Assembly: GCA_964016885.1 (NCBI GenBank)
Contig: OZ024742.1
Span: 42,470,001 to 42,534,000, forward strand
From: Eledone cirrhosa
Lineage: Eukaryota
Length of the DNA stretch: 64,000 nt
Reading direction: 5' to 3'
A model generated the notes under the pieces. It was not told the DNA's origin. It was given only the letters and a program-made list of their open reading frames with translations, and did no database searches. The position numbers and the translations under genes were made by a program. Positions 1 through 64,000 of the stretch are shown piece after piece. Positions within the stretch are counted from its first letter, which is position 1; the number at the start of each line of letters is the position of its first letter.

Positions 1-65
1 TGCTGTAAGTGTTAGAAGAGACCTCACTGTCCAGAGCTGAGCGGGTACCTGGTGTTGATGTATAC
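1..65 (-). CDS. DZIP1: DZIP1-like exon, runs off window start
   Basis: ttcacattcag acceptor at 66-68; phase 2 matches previous donor; (K)YTSTPGTRSALDSEVSSNTYS open to edge. Confidence 0.65.
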
Positions 66-202
66 CTGAATGTGAAAGGAAGTTAACAGCTATAGCAGTA
101 ATTGTCTAGAATTATCATTATTACCATTACCATCATCAATATCATTACAACATTTTGAAGACCAGAACTGTGCACAGCAGTATCACACATACACATATAT
201 CC

Positions 203-722
<520 letters not shown>

Positions 723-864
723 TATATATGTGTGTGTGTGTGTGTGTTCCAGTTTTTAGAACAGGTACACTGTATCCCTGAATGATGTAAGAAGCAACTG
801 ACAGGGTTGGGACCAAGAAAGGCATCCCGTCCAACCCATGCCAACATGGAAAATTGAAGGTAAA

Positions 865-901
<37 letters not shown>

Positions 902-1444
902 CAATTGATATTAAATAAATGGAAACTATATTTATAAAACCATATTTATTCTATTATATATATTTCAAGGGTACCAAAAATTTTGGTACGCTATCATCAG
1001 ATAAAATACAAAATGTTTTATAAATTTAGACATAGCCAAGGATAATATACCTTAACGGTTCAAGTTATCCCTGGAAAGTGAATATATATATATCATCATC
1101 ATCATCATCAACGTTTAACGTCCGTGTTCCACGCTTGCATGGGTTTGGACGGGGGTAGTCCCACTTGAGGCAAGAGTGATTGTCTTGCTCGCATAGGACT
1201 GTCTGGCAGGTTTTCTACAGTTGGATGCCCTTCCCAACACCAACCACATTTACAGTGTGGGGCTGGGAGGTTTTTACCGTGTTGCCTACACGGCCACATT
1301 ACAGCGTGGACTGTGTGTTTTTTTGTCGTGACACCTACACGATCTCATTTGTTTCGGCCTGGATGGCGCGGCACCAACATAACTTTACATAGAACGGGGT
1401 GGTGTGGATGGGGTGGGGGTGGTGGCGGGACGGGGTGTATTTTG

Positions 1445-3166
1445 TTAGAGATGCCTACTGGCAAGGCGGGTCTTCTCTGTTACTGAGTACCGCCAAAGGT
1501 CACGGTCCAGTGACATTGTCTTGGAGAGGTGTAAGTGTGTGAGGTCGGAGTTTATCAGCTCATCCCATGTTTTTCTAGGTCTGCCTATTCCGTGGCTACC
1601 GTCTATCTTTATTGCCCTGCACTTTGTAATACAGCTATCGACTTTCATGCGCATCACGTGTCCATACCAACGCAGCCTTCTCTCGAGTAAACAACATCTG
1701 ATCCCTCTTATCTCTAATTTTTTCCTTAGTTCGTTTATGCTTTGCCGTTCATGTATATTACTGTTACACATCCAGCGGAGCATGCAAGCTTCGTTCCTCT
1801 CTAGTCTGCGTATATCCTCTGCACACAATGCCCAGGTCTCACTACCATGCAACATTGCTGTTCGTATGCAGGCATCGTACAACCTGCCTTTCATTTTTAG
1901 GGAGAACCCTTTAGCAGCTAATAGTGGTATAAGCTCTCTGAACTTTTTCCAACCAGTTCTGACTCTAGCTACAGTACTTTCAGAGCACCCTCCCCCACTG
2001 CTGATTTTATCGCCCAGGTAACGGAAGCTGTCCACTATTTCTATAGAACCCTCTGCGCAATTGAAAGAGCTAGTATTTTGTGGGCACTTGCTGCTACTTA
2101 TTGCACCAGAACACCGGCCACATCTAAAGTCTATGTTCTTAGTTAGCTTACCTGTGATCCCACTACATCTTTTATGCACCCATACTTTGCATTTAGGACA
2201 TAAGATGGAGTTTCTACCTACGCCTTTCCTACATACCGAGCACGACCATTTCCCAGAAGGGACCGCCGCCTTGTTTTCTTTCCTACAAACTAGAACTTTG
2301 GTCTTAGCCAGGTTAATTTTAAGTCCTTTTGACTCTAGGCCGTGCTTCCATGTTTGGAATTTCTTCTCTAGCTCGGCCATTGATTCCGCTATGAGTGTCA
2401 GGTCGTCTGCGCATAGGAGTTCCCATGGGCAGCCTGTCTTGAACTCCTCTGTTATAGCCTGAAGGGCAATAATAAATAGTAGGGGGCTGAGAACAGAGCC
2501 CTGATGGACGCCAACTTTTACGCTAAACTCTTCACTATATTCGTTGTTAATTCTAACCTTGCTGACTGTTTCTTTATACATGGCTTGTATAGCCCTCACA
2601 AGCCATTCGTCAACGCCTAGTTTTCTAAGAGCCCACCAGATAATGGAACGGGGGACTCTGTCGAAGGCTTTCTCCAGGTCGACAAAAGCTAAGTAGAGGG
2701 GTTTACCTTTAGCTAGGTACTTCTCCTGTAGTTGTCGTACTATGAAAAGAGCGTCTGTGGTGCTTTTGCCTGACACAAACCCGAACTGCATTTCATCTAG
2801 GTCAATTCTCTTTCTGATTAGTTGCGCTATTACTTTTTCCGTGACCTTCATGACCTGGTCGATTAATTTAATGCCTCTATAGTTACTCCTATCTAGGGCG
2901 TCTCCTTTACCCTTATAACAGTTAACGATGATGCTGCTATGCCAGTCCTTCGGAACAACCCCATTCTGTACGACTTGGTTAACTATGCGGGTGACCATGG
3001 TGTGTCCCACCGTGCCAGATGCCTTCAGCATCTCAGCAACTATTTCCGAAGGCCCAGCCGCCTTACCCGTCTTCATATCCTTGATTGCCTTACTTATTAT
3101 ACTCCCCTCGACTAACACTGCTGGTCCCTCTATCGGGTCGATATGGGGGAGACTGTCTTTCTCCAT
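1445..3166 (-). pseudogene. RTE ORF, 3' part: reverse transcriptase with PHD-like insert
   Basis: NYRGIKL, QFGF, FVDLEKAFDRV, GVHQGSVLSPLLF, CADD (YADD variant), FRYLG, RRLRWYGHV. Confidence 0.92.
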
Positions 3167-4722
3167 TTATTCTCCTCATTTAGTAGCCTTTCATAGTGAC
3201 ACTTCCAAGCTACCTTCTTATCAGTGTCGGTCATGGCAAGTATGCCATCATCGTTAAGTACACACTTCTCCCCGACAATATCACGGTTTTCCTTGACGCA
3301 TTGCCTGGCAATCCTGAACACCTCACGTTTTTGGTCATCGCGTTGTAGAACATGCTTGAACTTTCTTTCCTCAGCTTCCCTTCTTGCTAAGTACACTTCT
3401 CTCCTAGCTTCCCTCCTGGCCACTTGATAGTCTACTCTACTTCCCCCATCCCGCCATACTTTCCAAGCCTGCTTTTTGGCCTTAATTGACCCCTCCACCC
3501 TACTGTTCCACCACCATGTTACTCTCCTCCTGCCTACAGGCCTGCTCCAGCCACAGACTTCGTCTGTCGCCAACAGCAGGTTTGCTTTCAGAAATTCCCA
3601 CTGTCCCTCTATATTGTCCGATTCTAGATGCTCTTCCTTACTGTCGAAAGCATCAAGTAATATGCTTTGAAATTTATTTCTGGCTGTGGGGTCCTTTAGT
3701 TTCCATATTTTCCTCCTGAGGATAGTCCTCTTCTGCTGTCGAGTACGTCTCGTCCTGACTATGAGGTCGCTAATTATCAGTCTATGTTGGGAGGTGCATT
3801 CTTCATGGGGGAGGGATTTAGTGTTTACAACAGACACTCTGTCACGTCTTCTGGTAAGGATATAATCTACCTGGCTTGTGTGTTCCCCGGATCTATAGGT
3901 GATCAGGTGATTGTCACGTTTTTTGAAGTTAGTGTTACAGATAGTTAGGTTATTTGCATCACAGAATTCCAGGATTCTGGAGCCTTCCTCATTTCTAGTA
4001 CCAAACCCATAGCCTCCATGGATTTCGTCGTAGCTGTCACAATGTTGTCCAACGTGACCATTTAGGTCGCCTGCAATAATTATATAGTCACTGTCAGATA
4101 TTTGGGAGGTAGTTAGCAACAGTGTCTCATAGAATCTGTCTTTTATAGTGCCGGGCAGTCCGGATTGGGGTGCGTACGCAGATATTACTGTCACCGTAGT
4201 TCTATTGAGGACAAGTCTTATTTTAATTATTCTGTCGTTCACTCTATTTACGTCTATTATCTTATCTGCCCACTTTTCTGCTACCATGATTCCTACTCCA
4301 CCCAGCCCATCGTCGTTTCCCACCCAGAAAAGCTTATAACATCGTTTTTTACCCTCAATGAATCTAGCAGACCCACCCCTCCACCTGGTCTCTTGAATAC
4401 AACAAACATCGACCTCCTTACGTTCAAGCATTTCTACAACCTCGTTAGCGCGACCCTTTAGGGTGCCTACATTTATGGTACCAACTCTGAAGTTTTGGGT
4501 TGCGTTTGGAGGGTGGGGGTGGTGGGGGGCGGGGGGAGATAGGGTTATGTTAGCCATCCGCGGACGAAACAAAGAGGAGTGCTCGCATTCTCGTCCACGA
4601 GGTGAATTTGACTTTAACTTTGGCATTTTCGCTCTGAGCGTCCAGATTTTTCTCTCCCTTCCACTCTCCAGGATTCCGCAGTCCGTCCGTCCATCCATCC
4701 ATCCATCATATATCGAAGGCAA
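3167..4722 (-). pseudogene. RTE ORF, 5' part: apurinic-like endonuclease and linker
   Basis: Motifs GTINVGTL, CCIQETRW, SAYAPQ, GDLNGHVG, SQVDYIL, SQHRL; true start codon uncertain. Confidence 0.9.
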
Positions 4723-5207
4723 CCGGGCAAGCGATAGTATAGGCCTCTGGCTTATGATTTGGTCCGCGTAATAATAATAATGGTGATGCGTGGGGGTGGG
4801 GGGCTCTGGCTTATAATAATGATGGTGATGCGTGGGGGGGGGGGGGGGGCTCTGGCTTATGATTGGTCCACGTATTAAGTATGGTGGTGTGTGGGGGCGG
4901 GAGGGAGGGGTGTGGGGTAGCTAGCTGGAAGGTTATGAATTTTTAACAAGCGATTTAACAAAAAGCAAAACTGCAAGATTTGTTCTGTTCAATACGACAA
5001 AAACACCGTATTTAAACCTTAAATAGATAACAAAAAATACAGATTTCGGATTTTGCGAGATTGGATGTTTGGACTATGTACGAAATTGAGCGTGGAATGG
5101 ATAGAGAAAAATTTGTACTTTACGATTTACATGAGTACACCGTGGTAGAAATAATTGAAGCAGCGGTGGATTGGCGAAAGTGAATAAACATGAAGGAGAA
5201 CTTATCT

Positions 5208-5242
<35 letters not shown>

Positions 5243-5559
5243 AGCTAAGAGAGAGATAGAGGGGAAGAAAGAGAGGGGGGGAAGGGGGAGAGATATTGTG
5301 GCTGACCGCAGCCCCTCGTGGAGTAGCTGGAGGGTGAAGGGGTGGAGCGGATTTTTTGACTTTCAAGTAGCATACTATATATATTTAAAGTAATTTATAA
5401 GAAGTAGAATGGGAAGGATTTTGTTTTTTGTTTGAGAATACGATAGAATTAAGGAATTGGACGATACGATAGAATTAAGAATGGGAAGGATTTTGTTTTT
5501 TTTTGTTTGGGGATACGATAGAATTAAGGAATTGGAGAATACGATAGAATTAATGAATT

Positions 5560-5699
5560 GATATACATATATATATACATATATATATATACATATACAT
5601 ATATATATACATACATATATATATACATACATATATATATATATACACATATATACACATATATATACACATATATATATACATATATATACACATATA
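5560..5699. repeat. (AT/AC)n microsatellite
   Basis: Direct reading. Confidence 0.9.
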
Positions 5700-6035
5700 T
5701 GGAGGCACATGGCTTAGTGGTTAGAACATTGGCCTTGCAATCGAAAGGTTGTGAGTAAAATTCTCAGACCGGGTGATGTGTTGTTTCCTTGGGCAAGACA
5801 CTTTATTTCACATTGCTCCAGTTTACTCAGCTGTAGAAGTGAGATGATAGGGACAGGGGTCCCTATCATTCCACTGCAAAGTGGTCGTGGAGGTGCCACG
5901 GCAAAAAAGCACCCAGCACTCACTGTAAATGAGGTTGGTGTTAGGAAGGGCATCCAGCTGTAGAAATCAAGCCAGACTCAGTTCCCGTCCCACCCTTGCA
6001 AGCAGGGAAGAAGCCGACGTAAAATGAAATGATGA

Positions 6036-6040
<5 letters not shown>
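5700..6040 (+). mobile_element. tRNA-derived SINE with RTE-like tail
   Basis: Head ggaggcacatggcttagtggttag (A box), degenerate B box, conserved central domain, (GAT)n end. Confidence 0.78.
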
Positions 6041-6083
<43 letters not shown>

Positions 6084-6148
6084 ATATATGTATATATATG
6101 TATATATATGTATATATATATATATGTATATATATGTATATATATATA

Positions 6149-6278
6149 TAAGTTTTAATATAGATGAGATTCTAAAGGACTAGAACTGTTTCAATCTTTA
6201 GAAACCATCAGGAATCCTGATGATTTCTAAAGAATGAAACAGTTCTAGTCCTGTAGAATCTCATCTATATTAAAACTT
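6149..6278. repeat. ~130-bp palindrome containing a hammerhead-like core, likely Penelope-type terminal repeat remnant
   Basis: ~62-bp inverted arms centred on ggaatcc (6211-6217); CTGATGA...GAAAC at 6217-6240. Confidence 0.7.
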
Positions 6279-6696
6279 TTATACTCTGCAATGTATTGAG
6301 TACCTTACTTACTGTGGTTACCTCCGATTCAACCCGGAATAACGTACTTATATATGTATATATATATATATATATGACTAATATAATATTTTAATATATG
6401 GTTTTTATATAAAACTATGTTGGAAGATTAAAATTTAAAGAGGAACCCTTTAAAATGGGTGGTTTTATTTCGTAGAACCAGAGCTGGTTTGGGGCACATT
6501 AGTATCAAAAGAGTTAAACACATCACACACAGACCCTCTGCAACCAAGGGGACATATTCATTGGTGATGATGGAGACCCTAGTTAAGTAAGTTTTCTGTC
6601 CAACTTCAATCTCAATATTCTCCATATCAAATGTATTTAGTTCTCCACACAAGTAAACAGACAAATGAACATAGAAGAAAACTGTTAAGTTCTTAC

Positions 6697-6770
6697 TTTG
6701 GGGCTTTGAATTTATTTTCATTAAAATCTTCATCTAAGAGAGAAATCTTTGAAAAGTCAGAGTCATCAGC
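6697..6770 (-). CDS. DZIP1: DZIP1-like exon
   Basis: tttttcag/gtaaga; ADDSDFSKISLLDEDFNENKFKAP; phase 0/2 (read-through gives TAA at 6693-6695). Confidence 0.75.
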
Positions 6771-8861
6771 CTGAAAAATAGATCATCACTTTAGACATCA
6801 ATAACAAAACACAATTGCCACTGTCACCTTACGTGATGGTGGTCGCAATGACAATTAGTATGTGAACAGAGGCAAGGCAAGGTTGAGAGGTCTCTTTAGT
6901 CTTGCTGGAGATGACCTCTCTAGTACTGGTATACAATAAAGGACTCTAATACATATGAATAAGACAGTCTCTAACCTGTACAGGAGGGTCAAATAAGAAT
7001 TGGCTTGGATTATAATGACTAATCCAAATCATACCAGCATGGAAAACTGGATGTAAGATGATGATGACAATAGTACACAGCATAGTTAGATGATTAGGAA
7101 GTTTGCTTTGCAATCAGTTGGTGACAGGTTCAATCCCCCTGGCATCTCGAGCAAATATCATTTACCATAGCTTTGGGTTAATCCAAGCCTTGAAAGTAAA
7201 ATTGGGTAGATGGAAACTATTTGGAAGTCTGTCGGGTGGACTTTACCTATAATTTAAAGGAGCTTTGAGTTACAGGTAAAGTCCACCTGATGTAAGTGTG
7301 TATGCTTGTGACTAGAGACACTCCTCCTTCTTGAGAATTAGATTAAGGATACATATGTCTGTGGAATGCTCAGCCACATTAATTTCATGAACAGGCTGTT
7401 TCACTGATTGAACAACTGGAACACTCATTGTCAACACCAATGGAGTGCATTCCATGTAGTTTATAAACCATTTAACGATAAACACAAAAGAAACAGATGT
7501 ATTACATCTTCAGATAACATTTGTGCTCTTTTGTAAACAGAAAAACCTGTTGATGTCAAGAATTACCATTCCAATAACAGGCACAATTCGCAATCTTCTG
7601 AAGATTTTGTCAAGCAAAACATACATGATGAGATGGGCTTTCATTAGACACAAGGAGAGGGGAGGTCTAGCCACAAGCATATGCACTGACACCAGATGTC
7701 AGCGGTACAGGTCAGTGCCACGAGTAACATACTACAATTTTTAGGCAAGTAGTTTGAACAGTTATGGTGAGCATTTGCAGAGTATTTCTTGAAGATCTTC
7801 CCAAGCATCACTATAGGATGAGACTTCACTGACCTTGACTATACCAACAAGCTTCTGAGAACTGATAATAACTATATTGATGTTTAATTAGCCAGTGAAT
7901 GCCTCTGTGTCACACATTGATTACTGGCATAAAAATCAATGCAGCCAAGACAGAGATAGTATCTTTTCCCATCTCACCTTCTGAAAGGATCCCTGTTATA
8001 CCCAGTGATGAGATTCTGGAAGAAGTCAATCAATTCAAGTGTTTTTGTTAATACCTGATCCTTGCTAACATAGAGTGAAGGCGCATGGCTTAGTGGTTAG
8101 AGAGTTGGATTTGTAATCATGAAGTTGTGAGTTCAATTCTTGACACTTTATTTTACCTTGTTCTTCTGCCAGGAGTTTCGACCGGTAAATAGTATCAGAA
8201 ATGGAAAAGATCAATGGAAACATTGTTTCCTTGATCCAATTTGATGAGGTCCACCCCACTCGGCAAGCAAATGAGTTTTGGGATCTTGTCGATCAATCAG
8301 AGCGAGCTTATACAGTGTCTACTGTTAAAAATCATAGCTGGCTGCCAACATTTGTGTTAGATATCTGTGATTGTCATGCATGAGCAACCTCTGTTCACAA
8401 TGCTGTAGATTCACTGGTTGAAACCAGCTCAACCTATTCTCACTGAATGCTGACACAAGTACAAGTTGTTGTTGTGGGATCTTGATCAGTTCTGATGATG
8501 AGTGTTTCAGTTGTTCAAACAATGGAACAGCCTGCTAATGAAATTAGCTTACAAGGGACTGAGCATTCCAAAGACATGTATTCCCTTAATGTAGTTCTCA
8601 GGGCGATTTACAGTGTATGACCAGGCTGATCCTTTGAATTACAGGTACAACACATTTTTTTCCAGCTAAATAGACTGGTTCAATGTAAAATAAAGTATCC
8701 TACTCAAGAACACAACACACAGCCAGGAATCAAACTCAAAACCTCACAATTGTGAGTTACCATAGCCACTAAGCCATGTGGTTTCACAAGTACGAGAAAG
8801 CAAAACATAAAGAACCAAAATGTGAAAATCATTCGAAGGAAGTTAGCAAGTGTAGCAGTAC

Positions 8862-8924
8862 CTCTGTATATCCAGGTTTCTTCATTAAATCCACAGCACC
8901 AGGGAATTTCACAGATGGTCGGTT
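8862..8924 (-). CDS. DZIP1: DZIP1-like exon
   Basis: cag/gtactg; NRPSVKFPGAVDLMKKPGYTE (cf. C-terminal 'KKP.GGV' motif); phase 0/0. Confidence 0.75.
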
Positions 8925-8977
8925 CTGGAATGGTAATTGAGAAAAGAAAAATATATCAAAATGAGTGATCGTTAAAG

Positions 8978-9142
8978 GATCTCACCGTAACTTTGACTAA
9001 ATGAAATAGTCAAATAATAACAGGGCGTATAAGACCACTGAGTGTAAAAAGATGGGCATTAGTACACATCTTTTTCCATTCAGTAGGTTTATATGCCTGC
9101 TATCAATAGACTATTATATTTAGTCAAAGTTACAGTGAGATC
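8978..9142. mobile_element. MITE with ~33-bp terminal inverted repeats
   Basis: gatctcaccgtaactttgactaaat...atttagtcaaagttacagtgagatc. Confidence 0.7.
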
Positions 9143-9275
9143 TTATAATTCAATTTTTAGATTACACTTGCTGTTTTCTAAACATATATGCTTTCTATGT
9201 CAATTGATATATGATTATTGGAAATAGGATCCATATGTGAGTGGGATTGAAGAAGTGTTGAAACAGAAGACAAAC

Positions 9276-9399
9276 CTCAAGCTGAGATTTAATGATATTC
9301 CCAATTTGAGCAACTTTTGTGCCTTTAGCTGGGGTCACTGAAGGATGAAATGAGCTGTCAGACTGACCAGTTAAGATACTTCCTATGTCAAATTCACTG
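9276..9399 (-). CDS. DZIP1: DZIP1-like exon
   Basis: cag/gtttgt; SEFDIGSILTGQSDSSFHPSVTPAKGTKVAQIGNIIKSQLE; phase 2/0. Confidence 0.78.
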
Positions 9400-9918
9400 C
9401 TGTAAAGAGAAAAAAAGCTCAAGTAACCACCATATACTGCAACAGAACACACACACTAAAAAAATGAGACTTTATGTAGTCAACAATCTCTCAAAATTCT
9501 CCATTAATCAACTGAAATCAAGTGTATTTCATTAGAAATATGCCATGAAAGGATTAAACAAGCTTAACTATGGAACAAAATTTAAGACATAATCAAAATC
9601 TTTAACATAATAAAATAATACCATGAAGATTTATAAATTTATGCATCAAAATAGAAATGGGAATGTTTATAAAGCAGCATAGACTGATTGCCTGTGGGGA
9701 CTCTGATGCTGATGATCTAGCCCTCCTAACTGAAGCAATAAAAGAACTAGTGAAAATTCCGACATGGAAGCAGCAGTTTTAGTAGGAAGGATAAGATCCT
9801 GCAACCATCAGGGAAATAGCCATGCTCAATGTGTTCCACTGATTGTTATTAATGAGAAAAATATCATGGTTATAATCTAGAATATATTGAACACTTCAAA
9901 ATGAAATATGGCACTTAC

Positions 9919-10170
9919 CTATCTTCAGCATCGAAATCAGAACTGACATTTTTACGGGGTAAAGGAATTGGTTTAGGTTTTTCAGTGTTTCGTGATGACT
10001 GGGATTTGTCAAGGGTTGCACTCCTTGCTGGGGTCATGGGGGGATTCATTTGAGTTTTAGAATGATTATCTTTCAGAATTGATGAAACATCAGAGTCAGA
10101 CCAAGAATCACTTTTCTCTTGGTCACTGTCATCACTCCAAGATGTTAACTTTTGCTTTGACCCATTTGAC
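9919..10170 (-). CDS. DZIP1: DZIP1-like exon (Ser/Asp-rich)
   Basis: aag/gtaagt; SNGSKQKLTSWSDDSDQEKSDSWSDSD...PKPIPLPRKNVSSDFDAED; phase 2/2. Confidence 0.78.
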
Positions 10171-10949
10171 CTTTTAGGGAGAAACAAGAAAATTGAATAA
10201 CTAAAATTTCTGCCACCAATGCCAAAACCACTCTCTTCACCACCACCAATTTTGCCACACCCACCACTACCAAAACAACCACTTACAATCATACAAAATG
10301 GAAAGATACATTAGATGATGTAGTCTTAGTTACACAAATATAAAAAAAAACCCCCAAAAACTGGATGATTACAGCTGGAATGTCTTGGATTGTAGGTATG
10401 CTTGATGAAGTCTAAGCTATAATTATACAACAACAACAATAGCATGTCAGTGTGCATAGTATGGCCATCAACTAAACATAGGAATAATAAACGTGTGGGT
10501 CACACAAAAGTAGTGTTTGGCAACTAAGGAACCACAATTTAGTTGCTAGATTACGGTGGCATAGCTAATGTGTATGATACCTGGCGCAGCCCTTGAGTTT
10601 GTTAACAATGCCCTTGCCCCTCCTCCGAGACCCTACAAAAAATACAACATATTGCACAGTGACTTCCTCTTAGTAGTGCTATAGCATTAAAAAAACATAC
10701 ACCCTGGGTCCATTCACTGGTTTCACATTGTCAACAATGATAAAATATATTGCTGGATAATATTTATTGTTGACCAAAATAACAATTAGTTAAATACATA
10801 TGTCATAGTTTAAGTTCCTCAAAATTGAAAAAGTTCTTCATCTGTGAGTAGCATCATAACATTAAAACCACATTTATATTATTTCAATACAGCCTATATA
10901 GGCTTATACAACATACCCAAAAGTACCACCCAACTACAGCTACAATCCA

Positions 10950-11335
10950 TCTTCAATTAATGTGTAAGTGGTTGATTATTCCACAGATTGGGTTACGGGT
11001 AAAGACCTCCTTCGGTGACAAATGACCATGGGATTTGCACCTAGAAAGTTCCCCTCCAAGGCACAAGTCTAGGCAAGATTGTTTGTGGAAGACCAGCAGT
11101 TGCCCATGCATACCAGTCTCTCCTCTCCACGCCACCAATGTTGTCCAAGGGAAAGGCTATGGCCAATACAGCTTGGCACCAGTGACATCACAACTCATTT
11201 CTACAGCTGAGTAAACTGGAGCCACGTGAAATAAAGTGTCTTGCTCAAAAACACAACACAAAGCCTGGTCTGAGAATCAAACTCACAACCTTGTGGTTGT
11301 AAGCCCGACACTAACCACTGAGCTATGTGCCTTCA
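10950..11335 (-). mobile_element. tRNA-derived SINE
   Basis: Reverse complement of the gaaggcacatagctcagtggttag head and ttgagcaagacactttattt domain. Confidence 0.65.
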
Positions 11336-11638
11336 CAGATACATGCGCTGTTAATGTAATTCCCAAGCCAAATCAGTGTGACACAATATATGACAAGGAT
11401 GGATCATTGACATACAGGTACAATCCACCTGATGGCCTTCCATACAGTTTGTTTACCCAATTTCACTCACAAGGCTTGGATCAACCTAAGGCTATAATAA
11501 AGACACTTTCCTCAAGATGCCATGCTGTGGGATTAAACCCAGGACCTTATGATTGCAAAGCAAGCTACTTAACCACTTAGCTATGCTGTCTCCTTACAAT
11601 AGAAAGAAAAGAAAACAGTATAGTTTTCGAAATCATAC

Positions 11639-11861
11639 ATTGCTAGTGTAGACTTTTGTGTTGATGGCATTGCCTCGTGATTGTTAGATGTAACCTGTGA
11701 GTGTATTTCAGCCTTTGAAATAACAAGTCGTGGAGCATCAACTGGTCGATGTTGTTGCTGCTGTTGTTGTTGTTGCTTTTTCTTTGGGCTCTTATTACTG
11801 TTGTTGTTGTTTTTCTTAGAAAGAAATTTTACAGTATGCTGGGGACTGTCAACATTTGGCA
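11639..11861 (-). CDS. DZIP1: DZIP1-like exon with N/Q homopolymers
   Basis: cag/gtatga; (V)PNVDSPQHTVKFLSKKNNNNSNKSPKKKQQQQQQQHRP...STLA; phase 1/2. Confidence 0.75.
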
Positions 11862-13454
11862 CTGCAAGAAATAACCATGTAGAATTTACAAATTAAAAAG
11901 TTTTATAAAGAGAAACAATAGGAGCAGTGACAGTGCCTGAGTATTTAGAGCTCTAGGCTAACTCTATAATTGTGTACCCTCCATTCCCCCAAATATGATA
12001 ATTTCAATTTACAATTTGATAGGCAGACGAGCCTAGTTTTGGACACTTCTTGCTCTGATCAAGCTAGGAAAGTTACTAATCCTGCATTTTCTATTACACA
12101 GTTCACACTCACCGACAACAAATTATATGACTGATCATAACACCATACAACTCTCTCCACTGTTTTGGATATCTCCACAATGCTGTTATGCAGCAAAAAT
12201 GTTTAGGAGGAAATTATTCTATATTTGACTTAATTATATAAATGTATATAAAGCTGGGATCCTTTATGATTCAGTAATGTATCTCTCTGAGGTCTACAGC
12301 CTAGGCAGCTACCTAGTTGGCTTTAATGGTAATGCCAAGCCCTGTGTGGGCACCAATGAAGGAGTATCTTTCCTTGACCTGTTAGAAAATAGCTACCAAA
12401 TCTCCCACAAATTATCCTGCCATCTTAACCTTTTTATGAACAACATTTTTATTGAAATGCACTGCTTACATGTTTCAATTGACATTGAAAATAATCAAGG
12501 ATTTAGAAGGATTTAATAAAATAAACTTTTATTAATATTAAATTGAATTTTCGAACATTACAGCTTGAGAAATGAAGAAGGTTCCTAAAGTTCTGTGATG
12601 CAAATGACTTAACCATCTGCAACTCTAATCACTGTAATAATTCTACCAATTCACCACCCTTAATAACATCAATAATAATAATGATTTTTTACACAGGAAA
12701 ACAAAAAAACATGCATTTTGGGGAACAAAACATGTGGCTATAGTGACTCCAATACTTGACTGGGATTTACCTTATTAACATTAGAAGGATGATAATCAAA
12801 GCTGTCCTTGGCAAGATTTGAAATCAGAATGTAAAGAGGAAAAACTAAATACCAATGCTTTACCAATCCTACAAAACCCCCACCAATGGTAACAATAATA
12901 AGGATAATATCTTATGCATAAGACCCCAGATTTAATGGGAGGGCTATGATTGGAACTTATTTTATTCATGCAGGAAGCAGGAAAAGTCAAGTTGATACTG
13001 GTGGGATTTGAACTGAGAATGTAAAGCAATACAACTTAATTCCATATGACATTTTACATACCACTCTACTCTTTTTAATAATCCTTCTCCACTGATCCTT
13101 GGATCCTTGAAGAGAACACACTATCGTCACAATTTACTTCCATTCCTCTCTTAATTGCACCCTTCTCTTCCATTTGATCTGAGTAATTTGACCGTGTCAT
13201 CATCCTATAATTTTGGAGGTCTTCCAACTGATCTCTTTCTATTTCTATTTCTTAGACACCATTCAACAACTACATGAGTCCACGGAACTTGTGCTTTCAG
13301 TAATTCATGGTCACATCATTTGTTCTGCTCCATTCTGGAATTAACTAATTTCAAATATGCTGGTCGAAATAATAATAAAACAATAAAAACAAACAGAAAA
13401 ACACCTACAGTAACTACAGTCAAAAACATTTTAAAAAAGGGAAATGAAACAAAC

Positions 13455-13581
13455 CTTGTACAGCAGCTTTGTTTTCTTTAACAGTTTTCTTACTTTTCTC
13501 TGAAGCCTGTAGTTTTTTCTTAGTGATGTTGTTAATGAGTTCATCAAGTCTTTTACGCTCTTTATAAAAGTTGGGGTATTT
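13455..13581 (-). CDS. DZIP1: DZIP1-like exon
   Basis: tag/gtttgt; KYPNFYKERKRLDELINNITKKKLQASEKSKKTVKENKAAVQ; phase 0/1. Confidence 0.8.
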
Positions 13582-14034
13582 CTACAATGTAATAAAAGAT
13601 GGGAACACTCCTTAAAATCACTGCCACAAGTAACATACTTCAGTATTAAAGCTATCACTTTATCTCTAAACTAACAGATTATTTACAACTACCATCTCTT
13701 AACCAGTATATACCACAACTTGTTAGCAAGGAAAACAGATGTTAAATGATGATGAATTTCTAGAACAACACAGCTCAATATTGATACAACATTACACTAC
13801 CTTAATGACACTATCCTTCCCACAAAGTCTAAAGAAATCTACACTACACTACACCACACCACACCTCAATACTGCTACACCATCACCCTAACAACACTTT
13901 CCCTCTCACTCTGTCCAGACACATCTACACCACGTCACACCACTATCCCTTGTTTGCTGTCCAGACGACAACGATGCCACCTCCAACGCCACCAGAGACA
14001 GGAAAGTCATAAAAACAATAAAGCTTATATATAC

Positions 14035-14112
14035 CTTGGCTTTGTTGACCCTGTCTTTTTTGAGGACTGAAATCTTGTCCTGAAAACTTTTGGTTGATAT
14101 TGCTTTGGTATT
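14035..14112 (-). CDS. DZIP1: DZIP1-like exon
   Basis: ttttcacag/gtatat; NTKAISTKSFQDKISVLKKDRVNKAK; phase 0/0. Confidence 0.8.
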
Positions 14113-14559
14113 CTGTGAAAAAGAGATAAAGAAAGACAATATATATAAATATAGGTACTTTTTCAGTCCTTTCACACCCACCTGCATGGGTGTACCTTTT
14201 CTTCCTTGATGTTGTTTGACTGCATGAGAAGATACCTGTTGACTGCAGTTTGCCATTTGGGGGTGGAGGAGATGAGCTTTCTTTAAGTCTTCATGTGGAG
14301 CAAGCAATGATGTCTCTAGAGAAAGCTGTTTGGTCATTCAGGGTGTGCCAAACGATGTTGTTGTCCCCAGATCAACACCAGACGACCAAAATCCAGAACC
14401 ACCTGCATGCTGGATTGTGACTGCAACTTCCAGTATTATCTTACACCTGCTGTTTTCACACTTTTCCCACTGCTACATGGCTTGGAGTGGTTGGTGATCA
14501 TGGACATGAGCCTGTGCAGTGGATTTTTTAGGTGATGTACAATGTGCATTGAACTGACC

Positions 14560-15380
14560 CCCACCGCTTACACCCGGGATTCATCTGTCATGGCCTAGCA
14601 AGCTGGGATGGTGTTATGCCCAGGGCAAAATTTACATGCTGGAACATCAGAATCATGCTAGACACAGCTGAGAGCAGTCGTCCAGAATGTTGCTCCACTC
14701 TAATTGCACACATGTTGTCAAGACTGAATGTTGACATTGCTACTCTCAGTGAAGTCCACTTTCCAGACGAAGGCAGCCTACAAGAGCATGGCACCAGATA
14801 CACCCTCTACTGGTCAGGAAAACCAGCAGCAGAGAGACGCCTTTCTGGCATGGGCTTCATGGTCAGGAACTCTATCGCTTCCAAACTTGAAAACCTGCCA
14901 ACAGGTTATTCTGACAACATCATCTCTATGCATCTCCCACTGAGTAAAGTAACCAACAATATGTCACACTCTTCAGTGTGTACTTCCCAACACTTCAAGC
15001 AGATCGTGTGGAAAAGAATGAGTTTTACTCTGATCTGCATAACCCTATGAATGACAAGGTCATAATCCTTGGTGATTTCAATGCCAGAGTGGGCCAAGAT
15101 TCTGTAGCTTGGGAGACATGGTGTTGGTAAATGCAATGACAATGAGTGCTTGCTGTTGGAGTTCTGCACAGAGCATCAACTCGTCATCCCGAACATCATC
15201 TTCCAGAAGAAAGACAATTTGAAAACAACTTGGATGCTTCTTTGGTTCAAATATTGGCACCTCATTGATTATATTCTAGTGCACCAGTGTGAACTGAAAG
15301 ACATCTTGCATACCTGAGTGATTCCCAGTGTGGAATGTCACACTGGCTATTGCCTCATTTGCTCAAAACCCCAAAAAGAC
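14560..15380 (+). pseudogene. Decayed RTE (BovB-like) endonuclease fragment, second RTE family
   Basis: CWNIRIMLD..RPE..LIAH.LSRLNVDIATLSEV.F..EGSL.E.G..YTLYWSG; later ILGDFNARVG; frameshifts and stops. Confidence 0.8.
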
Positions 15381-15769
15381 CAGGCCCTTAGGAAAAACTT
15401 CAAGAACAGCAAGGGCGTCATGTCTAGAATAAGGTACAATGAATACACTAATAGAACAAAGGATAAACTTATGGGCAGCCAATTTATAGTGAAAAAATTC
15501 CTATGTTGCATCCACAGGTAATATTTCAGGCAGGCCAGGGACATACCAATGAGTGGAAACTGTCACTCGCTCCTAGCGGATTTATATTTATCTTCTTGTG
15601 AGTTTGGCTAAATGAAGGGATTAAAGGTTAGGAGAATAGACCTAATTAAGCAGCTGGGTGGATGTTTGCCAAATTTGGAGAGTGTTAGCAAGAGTCATGA
15701 GTGTAGGCTGGCGTTCGGTTTAGAGTGTCTGTGGACTGATTGGAGCAATAACGGTCTTATTTATTTATG

Positions 15770-15810
<41 letters not shown>

Positions 15811-16474
15811 GAAGAATGGATGTAAAACAGTGATGATGATATATATATATATATATATCTAAAGAGAGAAATGAGGTCTGAGGTTAAAGATTAATAACTA
15901 ACATCAACAATTACACTGGATGTATCAAGGTTTGAACCTATGATCTGGAGGACAAACAGTAAAGGACTGTACTTTTATGGAAATCCACTACCTGCATATT
16001 TCTCTTAACTCTTTCTTACTGTATTTTTCAAATAATTAAAAAAATAATCAAGAATCTAGAATGATTTAGTAATATAACATTCTGGTTATTAAACTGATGT
16101 TTGGAACATAACTTAAATGTTCTTACATACTTTTAAAACTTACAATGCAATGATTTTAATGTTGTTGCCTTGATTGACATTTGTACCTTATTCTATGTAC
16201 TATACATGCACCTTTGATGGGTTGTAGTGCACCTGAGCACTGTACACAATAATTTCATTATTATTATTATTATTATTATAATAAAATGCACCCAGTAAAT
16301 TCTGTAAGGTGGCTGATGATAGGAAGGGCATCCAGCTGTAAAAACCTTAACAAAACCAGAAAATATGTAAGTAACATATGCCCCCCACCACTCACCTCCA
16401 GGAGAGCTATAAATCAGTTGTAACAGAGTATTTAGAAAATGGATAATGTAAAAGAAACAGTGTTAAAAACTTAC

Positions 16475-16598
16475 AGCAGGAAATCCTATTTTCTCCAATT
16501 TCTCAGTCAACAAATCAGCCATTTCAGATTTCATTTCTTTTAAAATCTTAGGATTTTCAGACACTTTGTACATCTTCTGCATCAGCTCATTGAAAACT
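16475..16598 (-). CDS. DZIP1: DZIP1-like exon
   Basis: cag/gtaagt; VFNELMQKMYKVSENPKILKEMKSEMADLLTEKLEKIGFPA (cf. DZIP1 'L..KLE.LGI'); phase 2/0. Confidence 0.82.
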
Positions 16599-17439
16599 CT
16601 GACAAATAAACAGACAGTAGTAACAGCAGTGATGGTGGTGGTGGTGTTGTTGTTGGCAGTGTTAATGGTGGTAGTGCAGATGGTAATGGTGGTCATAAGA
16701 GTTGTGGTAGTGCTGATGGTGGTTGTGCTGATTGTTGTTAGTGGTATTGGGGATGGTGGTGGTGTTGGGGATTTTGTTTGTTTTTCCGTGCTTGAATTTG
16801 TCTTCTCCAGAACAGCTTTTCACTGTTGCATTCCTTTGTCATTTCCACTGTGAAATTCAGCATCCAGAGATCAGCCCTCACCACTACTACACATGTTTAC
16901 TTCTACAGCTACCTTCCACTTGGAGTTCCTGATATTTCTTCACTCAACAATACATGACATGTCCATACCAGTGCAACCTTTTCTTTTCTCTTACACACTA
17001 TATGAGTCTTCTTATGCCCAGTTTTTCCATCAACTCATCTGTGTTTTATCTTTCATGCACACTATCATTATACATTCAACAAAGTATGGGCAGTAGATTA
17101 GCAGAGCGTCGCACAACATGCTTCACGGCATAGAGTTATGGCCCTTTATGCTCTAAGTTCAAATCCCAACAAGGTTAGTTTTGCCTTTCATCCTTACGGG
17201 GCCGATAGAATAAAGCAACAGTAATGCACAGAGGTTGATTTAATTGACTTTTTCCTCCCTTAAAGTTGTTGGCCTTGTGCCTAAATCAGAAACCATTACA
17301 CATTCAGTGAAGCATGCAGGCTTCACACATCCTCTGAATTCAAAGCCCATGTCTCACTACCTTGCAGCATCATATAATCTATCCTTCACTCAACGAGAGA
17401 ATCCATTTGTTGCCAGCAGAGCTACTGTAATAACATATC

Positions 17440-17720
17440 TTATTAAAATGCACCCAGTACACTCTGCAAAGTGTTAGTGCTGGCGCTATGATAAAATGTA
17501 CCCAATTCACTCACTGTAAAGTAGTAGTGTTACTGACACAATAAAATGTATTCGGTACACTCTGTCAAGTGGTAGTGCTGGTGCCATGATATGCACCCAA
17601 TATATTCTGTAAAGATGTATTGTTGGATCCTAATAAGACGTACCCACTACACTCTGTAAAGATGTAGAGTTTGTGTCACGATAAAATGCACTTAGTAAAC
17701 TCTGTAAAGTGGTTAGCATT
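17440..17720 (+). repeat. Tandem ~55-bp copies of RTE/SINE 3'-tail motif
   Basis: About five degenerate copies of ataaaatgcacccagtacactctgtaaagtggtag. Confidence 0.65.
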
Positions 17721-18122
17721 AGCAGAGACAACCTGTCCATTCCATGATAGCATGGAAAGTAGACATAAAATGATAATGATATACCTGTGTATAGAATCAA
17801 ATAGAATCAAATACAGTATGCAAAATTGACTGGTATGGACATGTGATGCATATGGATGATGACTTTTGGATGAAGAAATGCCAAGAGTTCCCAGTGGAAT
17901 GAAACTGAAGTAGAGAAAGACCAAGGAAGACCTGGGTAGAAGTGGTGAGAGCAGATCTTGAAATACTGAACCTGTCAGAGGATACAACAAAGGAACGCAG
18001 TAGATGGAGGGCAGCTGTGCTGGAAAAGATTCATCCAGCCAATACAGGCATGGAAAATATATATCTGTATGTACGATAATGATGATGTACCTATACATAA
18101 ATGAAATAAAAATATAACTTAC

Positions 18123-18159
18123 TGGCTGTCATAGACACTACTCTGGGTGCCATAATCCA
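18123..18159 (-). CDS. DZIP1: DZIP1-like 37-bp small exon
   Basis: tttcag/gtaagt; (V)DYGTQSSVYDS; bridges phase 1 to phase 2 exactly as required by flanking exons. Confidence 0.75.
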
Positions 18160-19414
18160 CTGAAATATAAAAAAAAATCACACATTATACTGTAGAACTT
18201 AATTATGAGATTTTCTCCACCCTGAAAATAGAAGATTATTAGATGTTACAGAAGTTCTAGTCAACATTTCCCTATCATACTAATCATTTTTGCTGTGAAA
18301 TAAACTCTTTTGTTACTATATTTCTAAAGTGTTGTTGAACCTCTGTTAGTTCCGACGACAAGTGTTCCAATAATTTTGATCAATGGAAGAGCCCACTTGT
18401 GGAATTAATGTGCAAGTAGCTGAGTATTCCATAGTCATGTGTACATTGTAGTCCTTAGGGAAATTCAGTGTGGCAGAGTATATGACAAGGCCGATCCTTT
18501 GAGTTACAGGTACACTCATTTTTTCCAGCTAAGTGAACAGGAGCAATGTAAACTTGTTCAAAGACTCAATGCACAGCCTGGAATCATACTTGGGAACTTA
18601 CAATTGTGAGCCAAATACACAAACTGCAAAGCCATACACCTTCAATAATGATATACACTGTCTTAGAATAAATGGAGAATTTGGAAAGATTTACTAAAAT
18701 TATTAAATATTTCATTATTAAAATGATATAGGGCAGTGGAGTGAAAGTATCAATAGAGTGTTGGATGATATGCTTTGTTGTATTTAATTATGAATTTCTA
18801 CATTCTGAATTCAAATCCTGCCATAGTTAACTTTGCCACTCATTCTTCCAAGGTGATTAAAATATAGCATTAGTCAAGTGCTGGGGTTGATATAATTGAC
18901 CTTCCCCTTCCCCCAAATAGCTGTCCTTGTGCCTATGTTAGAAATAACCTTTAAAGATAATATTTGTAACATAGTTAACAAATGGTTCTTTTATAAAATC
19001 ATGCTGGAAGAGTTTAATTTAAATAGGAGCCTAACATTTTTCATAACCAAACCAAAACTGCCTCTGGTTCTATGAAACAAAACCACCCATTTTAATAGGT
19101 TCCTATTTAAATTAAAATTTTCCAATAAAATTTTAAAATATACTAGAATAAAATAAGTCTAGTAAATCCCTGAAAATGTTTTCATTAAATAATTTAAATA
19201 GAGAGTGTTTTATTAGAAACAATTATGAAAGTGTTAAAGCAGGTGGTTTTGTTTCATAGAACCGGAGTCAGTTTTGGGTGGATCAGTGTCAAAAGGGTTA
19301 ACTCTGTTGTCTTACTCAGTGATATCTTCAATCTGCTGGTATATATAGGTGCCACATTATGTGAGGTGTTTATGGAGCAGGGTGTCACTCTACATTTCCC
19401 TCCTCCAGCAACAT

Positions 19415-19580
19415 GAGTGTCACCTATCATTAAGTGTGAGTGAGGTAGAAGAAGACCGTTTCACTCCACATTTCTCACTCTCAGCAACACGAGTGTCAAC
19501 CTATTATTAAGTGTGAGTGAGGTGGAAGAAGACTGTCTCACTCTCAGCAAAACGAGTGTCACTTAGCATTAAGTGTAGGT
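19415..19580. repeat. Short tandem duplication (~65-75 bp, ~2.5 copies)
   Basis: gagtgtcacctatcattaagtgtgagtgagg recurs three times. Confidence 0.7.
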
Positions 19581-20678
19581 AGGTGTGATGGAGTCACATG
19601 TCCCACTCATCATATCTCATTAACCCCTTTGATAAAAGCCCCATGAAACAGGCCCTGGTTTGATTTATTTTAAAGTGTTTATAGTTATTAAAAATCTTCC
19701 GTCATAATTTTATTTAAGAACCTTAGTTATGTTATGTTCCAAACATCAGCTTATATTTTAAAAAAAATTAGTTTACTACTAAATATCTATAAATTGTTGA
19801 TTATTTTCAAAATGATTTGAAAATTTGAAAAGCAGCAGTAGTATCTTTCTTTAGAAATATGGTAATGAAAAGGGGTTGAGTCCTAATTCCTACGAAAATC
19901 TTTAATATTTAAAACATTACATTAATCATTTTGCTACCATATTTCTAATAAAAAGCAGTGATATGATTTCCAAATTTTGAGAAAAAAAAACGTTTTTAAT
20001 CTGGAAAAATTTAGTAAAACAACTAACCTTTTCATTTGCAAGTTGTTATTTGGAATATAACTTAAAGGTTTTTCTATAAAATCATAATGGCAAATTTTTA
20101 GAAACATATATACATTAAAATAAACTGCTGTGCATCATAGAACCAGGGTTTATTTCAGACAATTTGGTATCACTAGTCTCACAACTAGACCTCCTCTCCA
20201 TTACAACATTCACTGTAAGGTGAGATATACAATCTATATATAAATTTGAGCGACTTCCGTCTGTCAGTCCATCACACAATGTGTGTGTGTCTGTGTGAAT
20301 GAATCTGTATGTAAAAGGATGAAAGGGGATGGTGAAAAAACTATACCAAAACAGCTGCTGGCGTTCCATTTGCTAGACTGTGTGTGAGTGTGTGTAAATG
20401 TATGTGTGTTTGTGTGAATGTATGTGTGTTTGTGTGAATGTATGTGTTTGTGTGAATGTATGTGTATTTGTGTGAATGTATGTCTGTGAGTGTGTATTAT
20501 TGTAAGCGTGCCTGTGTTTGCTCGTTTATATTTATATGCACATACATACACGCACACCCATATACACATACACGTCAGCGTGTTGAAAAATAATCCTAGT
20601 AAAAATATAATTCCACCAAATAAGTTATTTGCCCAACTTATACTAGCATGGAGAAGCAGATATAAAGGTAGACTTTAC

Positions 20679-20904
20679 CTTCACTGTTTCTTTCGCCATC
20701 ATCGTCGTCATCTTCCTCCTCATCATCATCATCCTCCTCATCATCATCATCTTCAATGTTATTCATCTCCTTATCACTTTCCTCTTCCTCATCATCTTCA
20801 ATTTCCTCGACCATATCTATTACCCTGTCAACATCTCTGTCTTTCTCTGAAGGTACTTTAAAACTAAAAGATTCCCCTAATGTCTTCTTTTCTATAGGAA
20901 GGGC
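20679..20904 (-). CDS. DZIP1: DZIP1-like exon with long acidic D/E tract
   Basis: tag/gtaaag; ALPIEKKTLGESF...EEIEDDEEEESDKEMNNIEDDDDEEDDDDEEEDDDDDGERNSE; phase 0/1. Confidence 0.78.
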
Positions 20905-21103
20905 CTAACAAAAGAAAAAGCAGAAAATACATTGAAATCTTACATAACAACATATGTAATTCAATTTCAACAGATCAGAGCAAGTTGTGTCTCTGATGTG
21001 ATTTTAACACACACCAAAATTAATATCCCACAGTACCAACACACACACGTGCACACAATACAAGACACTACTAATAACACACATAAAAACAAGCAGGTCA
21101 TAC

Positions 21104-21220
21104 CTCTATATTTGATATTGGAATTGTATTCTCAGATTTTGGGAAAAAATTCAGCTTCCTTTTGGAAGCTTTCGTCGCTGCTGGGACCTTCATTCTTTTC
21201 CCATGGTTTTTCTCTTGGGT
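21104..21220 (-). CDS. DZIP1: DZIP1-like exon
   Basis: aag acceptor/gtatga donor; TQEKNHGKRMKVPAATKASKRKLNFFPKSENTIPISNIE; phase 0/0; acceptor less certain. Confidence 0.65.
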
Positions 21221-21823
21221 CTTTTAGAGATAAACAATTTAGACATACATATCAACACCTTGGAATGACAAAGTATATCAAATATAAATTGGCACCATAT
21301 ATTACTGGTACCTAACATAAATGCAAGTTACAACACAGTCAATGTGTATTTCCATATGTACAGCTGTAAAAGACAAAGAGAAACAAATCTCACTTTGGAT
21401 ATTACAGAGTTCTTCAGTGGTTAACACACAGAAATCTTGGATATCACACAGATTTCTCCCTGGAAATCATACATAATTCTCCCGGGATGTACCACAGTTA
21501 TCTCCCTGTATATGACACCGTTCTATGAAACATTTCACAAATTGAAGTCAGCACTATGAAGCATTTATCAATTCTACAGTACTGCCACTGTTTACAGTTG
21601 GGTGGACTGCACCTCACTTTAGTACTTACTTAAAGCTAGGTAGACGGCGGCACAGTACTGTATTTTGCAGCCAGAGTACCAGAAGACAACTGTTGTAACT
21701 ATTTTATATCCATCATGTATATTTTTTACATTTGTGAAACACGAAATTTCTAATAAAGAAACAAGCTGTCATGTAATAGCTAGAATACCATGCTAAGAGA
21801 AGTTTTATAATTGTATAGCTAAC

Positions 21824-21898
21824 CTGTAAGAGTTCTGTCATGTGTTTTGTCTTCATCTCATCCATCTGCAAGTGCCATTTTTTCTCTTGTTCTTTCAG
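21824..21898 (-). CDS. DZIP1: DZIP1-like exon (coiled coil)
   Basis: cag/gttagc; LKEQEKKWHLQMDEMKTKHMTELLQ; phase 0/0. Confidence 0.8.
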
Positions 21899-22006
21899 CT
21901 GAGAAGCAAAGTTTTTCTCAAGGGTGTGAATCTAGACACAAATTAAACAGTAAAATCCCAAATATATACATCTCTCTCTCCCTCTCATATATATACATAT
22001 ATATAT

Positions 22007-22200
22007 CAGACCTGCCAACCTCTAAAAACCCAAACAGGAATCCCATGAAAAGAAGTGGTTCAAAACGGGGAGAAATGGGGCAAAATGGGGAGATTTTACA
22101 TAATGAAAGCTATACCCATTTTCACAAGAGAAGATATCTCTCACCCACCCTAAAGTAGGTGGGATATTTCCCCATCGGACGGGGAGAGTTGACGGGTCTG
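22007..22200. mobile_element. MITE (hAT-like termini) inserted in an AT tract
   Basis: TIRs cagacctgccaac...gttgacgggtctg flanked by atatat on both sides. Confidence 0.7.
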
Positions 22201-22359
22201 ATATATACACACACACATACACAACAAAACAACCATTTTATGAAGCACAGGGCGAAATTTGAAATTTTGAAAATATGTTAGCTTGTAAAAGCTGGCACAA
22301 CATATATTTGATACTTTATTTTATAGTTGAATATTTAAACATGCATAAACAGCTTTTGC

Positions 22360-23200
22360 TACCTAGGTGACTGAATTCGCAGCGGAGGTGGGTGTTCGGA
22401 AAGTAAAATAACTAGGGTAAGAACGGGATGGAAGAAGTTCAGGGAGCTACTGCCACTGCTAGTTGCAAAAGGCTTTTCCCTCAAAATGAAAGGCAGACTG
22501 TATGATGCGTGTATACGAACAGCAATGTTACATGGTAGTGAGACCTGGGCACTGTCTGTAGAAGACTTGCATAGATTAAAAAGAAATGAAGCTTGCATGC
22601 TGCAATGGATGTGTAATAGTAATATACGAGAATGGCAAAGCATAAATGAATTGAGAGAGAGACTGAGCATAAAAGAAATCAAATGCTGTGTGGAGGAGAG
22701 GAGGTTGCGTTGGCCTGGACATGTGATGCGTATGAAGGATGACAGCTGCATAAAAAGGTGCAGAGCACTAGAAGTCAATGGAAGCCGTGGAGTGGGGAGA
22801 CCCAAGAAGACCTCGGATGAGGTGATAAAAGCCAACCTTACCCAATTGCACCTCTCAAAGACAATGACACACACATCGTAAACTTTGGCATCACGCACTA
22901 ATACAGAAGACCCGACCTCCCATGGATACAAGCCGAAGCTGAAGCATATAGACAATATACCCTCAACCCCTCCCACTGCAAAGTGGGAGGGGAGGTGCTA
23001 CAGCAAAAAAGCACCCAGCCCACACTGTAAATGAGGTTGGTGTTAGAAAGGGTATCCAGCAGTAGAAATCAAGCCTGAATCAGTTCCCGTATGAGCAAGA
23101 CAAGGTCAGCCGAATGGACACTGCCCACAACAGGACAACCCGTTTAACCCATGTTAGCGTGGAAGAATGGACGTAAAACGGTGATGATGATAATGATGAT
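22360..23200 (+). mobile_element. 5'-truncated RTE copy (related subfamily)
   Basis: Begins at YLGD; encodes MKGRLYDACIRTAMLHGSETWAL...; 3' UTR and (GAT)n tail. Confidence 0.9.
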
Positions 23201-23204
23201 GATT

Positions 23205-23910
23205 GTGGCAGCATTTACAAGCTAACATACTTTCAATGTGTGCGTGTAAGGTATTGTGAGATCCTGGGTAGGCTCACACAGAAGGTAGCTATCAAATGTG
23301 ATAGGTGCACAGAAATAGTCATCAGTGAGGTTACTCTAGAAATAGTAAATAGCTTTGGCCATCTTGGAGCCCTCATTAGCAATGGAGGTGGATATACTAA
23401 AAGTGTACTATCTAGAATGAGAATGTGGTAGATGTTCAGGAAGCTGGTGTCTCTGCTGGCAGAGATAATGGCTTCCTGAGACCTTCTTTCTCAGACTGAA
23501 GGGCAGATTATATGATACTTTTGTTCAAACATGACAACTAATTGTAGGCTTTTAGTGTATAAGATTTATAATGACATGCATGCCCCATTGGCTGTGTAAT
23601 GTTACTATATATGAACAATGGATCTCAAGTGAACTGAGAGAAAAGCTGTGTATCAGAAGAATCAAATGTGCAAGAGAGATGATTGCACTGGTAAAGTCAT
23701 TTGATGCATATGTAGAGTGAGTGTTGTGTAAAAAAAAAGGGCAGAGCACTTGAAGTAGATGGAACCAGTGTAAGAGGGAGACCAAGGAAGACATGGAATG
23801 AAATTGGGAGGAATGGTCTCAAAGACTACATAATGAAAGCAATGATACAGGATTATGATAACTGCTGACTTATCATACTAGAAAAGACCTGTCTACCAGT
23901 ACTAGCACTG
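23205..23910 (+). mobile_element. Old degenerate RTE RT fragment
   Basis: KCDRC..LEIVNSF.HLG..ISNGGG..KSV..R remnants, ctgaagggcagattatatgat. Confidence 0.65.
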
Positions 23911-24734
23911 CAAAGCTAAAAGTAAATAGGAGATCACATGGAGTAGAGATGACCTCTTTTAGTCAGTAGAGAACTTCTCTAGTGTCAGTGTTACAATGGA
24001 ACACACCTAATACCCACTTTGAAGAGGTGGATGATCAGACCTAGTCAAGATAGAGTAAAGAGGACCCTTTGGTTTTGTTCCTGTCGAGGATTTGGTAACT
24101 TCTCCAGTGTTGGTAACATGATAAAATACACCCTTTACAATCAGTTGTTGGTGAAAGGGGACAATATAATAAATAGTGAGTGCAGTGGCTGTGTTTAGGT
24201 AAAGATACTTTATAATAATAATGAAAAAATTGTGTACAGTGCTCAGGTGCACTACAATAATATAGAGTAGAGTAGACTAGACTCATGTGTCTTTCTGAGT
24301 ACATGACAACCTCTCTAGTGCTGATGCCATAATAAATTGCAAAGGATGTGAGAGCATTGATATAGAAACTGGATAAGCTAGAATGAAGGTATAGCAGAGG
24401 GGTGTAATGGTAGAGAGGCTTCGAAGGAGGGAATAATAGAGGAGCAACAGTAATGAAAGAAGAAAGTGAGCATGATGGAAGAAATGGTATGAGAGAGAGT
24501 AATAGCAGCTATATACATGTTTGCTGGTGAGGGGGCAAGTAGTGAGTGGCAGAAGAGAAATGGATGTCAATGAGATGGGGGTCTTAGAAAAAAGAATTAA
24601 TGGCTGACAACATACAGTGAGTGATGGTAAGATATATGAGCCCTCATAATGTAATCACCAGGATATGAGAGGGAAGTGACTGATAGTTAATGACAGAGGA
24701 GTTAATACAGACAGAATTAGAGGTAATTTGTTAT

Positions 24735-25326
24735 GTAGATAGTATAGTGGGGTAGAATGGTATATAGGTTGGTGTGGCTGTGTGGTATATAGTATGTTGT
24801 AGCTGTGTGGGAGAGTGTTGTATAGGATGGTGTAGCTGTGTGGTATACAGGATGGTGTTGTTATGTGGTAGAGTGGTATATAGGATGGTGTAGCTTTGTG
24901 GTAGAATGGGATATAGTATGGTGTGGCTGAGAGATACATAGGATGGTGTGGTAGAGTGGTATATAATATGTTGTGGTAGAGTGGTATATAATTGTGTGGT
25001 AGAGTGGTATACTGGATGGTGTAGCTGTGTGGTAGAGTGGTATATAGAATGTTGTTGTTGTGTGGTAGAGTGGTATATAGAATGTTGTGGTAGAGTGGTA
25101 TATAGAATGGTGTTGTTGTGTGGTAGAGTGGTATATAGAATGTTATTGTGTGGTAGAGTGGTATATAGAATGGTGTTGTTGTGTGGTAGAGTGGTATATA
25201 GAATGGTGTAGTTGTGTGGTAGAGTGGTATATAGAATGGTGTTGTGTGGTAGAGTGGTATATAGTATGTTGTGGCTGTGTGGTAGAGTGGTGTATAGGAG
25301 GGTGTAGTTGTGTGGTAGAGTGGTAG
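24735..25326. repeat. G/T-rich minisatellite, 25-33 bp variable unit
   Basis: gtggtagagtggtatatagaatggtgttgttgt repeated, degenerate toward left. Confidence 0.9.
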
Positions 25327-25416
25327 ATCCTTCATCAAATCTTGAAGCCAGGAGCTGTGTCCATAGTTCTGACTGCCTACTTATTTAACCATTCCAAACT
25401 GTCAATAATATTTTAC

Positions 25417-25652
25417 CTGTTTCTGCATCAGCTTTTCTGAATGTTTTCTAAACTCAACTAAATCTTCCTGACTTTGTTTTGGTGTTAGAGAAGTTACAGA
25501 GCTGTCTCCCTGCTGTTGCAACATTAATGACTTTTTTCTTTTGCCACTCTCTTTCACAGTTGGTCTTGATATTTTCTTTGGTAATTCTTCAGGAAGAGCA
25601 TCAACTTCATCATCATCATCATAAATAGCACCCAAGTTTGTTTGCTTGACAG
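25417..25652 (-). CDS. DZIP1: DZIP1-like exon
   Basis: tag/gtaaaa; (S)VKQTNLGAIYDDDDEV...FRKHSEKLMQKQ; phase 1/0 fits neighbours. Confidence 0.82.
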
Positions 25653-26190
25653 CTACAAAGTAAAGATAGTAAAATCAGCAGGTTCAGTGATGCATAATAT
25701 ATATTAAAAAAAAGGGTAAAAGGGTAAAGACCTGCTTTCCACTTAGAAAGTGCCACTTTGAGGCACAAGTTAGGGTAAGGTGTTTTTGGTGGATGACCAG
25801 CAGTTACCCATGCATACCAGTCTCTCATCTTCGCACCATCGTGTGTGTATTGGTATCCAGTCATAACTACTATATATGTCTATGGTGGAAGATGTTAATT
25901 TAAATAGAAACTCTTTCAAATGGGCGATTTTGGATGCTACACTATTAGAGTTAACTTGCAGAGCTTGGTTTAATTCCTTACATGGCTATATTTTGGAAAG
26001 AGCAGAGCTCTACCAAAGTGACTTACTTCAAAATACACTACATGATTGATACTTCTACAACATCATGGATAATTTGAAATTACCATGTTTAGGTTACTCC
26101 AGGAATTAGCTGAGTACAAATTGTAACTAACTGGATGGGGCAGATTTTAAATATGTAGAGAATGAAACAAATCCATGAGTTTAAACTTAC

Positions 26191-26275
26191 AAAATTTTTC
26201 CAGTATCTTTTTAATATTGGCTTCATGTTGTAAATCCCTTTCATGGAACAGCTTCTGAAGATTGGCAATTTCTTT
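26191..26275 (-). CDS. DZIP1: DZIP1-like exon (coiled coil)
   Basis: cag/gtaagt; KEIANLQKLFHERDLQHEANIKKILEKF; phase 0/1. Confidence 0.8.
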
Positions 26276-27199
26276 CTGGAAAATTATTAGAGTAAAAATA
26301 TGTTATTTGAATAATATAGGACTTCAATAAACCTCAGCATGGTACAGCATCACAAAGACTAGGTTTACAATTCATGACAACAAAATGCTTCAATCCCATC
26401 AGTCTTGATCCTCTACAAAGCTCAAGTATGACCCACAATTAGTGTACAGGGTACAGATATGAATGAACAGTTAAGATCTTTGCTTTACAATCATGAGGCC
26501 TGAGATTCAATGCCACTGTATGGTACCTTGGACATGCTTTTACCATTAGATCAATCCACATCTTGTAATATATTGTCAACACTGGTTTGGCCTGAGAATT
26601 ATACAATAAGAATACACAGATCTGTGGAATAGTCAGCCACTTACAAATTAATTTAACAAGTTAGATGACCAGTTGATTGAACAAATGAATGTTTGTAGTT
26701 GAAATTGACAGAGCATTCATAACTGCTCACATACCTGAATAATGTACATACTAAAAGAAAAGAGAGAATGGTAAATGCCGTAGAATAGCAGAATCCACTG
26801 TTTTGTGGGATTTAATTACAGCACTTTACATTCTGAGTTCATATACCTGTTGGATTGATTTTTGATTTTTTCTGAATTGATAAAATATAGTACCAGTGAA
26901 ATCATCATCATCATTTAACATTCACTTTCCCTGCTAGTAAGGATTGTACAAGTTTTCACTGACTGAATCAGTACTGAAATGGGCCTACTGACTTGCCAGA
27001 TAGTTTGTGGGTCTGCACCATGCTTACATATGGTCCTATACTTTACTAAGTACATTTTATCATAGTACCAGCACTGATTTTGATTAATAAAATAAAATAC
27101 TAGGGAAGTATTGATTTCAAGTACCCTTTTTCAAAAAATTAATGAACTTGAACTTATGACATCATCATCATCATCATCATCATCATTATTATTATTAAA

Positions 27200-27420
27200 G
27201 GGTGGTGGATTAACAAGTATAGGTAGAGCATTGGACAACATACTTTGCAGTATAGAGTTACAGCCCTTTATGTTGAACTCAAATCCTGCTACGGTTAGCT
27301 TTACTTTTCACCCTTATGGGGTCGATAAAATAATGTACCAGTTATACACTGGGATCGATTTAATCGACTTTCCTCTCCCATTCAAATTGCTGGCCTTGTG
27401 TCTAAAGTAGAAACAATTAT
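27200..27420 (+). mobile_element. tRNA-derived SINE (second family)
   Basis: Shares tcaaatcc..ggttagcttt..tttcatcc..ggggtcgataaaataa..tacca with 17085-17295 and 28955-29175. Confidence 0.65.
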
Positions 27421-27562
27421 TATCATTAACATTATTAAGACAGTGGATGCCTTGCAATATTTTGCTTTATGTTCTGAATTCTGAGTTTAAATTTTGCTGG
27501 ATTTGATATTTTATGATTGCAATAAATGTGAAACTTTAATATTCATATAAAGAGTCATTTAC

Positions 27563-27808
27563 ATATTTTTCAGTGTCATTTTCTATAAAGACTTGCAGCT
27601 GATCTTTGAGCAACTTCAGTTCCTTCTCAAGTGCCAAGTTATTGGTATCTGGTGTTGGCATGCAGCTACGACTACCACTGCCATGGCCACTACTGCTGTC
27701 ACCATCAACAACTATTGCAGTGGTCGGGACAGTCAGGTCATTGTGTCGCTTAGTCAAATGTTTCTGTAAGTAGGAGTGATGGAGAAACACTTTTGGACAA
27801 TAAACACA
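27563..27808 (-). CDS. DZIP1: DZIP1-like exon with C2H2 zinc finger
   Basis: Poly-T cag acceptor, gtaaat donor; CVYCPKVFLHHSYLQKHLTKRH (C-x2-C...H-x4-H); 246 bp, phase 0/0. Confidence 0.87.
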
Positions 27809-28754
27809 CTGGAAAAGAAAAAAAAATGGATTTAAAAATGAGGTTTATAGAAAATGAAAAACAAAATTATCTACTTAAAAATAAAATTATTTTTATTACT
27901 GAAAGAAACAAACAGAAATGGAAATTATTTTTCAATTTTCTATTATACTATGCACTGTGTAGTTAGAAGGTTCATTGGGTCACAATATTTCTTGAGCTAA
28001 ACCAATCTTCTGATTGAAGCCTGGTCAACCACCTCCTTTGCCTACAACTAATCTCTCCTCACTTGAGCCACCACTAATCTCCTCTCTTAAACCATCCCCA
28101 ATCTCCTCAATTGATTCACCATTAATCTCTTTGCTTGAGCCACCACTAATCTCTCTACATTTGAGCCACAAATAATCTTCCTACCTGAGCCACCAATAAT
28201 TTCCTTCCAAGAGCTATCACTAATCTCTCCACCTATGCTACCACTAACCAAGCTTAATCTTCTTTCTAAAACTTTTCTAAACACTATCAAACTACTGAAC
28301 ATACTGTCTGAAACTAAAGAACTAACATACTTCATTAAGTTGGATACCCCTTGTATCAAAATATCCCTCTAACCATTCCAACAACACCAATTATCTAACT
28401 AACACTAAACATAAACCACCAATAAACATCTACACATCCTCCACCACCAACCAGTTAACAAGCCAATAATGTGGTTGGTCAACCTGCTAGGTATAGCAGC
28501 CAGATATCCCTGAAACTACTGTTTTAAAAAAAAGACAGAGGATAATATAGTCTGAGATACATTGTTAATGAACAGAAGATGCAATAGTCTTGGCTGGAAT
28601 ATAGGTCTACTTAATTAAAGTTGACTTGGGGTTAAACAATAACAACTCATAATCAATCAACAGTAATCAAAATCCACCATCAAGCAGTCAATCACTGTGC
28701 TTCAGGTAGCCCACATATCAATACTACAGTGTAAAACATTAGAATATCAAATAC

Positions 28755-28892
28755 CTTATGGTAATTCCCAGGTACAGCATGAATGAGTTGTTGCTGGGCC
28801 ATCAACATTTTCTTCCTACTGTGGCTTTCCTTGCTCACTTTGGAAAGATCCTTCTGAAGTTTGTCAACCTGTTGCTTGAGCTCATTCTCATT
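28755..28892 (-). CDS. DZIP1: DZIP1-like exon (coiled coil preceding zinc finger)
   Basis: tag/gtattt; NENELKQQVDKLQKDLSKVSKESHSRKKMLMAQQQLIHAVPGNYHK, similar to DZIP1 'RKKMI..QQ.MI...ANYYQ'. Confidence 0.87.
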
Positions 28893-28954
28893 CTACAGAA
28901 TTAAAAACCACAACATCTAACTGAATTAACATTTTTATGATGATGATGATAATA

Positions 28955-29175
28955 ATGATTTCTGATATAGGCACAAGGGCAGCAATTTGGCAGGATGGGA
29001 AAGTCGATTAAATCGACCACAGTCCTAAACTGGTGCTTTATTTTATCAACCCCTTAAGGATGAAAGGCAAAGCTAACCTCGGCGGGATTTGAACTCAGAG
29101 CATAAAGGGCCATAACTATATGCCGCGAAGCAAGGTGGCTGATGCTTTACCGATTCTGCCAATCCACTGCCCTTA
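28955..29175 (-). mobile_element. tRNA-derived SINE (second family)
   Basis: Minus strand gggcagtggattggcagaatcgg (A box) ... gagttcaaatccc (B box). Confidence 0.72.
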
Positions 29176-31310
29176 TCTATACATATATATAAAACTGTGG
29201 TTGTCTGTGTGTGTGTATCCTCATTTTTGCAAAGTCTATACAAATCCACATTTCTACTCCGATTGACTTCAAACTTCATCATCACCATCATCATCATCAA
29301 CGTTTAACGTCCGTGTTCCACGCTTGCATGGGTTTGGACGGGGGTTTTCCCACTTGAGGCAAGAGTGATTGTCTTGCTCGCATAGGACTGTCTGGCGGGT
29401 TTTCTACAGCTGGATGCCCTTCCTAACACCAACCACATTTACAGTGTGGGGCTGGGAGGTTTTTACCGTGTTGCCTACACGGCCACATTACAGCGTGGAC
29501 TGTGTTTTTTTTTTTTGTCGTGACACCTACACGATCTCATTTGTTTCGGCCTGGATGTTGTGGCACCAACATAACTTTACATTGAAAGGGGCGGTGTGGA
29601 TGGGGTGGGGGTGGTGGGACTGGGGTGTATTTTGTTAGAGATGCCTACTGACTGTAGTATGTTTTACTTTGTATTTAGGTAAGGCGGGTCTTCTCTATTA
29701 CTGAGACCGCCAAAGGTCTCGGTCCAGTGACATTGTCTTGGAGAGGTGTAAGTGTGTGAGGTCGGAATTTATCAGCTCGTCCCAGGTTTTTCTGGGTCTG
29801 CCTACTCCGTAGCTACCGTCTATCTTTATTGCCCTGCACTTTGTTATACAGCTGTCGTCTTTCATGCGCATCACGTGACCATACCAACGTAACCTTCTCT
29901 CGAGTAAACAACATCTGATCCCTCTTATTTCTAATTTTTTCCTTAGTTCGCTTATGCTTTGCCGTTCACGTATGTTACTATTACACATCCAGCGGAGCAT
30001 GCAAGCTTCGTTCCTCTCTAGTCTGCGTATATCCTCTGCACACAATGCCCAGGTCTCACTGCCATGCAACATTGCTGTTCGTATGCAGGCATCATACAAC
30101 CTGCCTTTCATTTTTAGGGAGAACCCTTTAGTGGCTAATAGTGGTATAAGCTCTCTGAACTTTTTCCATCCAGTTCTGACTCTAGCTACTGTACTTTCAG
30201 AGCACCCTCCCCCACTGCTGATTTTGTCACCCAGGTTGCATTTATATATTCCTTGTGGTCTAAAGATACTAACTGCAGATTTTATTTTTCAATTTTCTGT
30301 TGTTAAAGGGGTGTTAGGCGCCGGTTATCTATCTCTGTCACGCCTTTATAATATCTGTCTGTATGCCTGGCTGTCTGCATTACGACATTATGACAAACAT
30401 TGATGACGTATTATGTTCGCTATTTTCCGTTCATTGCCAGGGAACCTATTCATGAACCAAAGTATCGTCTTCCTGTTTTCCTTCAGCTGCAACGTTTTTC
30501 GAAATATTTACTTCTGCGTTCACAGATTGATTTTTTTAGTTTCAGAAGATCCTATTAAGGGTGAATGCAGTGATTCTTTGCTTAAACTTTAATTTGTTAT
30601 TTTAATATATAATATAAGCGAGGCAAGCCAGCCCAGTTGCCACTTCTTGCCAATAAACATTAACCCTTTTTTCGCCATTCATCCAACTGTAGACCAACAA
30701 ATACCAACTAAACGGAGCATTGACAAGAACGATGGCGAATGAATCTTTGAGGTAAGCAGTTTCCTCCAGAGCTGTTAGTTCATGTGGGATTCTCTGCTAC
30801 AACTTTTCGTAATAATACCGAACAACGTACTGCTGGTCACTCCTTCCTCCAAAAGCTGTACTAAGCGGACATGTGCATCGGGGAGATGGATCGGGTCCAA
30901 ATCTACACCAGGCCTACCCGAGAAATTCGCAAGCGACTGCACCGACAAGGATAGGGAGAAAGAGTAACTTAGTGAAAAGAGTGCGAATGAACTTTTGAGG
31001 TAAGTAGCCTACACCTTACTGCTATTGCACTGGAACCTTCTGCCAACTTAACCTGTGACTTTCTCTTTCACATTTACTCCAATAGGCCAAAACAGAGGAG
31101 TATGAAAAGAAGGGGCTCAACAATATTTATATGAACAATGCACGTAGACAGCTAAACTGTACTTTCAACTTCTTAATTTTCTCCAAATAAAATAAGTTTC
31201 CTGTCGGTATATTTTCATGAGTTTTTAACAGGCACTCACAAATAAACGTTTCTCATTGGAGGTGCTATTACCAATGTTCTTACCTGTGCAATGCCGGGAT
31301 ACACTGCTAG
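29176..31310 (+). mobile_element. Non-autonomous Helitron containing a nested RTE fragment
   Basis: A|TCTATACATATATATAAA 5' end; 3' GC hairpin cctgtgcaatgccggg then CTAG|T; no TSD. Confidence 0.78.
29277..30236 (-). mobile_element. 5'-truncated RTE copy, closely similar to 1093-2020
   Basis: Base-by-base similarity with the 3' end of the long element; (GAT)n tail; truncated at YLGD. Confidence 0.93.
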
Positions 31311-31511
31311 TAATAATAATAATTGTTTGTTACATAGGCACAAGGTCATAATTTTCTTTTTTTAGCGGGGGTAGGAGTGGGGAGGGACAGTCTATTATAG
31401 TGACCTCAATATTTAACAGGTACTTTATGGGTCAGTTCAACAAGGTCTAACCATCAGTTTAAACAACAACAGCAACAACAAAAAGCAACAGCCCTAAACA
31501 GTAACTCTTAC

Positions 31512-31577
31512 CTGTTCATGCTTCTTGATTCTTTCTTCAACACTTCCCAGTTGGTGAGTTAAATATTCCTGGGAGTT
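31512..31577 (-). CDS. DZIP1: DZIP1-like exon
   Basis: cag/gtaaga; NSQEYLTHQLGSVEERIKKHEQ continues the 'HSQEYL' motif; phase 0/0. Confidence 0.87.
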
Positions 31578-31723
31578 CTGGAACAAAAGTGGTCACAGTA
31601 AGAAGAGAAGGTGAAAAAGTAAAGAAATGAAACGGTCTTGTTGGCAGCAATAACAAGAGAATTGTTAGCTTTAAGAAGAGAAATAGATTGCAGAAAAGAA
31701 GCCCTCCCTAATAATATGCTTCA

Positions 31724-31760
31724 CTGAGGAGGTCTGATAAGACTGAAACATGTTCAGAGT
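31724..31760 (+). ncRNA. Minimal hammerhead ribozyme-like motif (Penelope-type remnant)
   Basis: CTGAGGA-GGTCT(gata)AGACT-GAAA-CATGTT; core boxes, stem II and palindromic ACATGT present; stem I unclear. Confidence 0.45.
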
Positions 31761-31836
31761 TGGCACTGTAACTACAAAGATTCACATTCCATTGCATATC
31801 TTCATTAAATGTTTAATATATACAGAAGGTACTTAC

Positions 31837-31908
31837 CAATAAATATTCAATAGTTAACTGAGACAACTTGAACAACTTTATATAATTTGGGTCAATTATT
31901 TTATTGTC
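31837..31908 (-). CDS. DZIP1: DZIP1-like exon (Dzip-like N-terminal domain, internal exon; upstream exons outside window)
   Basis: tctttcttacag acceptor, gtaagt donor; translates DNKIIDPNYIKLFKLSQLTIEYLL, resembling the conserved DZIP1/DZIP1L 'DP..LKL.RLAQ.TIEYLL' motif; phase 0/0. Confidence 0.88.
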
Positions 31909-31971
31909 CTGTAAGAAAGAAAGATGTGTAGAAATAATTATATTAGATAGAAGCACAGAGGATGTGGTTTA

Positions 31972-34900
31972 AGTGGATGGGTAGCTATTAGATAGATGTA
32001 CGGTGGGTGGGTAGCTATTAGATAGATGTACGGTGGGTGGGTAGCTATTAGATAGATGTACGGTGGGTGGGTAGCTATTAGATAGATGTACGGTGGGTGG
32101 GTAGCTATTAGATAGATGTACGGTGGGTGGGTAGCTATTAGATAGATGTACGGTGGGTGGGTAGCTATTAGATAGATGTACGGTGGGTGGGTAGCTATTA
32201 GATAGATGTACGGTGGGTGGGTAGCTATTAGATAGATGTACAGTGGATGGGTAGCTATTAGATAGATGTACGGTGGGTGGGTAGCTATTAGATAGATGTA
32301 CAGTGGGTGCGTAGCTATTAGATAGATGTACGGTGGGTGGGTAGCTATTAGATAGATGTACGGTGGGTGGGTAGCTATTAGATAGATGTACAGTGGATGG
32401 GTAGCTATTAGATAGATGTACGGTGGGTGGGTAGCTATTAGATAGATGTACAGTGGGTGGGTAGCTATTAGATAGATGTACGGTGGGTGGGTAGCTATTA
32501 GATAGATGTACGGTGGGTGGGTAGCTATTAGATAGATGTACAGTGGGTGGGTAGCTATTAGATAGATGTACAGTGGGTGGGTAGCTATTAGATAGATGTA
32601 CGGTGGGTGGGTAGCTATTAGATAGATGTACGGTGGGTGGGTAGCTATTAGATAGATGTACAGTGGGTGGGTAGCTATTAGATAGATGTACGGTGGGTGG
32701 GTAGCTATTAGATAGATGTACAGTGGATGGGTAGCTATTAGATAGATGTACGGTGGGTGGGTAGCTATTAGATAGATGTACGGTGGGTGGGTAGCTATTA
32801 CATAGATGTACGGTGGGTGGGTAGCTATTAGATAGATGTACGGTGGGTGGGTAGCTATTAGATAGATGTACGGTGGGTGGGTAGCTATTAGATAGATGTA
32901 CGGTGGGTGGGTAGCTATTAGATAGATGTACGGTGGGTGGGTAGCTATTAGATGGATGTACGGTGGGTGGGTAGCTATTAGATAGATGTACGGTGGGTGG
33001 GTAGCTATCAGATAGATGTACTGTGGGTGAGTAGCTATTAGATAGATGTCAGTGGGTGGGTAGCTATTAGATAGATGTACGGTGGGTGGGTAGCTATTAG
33101 ATAGATGTACGGTGGGTGGGTAGCTATTAGATAGATGTACGGTGGGTGGGTAGCTATTAGATAGATGTACGGTGGGTGGGTAGCTATTAGATAGATGTAC
33201 GGTGGGTGGGTAGCTATTAGATAGATGTACGGTGGGTGGGTAGCTATCAGATAGATGTACTGTGGGTGAGTAGCTATTAGATAGATGTCAGTGGGTGGGT
33301 AGCTATTAGATAGAAGTACGGTGGGTGGGTAGCTATGAGATAGATGTACGGTGGGTGGGTAGCTATTAGATAGATGTACGGTGGGTGGGTAGCTATTAGA
33401 TAGATGTACGGTGGGTGGGTAGCTATTAGATAGATGTACGGTGGGTGGGTAGCTATTAGATAGATGTACGGTGGGTGGGTAGCTATTAGATAGATGTACG
33501 GTGGGTGGGTAGCTATTAGATAGATGTCAGTGGGTGGGTAGCTATTAGATAGATGTACAGTGGGTGGGTAGCTATGAGATAGATGTACAGTGGGTGGGTA
33601 GCTATTAAATAGATGTACGGTGGGTGGGTAGCTATTAGATAGATGTACGGTGGGTGGGTAGCTATTAGATAGATGTACGGTGGGTGGGTAGCTATTAGAT
33701 AAATGTACGGTGGGTGGGTAGCTATTAGATAAATGTACGGTGGGTGGGTAGCTATTAGATAGATGTACAGTGGGTGGGTAGCTATTAGATAAATGTACGG
33801 TGGGTGGGTAGCTATTAGATAGATGTACGGTTGGTGGGTAGCTATTAGATAGATGTACAGTGGGTGGGTAGCTATTAGATAGATGTACGGTGGGTGGGTA
33901 GCTATTAGATTGAGGTACTGTGGGTGGGTAGCTATTAGATAGATGTACAGTGGGTGGGTAGCTATTAGATAAATGTACAGTGGGTGGGTAGCTATTAGAT
34001 AAATGTAGTGGGTGGGTAGCTATTAGATAGATGTACAGTGGGTGGGTAGCTATTAGATAGATGTACGGTGGGTGGGTAGTTATTAGATAGATGTACAGTG
34101 GGTGGGTAGCTATTAGATAGATGTACAGTGGGTGGGTAGCTATTAGATAAATGTACAGTGGGTGGGTAGCTATTAGATAAATATAGTGGGTGGGTAGCTA
34201 TTAGATAGATGTACAGTGGGTGGGTAGCTATTAGATAGATGTACGGTGGGTGGGTAGCTATTAGATAGATGTACAGTGGGTGGGTAGCTATTAGATTGAG
34301 GTACTGTGGGTGGGTAGCTATTAGATAGATGTACAGTGGGTGGGTAGCTATTAGATAGATGTACAGTGGGTGGGTAGCTATTAGATAGATGTACGGTGGG
34401 TGGGTAGCTATTAGATAGATGTACGGTGGGTGGGTAGCTATTAGATAGATGTACAGTGGGTGGGTAGCTATTAGATAGATGTACGGTGGGTGGGTAGCTA
34501 TTAGATAGATGTACAGTGGGTGGGTAGCTATTAGATAGATGTACGGTGGGTGGGTAGCTATTAGATAGATGTACGGTGGGTGGGTAGCTATTAGATAGAT
34601 GTACGGTGGGTGGGTAGCTATTAGATAGATGTACAGTGGGTGGGTAGCTATTAGATAGATGTAAGGTGGGTGGGTAGCTATTAGATAGATGTACGGTGGG
34701 TGGGTAGCTATTAGATAGATGTACGGTGGGTGGGTAGCTATTAGATAGATGTACTGTGGGTGGGTAGCTATTAGATAGATGTACAGTGGGTGGGTAGATA
34801 TTAGATAGATGTACAGTGGGTGGGTAGCTATTAGATAGATGTACAGTGGGTGGGTAGCTATTAGATAGATGTACAGTCGGTGGGTAGCTATTAGATTGAG

Positions 34901-37900
34901 GTACTGTGGGTGGGTAGCTATTAGATAGATGTACAGTCGGTGGGTAGCTATTAGATAGATGTACAGTGGGCGGGTAGCTATTAGATAGATGTACAGTGGG
35001 TGGGTAGCTATTAGATAGATGTACAGTCGGTGGGTAGCTATTAGATAAATGTACAGAGGGTGGGTAGCTATTAGATAGATGTACAGTGGGTGGGTAGCTA
35101 TTAGATAGATGTACGGTGGGTGGGTAGCTATTAGATAGATGTACAGTGGGTGGGTAGCTATTAGATAGATGTACAGTGGGTGGGTAGCTATTAGATTGAG
35201 GTACAGTGGGTGGGTAGCTATTAGATAGATGTACAGTGGGTGGGTAGCTATTAGATAGATGTACAGTGGGTGGGTAGCTATTAGATAGATGTACAGTGGG
35301 TGGGTAGCTATTAGATTGAGGTACAGTGGGTGGGTAGCTATTAGATTGAGGTACAGTGGGTGGGTAGCTATTAGATAGATGTACAGTGTGTGGGTAGCTA
35401 TTAGATAGATGTAGTGGGTGGGTAGCTATTAGATAGATGTACGGTGGGTGGGTAGCAATTAGATTGAGGTATTGTGGGTGGGTAGCTATTAGATTGAGGT
35501 ACTGTGGGTGAGTAGCTATTAGATAGATGTACAGTGGGTGGGTAGCTATTAGATAGATGTACGGTGGGTGGGTAGCTATTAGATAGATGTAAGGTGGGTG
35601 GGTAGCTATTAGATAGATGTACGGTGGGTGGATAGCTATTAGATTGATGTACAGTGGGTGGGTAGCTATTAGATTGAGGTACAGTTGTTGGGTAGCTATT
35701 AGATTGAGGTACAGTGGGTGGGTAGCTATTAGATTGAGGTACAGTGGGTGGGTAGCTATTAGATAGATGTACAGTGGGTGGGTTGCTATTAGATTGAGGT
35801 ACAGTGGGTGGGTAGCTATTAGATTTAGGTACAGTGGGTGGGTAGCTATTAGATAGATGTACAGTGGGTGGGTAGCTATTAGATAGATGTAAGGTGGGTG
35901 GGTAGCTATTAGATAGATGTACGGTGGGTGGATAGCTATTAGATTGATGTACAGTGGGTGGGTAGCTATTAGATTGAGGTACAGTTGTTGGGTAGCTATT
36001 AGATAGATGTACAGTGGGTGGGTAGCTATTAGATAGATGTACAGTGGGTGGGTAGCTATTAGATTGAGGTACAGTGGGTGGGTAGCTATTAGATAGATGT
36101 ACAGTGGGTGGGTAGCTATTAGATTGAGGTACAGTTGTTGGGTAGCTATTAGATAGATGTACAGTGGGTGGGTAGCTATTAGATTGAGGTACAGTGGGTG
36201 GGTAGCTATTAGATAGATGTACAGTGGGTGGGTAGCTATTAGATTGAGGTACAGTTGTTGGGTAGCTATTAGATAGATGTACAGTGGGTGGGTAGCTATT
36301 AGATTGAGGTACAGTGGGTGGGTAGCTATTAGATAGATGTACAGTGGGTGGGTAGCTATTAGATTGAGGTACTGTGGGTGAGTAGCTATTAGATAGATGT
36401 ACAGTGGGTGGGTAGCTATTAGATAGATGTACAGTGGGTGGGTAGCTATTAGATAGATGTACGGTGGGTGGGTAGCTATTAGATAGATGTACGGTGGGTG
36501 GGTAGCTATTAGATAAATGTACGGTGGGTGGGTAGCTATTAGATAATTGTACGGTGGGTGGGTAGCTATTAGATAGATGTACAGTGGGTGGGTAGCTATT
36601 AGATAGATGTACAGTGGGTGGGTAGCTATTAGATAGATGTACAGTGGGTGGGTAGCTATGAGATAGATGTACAGTGGGTGGGTAGCTATTAGATAGATGT
36701 ACGGTGGGTAGCTATTAGATAGATGTACGCATGGTGGGTAGCTATTAGATAGATGTACGCAGGGTGGGTAGCTATTAGATAAATGTAGTGGGTGGGTAGC
36801 TATTAGATAGATGTACAGTGGGTGGGTAGCTATTAGATAGATGTACAGTGGGTGGGTAACTATTAAATAGATGTACGGTGGGTGGGTAGCTATTAGATAG
36901 ATGTACTGTGGGTGGGTAGCTATTAGATAGATGTACAGTGGGTGGGTAGCTATTAGATAGATGTACAGTGGGTGGCTAGCTATTAGATAGATGTACAGTG
37001 GGTGGGTAACTATTAGATAGATGTACGGTGGGTGGGTAGCTATTAGATAGATGTACAGTGGGTGGGTAGCTATTAGATAGATGTACAGTGGGTGGGTAGC
37101 TATTAGATAGATGTACGGTGGGTGGCTAGCTATTAGATAGATGTACTGTGGGTGGGTAGATATTAGATAGATGTACAGTGGGTGGGTAGCTATTAGATAG
37201 ATGTACAGTGGGTGGGTAGCTATTAGATAGATGTACAGTGGGTAGGTAGCTATTAGATAGATGTACAGAGGGTGGGTAGCTATTAGATAGATGTACAGTG
37301 GGTGGGTAGCTATTAGATAGATGTACAGTGGGTGGGTAGCTATTAGATAGATGTACGGTGGGTGGGTAGCTATTAGATTGAGGTACGGTGGGTGGGTAGC
37401 TATTAGATAGATGTACAGTGGGTGGGTAGCTATTAGATAGATGTACGGTGGGTGGAGAGCTATTAGATAGATGTACAGTGGGTGGGTAGCTATTAGATTG
37501 AGGTATAGTGGGTGGGTAGCTATTAGATAGATGTACAGTGGGTGGGTAGCTATTAGATAGATGTACAGTGGGTGGGTAGCTATTAGATTGAGGTACTGTG
37601 GGTGGGTAGCTATTAGATAGATGTACAGTGGGTGGGTAGCTATTGGATAGATGTACAGTGGGTGGGTAGCTATTAGATAGGTGTACAGTGGGTAGCTATT
37701 AGATAGATGTATGCAGGGTGGGTAGCTATTAGATAGATGTACAGTGGGTGGGTAACTATTAGATACATGTACAGTGGGTGGGTAGCTATTAGATAGATGT
37801 ACAGTGGGTGGGTAGCTATTAGATAGATGTACAGTGTGTGGGTAGCTATTAGATAGATGTACAGTGGGTGGGTAGCTATTAGATAGATGCACTGTGGGTG

Positions 37901-40900
37901 GGTAGCTATTAGATAGAAGTACAGTGGGTGGGTAGCTATTAGTTAGATGTACAGTGGGTGGGTAGCTATTAGATAGATGCACATTGGGTGGGTAGCTATT
38001 AGATAGATGTACAGTGGGTGGGTAGCTATTAGATAGATGTACGGTGGGTGGGTAGCTATTAGATAGATGTACAGTGGGTGGGTAGCTATTAGATAGATGT
38101 ACAGTGGGTGGGTAGCTATTAGATAGATGTACAGTCGGTGGGTAGCTATTAGATAGGTGTACAGTGGGTAGCTATTAGATAGATGTATGCAGGGTGGGTA
38201 GCTATTAGATAGATGTACAGTGGGTGGGTAGCTATTAGATACATGTACAGTGGGTGGGTAGCTATTAGATAGATGTACAGTGTGTGGGTAGCTATTAGAT
38301 AGATGTACAGTGTGTGGGTAGCTATTAGATAGATGTACAGTGGGTGGGTAGCTATTAGATAGATGTACAGTGGGTGGATAGCTATTAGATAGATGTACAG
38401 TGGGTAGCTATTAGATAGATGTATGCAGAGTGGGTAGCTATTAGATAGATGTACAGTGGGTGGGTAGCTATTAGATACATGTACAGTGGGTGGGTAGCTA
38501 TTAGATAGATGTACAGTGGGTGGGTAGCTACTAGATAGATGTACAGTGTGTGGGTAGCTATTAGATAGATGTACAGTGGGTGGGTAGCTATTAGATAGAT
38601 GTACAGTGGGTGGATAGCTATTAGATAGATGTACAGTGGGTGGGTAGCTATTAGATAGATGTACAGTGGGTGGATAGCTATTAGATAGATGTACAGTGGG
38701 TGGGTAGCTATTAGATAGATGTACGGTGGGTGGGTAGCTATTAGATAGATGTACGGTGGGTGGGTAGCTATTAGATAGATGTACGGTGGGTGGGTAGCTA
38801 TTAGATGGATGTACGGTGGGTGGGTAGCTATTAGATAGATGTACGGTGGGTGGGTAGCTATCAGATAGATGTACTGTGGGTGAGTAGCTATTAGATAGAT
38901 GTCAGTGGGTGGGTAGCTATTAGATAGATGTACGGTGGGTGGGTAGCTATTAGATAGATGTACGGTGGGTGGGTAGCTATTAGATAGATGTACGGTGGGT
39001 GGGTAGCTATTAGATAGATGTACGGTGGGTGGGTAGCTATTAGATAGATGTACGGTGGGTGGGTAGCTATTAGATAGATGTACGGTGGGTGGGTAGCTAT
39101 CAGATAGATGTACTGTGGGTGAGTAGCTATTAGATAGATGTCAGTGGGTGGGTAGCTATTAGATAGAAGTACGGTGGGTGGGTAGCTATGAGATAGATGT
39201 ACGGTGGGTGGGTAGCTATTAGATAGATGTACGGTGGGTGGGTAGCTATTAGATAGATGTACGGTGGGTGGGTAGCTATTAGATAGATGTACGGTGGGTG
39301 GGTAGCTATTAGATAGATGTACGGTGGGTGAGTAGCTATTAGATAGATGTACGGTGGGTGGGTAGCTATTAGATAGATGTCAGTGGGTGGGTAGCTATTA
39401 GATAGATGTACAGTGGGTGGGTAGCTATGAGATAGATGTACAGTGGGTGGGTAGCTATTAAATAGATGTACGGTGGGTGGGTAGCTATTAGATAGATGTA
39501 CGGTGGGTGGGTAGCTATTAGATAGATGTACGGTGGGTGGGTAGCTATTAGATAAATGTACGGTGGGTGGGTAGCTATTAGATAAATGTACGGTGGGTGG
39601 GTAGCTATTAGATAGATGTACAGTGGGTGGGTAGCTATTAGATAAATGTACGGTGGGTGGGTAGCTATTAGATAGATGTACGGTGGGTGGGTAGCTATTA
39701 GATAGATGTACAGTGGGTGGGTAGCTATTAGATAGATGTACGGTGGGTGGATAGCTATTAGATTGAGGTACTGTGGGTGGGTAGCTATTAGATAGATGTA
39801 CAGTGGGTGGGTAGCTATTAGATAAATGTACAGTGGGTGGGTAGCTATTAGATAAATGTAGTGGGTGGGTAGCTATTAGATAGATGTACAGTGGGTGGGT
39901 AGCTATTAGATAGATGTACGGTGGGTGGGTAGTTATTAGATAGATGTACAGTGGGTGGGTAGCTATTAGATAGATGTACAGTGGGTGGGTAGCTATTAGA
40001 TAAATGTACAGTGGGTGGGTAGCTATTAGATAAATATAGTGGGTGGGTAGCTATTAGATAGATGTACAGTGGGTGGGTAGCTATTAGATAGATGTACGGT
40101 GGGTGGGTAGCTATTAGATAGATGTACAGTGGGTGGGTAGCTATTAGATTGAGGTACTGTGGGTGGGTAGCTATTAGATAGATGTACAGTGGGTGGGTAG
40201 CTATTAGATAGATGTACAGTGGGTGGGTAGCTATTAGATAGATGTACGGTGGGTGGGTAGCTATTAGATAGATGTACGGTGGGTGGGTAGCTATTAGATA
40301 GATGTACAGTGGGTGGGTAGCTATTAGATAGATGTACGGTGGGTGGGTAGCTATTAGATAGATGTACAGTGGGTGGGTAGCTATTAGATAGATGTACGGT
40401 GGGTGGGTAGCTATTAGATAGATGTACGGTGGGTGGGTAGCTATTAGATAGATGTACGGTGGGTGGGTAGCTATTAGATAGATGTACAGTGGGTGGCTAG
40501 CTATTAGATAGATGTAAGGTGGGTGGGTAGCTATTAGATAGATGTACGGTGGGTGGGTAGCTATTAGATAGATGTACGGTGGGTGGGTAGCTATTAGATA
40601 GATGTACTGTGGGTGGGTAGCTATTAGATAGATGTACAATGGGTGGGTAGCTATTAGATAGATGTACAGTGGGTGGGTAGCTATTAGATAGATGTACAGT
40701 GGGTGGGTAGCTATTAGATAGATGTACAGTCGGTGGGTAGCTATTAGATTGAGGTACTGGGGGTGGGTAGCTATTAGATAGATGTACAGTCGGTGGGTAG
40801 CTATTAGATAGATGTACAGTGGGCGGGTAGCTATTAGATAGATGTACAGTGGGTGGGTAGCTATTAGATAGATGTACAGTCGGTGGGTAGCTATTAGATA

Positions 40901-43900
40901 AATGTACAGAGGGTGGGTAGCTATTAGATAGATGTACAGTGGGTGGGTAGCTATTAGATAGATGTACGGTGGGTGGGTAGCTATTAGATAGATGTACAGT
41001 GGGTGGGTAGCTATTAGATAGATGTACAGTGGGTGGGTAGCTATTAGATTGAGGTACAGTGGGTGGGTAGCTATTAGATAGATGTACAGTGGGTGGGTAG
41101 CTATTAGATAGATGTACAGTGGGTGGGTAGCTATTAGATAGATGTACAGTGGGTGGGTAGCTATTAGATTGAGGTACAGTGGGTGGGTAGCTATTAGATT
41201 GAGGTACAGTGGGTGGGTAGCTATTAGATAGATGTACAGTGGGTGGGTAGCTATTAGATAGATGTAGTGGGTGGGTAGCTATTAGATAGATGTACGGTGG
41301 GTGGGTAGCAATTAGATTGAGGTATTGTGGGTGGGTAGCTATTAGATTGAGGTACTGTGGGTGAATAGCTATTAGATAGATGTACAGTGGGTGGGTAGCT
41401 ATTAGATAGATGTACGGTGGGTGGGTAGCTATTAGATAGATGTAAGGTGGGTGGGTAGCTATTAGATAGATGTACGGTGGGTGGATAGCTATTAGATTGA
41501 TGTACAGTGGGTGGGTAGCTATTAGATTGAGGTACAGTTGTTGGGTAGCTATTAGATTGAGGTACAGTGGGTGGGTAGCTATTAGATTGAGGTACAGTGG
41601 GTGGGTAGCTATTAGATAGATGTACAGTGGGTGGGTTGCTATTAGATTGAGGTACAGTGGGTGGGTAGCTATTAGATTTAGGTACAGTGGGTGGGTAGCT
41701 ATTAGATAGATGTACAGTGGGTGGGTAGCTATTAGATAGATGTAAGGTGGGTGGGTAGCTATTAGATAGATGTACGGTGGGTGGATAGCTATTAGATTGA
41801 TGTACAGTGGGTGGGTAGCTATTAGATTGAGGTACAGTTGTTGGGTAGCTATTAGATAGATGTACAGTGGGTGGGTAGCTATTAGAAAGATGTACAGTGG
41901 GTGGGTAGCTATTAGATTGAGGTACAGTGGGTGGGTAGCTATTAGATAGATGTACAGTGGGTGGGTAGCTATTAGATTGAGGTACAGTTGTTGGGTAGCT
42001 ATTAGATAGATGTACAGTGGGTGGGTAGCTATTAGATTGAGGTACAGTGGGTGGGTAGCTATTAGATAGATGTACAGTGGGTGGGTAGCTATTAGATTGA
42101 GGTACAGTTGTTGGGTAGCTATTAGATAGATGTACAGTGGGTGGGTAGCTATTAGATTGAGGTACAGTGGGTGGGTAGCTATTAGATAGATGTACAGTGG
42201 GTGGGTAGCTATTAGATTGAGGTACTGTGGGTGAGTAGCTATTAGATAGATGTACAGTGGGTGGGTAGCTATTAGATAGATGTACAGTGGGTGGGTAGCT
42301 ATTAGATAGATGTACGGTGGGTGGGTAGCTATTAGATAGATGTACGGTGGGTGGGTAGCTATTAGATAAATGTACGGTGGGTGGGTAGCTATTAGAGAAA
42401 TGTACGGTGGGTGGGTAGCTATTAGATAGATGTACAGTGGGTGGGTAGCTATTAGATAGATGTACAGTGGGTGGGTAGCTATTAGATAGATGTACAGTGG
42501 GTGGGTAGCTATGAGATAGATGTACAGTGGGTGGGTAGCTATTAGATAGATGTACGGTGGGTAGCTATTAGATAGATGTACGCATGGTGGGTAGCTATTA
42601 GATAGATGTACGCAGGGTGGGTAGCTATTAGATAAATGTAGTGGGTGGGTAGCTATTAGATAGATGTACAGTGGGTGGGTAGCTATTAGATAGATGTACA
42701 GTGGGTGGGTAACTATTAGATAGATGTACGGTGGGTGGGTAGCTATTAGATAGATGTACTGTGGGTGGGTAGCTATTAGATAGATGTACAGTGGGTGGGT
42801 AGCTATTAGATAGATGTACAGTGGGTGGCTAGCTATTAGATAGATGTACAGTGGGTGGGTAACTATTAGATAGATGTACGGTGGGTGGGTAGCTATTAGA
42901 TAGATGTACAGTGGGTGGGTAGCTATTAGATAGATGTACAGTGGGTGGGTAGCTATTAGATAGATGTACGGTGGGTGGCTAGCTATTAGATAGATGTACT
43001 GTGGGTGGGTAGATATTAGATAGATGTACAGTGGGTGGGTAGCTATTAGATAGATGTACAGTGGGTGGGTAGCTATTAGATAGATGTACAGTGGGTAGGT
43101 AGCTATTAGATAGATGTACAGAGGGTGGGTAGCTATTAGATAGATGTACAGTGGGTGGGTAGCTATTAGATAGATGTACAGTGGGTGGGTAGCTATTAGA
43201 TAGATGTACGGTGGGTGGGTAGCTATTAGATTGAGGTACGGTGGGTGGGTAGCTATTAGATAGATGTACAGTGGGTGGGTAGCTATTAGATAGATGTACG
43301 GTGGGTGGAGAGCTATTAGATAGATGTACAGTGGGTGGGTAGCTATTAGATTGAGGTATAGTGGGTGGGTAGCTATTAGATAGATGTACAGTGGGTGGGT
43401 AGCTATTAGATAGATGTACAGTGGGTGGGTAGCTATTAGATTGAGGTACTGTGGGTGGGTAGCTATTAGATAGATGTACAGTGGGTGGGTAGCTATTGGA
43501 TAGATGTACAGTGGGTGGGTAGCTATTAGATAGGTGTACAGTGGGTAGCTATTAGATAGATGTATGCAGGGTGGGTAGCTATTAGATAGATGTACAGTGG
43601 GTGGGTAACTATTAGATACATGTACAGTGGGTGGGTAGCTATTAGATAGATGTACAGTGGGTGGGTAGCTATTAGATAGATGTACAGTGTGTGGGTAGCT
43701 ATTAGATAGATGTACAGTGGGTGGGTAGCTATTAGATAGATGCACTGTGGGTGGGTAGCTATTAGATAGAAGTACAGTGGGTGGGTAGCTATTAGTTAGA
43801 TGTACAGTGGGTGGGTAGCTATTAGATAGATGCACATTGGGTGGGTAGCTATTAGATAGATGTACAGTGGGTGGGTAGCTATTAGATAGATGTACGGTGG

Positions 43901-46900
43901 GTGGGTAGCTATTAGATAGATGTACAGTGGGTGGGTAGCTATTAGATAGATGTACAGTGGGTGGGTAGCTATTAGATAGATGTACAGTCGGTGGGTAGCT
44001 ATTAGATAGGTGTACAGTGGGTAGCTATTAGATAGATGTATGCAGGGTGGGTAGCTATTAGATAGATGTACAGTGGGTGGGTAGCTATTAGATACATGTA
44101 CAGTGGGTGGGTAGCTATTAGATAGATGTACAGTGGGTGGGTAGCTATTAGATAGATGTACAGTGTGTGGGTAGCTATTAGATAGATGTACAGTGGGTGG
44201 GTAGCTATTAGATAGATGTACAGTGGGTGGATAGCTATTAGATAGATGTACAGTGGGTAGCTATTAGATAGATGTATGCAGGGTGGGTAGCTATTAGATA
44301 GATGTACAGTGGGTGGGTAGCTATTAGATACATGTACAGTGGGTGGGTAGCTATTAGATAGATGTACAGTGGGTGGGTAGCTATTAGATAGATGTACAGT
44401 GTGTGGGTAGCTATTAGATAGATGTACAGTGGGTGGGTAGCTATTAGATAGATGTACAGTGGGTGGATAGCTATTAGATAGATGTACAGTGGGTAGCTAT
44501 TAGATAGATGTATGCAGGGTGGGTAGCTATTAGATAGATGTACAGTGGGTGGGTAGCTATTAGATACATGTACAGTGGGTGGGTAGCTATTAGATAGATG
44601 TACAGTGGGTGGGTAGCTACTAGATAGATGTACAGTGTGTGGGTAGCTATTAGATAGATGTACAGTGGGTGGGTAGCTATTAGATAGATGTACAGTGGGT
44701 GGATAGCTATTAGATAGATGTACAGTGGGTGGGTAGCTATTAGATAGATGTACAGTGGGTGGATAGCTATTAGATAGATGTACAGTGGGTGGGTAGCTAT
44801 TAGATAGATGTACGGTGGGTGGGTAGCTATTAGATAGATGTACGGTGGGTGGGTAGCTATTAGATAGATGTACGGTGGGTGGGTAGCTATTAGATGAATG
44901 TACGGTGGGTGGGTAGCTATTAGATAGATGTACGGTGGGTGGGTAGCTATCAGATAGATGTACTGTGGGTGAGTAGCTATTAGATAGATGTCAGTGGGTG
45001 GGTAGCTATTAGATAGATGTACGGTGGGTGGGTAGCTATTAGATAGATGTACGGTGGGTGGGTAGCTATTAGATAGATGTACGGTGGGTGGGTAGCTATT
45101 AGATAGATGTACGGTGGGTGGGTAGCTATTAGATAGATGTACGGTGGGTGGGTAGCTATTAGATAGATGTACGGTGGGTGGGTAGCTATCAGATAGATGT
45201 ACTGTGGGTGAGTAGCTATTAGATAGATGTCAGTGGGTGGGTAGCTATTAGATAGAAGTACGGTGGGTGGGTAGCTATGAGATAGATGTACGGTGGGTGG
45301 GTAGCTATTAGATAGATGTACGGTGGGTGGGTAGCTATTAGATAGATGTACGGTGGGTGGGTAGCTATTAGATAGATGTACGGTGGGTGGGTAGCTATTA
45401 GATAGATGTACGGTGGGTGAGTAGCTATTAGATAGATGTACGGTGGGTGGGTAGCTATTAGATAGATGTCAGTAGGTGGGTAGCTATTAGATAGATGTAC
45501 AGTGGGTGGGTAGCTATGAGATAGATGTACAGTGGGTGGGTAGCTATTAAATAGATGTACGGTGGGTGGGTAGCTATTAGATAGATGTACGGTGGGTGGG
45601 TAGCTATTAGATAGATGTACGGTGGGTGGGTAGCTATTAGATAAATGTACGGTGGGTGGGTAGCTATTAGATAAATGTACGGTGGGTGGGTAGCTATTAG
45701 ATAGATGTACAGTGGGTGGGTAGCTATTAGATAAATGTACGGTGGGTGGGTAGCTATTAGATAGATGTACGGTGGGTGGGTAGCTATTAGATAGATGTAC
45801 AGTGGGTGGGTAGCTATTAGATTGAGGTACTGTGGGTGGGTAGCTATTAGATAGATGTACAGTGGGTGGGTAGCTATTAGATAAATGTACAGTGGGTGGG
45901 TAGCTATTAGATAAATGTAGTGGGTGGGTAGCTATTAGATAGATGTACAGTGGGTGGGTAGCTATTAGATAGATGTACGGTGGGTGGGTAGTTATTAGAT
46001 AGATGTACAGTGGGTGGGTAGCTATTAGATAGATGTACAGTGGGTGGGTAGCTATTAGATAAATGTACAGTGGGTGGGTAGCTATTAGATAAATATAGTG
46101 GGTGGGTAGCTATTAGATAGATGTACAGTGGGTGGGTAGCTATTAGATAGATGTACGGTGGGTGGGTAGCTATTAGATAGATGTACAGTGGGTGGGTAGC
46201 TATTAGATTGAGGTACTGTGGGTGGGTAGCTATTAGATAGATGTACAGTGGGTGGGTAGCTATTAGATAGATGTACAGTGGGTGGGTAGCTATTAGATAG
46301 ATGTACGGTGGGTGGGTAGCTATTAGATAGATGTACGGTGGGTGGGTAGCTATTAGATAGATGTACAGTGGGTGGGTAGCTATTAGATAGATGTACGGTG
46401 GGTGGGTAGCTATTAGATAGATGTACAGTGGGTGGGTAGCTATTAGATAGATGTACGGTGGGTGGGTAGCTATTAGATAGATGTACGGTGGGTGGGTAGC
46501 TATTAGATAGATGTACGGTGGGTGGGTAGCTATTAGATAGATGTACAGTGGGTGGCTAGCTATTAGATAGATGTAAGGTGGGTGGGTAGCTATTAGATAG
46601 ATGTACGGTGGGTGGGTAGCTATTAGATAGATGTACGGTGGGTGGGTAGCTATTAGATAGATGTACTGTGGGTGGGTAGCTATTAGATAGATGTACAGTG
46701 GGTGGGTAGCTATTAGATAGATGTACAGTGGGTGGGTAGCTATTAGATAGATGTACAGTGGGTGGGTAGCTATTAGATAGATGTACAGTCGGTGGGTAGC
46801 TATTAGATTGAGGTACTGTGGGTGGGTAGCTATTAGATAGATGTACAGTCGGTGGGTAGCTATTAGATAGATGTACAGTGGGCGGGTAGCTATTAGATAG

Positions 46901-49900
46901 ATGTACAGTGGGTGGGTAGCTATTAGATAGATGTACAGTCGGTGGGTAGCTATTAGATAAATGTACAGAGGGTGGGTAGCTATTAGATAGATGTACTGTG
47001 GGTGGGTAGCTATTAGATAGATGTACGGTGGGTGGGTAGCTATTAGATAGATGTACAGTGGGTGGGTAGCTATTAGATAGATGTACAGTGGGTGGGTAGC
47101 TATTAGATTGAGGTACAGTGGGTGGGTAGCTATTAGATAGATGTACAGTGGGTGGGTAGCTATTAGATAGATGTACAGTGGGTGGGTAGCTATTAGATAG
47201 ATGTACAGTGGGTGGGTAGCTATTAGATTGAGGTACAGTGGGTGGGTAGCTATTAGATTGAGGTACAGTGGGTGGGTAGCTATTAGATAGATGTACAGTG
47301 GGTGGGTAGCTATTAGATAGATGTAGTGGGTGGGTAGCTATTAGATAGATGTACGGTGGGTGGGTAGCAATTAGATTGAGGTATTGTGGGTGGGTAACTA
47401 TTAGATTGAGGTACTGTGGGTGAATAGCTATTAGATAGATGTACAGTGGGTGGGTAGCTATTAGATAGATGTACGGTGGGTGGGTAGCTATTAGATAGAT
47501 GTAAGGTGGGTGGGTAGCTATTAGATAGATGTACGGTGGGTGGATAGCTATTAGATTGATGTACAGTGGGTGGGTAGCTATTAGATTGAGGTACAGTTGT
47601 TGGGTAGCTATTAGATTGAGGTACAGTGGGTGGGTAGCTATTAGATTGAGGTACAGTGGGTGGGTAGCTATTAGATAGATGTACAGTGGGTGGGTTGCTA
47701 TTAGATTGAGGTACAGTGGGTGGGTAGCTATTAGATTTAGGTACAGTGGGTGGGTAGCTATTAGATAGATGTACAGTGGGTGGGTAGCTATTAGATAGAT
47801 GTAAGGTGGGTGGGTAGCTATTAGATAGATGTACGGTGGGTGGATAGCTATTAGATTGATGTACAGTGGGTGGGTAGCTATTAGATTGAGGTACAGTTGT
47901 TGGGTAGCTATTAGATAGATGTACAGTGGGTGGGTAGCTATTAGAAAGATGTACAGTGGGTGGGTAGCTATTAGATTGAGGTACAGTGGGTGGGTAGCTA
48001 TTAGATAGATGTACAGTGGGTGGGTAGCTATTAGATTGAGGTACAGTTGTTGGGTAGCTATTAGATAGATGTACAGTGGGTGGGTAGCTATTAGATTGAG
48101 GTACAGTGGGTGGGTAGCTATTAGATAGATGTACAGTGGGTGGGTAGCTATTAGATTGAGGTACAGTTGTTGGGTAGCTATTAGATAGATGTACAGTGGG
48201 TGGGTAGCTATTAGATTGAGGTACAGTGGGTGGGTAGCTATTAGATAGATGTACAGTGGGTGGGTAGCTATTAGATTGAGGTACTGTGGGTGAGTAGCTA
48301 TTAGATAGATGTACAGTGGGTGGGTAGCTATTAGATAGATGTACAGTGGGTGGGTAGCTATTAGATAGATGTACGGTGGGTGGGTAGCTATTAGATAGAT
48401 GTACGGTGGGTGGGTAGCTATTAGATAAATGTACGGTGGGTGGGTAGCTATTAGATAAATGTACGGTGGGTGGGTAGCTATTAGATAGATGTACAGTGGG
48501 TGGGTAGCTATTAGATAGATGTACAGTGGGTGGGTAGCTATTAGATAGATGTACAGTGGGTGGGTAGCTATGAGATAGATGTACAGTGGGTGGGTAGCTA
48601 TTAGATAGATGTACGGTGGGTAGCTATTAGATAGATGTACGCATGGTGGGTAGCTATTAGATAGATGTACGCAGGGTGGGTAGCTATTAGATAAATGTAG
48701 TGGGTGGGTAGCTATTAGATAGATGTACAGTGGGTGGGTAGCTATTAGATAGATGTACAGTGGGTGGGTAACTATTAGATAGATGTACGGTGGGTGGGTA
48801 GCTATTAGATAGATGTACTGTGGGTGGGTAGCTATTAGATAGATGTACAGTGGGTGGGTAGCTATTAGATAGATGTACAGTGGGTGGCTAGCTATTAGAT
48901 AGATGTACAGTGGGTGGGTAACTATTAGATAGATGTACGGTGGGTGGGTAGCTATTAGATAGATGTACAGTGGGTGGGTAGCTATTAGATAGATGTACAG
49001 TGGGTGGGTAGCTATTAGATAGATGTACGGTGGGTGGCTAGCTATTAGATAGATGTACTGTGGGTGGGTAGATATTAGATAGATGTACAGTGGGTGGGTA
49101 GCTATTAGATAGATGTACAGTGGGTGGGTAGCTATTAGATAGATGTACAGTGGGTAGGTAGCTATTAGATAGATGTACAGAGGGTGGGTAGCTATTAGAT
49201 AGATGTACAGTGGGTGGGTAGCTATTAGATAGATGTACAGTGGGTGGGTAGCTATTAGATAGATGTACGGTGGGTGGGTAGCTATTAGATTGAGGTACGG
49301 TGGGTGGGTAGCTATTAGATAGATGTACAGTGGGTGGGTAGCTATTAGATAGATGTACGGTGGGTGGAGAGCTATTAGATAGATGTACAGTGGGTGGGTA
49401 GCTATTAGATTGAGGTATAGTGGGTGGGTAGCTATTAGATAGATGTACAGTGGGTGGGTAGCTATTAGATAGATGTACAGTGGGTGGGTAGCTATTAGAT
49501 TGAGGAACTGTGGGTGGGTAGCTATTAGATAGATGTACAGTGAGTGGGTAGCTATTGGATAGATGTACAGTGGGTGGGTAGCTATTAGATAGGTGTACAG
49601 TGGGTAGCTATTAGATAGATGTATGCAGGGTGGGTAGCTATTAGATAGATGTACAGTGGGTGGGTAACTATTAGATACATGTACAGTGGGTGGGTAGCTA
49701 TTAGATAGATGTACAGTGGGTGGGTAGCTATTAGATAGATGTACAGTGTGTGGGTAGCTATTAGATAGATGTACAGTGGGTGGGTAGCTATTAGATAGAT
49801 GCACTGTGGGTGGGTAGCTATTAGATAGAAGTACAGTGGGTGGGTAGCTATTAGTTAGATGTACAGTGGGTGGGTAGCTATTAGATAGATGCACATTGGG

Positions 49901-52900
49901 TGGGTAGCTATTAGATAGATGTACAGTGGGTGGGTAGCTATTAGATAGATGTACGGTGGGTGGGTAGCTATTAGATAGATGTACAGTGGGTGGGTAGCTA
50001 TTAGATAGATGTACAGTGGGTGGGTAGCTATTAGATAGATGTACAGTCGGTGGGTAGCTATTAGATAGGTGTACAGTGGGTAGCTATTAGATAGATGTAT
50101 GCAGGGTGGGTAGCTATTAGATAGATGTACAGTGGGTGGGTAGCTATTAGATACATGTACAGTGGGTGGGTAGCTATTAGATAGATGTACAGTGGGTGGG
50201 TAGCTATTAGATAGATGTACAGTGTGTGGGTAGCTATTAGATAGATGTACAGTGGGTGGGTAGCTATTAGATAGATGTACAGTGGGTGGATAGCTATTAG
50301 ATAGATGTACAGTGGGTAGCTATTAGATAGATGTATGCAGGGTGGGTAGCTATTAGATAGATGTACAGTGGGTGGGTAGCTATTAGATACATGTACAGTG
50401 GGTGGGTAGCTATTAGATAGATGTACAGTGGGTGGGTAGCTATTAGATAGATGTACAGTGTGTGGGTAGCTATTAGATAGATGTACAGTGGGTGGGTAGC
50501 TATTAGATAGATGTACAGTGGGTGGATAGCTATTAGATAGATGTACAGTGGGTAGCTATTAGATAGATGTATGCAGGGTGGGTAGCTATTAGATAGATGT
50601 ACAGTGGGTGGGTAGCTATTAGATACATGTACAGTGGGTGGGTAGCTATTAGATAGATGTACAGTGGGTGGGTAGCTACTAGATAGATGTACAGTGTGTG
50701 GGTAGCTATTAGATAGATGTACAGTGGGTGGGTAGCTATTAGATAGATGTACAGTGGGTGGGTAGCTATTAGATAGATGTACAGTGGGTGGGTAGCTATT
50801 AGATAGATGTACAGTGGGTGGGTAGCTATTAGATAGATGTACAGTCGGTGGGTAGCTATTAGATAGATGTACAGTGGGTGGGTAGCTATTAGATAGATGT
50901 ACAGTCGGTGGGTAGCTATTAGATAGATGTACAGTGGGTGGGTAGCTATTAGATTGAGGTACTGTGGGTGGGTAGCTATTAGATAGATGTACAGTGGGTG
51001 GGTAGCTATTAGATAAATGTACAGTGGGTGGGTAGCTATTAGATAAATGTAGTGGGTGGGTAGCTATTAGATAGATGTACAGTGGGTGGGTAGCTATTAG
51101 ATAGATGTACGGTGGGTGGGTAGCTATTAGATAGATGTACAGTGGGTGGGTAGCTATTAGATAGATGTACAGTGGGTGGGTAGCTATTAGATAGATATAC
51201 AGTGGGTGGGTAGCTATTAGATAAATGTAGTGGGTGGGTAGCTATTAGATAGATGTACAGTGGGTGGGTAGCTATTAGATAGATGTACGGTGGGTGGGTA
51301 GCTATTAGATAGATGTACGGTGGGTGGGTAGCTATTAGATAGATGTACAGTGGGTGGGTAGCTATTAGATAGATGTACGGTGGGTGGGTAGCTATTAGAT
51401 AGATGTACAGTGGGTGGGTAGCTATTAGATAGATGTACGGTGGGTGGGTAGCTATTAGATAGATGTACGGTGGGTGGGTAGCTATTAGATAGATGTACGG
51501 TGGGTGGGTAGCTATTAGATAGATGTACGGTGGGTGGGTAGCTATTAGATAGATGTACAGTGGGTGGGTAGCTATTAGATAGATGTAAGGTGGGTGGGTA
51601 GCTATTAGATAGATGTACGGTGGGTGGGTAGCTATTAGATAGATGTACGGTGGGTGGGTAGCTATTAGATAGATGTACGGTGGGTGGGTAGCTATTAGAT
51701 TGAGGTACTGTGGGTGGGTAGCTATTAGATAGATGTACAGTGGGTGGGTAGCTATTAGATAGATGTACAGTGGGTGGGTAGCTATTAGATAGATGTACAG
51801 TGGGTGGGTAGCTATTAGATAGATGTACAGTGGGTGGGTAGCTATTAGATTGAGGTACTGTGGGTGGGTAGCTATTAGATAGATGTACAGTCGGTGGGTA
51901 GCTATTAGATAGATGTACAGTGGGCGGGTAGCTATTAGATAGATGTAAAGTGGGTGGGTAGCTATTAGATAGATGTACAGTCGGTGGGTAGCTATTAGAT
52001 AAATGTACAGAGGGTGGGTAGCTATTAGACAGATGTACAGTGGGTGGGTAGCTATTAGATAGATGTACGGTGGGTGGGTAGCTATTAGATAGATGTACAG
52101 TGGGTGGGTAGCTATTAGATAGATGTACAGTGGGTGGGTAGCTATTAGATTGAGGTACAGTGGGTGGGTAGCTATTAGATAGATGTACAGTGGGTGGGTA
52201 GCTATTAGATAGATGTACAGTGGGTGGGTAGCTATTAGATAGATGTACAGTGGGTGGGTAGCTATTAGATTGATGTACAGTGGGTGGGTAGCTATTAGAT
52301 TGAGGTACAGTGGGTGGGTAGCTATTAGATAGATGTACAGTGGGTGGGTAGCTATTAGATAGATGTAGTGGGTGGGTAGCTATTAGATAGATGTACGGTG
52401 GGTGGGTAGCAATTAGATTGAGGTATTGTGGGTGGGTAGCTATTAGATTGAGGTACTGTGGGTGAGTAGCTATTAGATAGATGTACAGTGCGTGGGTAGC
52501 TATTAGATAGATGTACGGTGGGTGGGTAGCTATTAGATAGATGTACAGTGGGTGGGTAGCTATTAGATAGATGTACGGTGGATGGGTAGCTATTAGATTG
52601 AGGTACAGTGGGTGGGTAGCTATTAGATTGAGGTACAGTGGGTGGGTAGCTATTAGATAGATGTACAGTGGGTGGGTTGCTATTAGATTGAGGTACAGTG
52701 GGTGGGTAGCTATTAGATTTAGGTACAGTGGGTGGGTAGCTATTAGATAGATGTACAGTGGGTGGGTAGCTATTAGATAGATGTAAGGTGGGTGGGTAGC
52801 TATTAGATAGATGTACGGTGGGTGGATAGCTATTAGATTGATGTACAGTGGGTGGGTAGCTATTAGATTGAGGTACAGTTGTTGGGTAGCTATTAGATAG

Positions 52901-55900
52901 ATGTACAGTGGGTGGGTAGATATTAGATAGATGTACAGTGGGTGGGTAGCTATTAGATTGAGGTACAGTGGGTGGGTAGCTATTAGATAGATGTACAGTG
53001 GGTGGGTAGCTATTAGATTGAGGTACAGTTGTTGGGTAGCTATTAGATAGATGTAAAGTGGGTGGGTAGCTATTAGATTGAGGTACAGTGGGTGGGTAGC
53101 TATTAGATAGATGTACAGTGGGTGGGTAGCTATTAGATTGAGGTACAGTTGTTGGGTAGCTATTAGATAGATGTACAGTGGGTGGGTAGCTATTAGATTG
53201 AGGTACAGTGGGTGGGTAGCTATTAGATAGATGTACAGTGGGTGGGTAGCTATTAGATTGAGGTACTGTGGGTGAGTAGCTATTAGATAGATATACAGTG
53301 GGTGGGTAGCTATTAGATAGATGTACAGTGGGTGGGTAGCTATTAGATAGATGTACGGTGGGTGGGTAGCTATTAGATAGATGTACGGTGGGTGGGTAGC
53401 TATTAGATAAATGTACGGTGGGTGGGTAGCTATTAGATAGATGTACAGTGGGTGGGTAGCTATTAGATAGATGTACAGTGGGTGGGTAGCTATTAGATAG
53501 ATGTACAGTGGGTGGGTAGCTATGAGATAGATGTAGAGTGGGTGGGTAGCTATTAGATAGATGTACGGTGGGTAGCTATTAGATAGATGTACGCAGGGTG
53601 GGTAGCTATTAGATAAATGTAGTGGGTGGGTAGCTATTAGATAGATGTACAGTGGGTGGGTAGCTATTAGATAGATGTACAGTGGGTGGGTAACTATTAG
53701 ATAGATGTACGGTGGGTGGGTAGCTATTAGATAGATGTACTGTGGGTGGGTAGCTATTAGATAGATGTACAGTGGGTGGGTAGCTATTAGATAGATGTAC
53801 AGTGGGTGGCTAGCTATTAGATAGATGTACGGTGGGTGGGTAGCTATTAGATAGATGTACGGTGGGTGGGTAGCTATTAGATAGATGTACAGTGGGTGGG
53901 TAGCTATTAGATAGATGTACGGTGGGTGGGTAGCTATTAGATAGATGTACAGTGGGTGGGTAGCTATTAGATAGATGTACAGTGGGTGGGTAGCTATTAG
54001 ATAGATGTACAGTGGGTGGGTAGCTATTAGATAGATGTACAGTGGGTGGGTAGCTATTAGATAGATGTACAGTGGGTGAGTAGCTATTAGATTGAGGTAC
54101 TCTGGGTGGGTAGCTATTAGATAGATGTACAGTCGGTGGGTAGCTATTAGATAGATGTACAGTGGGCGGGTAGCTATTAGATAGATGTACAGTGGGTGGG
54201 TAGCTATGAGATAGATGTACAGTGGGTGGGTAGCTATTAGATAGATGTACGGTGGGTAGCTATTAGATAGATGTACGCATGGTGGGTAGCTATTAGATAG
54301 ATGTACGCAGGGTGGGTAGCTATTAGATAAATGTAGTGGGTGGGTAACTATTAGATAGATGTACGGTGGGTGGGTAGCTATTAGATAGATGTACAGTGGG
54401 TGGGTAGCTATTAGATAGATGTACAGTGGGTGGGTAGCTATTAGATAGATGTACTGTGGGTGGATAGCTATTAGATAGATGTACTGTGGGTGGGTAGATA
54501 TTAGATAGATGTACAGTGGGTGGGTAGCTATTAGATAGATGTACAGTGGGTGGGTAGCTATTAGATAGATGTACAGTGGGTAGGTAGCTATTAGATAGAT
54601 GTACAGAGGGTGGGTAGCTATTAGATAGATGTACAGTGGGTGGGTAGCTATTAGATAGATGTACAGTGGGTGGGTAGCTATTAGATAGATGTACGGTGGG
54701 TGGGTAGCTATTAGATTGAGGTACGGTGGGTGGGTAGCTATTAGATAGATGTACAGTGGGTGGGTAACTATTAGATAGATGTACGGTGGGTGGGTAGCTA
54801 TTAGATAGATGTACTGTGGGTGGGTAGCTATTAGATAGATGTACAGTGGGTGGGTAGCTATTAGATAGATGTACAGTGGGTGGCTAGCTATTAGATAGAT
54901 GTACAGTGGGTGGGTAACTATTAGATAGATGTATGCAGGGTGGGTAGCTATTAGATAGATGTACAGTGGGTGGGTAGCTATTAGATAGATGTACAGTGGG
55001 TGGGTAGCTATTAGATAGATGTAGGGTGGGTGGCTAGCTATTAGATAGATGTACTGTGGGTGGGTAGATATTAGATAGATGTACAGTGGGTGGGTAGCTA
55101 TTAGATAGATGTACAGTGGGTGGGTAGCTATTAGATAGATGTACAGTGGGTAGGTAGCTATTAGATAGATGTACAGAGGGTGGGTAGCTATTAGATAGAT
55201 GTACAGTGGGTGGGTAGCTATTAGATAGATGTACAGTGGGTGGGTAGCTATTAGATAGATGTACGGTGGGTGGGTAGCTATTAGATTGAGGTACGGTGGG
55301 TGGGTAGCTATTAGATAGATGTACAGTGGGTGGGTAGCTATTAGATAGATGTACGGTGGGTGGAGAGCTATTAGATAGATGTACAGTGGGTGGGTAGCTA
55401 TTAGATTGAGGTATAGTGGGTGGGTAGCTATTAGATAGATGTACAGTGGGTGGGTAGCTATTAGATAGATGTACAGTGGGTGGGTAGCTATTAGATTGAG
55501 GTACTGTGGGTGGGTAGCTATTAGATAGATGTACAGTGGGTGGGTAGCTATTAGATAGATGTACAGTGGGTGGGTAGCTATTAGATAGATGTATGCAGGG
55601 TGGGTAGCTATTAGATAGATGTACAGTGGGTGGGTAGCTATTAGATACATGTACAGTGGGTGGGTAGCTATTAGATACATGTACAGTGGGTGGGTAGCTA
55701 TTAGATAGATGTACAGTGGGTGGGTAGCTATTAGATAGATGTACAGTGTGTGGGTAGCTATTAGATAGATGTACAGTGGGTGGGTAGCTATTAGATAGAT
55801 GTACTGTGGGTGGGTAGCTATTAGATAGAAGTACAGTGGGTGGGTAGCTATTAGTTAGATGTACAGTGGGTGGGTAGCTATTAGATAGATGCACATTGGG

Positions 55901-58900
55901 TGGGTAGCTATTAGATAGATGTACAGTGGGTGGGTAGCTATTAGATAGATGTACGGTGGGTGGGTAGCTATTAGATAGATGTACAGTGGGTGGGTAGCTA
56001 TTAGATAGATGTACAGTGGGTGGGTAGCTATTAGATAGATGTACAGTCGGTGGGTAGCTATTAGATAGGTGTACAGTGGGTAGCTATTAGATAGATGTAT
56101 GCAGGGTGGGTAGCTATTAGATAGATGTACAGTGGGTGGGTAGCTATTAGATACATGTACAGTGGGTGGGTAGCTATTAGATAGATGTACAGTGGGTGGG
56201 TAGCTATTAGATAGATGTACAGTGTGTGGGTAGCTATTAGATAGATGTACAGTGGGTGGGTAGCTATTAGATAGATGTACAGTGGGTGGATAGCTATTAG
56301 ATAGCTGTACAGTGGGTAGCTATTAGATAGATGTATGCAGGGTGGGTAGCTATTAGATAGATGTACAGTGGGTGGGGAGCTATTAGATACATGTACAGTG
56401 GGTGGGTAGCTATTAGATAGATGTACAGTGGGTGGGTAGCTATTAGATAGATGTACAGTGTGTGGGTAGCTATTAGATAGATGAACAGTGGGTGGGTAGC
56501 TATTAGATAGATGTACAGTGGGTGGATAGCTATTAGATAGATGTACAGTGGGTAGCTATTAGATAGATGTATGCAGGGTGGGTAGCTATTAGATAGATGT
56601 ACAGTGGGTGGGTAGCTATTAGATACATGTACAGTGGGTGGGTAGCTATTAGATAGATGTACAGTGGGTGGGTAGCTATTAGATAGATGTACAGTGTGTG
56701 GGTAGCTATTAGATAGATGTACAGTGGGTGGGTAGCTATTAGATAGATGTACAGTGGGTGGATAGCTATTAGATAGATGTACAGTGGGTGGGTAGCTATT
56801 AGATAGATGTACAGTGGGTGGGTAGCTATTAGATAGATGTACAGTCGGTGGGTAGCTATTAGATAGATGTACAGTGGGTGGGTAGCTATTAGATAGATGT
56901 ACAGTCGGTGGGTAGCTATTAGATAGATGTACAGTGGGTGGGTAGCTATTAGATTGAGGTACTGTGGGTGGGTAGCTATTAGATAGATGTACAGTGGGTG
57001 GGTAGCTATTAGATAAATGTACAGTGGGTGGGTAGCTATTAGATAAATGTAGTGGGTGGGTAGCTATTAGATAGATGTACAGTGGGTGGGTAGCTATTAG
57101 ATAGATGTACGGTGGGTGGGTAGCTATTAGATAGATGTACAGTGGGTGGGTAGCTATTAGATAGATGTACAGTGGGTGGGTAGCTATTAGATAGATGTAC
57201 AGTGGGTGGGTAGCTATTAGATAAATGTAGTGGGTGGGTAGCTATTAGATAGATGTACAGTGGGTGGGTAGCTATTAGATAGATGTACGGTGGGTGGGTA
57301 GCTATTAGATAGATGTACGGTGGGTGGGTAGCTATTAGATAGATGTACAGTGGGTGGGTAGCTATTAGATAGATGTACGGTGGGTGGGTAGCTATTAGAT
57401 AGATGTACAGTGGGTGGGTAGCTATTAGATAGATGTACGGTGGGTGGGTAGCTATTAGATAGATGTACGGTGGGTGGGTAGCTATTAGATAGATGTACGG
57501 TGGGTGGGTAGCTATTAGATAGATGTACAGTGGGTGGGTAGCTATTAGATAGATGTAAGGTGGGTGGGTAGCTATTAGATAGATGTACGGTGGGTGGGTA
57601 GCTATTAGATAGATGTACGGTGGGTGGGTAGCTATTAGATAGATGTACTGTGGGTGGGTAGCTATTAGATAGATGTACAGTGGGTGGGTAGCTATTAGAT
57701 AGATGTACAGTGGGTGGGTAGCTATTAGATAGATGTACAGTGGGTGGGTAGCTATTAGATAGATGTACAGTGGGTGGTTAGCTATTAGATTGAGGTACTG
57801 TGGGTGGGTAGCTATTAGATAGATGTACAGTCGGTGGGTAGCTATTAGATAGATGTACAGTGGGCGGGTAGCTATTAGATAGATGTACAGTGGGTGGGTA
57901 GCTATTAGATAGATGTACAGTCGGTGGGTAGCTATTAGATAAATGTACAGAGGGTGGGTAGCTATTAGATAGATGTACAGTGGGTGGGTAGCTATTAGAT
58001 AGATGTACGGTGGGTGGGTAGCTATTAGATAGATGTACAGTGGGTGGGTAGGTATTAGATAGATGTACAGTGGGTGGGTAGCTATTAGATTGAGGTACAG
58101 TGGGTGGGTAGCTATTAGATAGATGTACAGTGGGTGGGTAGCTATTAGATAGATGTACAGTGGGTGGGTAGCTATTAGATAGATGTACAGTGGGTGGGTA
58201 GCTATTAGATTGAGGTACAGTGGGTGGGTAGCTATTAGATTGAGGTACAGTGGGTGGGTAGCTATTAGATAGATGTACAGTGGGTGGGTAGCTATTAGAT
58301 AGATGTAGTGGGTGGGTAGCTATTAGATAGATGTACGGTGGGTGGGTAGCAATTAGATTGAGGTATTGTGGGTGGGTAGCTATTAGATTGAGGTACTGTG
58401 GGTGAGTAGCTATTAGATAGATGTACAGTGGGTGGGTAGCTATTAGATAGATGTACGGTGGGTGGGTAGCTATTAGATAGATGTACAGTGGGTGGGTAGC
58501 TATTAGATAGATGTACGGTGGATGGGTAGCTATTAGATTGAGGTACAGTGGGTGGGTAGCTATTAGATTGAGGTACAGTGGGTGGGTAGCTATTAGATAG
58601 ATGTACAGTGGGTGGGTTGCTATTAGATTGAGGTACAGTGGGTGGGTAGCTATTAGATTTAGGTACAGTGGGTGGGTAGCTATTAGATAGATGTACAGTG
58701 GGTGGGTAGCTATTAGATAGATGTAAGGTGGGTGGGTAGCTATTAGATAGATGTACGGTGGGTGGATAGCTATTAGATTGATGTACAGTGGGTGGGTAGC
58801 TATTAGATTGAGGTACAGTTGTTGGGTAGCTATTAGATAGATGTACAGTGGGTGGGTAGCTATTAGATAGATGTACAGTGGGTGGGTAGCTATTAGATTG

Positions 58901-61900
58901 AGGTACAGTGGGTGGGTAGCTATTAGATTGAGGTACAGTGGGTGGGTAGCTATTAGATAGATGTACAGTGGGTGGGTAGCTATTAGATAGATGTAGTGGG
59001 TGGGTAGCTATTAGATAGATGTACGGTGGGTGGGTAGCAATTAGATTGAGGTATTGTGGGTGGGTAGCTATTAGATTGAGGTACTGTGGGTGAGTAGCTA
59101 TTAGATAGATGTACAGTGGGTGGGTAGCTATTAGATAGATGTACGGTGGGTGGGTAGCTATTAGATAGATGTACAGTGGGTGGGTAGCTATTAGATAGAT
59201 GTACGGTGGATGGGTAGCTATTAGATTGAGGTACAGTGGGTGGGTAGCTATTAGATTGAGGTACAGTGGGTGGGTAGCTATTAGATAGATGTACAGTGGG
59301 TGGGTTGCTATTAGATTGAGGTACAGTGGGTGGGTAGCTATTAGATTTAGGTACAGTGGGTGGGTAGCTATTAGATAGATGTACAGTGGGTGGGTAGCTA
59401 TTAGATAGATGTAAGGTGGGTGGGTAGCTATTAGATAGATGTACGGTGGGTGGATAGCTATTAGATTGATGTACAGTGGGTGGGTAGCTATTAGATTGAG
59501 GTACAGTTGTTGGGTAGCTATTAGATAGATGTACAGTGGGTGGGTAGCTATTAGATAGATGTACAGTGGGTGGGTAGCTATTAGATTGAGGTACAGTGGG
59601 TGGGTAGCTATTAGATAGATGTACAGTGGGTGGGTAGCTATTAGATTGAGGTACAGTTGTTGGGTAGCTATTAGATAGATATACAGTGGGTGGGTAGCTA
59701 TTAGATTGAGGTACAGTGGGTGGGTAGCTATTAGATAGATGTACAGTGGGTGGGTAGCTATTAGATTGAGGTACAGTTGTTGGGTAGCTATTAGATAGAT
59801 GTACAGTGGGTGGGTAGCTATTAGATTGAGGTACAGTGGGTGGGTAGCTATTAGATAGATGTACAGTGGGTGGGTAGCTATTAGATTGAGGTACTGTGGG
59901 TGAGTAGCTATTAGATAGATGTACAGTGGGTGGGTAGCTATTAGATAGATGTACAGTGGGTGGGTAGCTATTAGATAGATGTACGGTGGGTGGGTAGTTA
60001 TTAGATAGATGTACGGTGGGTGGGTAGCTATTAGATAAATGTACGGTGGGTGGGTAGCTATTAGATAAATGTACGGTGGGTGGGTAGCTATTAGATAGAT
60101 GTACAGTGGGTGGGTAGCTATTAGATAGATGTACAGTGGGTGGGTAGCTATTAGATAGATGTACAGTGGGTGGGTAGCTATGAGATAGATGTACAGTGGG
60201 TGGGTAGCTATTAGATAGATGTACGGTGGGTAGCTATTAGATAGATGTACGCATGGTGGGTAGCTATTAGATAGATGTACGCAGGGTGGGTAGCTATTAG
60301 ATAAATGTAGTGGGTGGGTAGCTATTAGATAGATGTACAGTGGGTGGGTAGCTATTAGATAGATGTACAGTGGGTGGGTAACTATTAGATAGATGTACGG
60401 TGGGTGGGTAGCTATTAGATAGATGTACTGTGGGTGGGTAGCTATTAGATAGATGTACAGTGGGTGGGTAGCTATTAGATAGATGTACAGTGGGTGGCTA
60501 GCTATTAGATAGATGTACGGTGGGTGGGTAGCTATTAGATAGATGTACGGTGGGTGGGTAGCTATTAGATAGATGTACAGTGGGTGGGTAGCTATTAGAT
60601 AGATGTACGGTGGATGGGTAGCTATTAGATAGATGTACAGTGGGTGGGTAGCTATTAGATAGATGTACAGTGGGTGGGTAGCTATTAGATAGATGTACAG
60701 TGGGTGGGTAGCTATTAGATAGATGTACAGTGGGTGGGTAGCTATTAGATAGATGTACAGTGGGTGAGTAGCTATTAGATTGAGGTACTGTGGGTGGGTA
60801 GCTATTAGATAGATGTACAGTCGGTGGGTAGCTATTAGATAGATGTACAGTGGGCGGGTAGCTATTAGATAGATGTACAGTGGGTGGGTAGCTATTAGAT
60901 AGATGTACAGTCGGTGGGTAGCTATTAGATAAATGTACAGAGGGTGGGTAGCTATTAGATAGATGTACAGTGGGTGGGTATCTATTAGATAGATGTACGG
61001 TGGGTGGGTAGCTATTAGATAGATGTACAGTGGGTGGGTAGCTATTAGATAGATGTACAGTGGGTGGGTAGCTATTAGATTGAGGTACAGTGGGTGGGTA
61101 GCTATTAGATAGATGTACAGTGGGTGGGTAGCTATTAGATAGATGTAGTGGGTGGGTAGCTATTAGATAGATGTACGGTGGGTGGGTAGCAATTAGATTG
61201 CGGTATTGTGGGTGGGTAGCTATTAGATTGAGGTACTGTGGGTGAGTAGCTATTAGATAGATGTACAGTGGGTGGGTAGCTTTTAGATAGATGTACGGTG
61301 GGTGGGTAGCTATTAGATAGATGTACAGTGGGTGGGTAGCTATTAGATAGATGTACATGGATGGGTAGCTATTAGATTGAGGTACAGTGGGTGGGTAGCT
61401 ATTAGATTGAGGTACAGTGGGTGGGTAGCTATTAGATAGATGTACAGTGGGTGGGTTGCTATTAGATTGAGGTACAGTGGGTGGGTAGCTATTAGATTTA
61501 GGTACAGTGGGTGGGTAGCTATTAGATAGATGTACAGTGGGTGGGTAGCTATTAGATAGATGTAAGGTGGGTGGGTAGCTATTAGATAGATGTACGGTGG
61601 GTTGATAGCTATTAGATTGATGTACAGTGGGTGGGTAGCTATTAGATTGAGGTACAGTTGTTGGGTAGCTATTAGATAGATGTACAGTGGGTGGGTAGCT
61701 ATTAGATAGATGTACAGTGGGTGGGTAGCTATTAGATTGAGGTACAGTGGGTGGGTAGCTATTAGATTGAGGTACAGTTGTTGGGTAGCTATTAGATAGA
61801 TGTACAGTGGGTGGGTAGCTATTAGATAGATGTACAGTGGGTGGGTAGCTATTAGATTGAGGTACAGTGGGTGGGTAGCTATTAGATAGATGTACAGTGG

Positions 61901-64000
61901 GTGGGTAGCTATTAGATTGAGGTACAGTTGTTGGGTAGCTATTAGATAGATGTACAGTGGGTGGGTAGCTATTAGATTGAGGTACAGTGGGTGGGTAGCT
62001 ATTAGATAGATGTACAGTGGGTGGGTAGCTATTAGATAGATGTACAGTGGGTAGGTAGCTATTAGATAGATGTACAGAGGGTGGGTAGCTATTAGATAGA
62101 TGTACAGTGGGTGGGTAGCTATTAGATAGATGTACAGTGGGTGGGTAGCTATTAGATAGATGTACGGTGGGTGGGTAGCTATTAGATTGAGGTACGGTGG
62201 GTGGGTAGCTATTAGATAGATGTACAGTGGGTGGGTAGCTATTAGATAGATGTACGGTGGGTGGAGAGCTATTAAAAAAGATGTACAGTGGGTGGGTAGC
62301 TATTAGATTGAGGTATAGTGGGTGGGTAGCTATTAGATAGATGTACAGTGGGTGGGTAGCTATTAGATAGATGTACAGTGGGTGGGTAGCTATTAGATTG
62401 AGGTACTGTGGGTGGGTAGCTATTAGATAGATGTACAGTGGGTGGGTAGCTATTAGATAGATGTACAGTGGGTGGGTAGCTATTAGATAGGTGTACAGTG
62501 GGTAGCTATTAGATAGATGTACTGTGGGTGGGTAGCTATTAGATAGAAGTACAGTGGGTGGGTAGCTATTAGTTAGATGTACAGTGGGTGGGTAGCTATT
62601 AGATAGATGCACATTGGGTGGGTAGCTATTAGATAGATGTACAGTGGGTGGGTAGCTATTAGATAGATGTACGGTGGGTGGGTAGCTATTAGATAGATGT
62701 ACAGTGGGTGGGTAGCTATTAGATTGAGGTACTGTGGGTGGGTAGCTATTAGATAGATGTACAGTCGGTGGGTAGCTATTAGATAGATGTACAGTGGGCG
62801 GGTAGCTATTAGATAGATGTACAGTGGGTGGGTAGCTATTAGATAGATGTACAGTCGGTGGGTAGCTATTAGATAAATGTACAGAGGGTGGGTAGCTATT
62901 AGATAGATGTACAGTGGGTGGGTAGCTATTAGATAGATGTACGGTGGGTGGGTAGCTATTAGATAGATGTACAGTGGGTGGGTAGCTATTAGATAGATGT
63001 ACAGTGGGTGGGTAGCTATTAGATTGAGGTACAGTGGGTGGGTAGCTATTAGATAGATGTACAGTGGGTGGGTAGCTATTAGACAGATGTACAGTGGGTG
63101 GGTAGCTATTAGATAGATGTACAGTGGGTGGGTAGCTATTAGATTGAGGTATAGTGGGTGGGTAGCTATTAGATTGAGGTACAGTGGGTGGGTAGCTATT
63201 AGATAGATGTACAGTGGGTGGGTAGCTATTAGATAGATGTAGTGGGTGGGTAGCTATTAGATAGATGTACGGTGGGTGGGTAGCAATTAGATTGAGGTAT
63301 TGTGGGTGGGTAGCTATTAGATTGAGGTACTGTGGGTGAGTAGCTATTAGATAGATGTACAGTGGGTGGGTAGCTATTAGATAGATGTACGGTGGGTGGG
63401 TAGCTATTAGATAGATGTACAGTGGGTGGGTAGCTATTAGATAGATGTACGGTGGATGGGTAGCTATTAGATTGAGGTACAGTGGGTGGGTAGCTATTAG
63501 ATTGAGGTACAGTGGGTGGGTAGCTATTAGATAGATGTACAGTGGGTGGGTTGCTATTAGATTGAGGTACAGTGGGTGGGTAGCTATTAGATTTAGGTAG
63601 TGGGTGGGTAGCTATTAGATAGATGTACAGTGGGTGGGTAGCTATTAGATAGATGTAAGGTGGGTGGGTAGCTATTAGATAGATGTACGGTGGGTGGATA
63701 GCTATTAGATTGATGTACAGTGTGTGGGTAGCTATTAGATTGAGGTACAGTTGTTGGGTAGCTATTAGATAGATGTACAGTGGGTGGGTAGCTATTAGAT
63801 AGATGTACAGTGGGTGGGTAGCTATTAGATTGAGGTACAGTGGGTGGGTAGCTATTAGATAGATGTACAGTGGGTGGGTAGCTATTAGATTGAGGTACAG
63901 TTGTTGGGTAGCTATTAGATAGATATACAGTGGGTGGGTAGCTATTAGATTGAGGTACAGTGGGTGGGTAGCTATTAGATAGATGTACAGTGGGTGGGTA
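31972..64000. repeat. 30-bp satellite array (TAGCTATTAGATAGATGTACRGTGGGTGGG)n, >32 kb, with higher-order repeats
   Basis: Uninterrupted head-to-tail monomers to window end; rare 26/28/29-bp monomers; diagnostic variants recur every ~6 kb. Confidence 0.99.

Follow-up and report, generated by a model that had tools for sequence, protein, structure and literature searches.

The DNA analysed here, referred to below as the window, is a stretch of 64,000 nucleotides from Eledone cirrhosa (contig OZ024742.1, positions 42,470,001 to 42,534,000). It carries coding segments of a single DZIP1 gene on the reverse strand and a large part of the first coding intron of that gene, which is filled by an array of a 30-bp minisatellite. 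The locus lies at 42.5 Mb of the 379-Mb gene-bearing scaffold C3 in an assembly of 3.0 Gb. The array runs past the end of the window, and the next 200 kb were therefore fetched; coordinates beyond 64,000 are given as extended coordinates, i.e. with the window numbering carried on along C3. The features of the locus are as follows.

2-28,889, reverse strand: 17 further DZIP1 coding segments, placed by tblastn with approximate limits; a C2H2 finger exon lies near 27,563-27,811
31,512-31,577, reverse strand: next DZIP1 exon, orthologue residues 83-104
31,837-31,908, reverse strand: DZIP1 exon after the giant intron, orthologue residues 59-82; open, without Met
31,909-64,000, reverse strand: window part of the first coding intron of DZIP1; the whole intron is extended 31,909-79,352
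31,909-31,971: unique sequence at the 3' end of the giant intron, with the acceptor; on the side of the array it looks like a decayed unit
31,972-64,000: window part of the 30-bp minisatellite array; G-rich template strand, C-rich RNA strand
32,843-50,700: three higher-order blocks of 5.85-6.06 kb each, mutual identity 99.66-99.85%
63,599-64,000: beginning of a second higher-order period, which continues past the window
Extended 79,353-79,526 (G000:C3:42,549,353-42,549,526), outside the window, reverse strand: upstream DZIP1 coding exon with ATG, 58 aa

The exon at 31,908-31,837 matched positions 51-72 of the Pfam profile Dzip-like_N (E 2.5e-5), and a pyrimidine tract with CAG stands before it, in agreement with the initial annotation, which had described an exon with a splice acceptor and no Met, beginning inside the N-terminal domain. 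The missing N-terminus, which was expected beyond position 64,000, was found there both with the PF13815 profile and with tblastn. In the profile search of the whole genome four matches were obtained, and the sole one over the cut-off (positions 5-51, E 7.8e-7) is the upstream coding exon on the same strand, 477 bp past the end of the array; the second match was the window exon 31,837-31,908, and the remaining two were noise (E above 4). The protein sequence of this first coding exon shares 93-95% identity with that of the orthologues in Argonauta and Octopus vulgaris. By tblastn, orthologue residues 1-58 were placed at 79,526-79,353 and residues 59-82 at 31,908-31,837, colinear on one gap-free stretch. 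Based on the genomic exon alignment, the giant intron is 47,444 bp long, in phase 0, bordered by GT-AG (GTAAGT...CAG) and to 98.9% made of the array; the remaining 18 gaps between matched DZIP1 coding segments are 235-6,628 bp. The proposal that the array fills a DZIP1 intron is thus borne out: the upstream exon lies beyond the array, with contig and strand unchanged and with matching phase, and at the level of the assembly it is not found on another scaffold or strand, as a misassembly would have placed it. Since the array fills the intron, any full-length transcript must cross approximately 1,570 copies of the unit. The N-terminal Dzip domain and C2H2 finger are shared with the DZIP1/DZIP1L (Iguana) family (PF13815), and the order Dzip-like_N followed by a C2H2 finger is also seen here, the zf-C2H2 match with E 0.01 being under the cut-off; only the intron is unusual.

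Tandem Repeats Finder (TRF) reported a single array, far above chance, from 31,972 to 64,000 within the window (period 30, 1,072 copies, score 54,648). It starts 64 bp from the exon 31,908-31,837 and ends at extended coordinate 78,875 (G000:C3:42,548,875). The whole array thus covers 31,972-78,875, i.e. 46,904 bp or approximately 1,570 units, with zero N inside. It is uninterrupted, because each of the 1,569 steps between its 1,570 anchors is 26-31 bp, with 1,487 steps of exactly 30 bp. The satellite of more than 32 kb without a break, starting about 60 bp upstream of the exon and running off the window, was accordingly well described in the initial annotation, and the 1,000 or more copies of a C-rich 30-mer (37% C on the RNA strand) said to await Pol II are in fact more numerous. 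There are 104 distinct variants of the unit, the commonest occurring 580 times, and the units diverge from the consensus by a mean of 1.1 of 30 bases. All 840 exact genome-wide matches to a 27-mer of the unit fall inside the array, with none on the other strand, although diverged copies could escape such exact matching. A dispersed or shared satellite family was rejected, as exact unit matches are confined to the array and no 16-mers are shared with ten arrays sampled elsewhere in the genome. A coding role of the unit was set aside, its translation being only a 10-residue repeat. The array has the features of a minisatellite: a unit within 10-100 bp repeated head-to-tail, a single locus and an intronic position.

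Higher-order blocks were seen when the array was written as variant letters, and their identities were measured by pairwise alignment. In addition to the three blocks within the window, the second higher-order period consists of 6.3-kb stretches at extended 63,599-69,898 and 71,669-77,968, which are offset by 8,070 bp and 99.46% identical. The identity of an out-of-register control was 93.8%, compared to 99.46-99.85% for the blocks, and the longest exact duplicate inside the array is 1,516 bp. Blocks of 5.9-8.1 kb that are 99.5-99.85% alike suggest that the expansion was local and recent. Judged from sequence, blocks and monomers together form the pattern that would be expected from slippage followed by recent unequal duplications of several kb. 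The blocks differ by just 9-34 bases, and the exact length of the array could be off by whole blocks in either direction, through collapse or over-expansion. The likeness of the acceptor-side flank to a decayed unit fits an origin of the array in place.

On the RNA strand of the array, C makes up 37% and G 7% of the bases. This strand lacks GTRAG, AGGT and AATAAA or ATTAAA altogether, whereas the other strand has 57, 285 and 8, respectively. The absence of donor motifs is in part due to there being only 7% G on the RNA strand. Each unit has a branch-point-like CTAAT beside AG, without a pyrimidine tract, and 1,558 CTRAY motifs occur on the RNA strand. Recursive splicing at AGGT sites of the array is excluded by the absence of AGGT from this strand. 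No canonical short-loop G-quadruplex was matched in the array; only a long-loop pattern was found, 575 times and on the template strand.

Two sequencing runs bear on the locus. Run X4, treated as RNA solely on account of exon-only pieces and a spliced joint, contained a contig joining 31,577 to 31,837 over a 259-bp intron, and DZIP1 is therefore transcribed and spliced. This contig stops two letters past the giant-intron junction, and no RNA joining the two exons over the 47-kb intron was found. Repeat words had a depth of 2-4 in X4, compared to approximately 2.5 on the exon, despite the 1,570 copies. In the DNA run X1, the summed contig depth was approximately 46,000 on the repeat, compared to 8-16 on unique pieces, which as an order of magnitude points to thousands of copies; summed depth cannot be read as a copy number, and X1 possibly comes from the very sample that was assembled.

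The background of such arrays in the genome was assessed from stretches of 9 kb taken at even distances over 27 scaffolds (118 of 120 planned, 1.06 Mb in total) and scanned with TRF. Tandem repeats covered 27% of this sample, and arrays of at least 4 kb with a period of at least 10 made up 8% of the sampled bases. Nine of the 118 stretches (7.6%, 95% CI 3.5-14%) consisted entirely of tandem array, and one more stretch did so to 89%. These ten arrays have no 16-mers in common with one another or with the DZIP1 array. Their lengths were obtained with pattern searches, flanks and probes: three measure 23.4, 30.3 and 70.2 kb, and the other seven at least 49, 50, 90, 130, 220, 220 and 512 kb, assuming continuity between probes. 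Eight of the ten are at least 47 kb, so equal to or above the DZIP1 array. Evenly spaced sampling favours long arrays; after correction by 1/length, the eight arrays give, very roughly and before sampling error, a genome total of 800-2,100 arrays of at least 47 kb. The units of four arrays were searched genome-wide, and among the matches listed the first ones were at the sampled locus; reverse-strand matches were absent for three of the units and made up 21 of 3,086 for the fourth. This suggests that the four arrays are single loci, among the matches listed. Some of the longest sampled arrays may be ordinary centromeric satellites. At 15 multi-exon loci of chaperonins and tRNA synthetases, no two matched exons were more than 18 kb apart, and six gap stretches that were fetched contained no array above 3 kb; giant arrays are therefore not present in every gene.

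The flanks of four sampled arrays were read, and two of these arrays lie in genes, one of them likely. The 30.3-kb array of a 26-mer on C5 is located between two CNH-domain matches on one strand, of which positions 3-66 (E 0.0015) are over the cut-off and positions 182-218 (E 0.03) under it. PH-like and C1-like exons lie upstream of the array. The intron is 31.4 kb long and 96% array, and its donor and acceptor are phase-compatible. From its domain order, this CNH-domain kinase gene is presumably of the citron type; homologue searches to name it found nothing. On C4, a 23.4-kb array of a 33-mer lies upstream of firm TRAP1 exons. The exon before the array is presumably the preceding TRAP1 exon, judging by splice phase, and the array is then likely inside a 103-kb TRAP1 intron; homologue searches to confirm the upstream exon found nothing. 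Pfam scans of flanking open reading frames gave no credible exon for the C1 array (107 of 140 scanned) or for the left flank of the C13 array (21 of 21 scanned). The RNA strand of the C5 array has 8% G and no GTRAG, compared to 197 on the other strand, and that of the TRAP1-side array has no GTRAG, compared to one. The strand skew, seen in two cases, is to be taken as a lead and not as a test.

The 47,444-bp intron of this single DZIP1 gene is almost wholly a locus-private minisatellite, and we consider it probable that the array grew in place and is tolerated, and was not selected for a function in sperm. The seed would have been a small local sequence rich in GATA and GGGT, and growth would have proceeded by slippage and then by repeated unequal duplications of 6-8 kb, which may have left the presumably recent blocks. 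Pol II would read through the array and ordinary splicing would remove the intron, possibly helped by an RNA strand without a GTRAG donor, AGGT or poly(A) hexamer. At 1-3 kb/min, Pol II would cross an intron of this size in minutes to about an hour. The array would persist because it is largely harmless, in a genome where such arrays often arise.

The initial annotation had seen a possible independent case of the satellite gigantism known from Drosophila Y fertility genes, linked to the role of the gene in sperm. The Drosophila Y-loop genes kl-3 and kl-5 contain megabases of simple satellite, take approximately 90 h to transcribe and depend on dedicated RNA-binding proteins (PMC6508621, the accessible part). 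The likeness lies in a gene with a sperm role and an intron that is almost wholly tandem repeat (about 99%, as in the kl-3 and kl-5 loci) and must be transcribed. Had the DZIP1 repeat been kept in the same manner, to delay or compartmentalise DZIP1 in spermatocytes while binding dedicated RNA-binding proteins, the spermatocyte-specific basal-body role of Drosophila Dzip1 would be in keeping with it (PMC6904220, in part), as would the lower expression in testis and fibroblasts of long alleles of TRACT, a repeat in human CACNA1C (PMC13131567, in part). We regard this as very unlikely. A Y-loop measures hundreds of kb to megabases, whereas the intron has 47,444 bp, 20-fold or more below megabase size; a Y-loop locus is more than 99% satellite, whereas the 46.9 kb of array are 59% of a coding span of at least 79.5 kb. 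The repeat is a private 30-mer and its blocks look very recent, and the gene is used by all ciliated cells: according to the available part of the same source (PMC6904220), Drosophila Dzip1 is needed in all of them, not in sperm alone. Arrays of equal or larger size are common in this genome, and similar ones occur in the kinase intron and likely in a TRAP1 intron, i.e. in genes without a known sperm-specific role. The parallel with Y-loops and the link of gigantism to a sperm gene are thus not retained.

An error of assembly, either a real array misjoined into the DZIP1 intron or a length inflated by duplicated blocks, could be suspected from the near-identity of the 6-8-kb blocks and from the X1 contigs, which stop at the edge of the array. 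It is nevertheless unlikely, as the unit is found at no other locus, the exons on its two sides are consecutive ones, as expected, and in matching phase, and no N gap intervenes. One X1 contig covers the unique sequence to 31,960 and goes on for another 46 letters, enough to reach the first unit, and the X1 depth fits thousands of units. A modest cis-regulatory effect in all tissues, with the array acting as an expression quantitative trait or as a protein sponge on nascent RNA in the way of TRACT in CACNA1C, would suit the TRACT-like anatomy (an intronic 30-bp repeat that spans tens of kb and is a mosaic of variants). The low depth of repeat words in X4, a single library, gave no sign of accumulated repeat RNA, and we find such an effect improbable. 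A tolerated minisatellite grown in place remains our preferred reading of the locus.

TRACT is the closest known case to the DZIP1 array. It is a 30-bp VNTR of 3-30+ kb in intron 3 of CACNA1C, and both repeats are single-locus and intronic, reach tens of kb and are mosaics in which a dominant unit occurs along with variants that differ from it by one base (PMC13131567, in part). Unlike TRACT, the DZIP1 array has 47 kb, fills 99% of its intron and shows clear higher-order blocks of 6-8 kb; its sequence is unrelated, and the genome around it has many more arrays of this kind. For octopus genomes, simple repeats of 14.7% and a mean intron of 5.4 kb (PMC6279123) and a median intron of 2,467 bp (PMC10700109) have been given. 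Tandem repeats are a major component there too, and the accessible parts of these two papers give totals and mention neither introns filled by repeats nor private arrays in the range of 20-500 kb. The accessible part of bioRxiv 2025.08.29.672809 makes no mention of satellites. Searches of the open literature found no account of a cephalopod with giant arrays private to a locus or with introns filled by repeats, a point on which repeat tables in the supplements of genome papers may bear.

Taken alone, the DZIP1 locus is a large intronic minisatellite akin to the repeat in human CACNA1C, and it adds nothing to what is known of Y-loops. The genome-wide background, in which each sampled array has its own unit, carries greater weight. 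Possibly, though we hold this with considerable doubt, there is a genome-wide regime of expansion in this octopod lineage, in which about 1,000 unrelated local seeds, many of them genic, have grown to 20-500 kb, the intronic ones being filtered by selection for an RNA strand without donor or poly(A) signals and for a G-rich template. If such a regime were real, the genome would serve as a natural experiment in the handling of repeat-filled introns by Pol II and the spliceosome, with DZIP1 as one marker of the regime. If many of the arrays are intronic, their sorting by tissue, strand and splice-signal content can be tested directly, and the genome would also allow a test of the forces that make minisatellites grow to such sizes.

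A related tandem repeat, with 11 differences in 69, was found in run X7, which is DNA under another organism label; run X8 yielded no contigs. The summed depth of the X7 repeat was approximately 130-160, compared to approximately 20 for single-copy sequence, i.e. approximately 8-fold. Should it lie at the orthologous place, the X7 repeat would hint at a small ancestral array.

Among the arrays met in 118 evenly spaced 9-kb samples of the E. cirrhosa assembly (G000; scaffolds C1, C2 and so on), a second intron was found to be filled with repeats. This 31.4-kb intron (G000:C5:9,992,702-10,024,071) belongs to a gene for a CNH/PH/C1-domain kinase, which we take to be citron-type, and a 26-mer array occupies 96% of it. 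The 26-mer unit and the 30-bp DZIP1 unit have the word GGGTGGGTA in common, and the template strand of the C5 array is the G-rich one, as at DZIP1. A 33-mer array of 23.4 kb lies on C4 within what is likely a 103-kb intron (G000:C4:270,981,314-271,084,525) of TRAP1, encoding a mitochondrial chaperone; the same stretch also carries six arrays of 1.0-2.3 kb each.

Assuming continuity between probes, a 34-mer array covers at least 512 kb of C13, from G000:C13:24,789,000 up to 25,301,000 or beyond, and exact matches to its unit numbered 3,065 forward versus 21 reverse genome-wide. Seven further arrays, mutually unrelated, with periods of 7-89 and lengths from 49 to >220 kb, are located on C1, C2, C4, C18 and C28. 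The 16-mer of the C18 array looks like a telomere-like G-rich unit. Scaffolds C1-C4 measure 379-443 Mb each and together make up more than half of the assembly, and the remaining chromosome-scale scaffolds among those sampled measure 22-136 Mb.

Features recorded in and around DZIP1 include the following ORFs (extended coordinates continue the window numbering along C3 past 64,000):

window 1,448-3,166, minus strand, reverse-transcriptase ORF of 573 aa with a PHD-like finger
extended 104,499-111,353, plus strand, exon-like ORFs, divergent from DZIP1

The reverse-transcriptase ORF sits within the last DZIP1 intron seen and has relatives at extended 127-129, 172-175 and 210-215 kb. The exon-like ORFs resemble, we presume, a TPR plus J-domain co-chaperone. 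An 8.6-kb 38-mer array (extended 199,825-208,420), 120 kb from DZIP1, has one non-LTR retrotransposon ORF on either side. A small, degenerate 33-bp minisatellite (window 24,747-25,325) lies inside a different DZIP1 intron; it is possibly an unexpanded seed of such an array.
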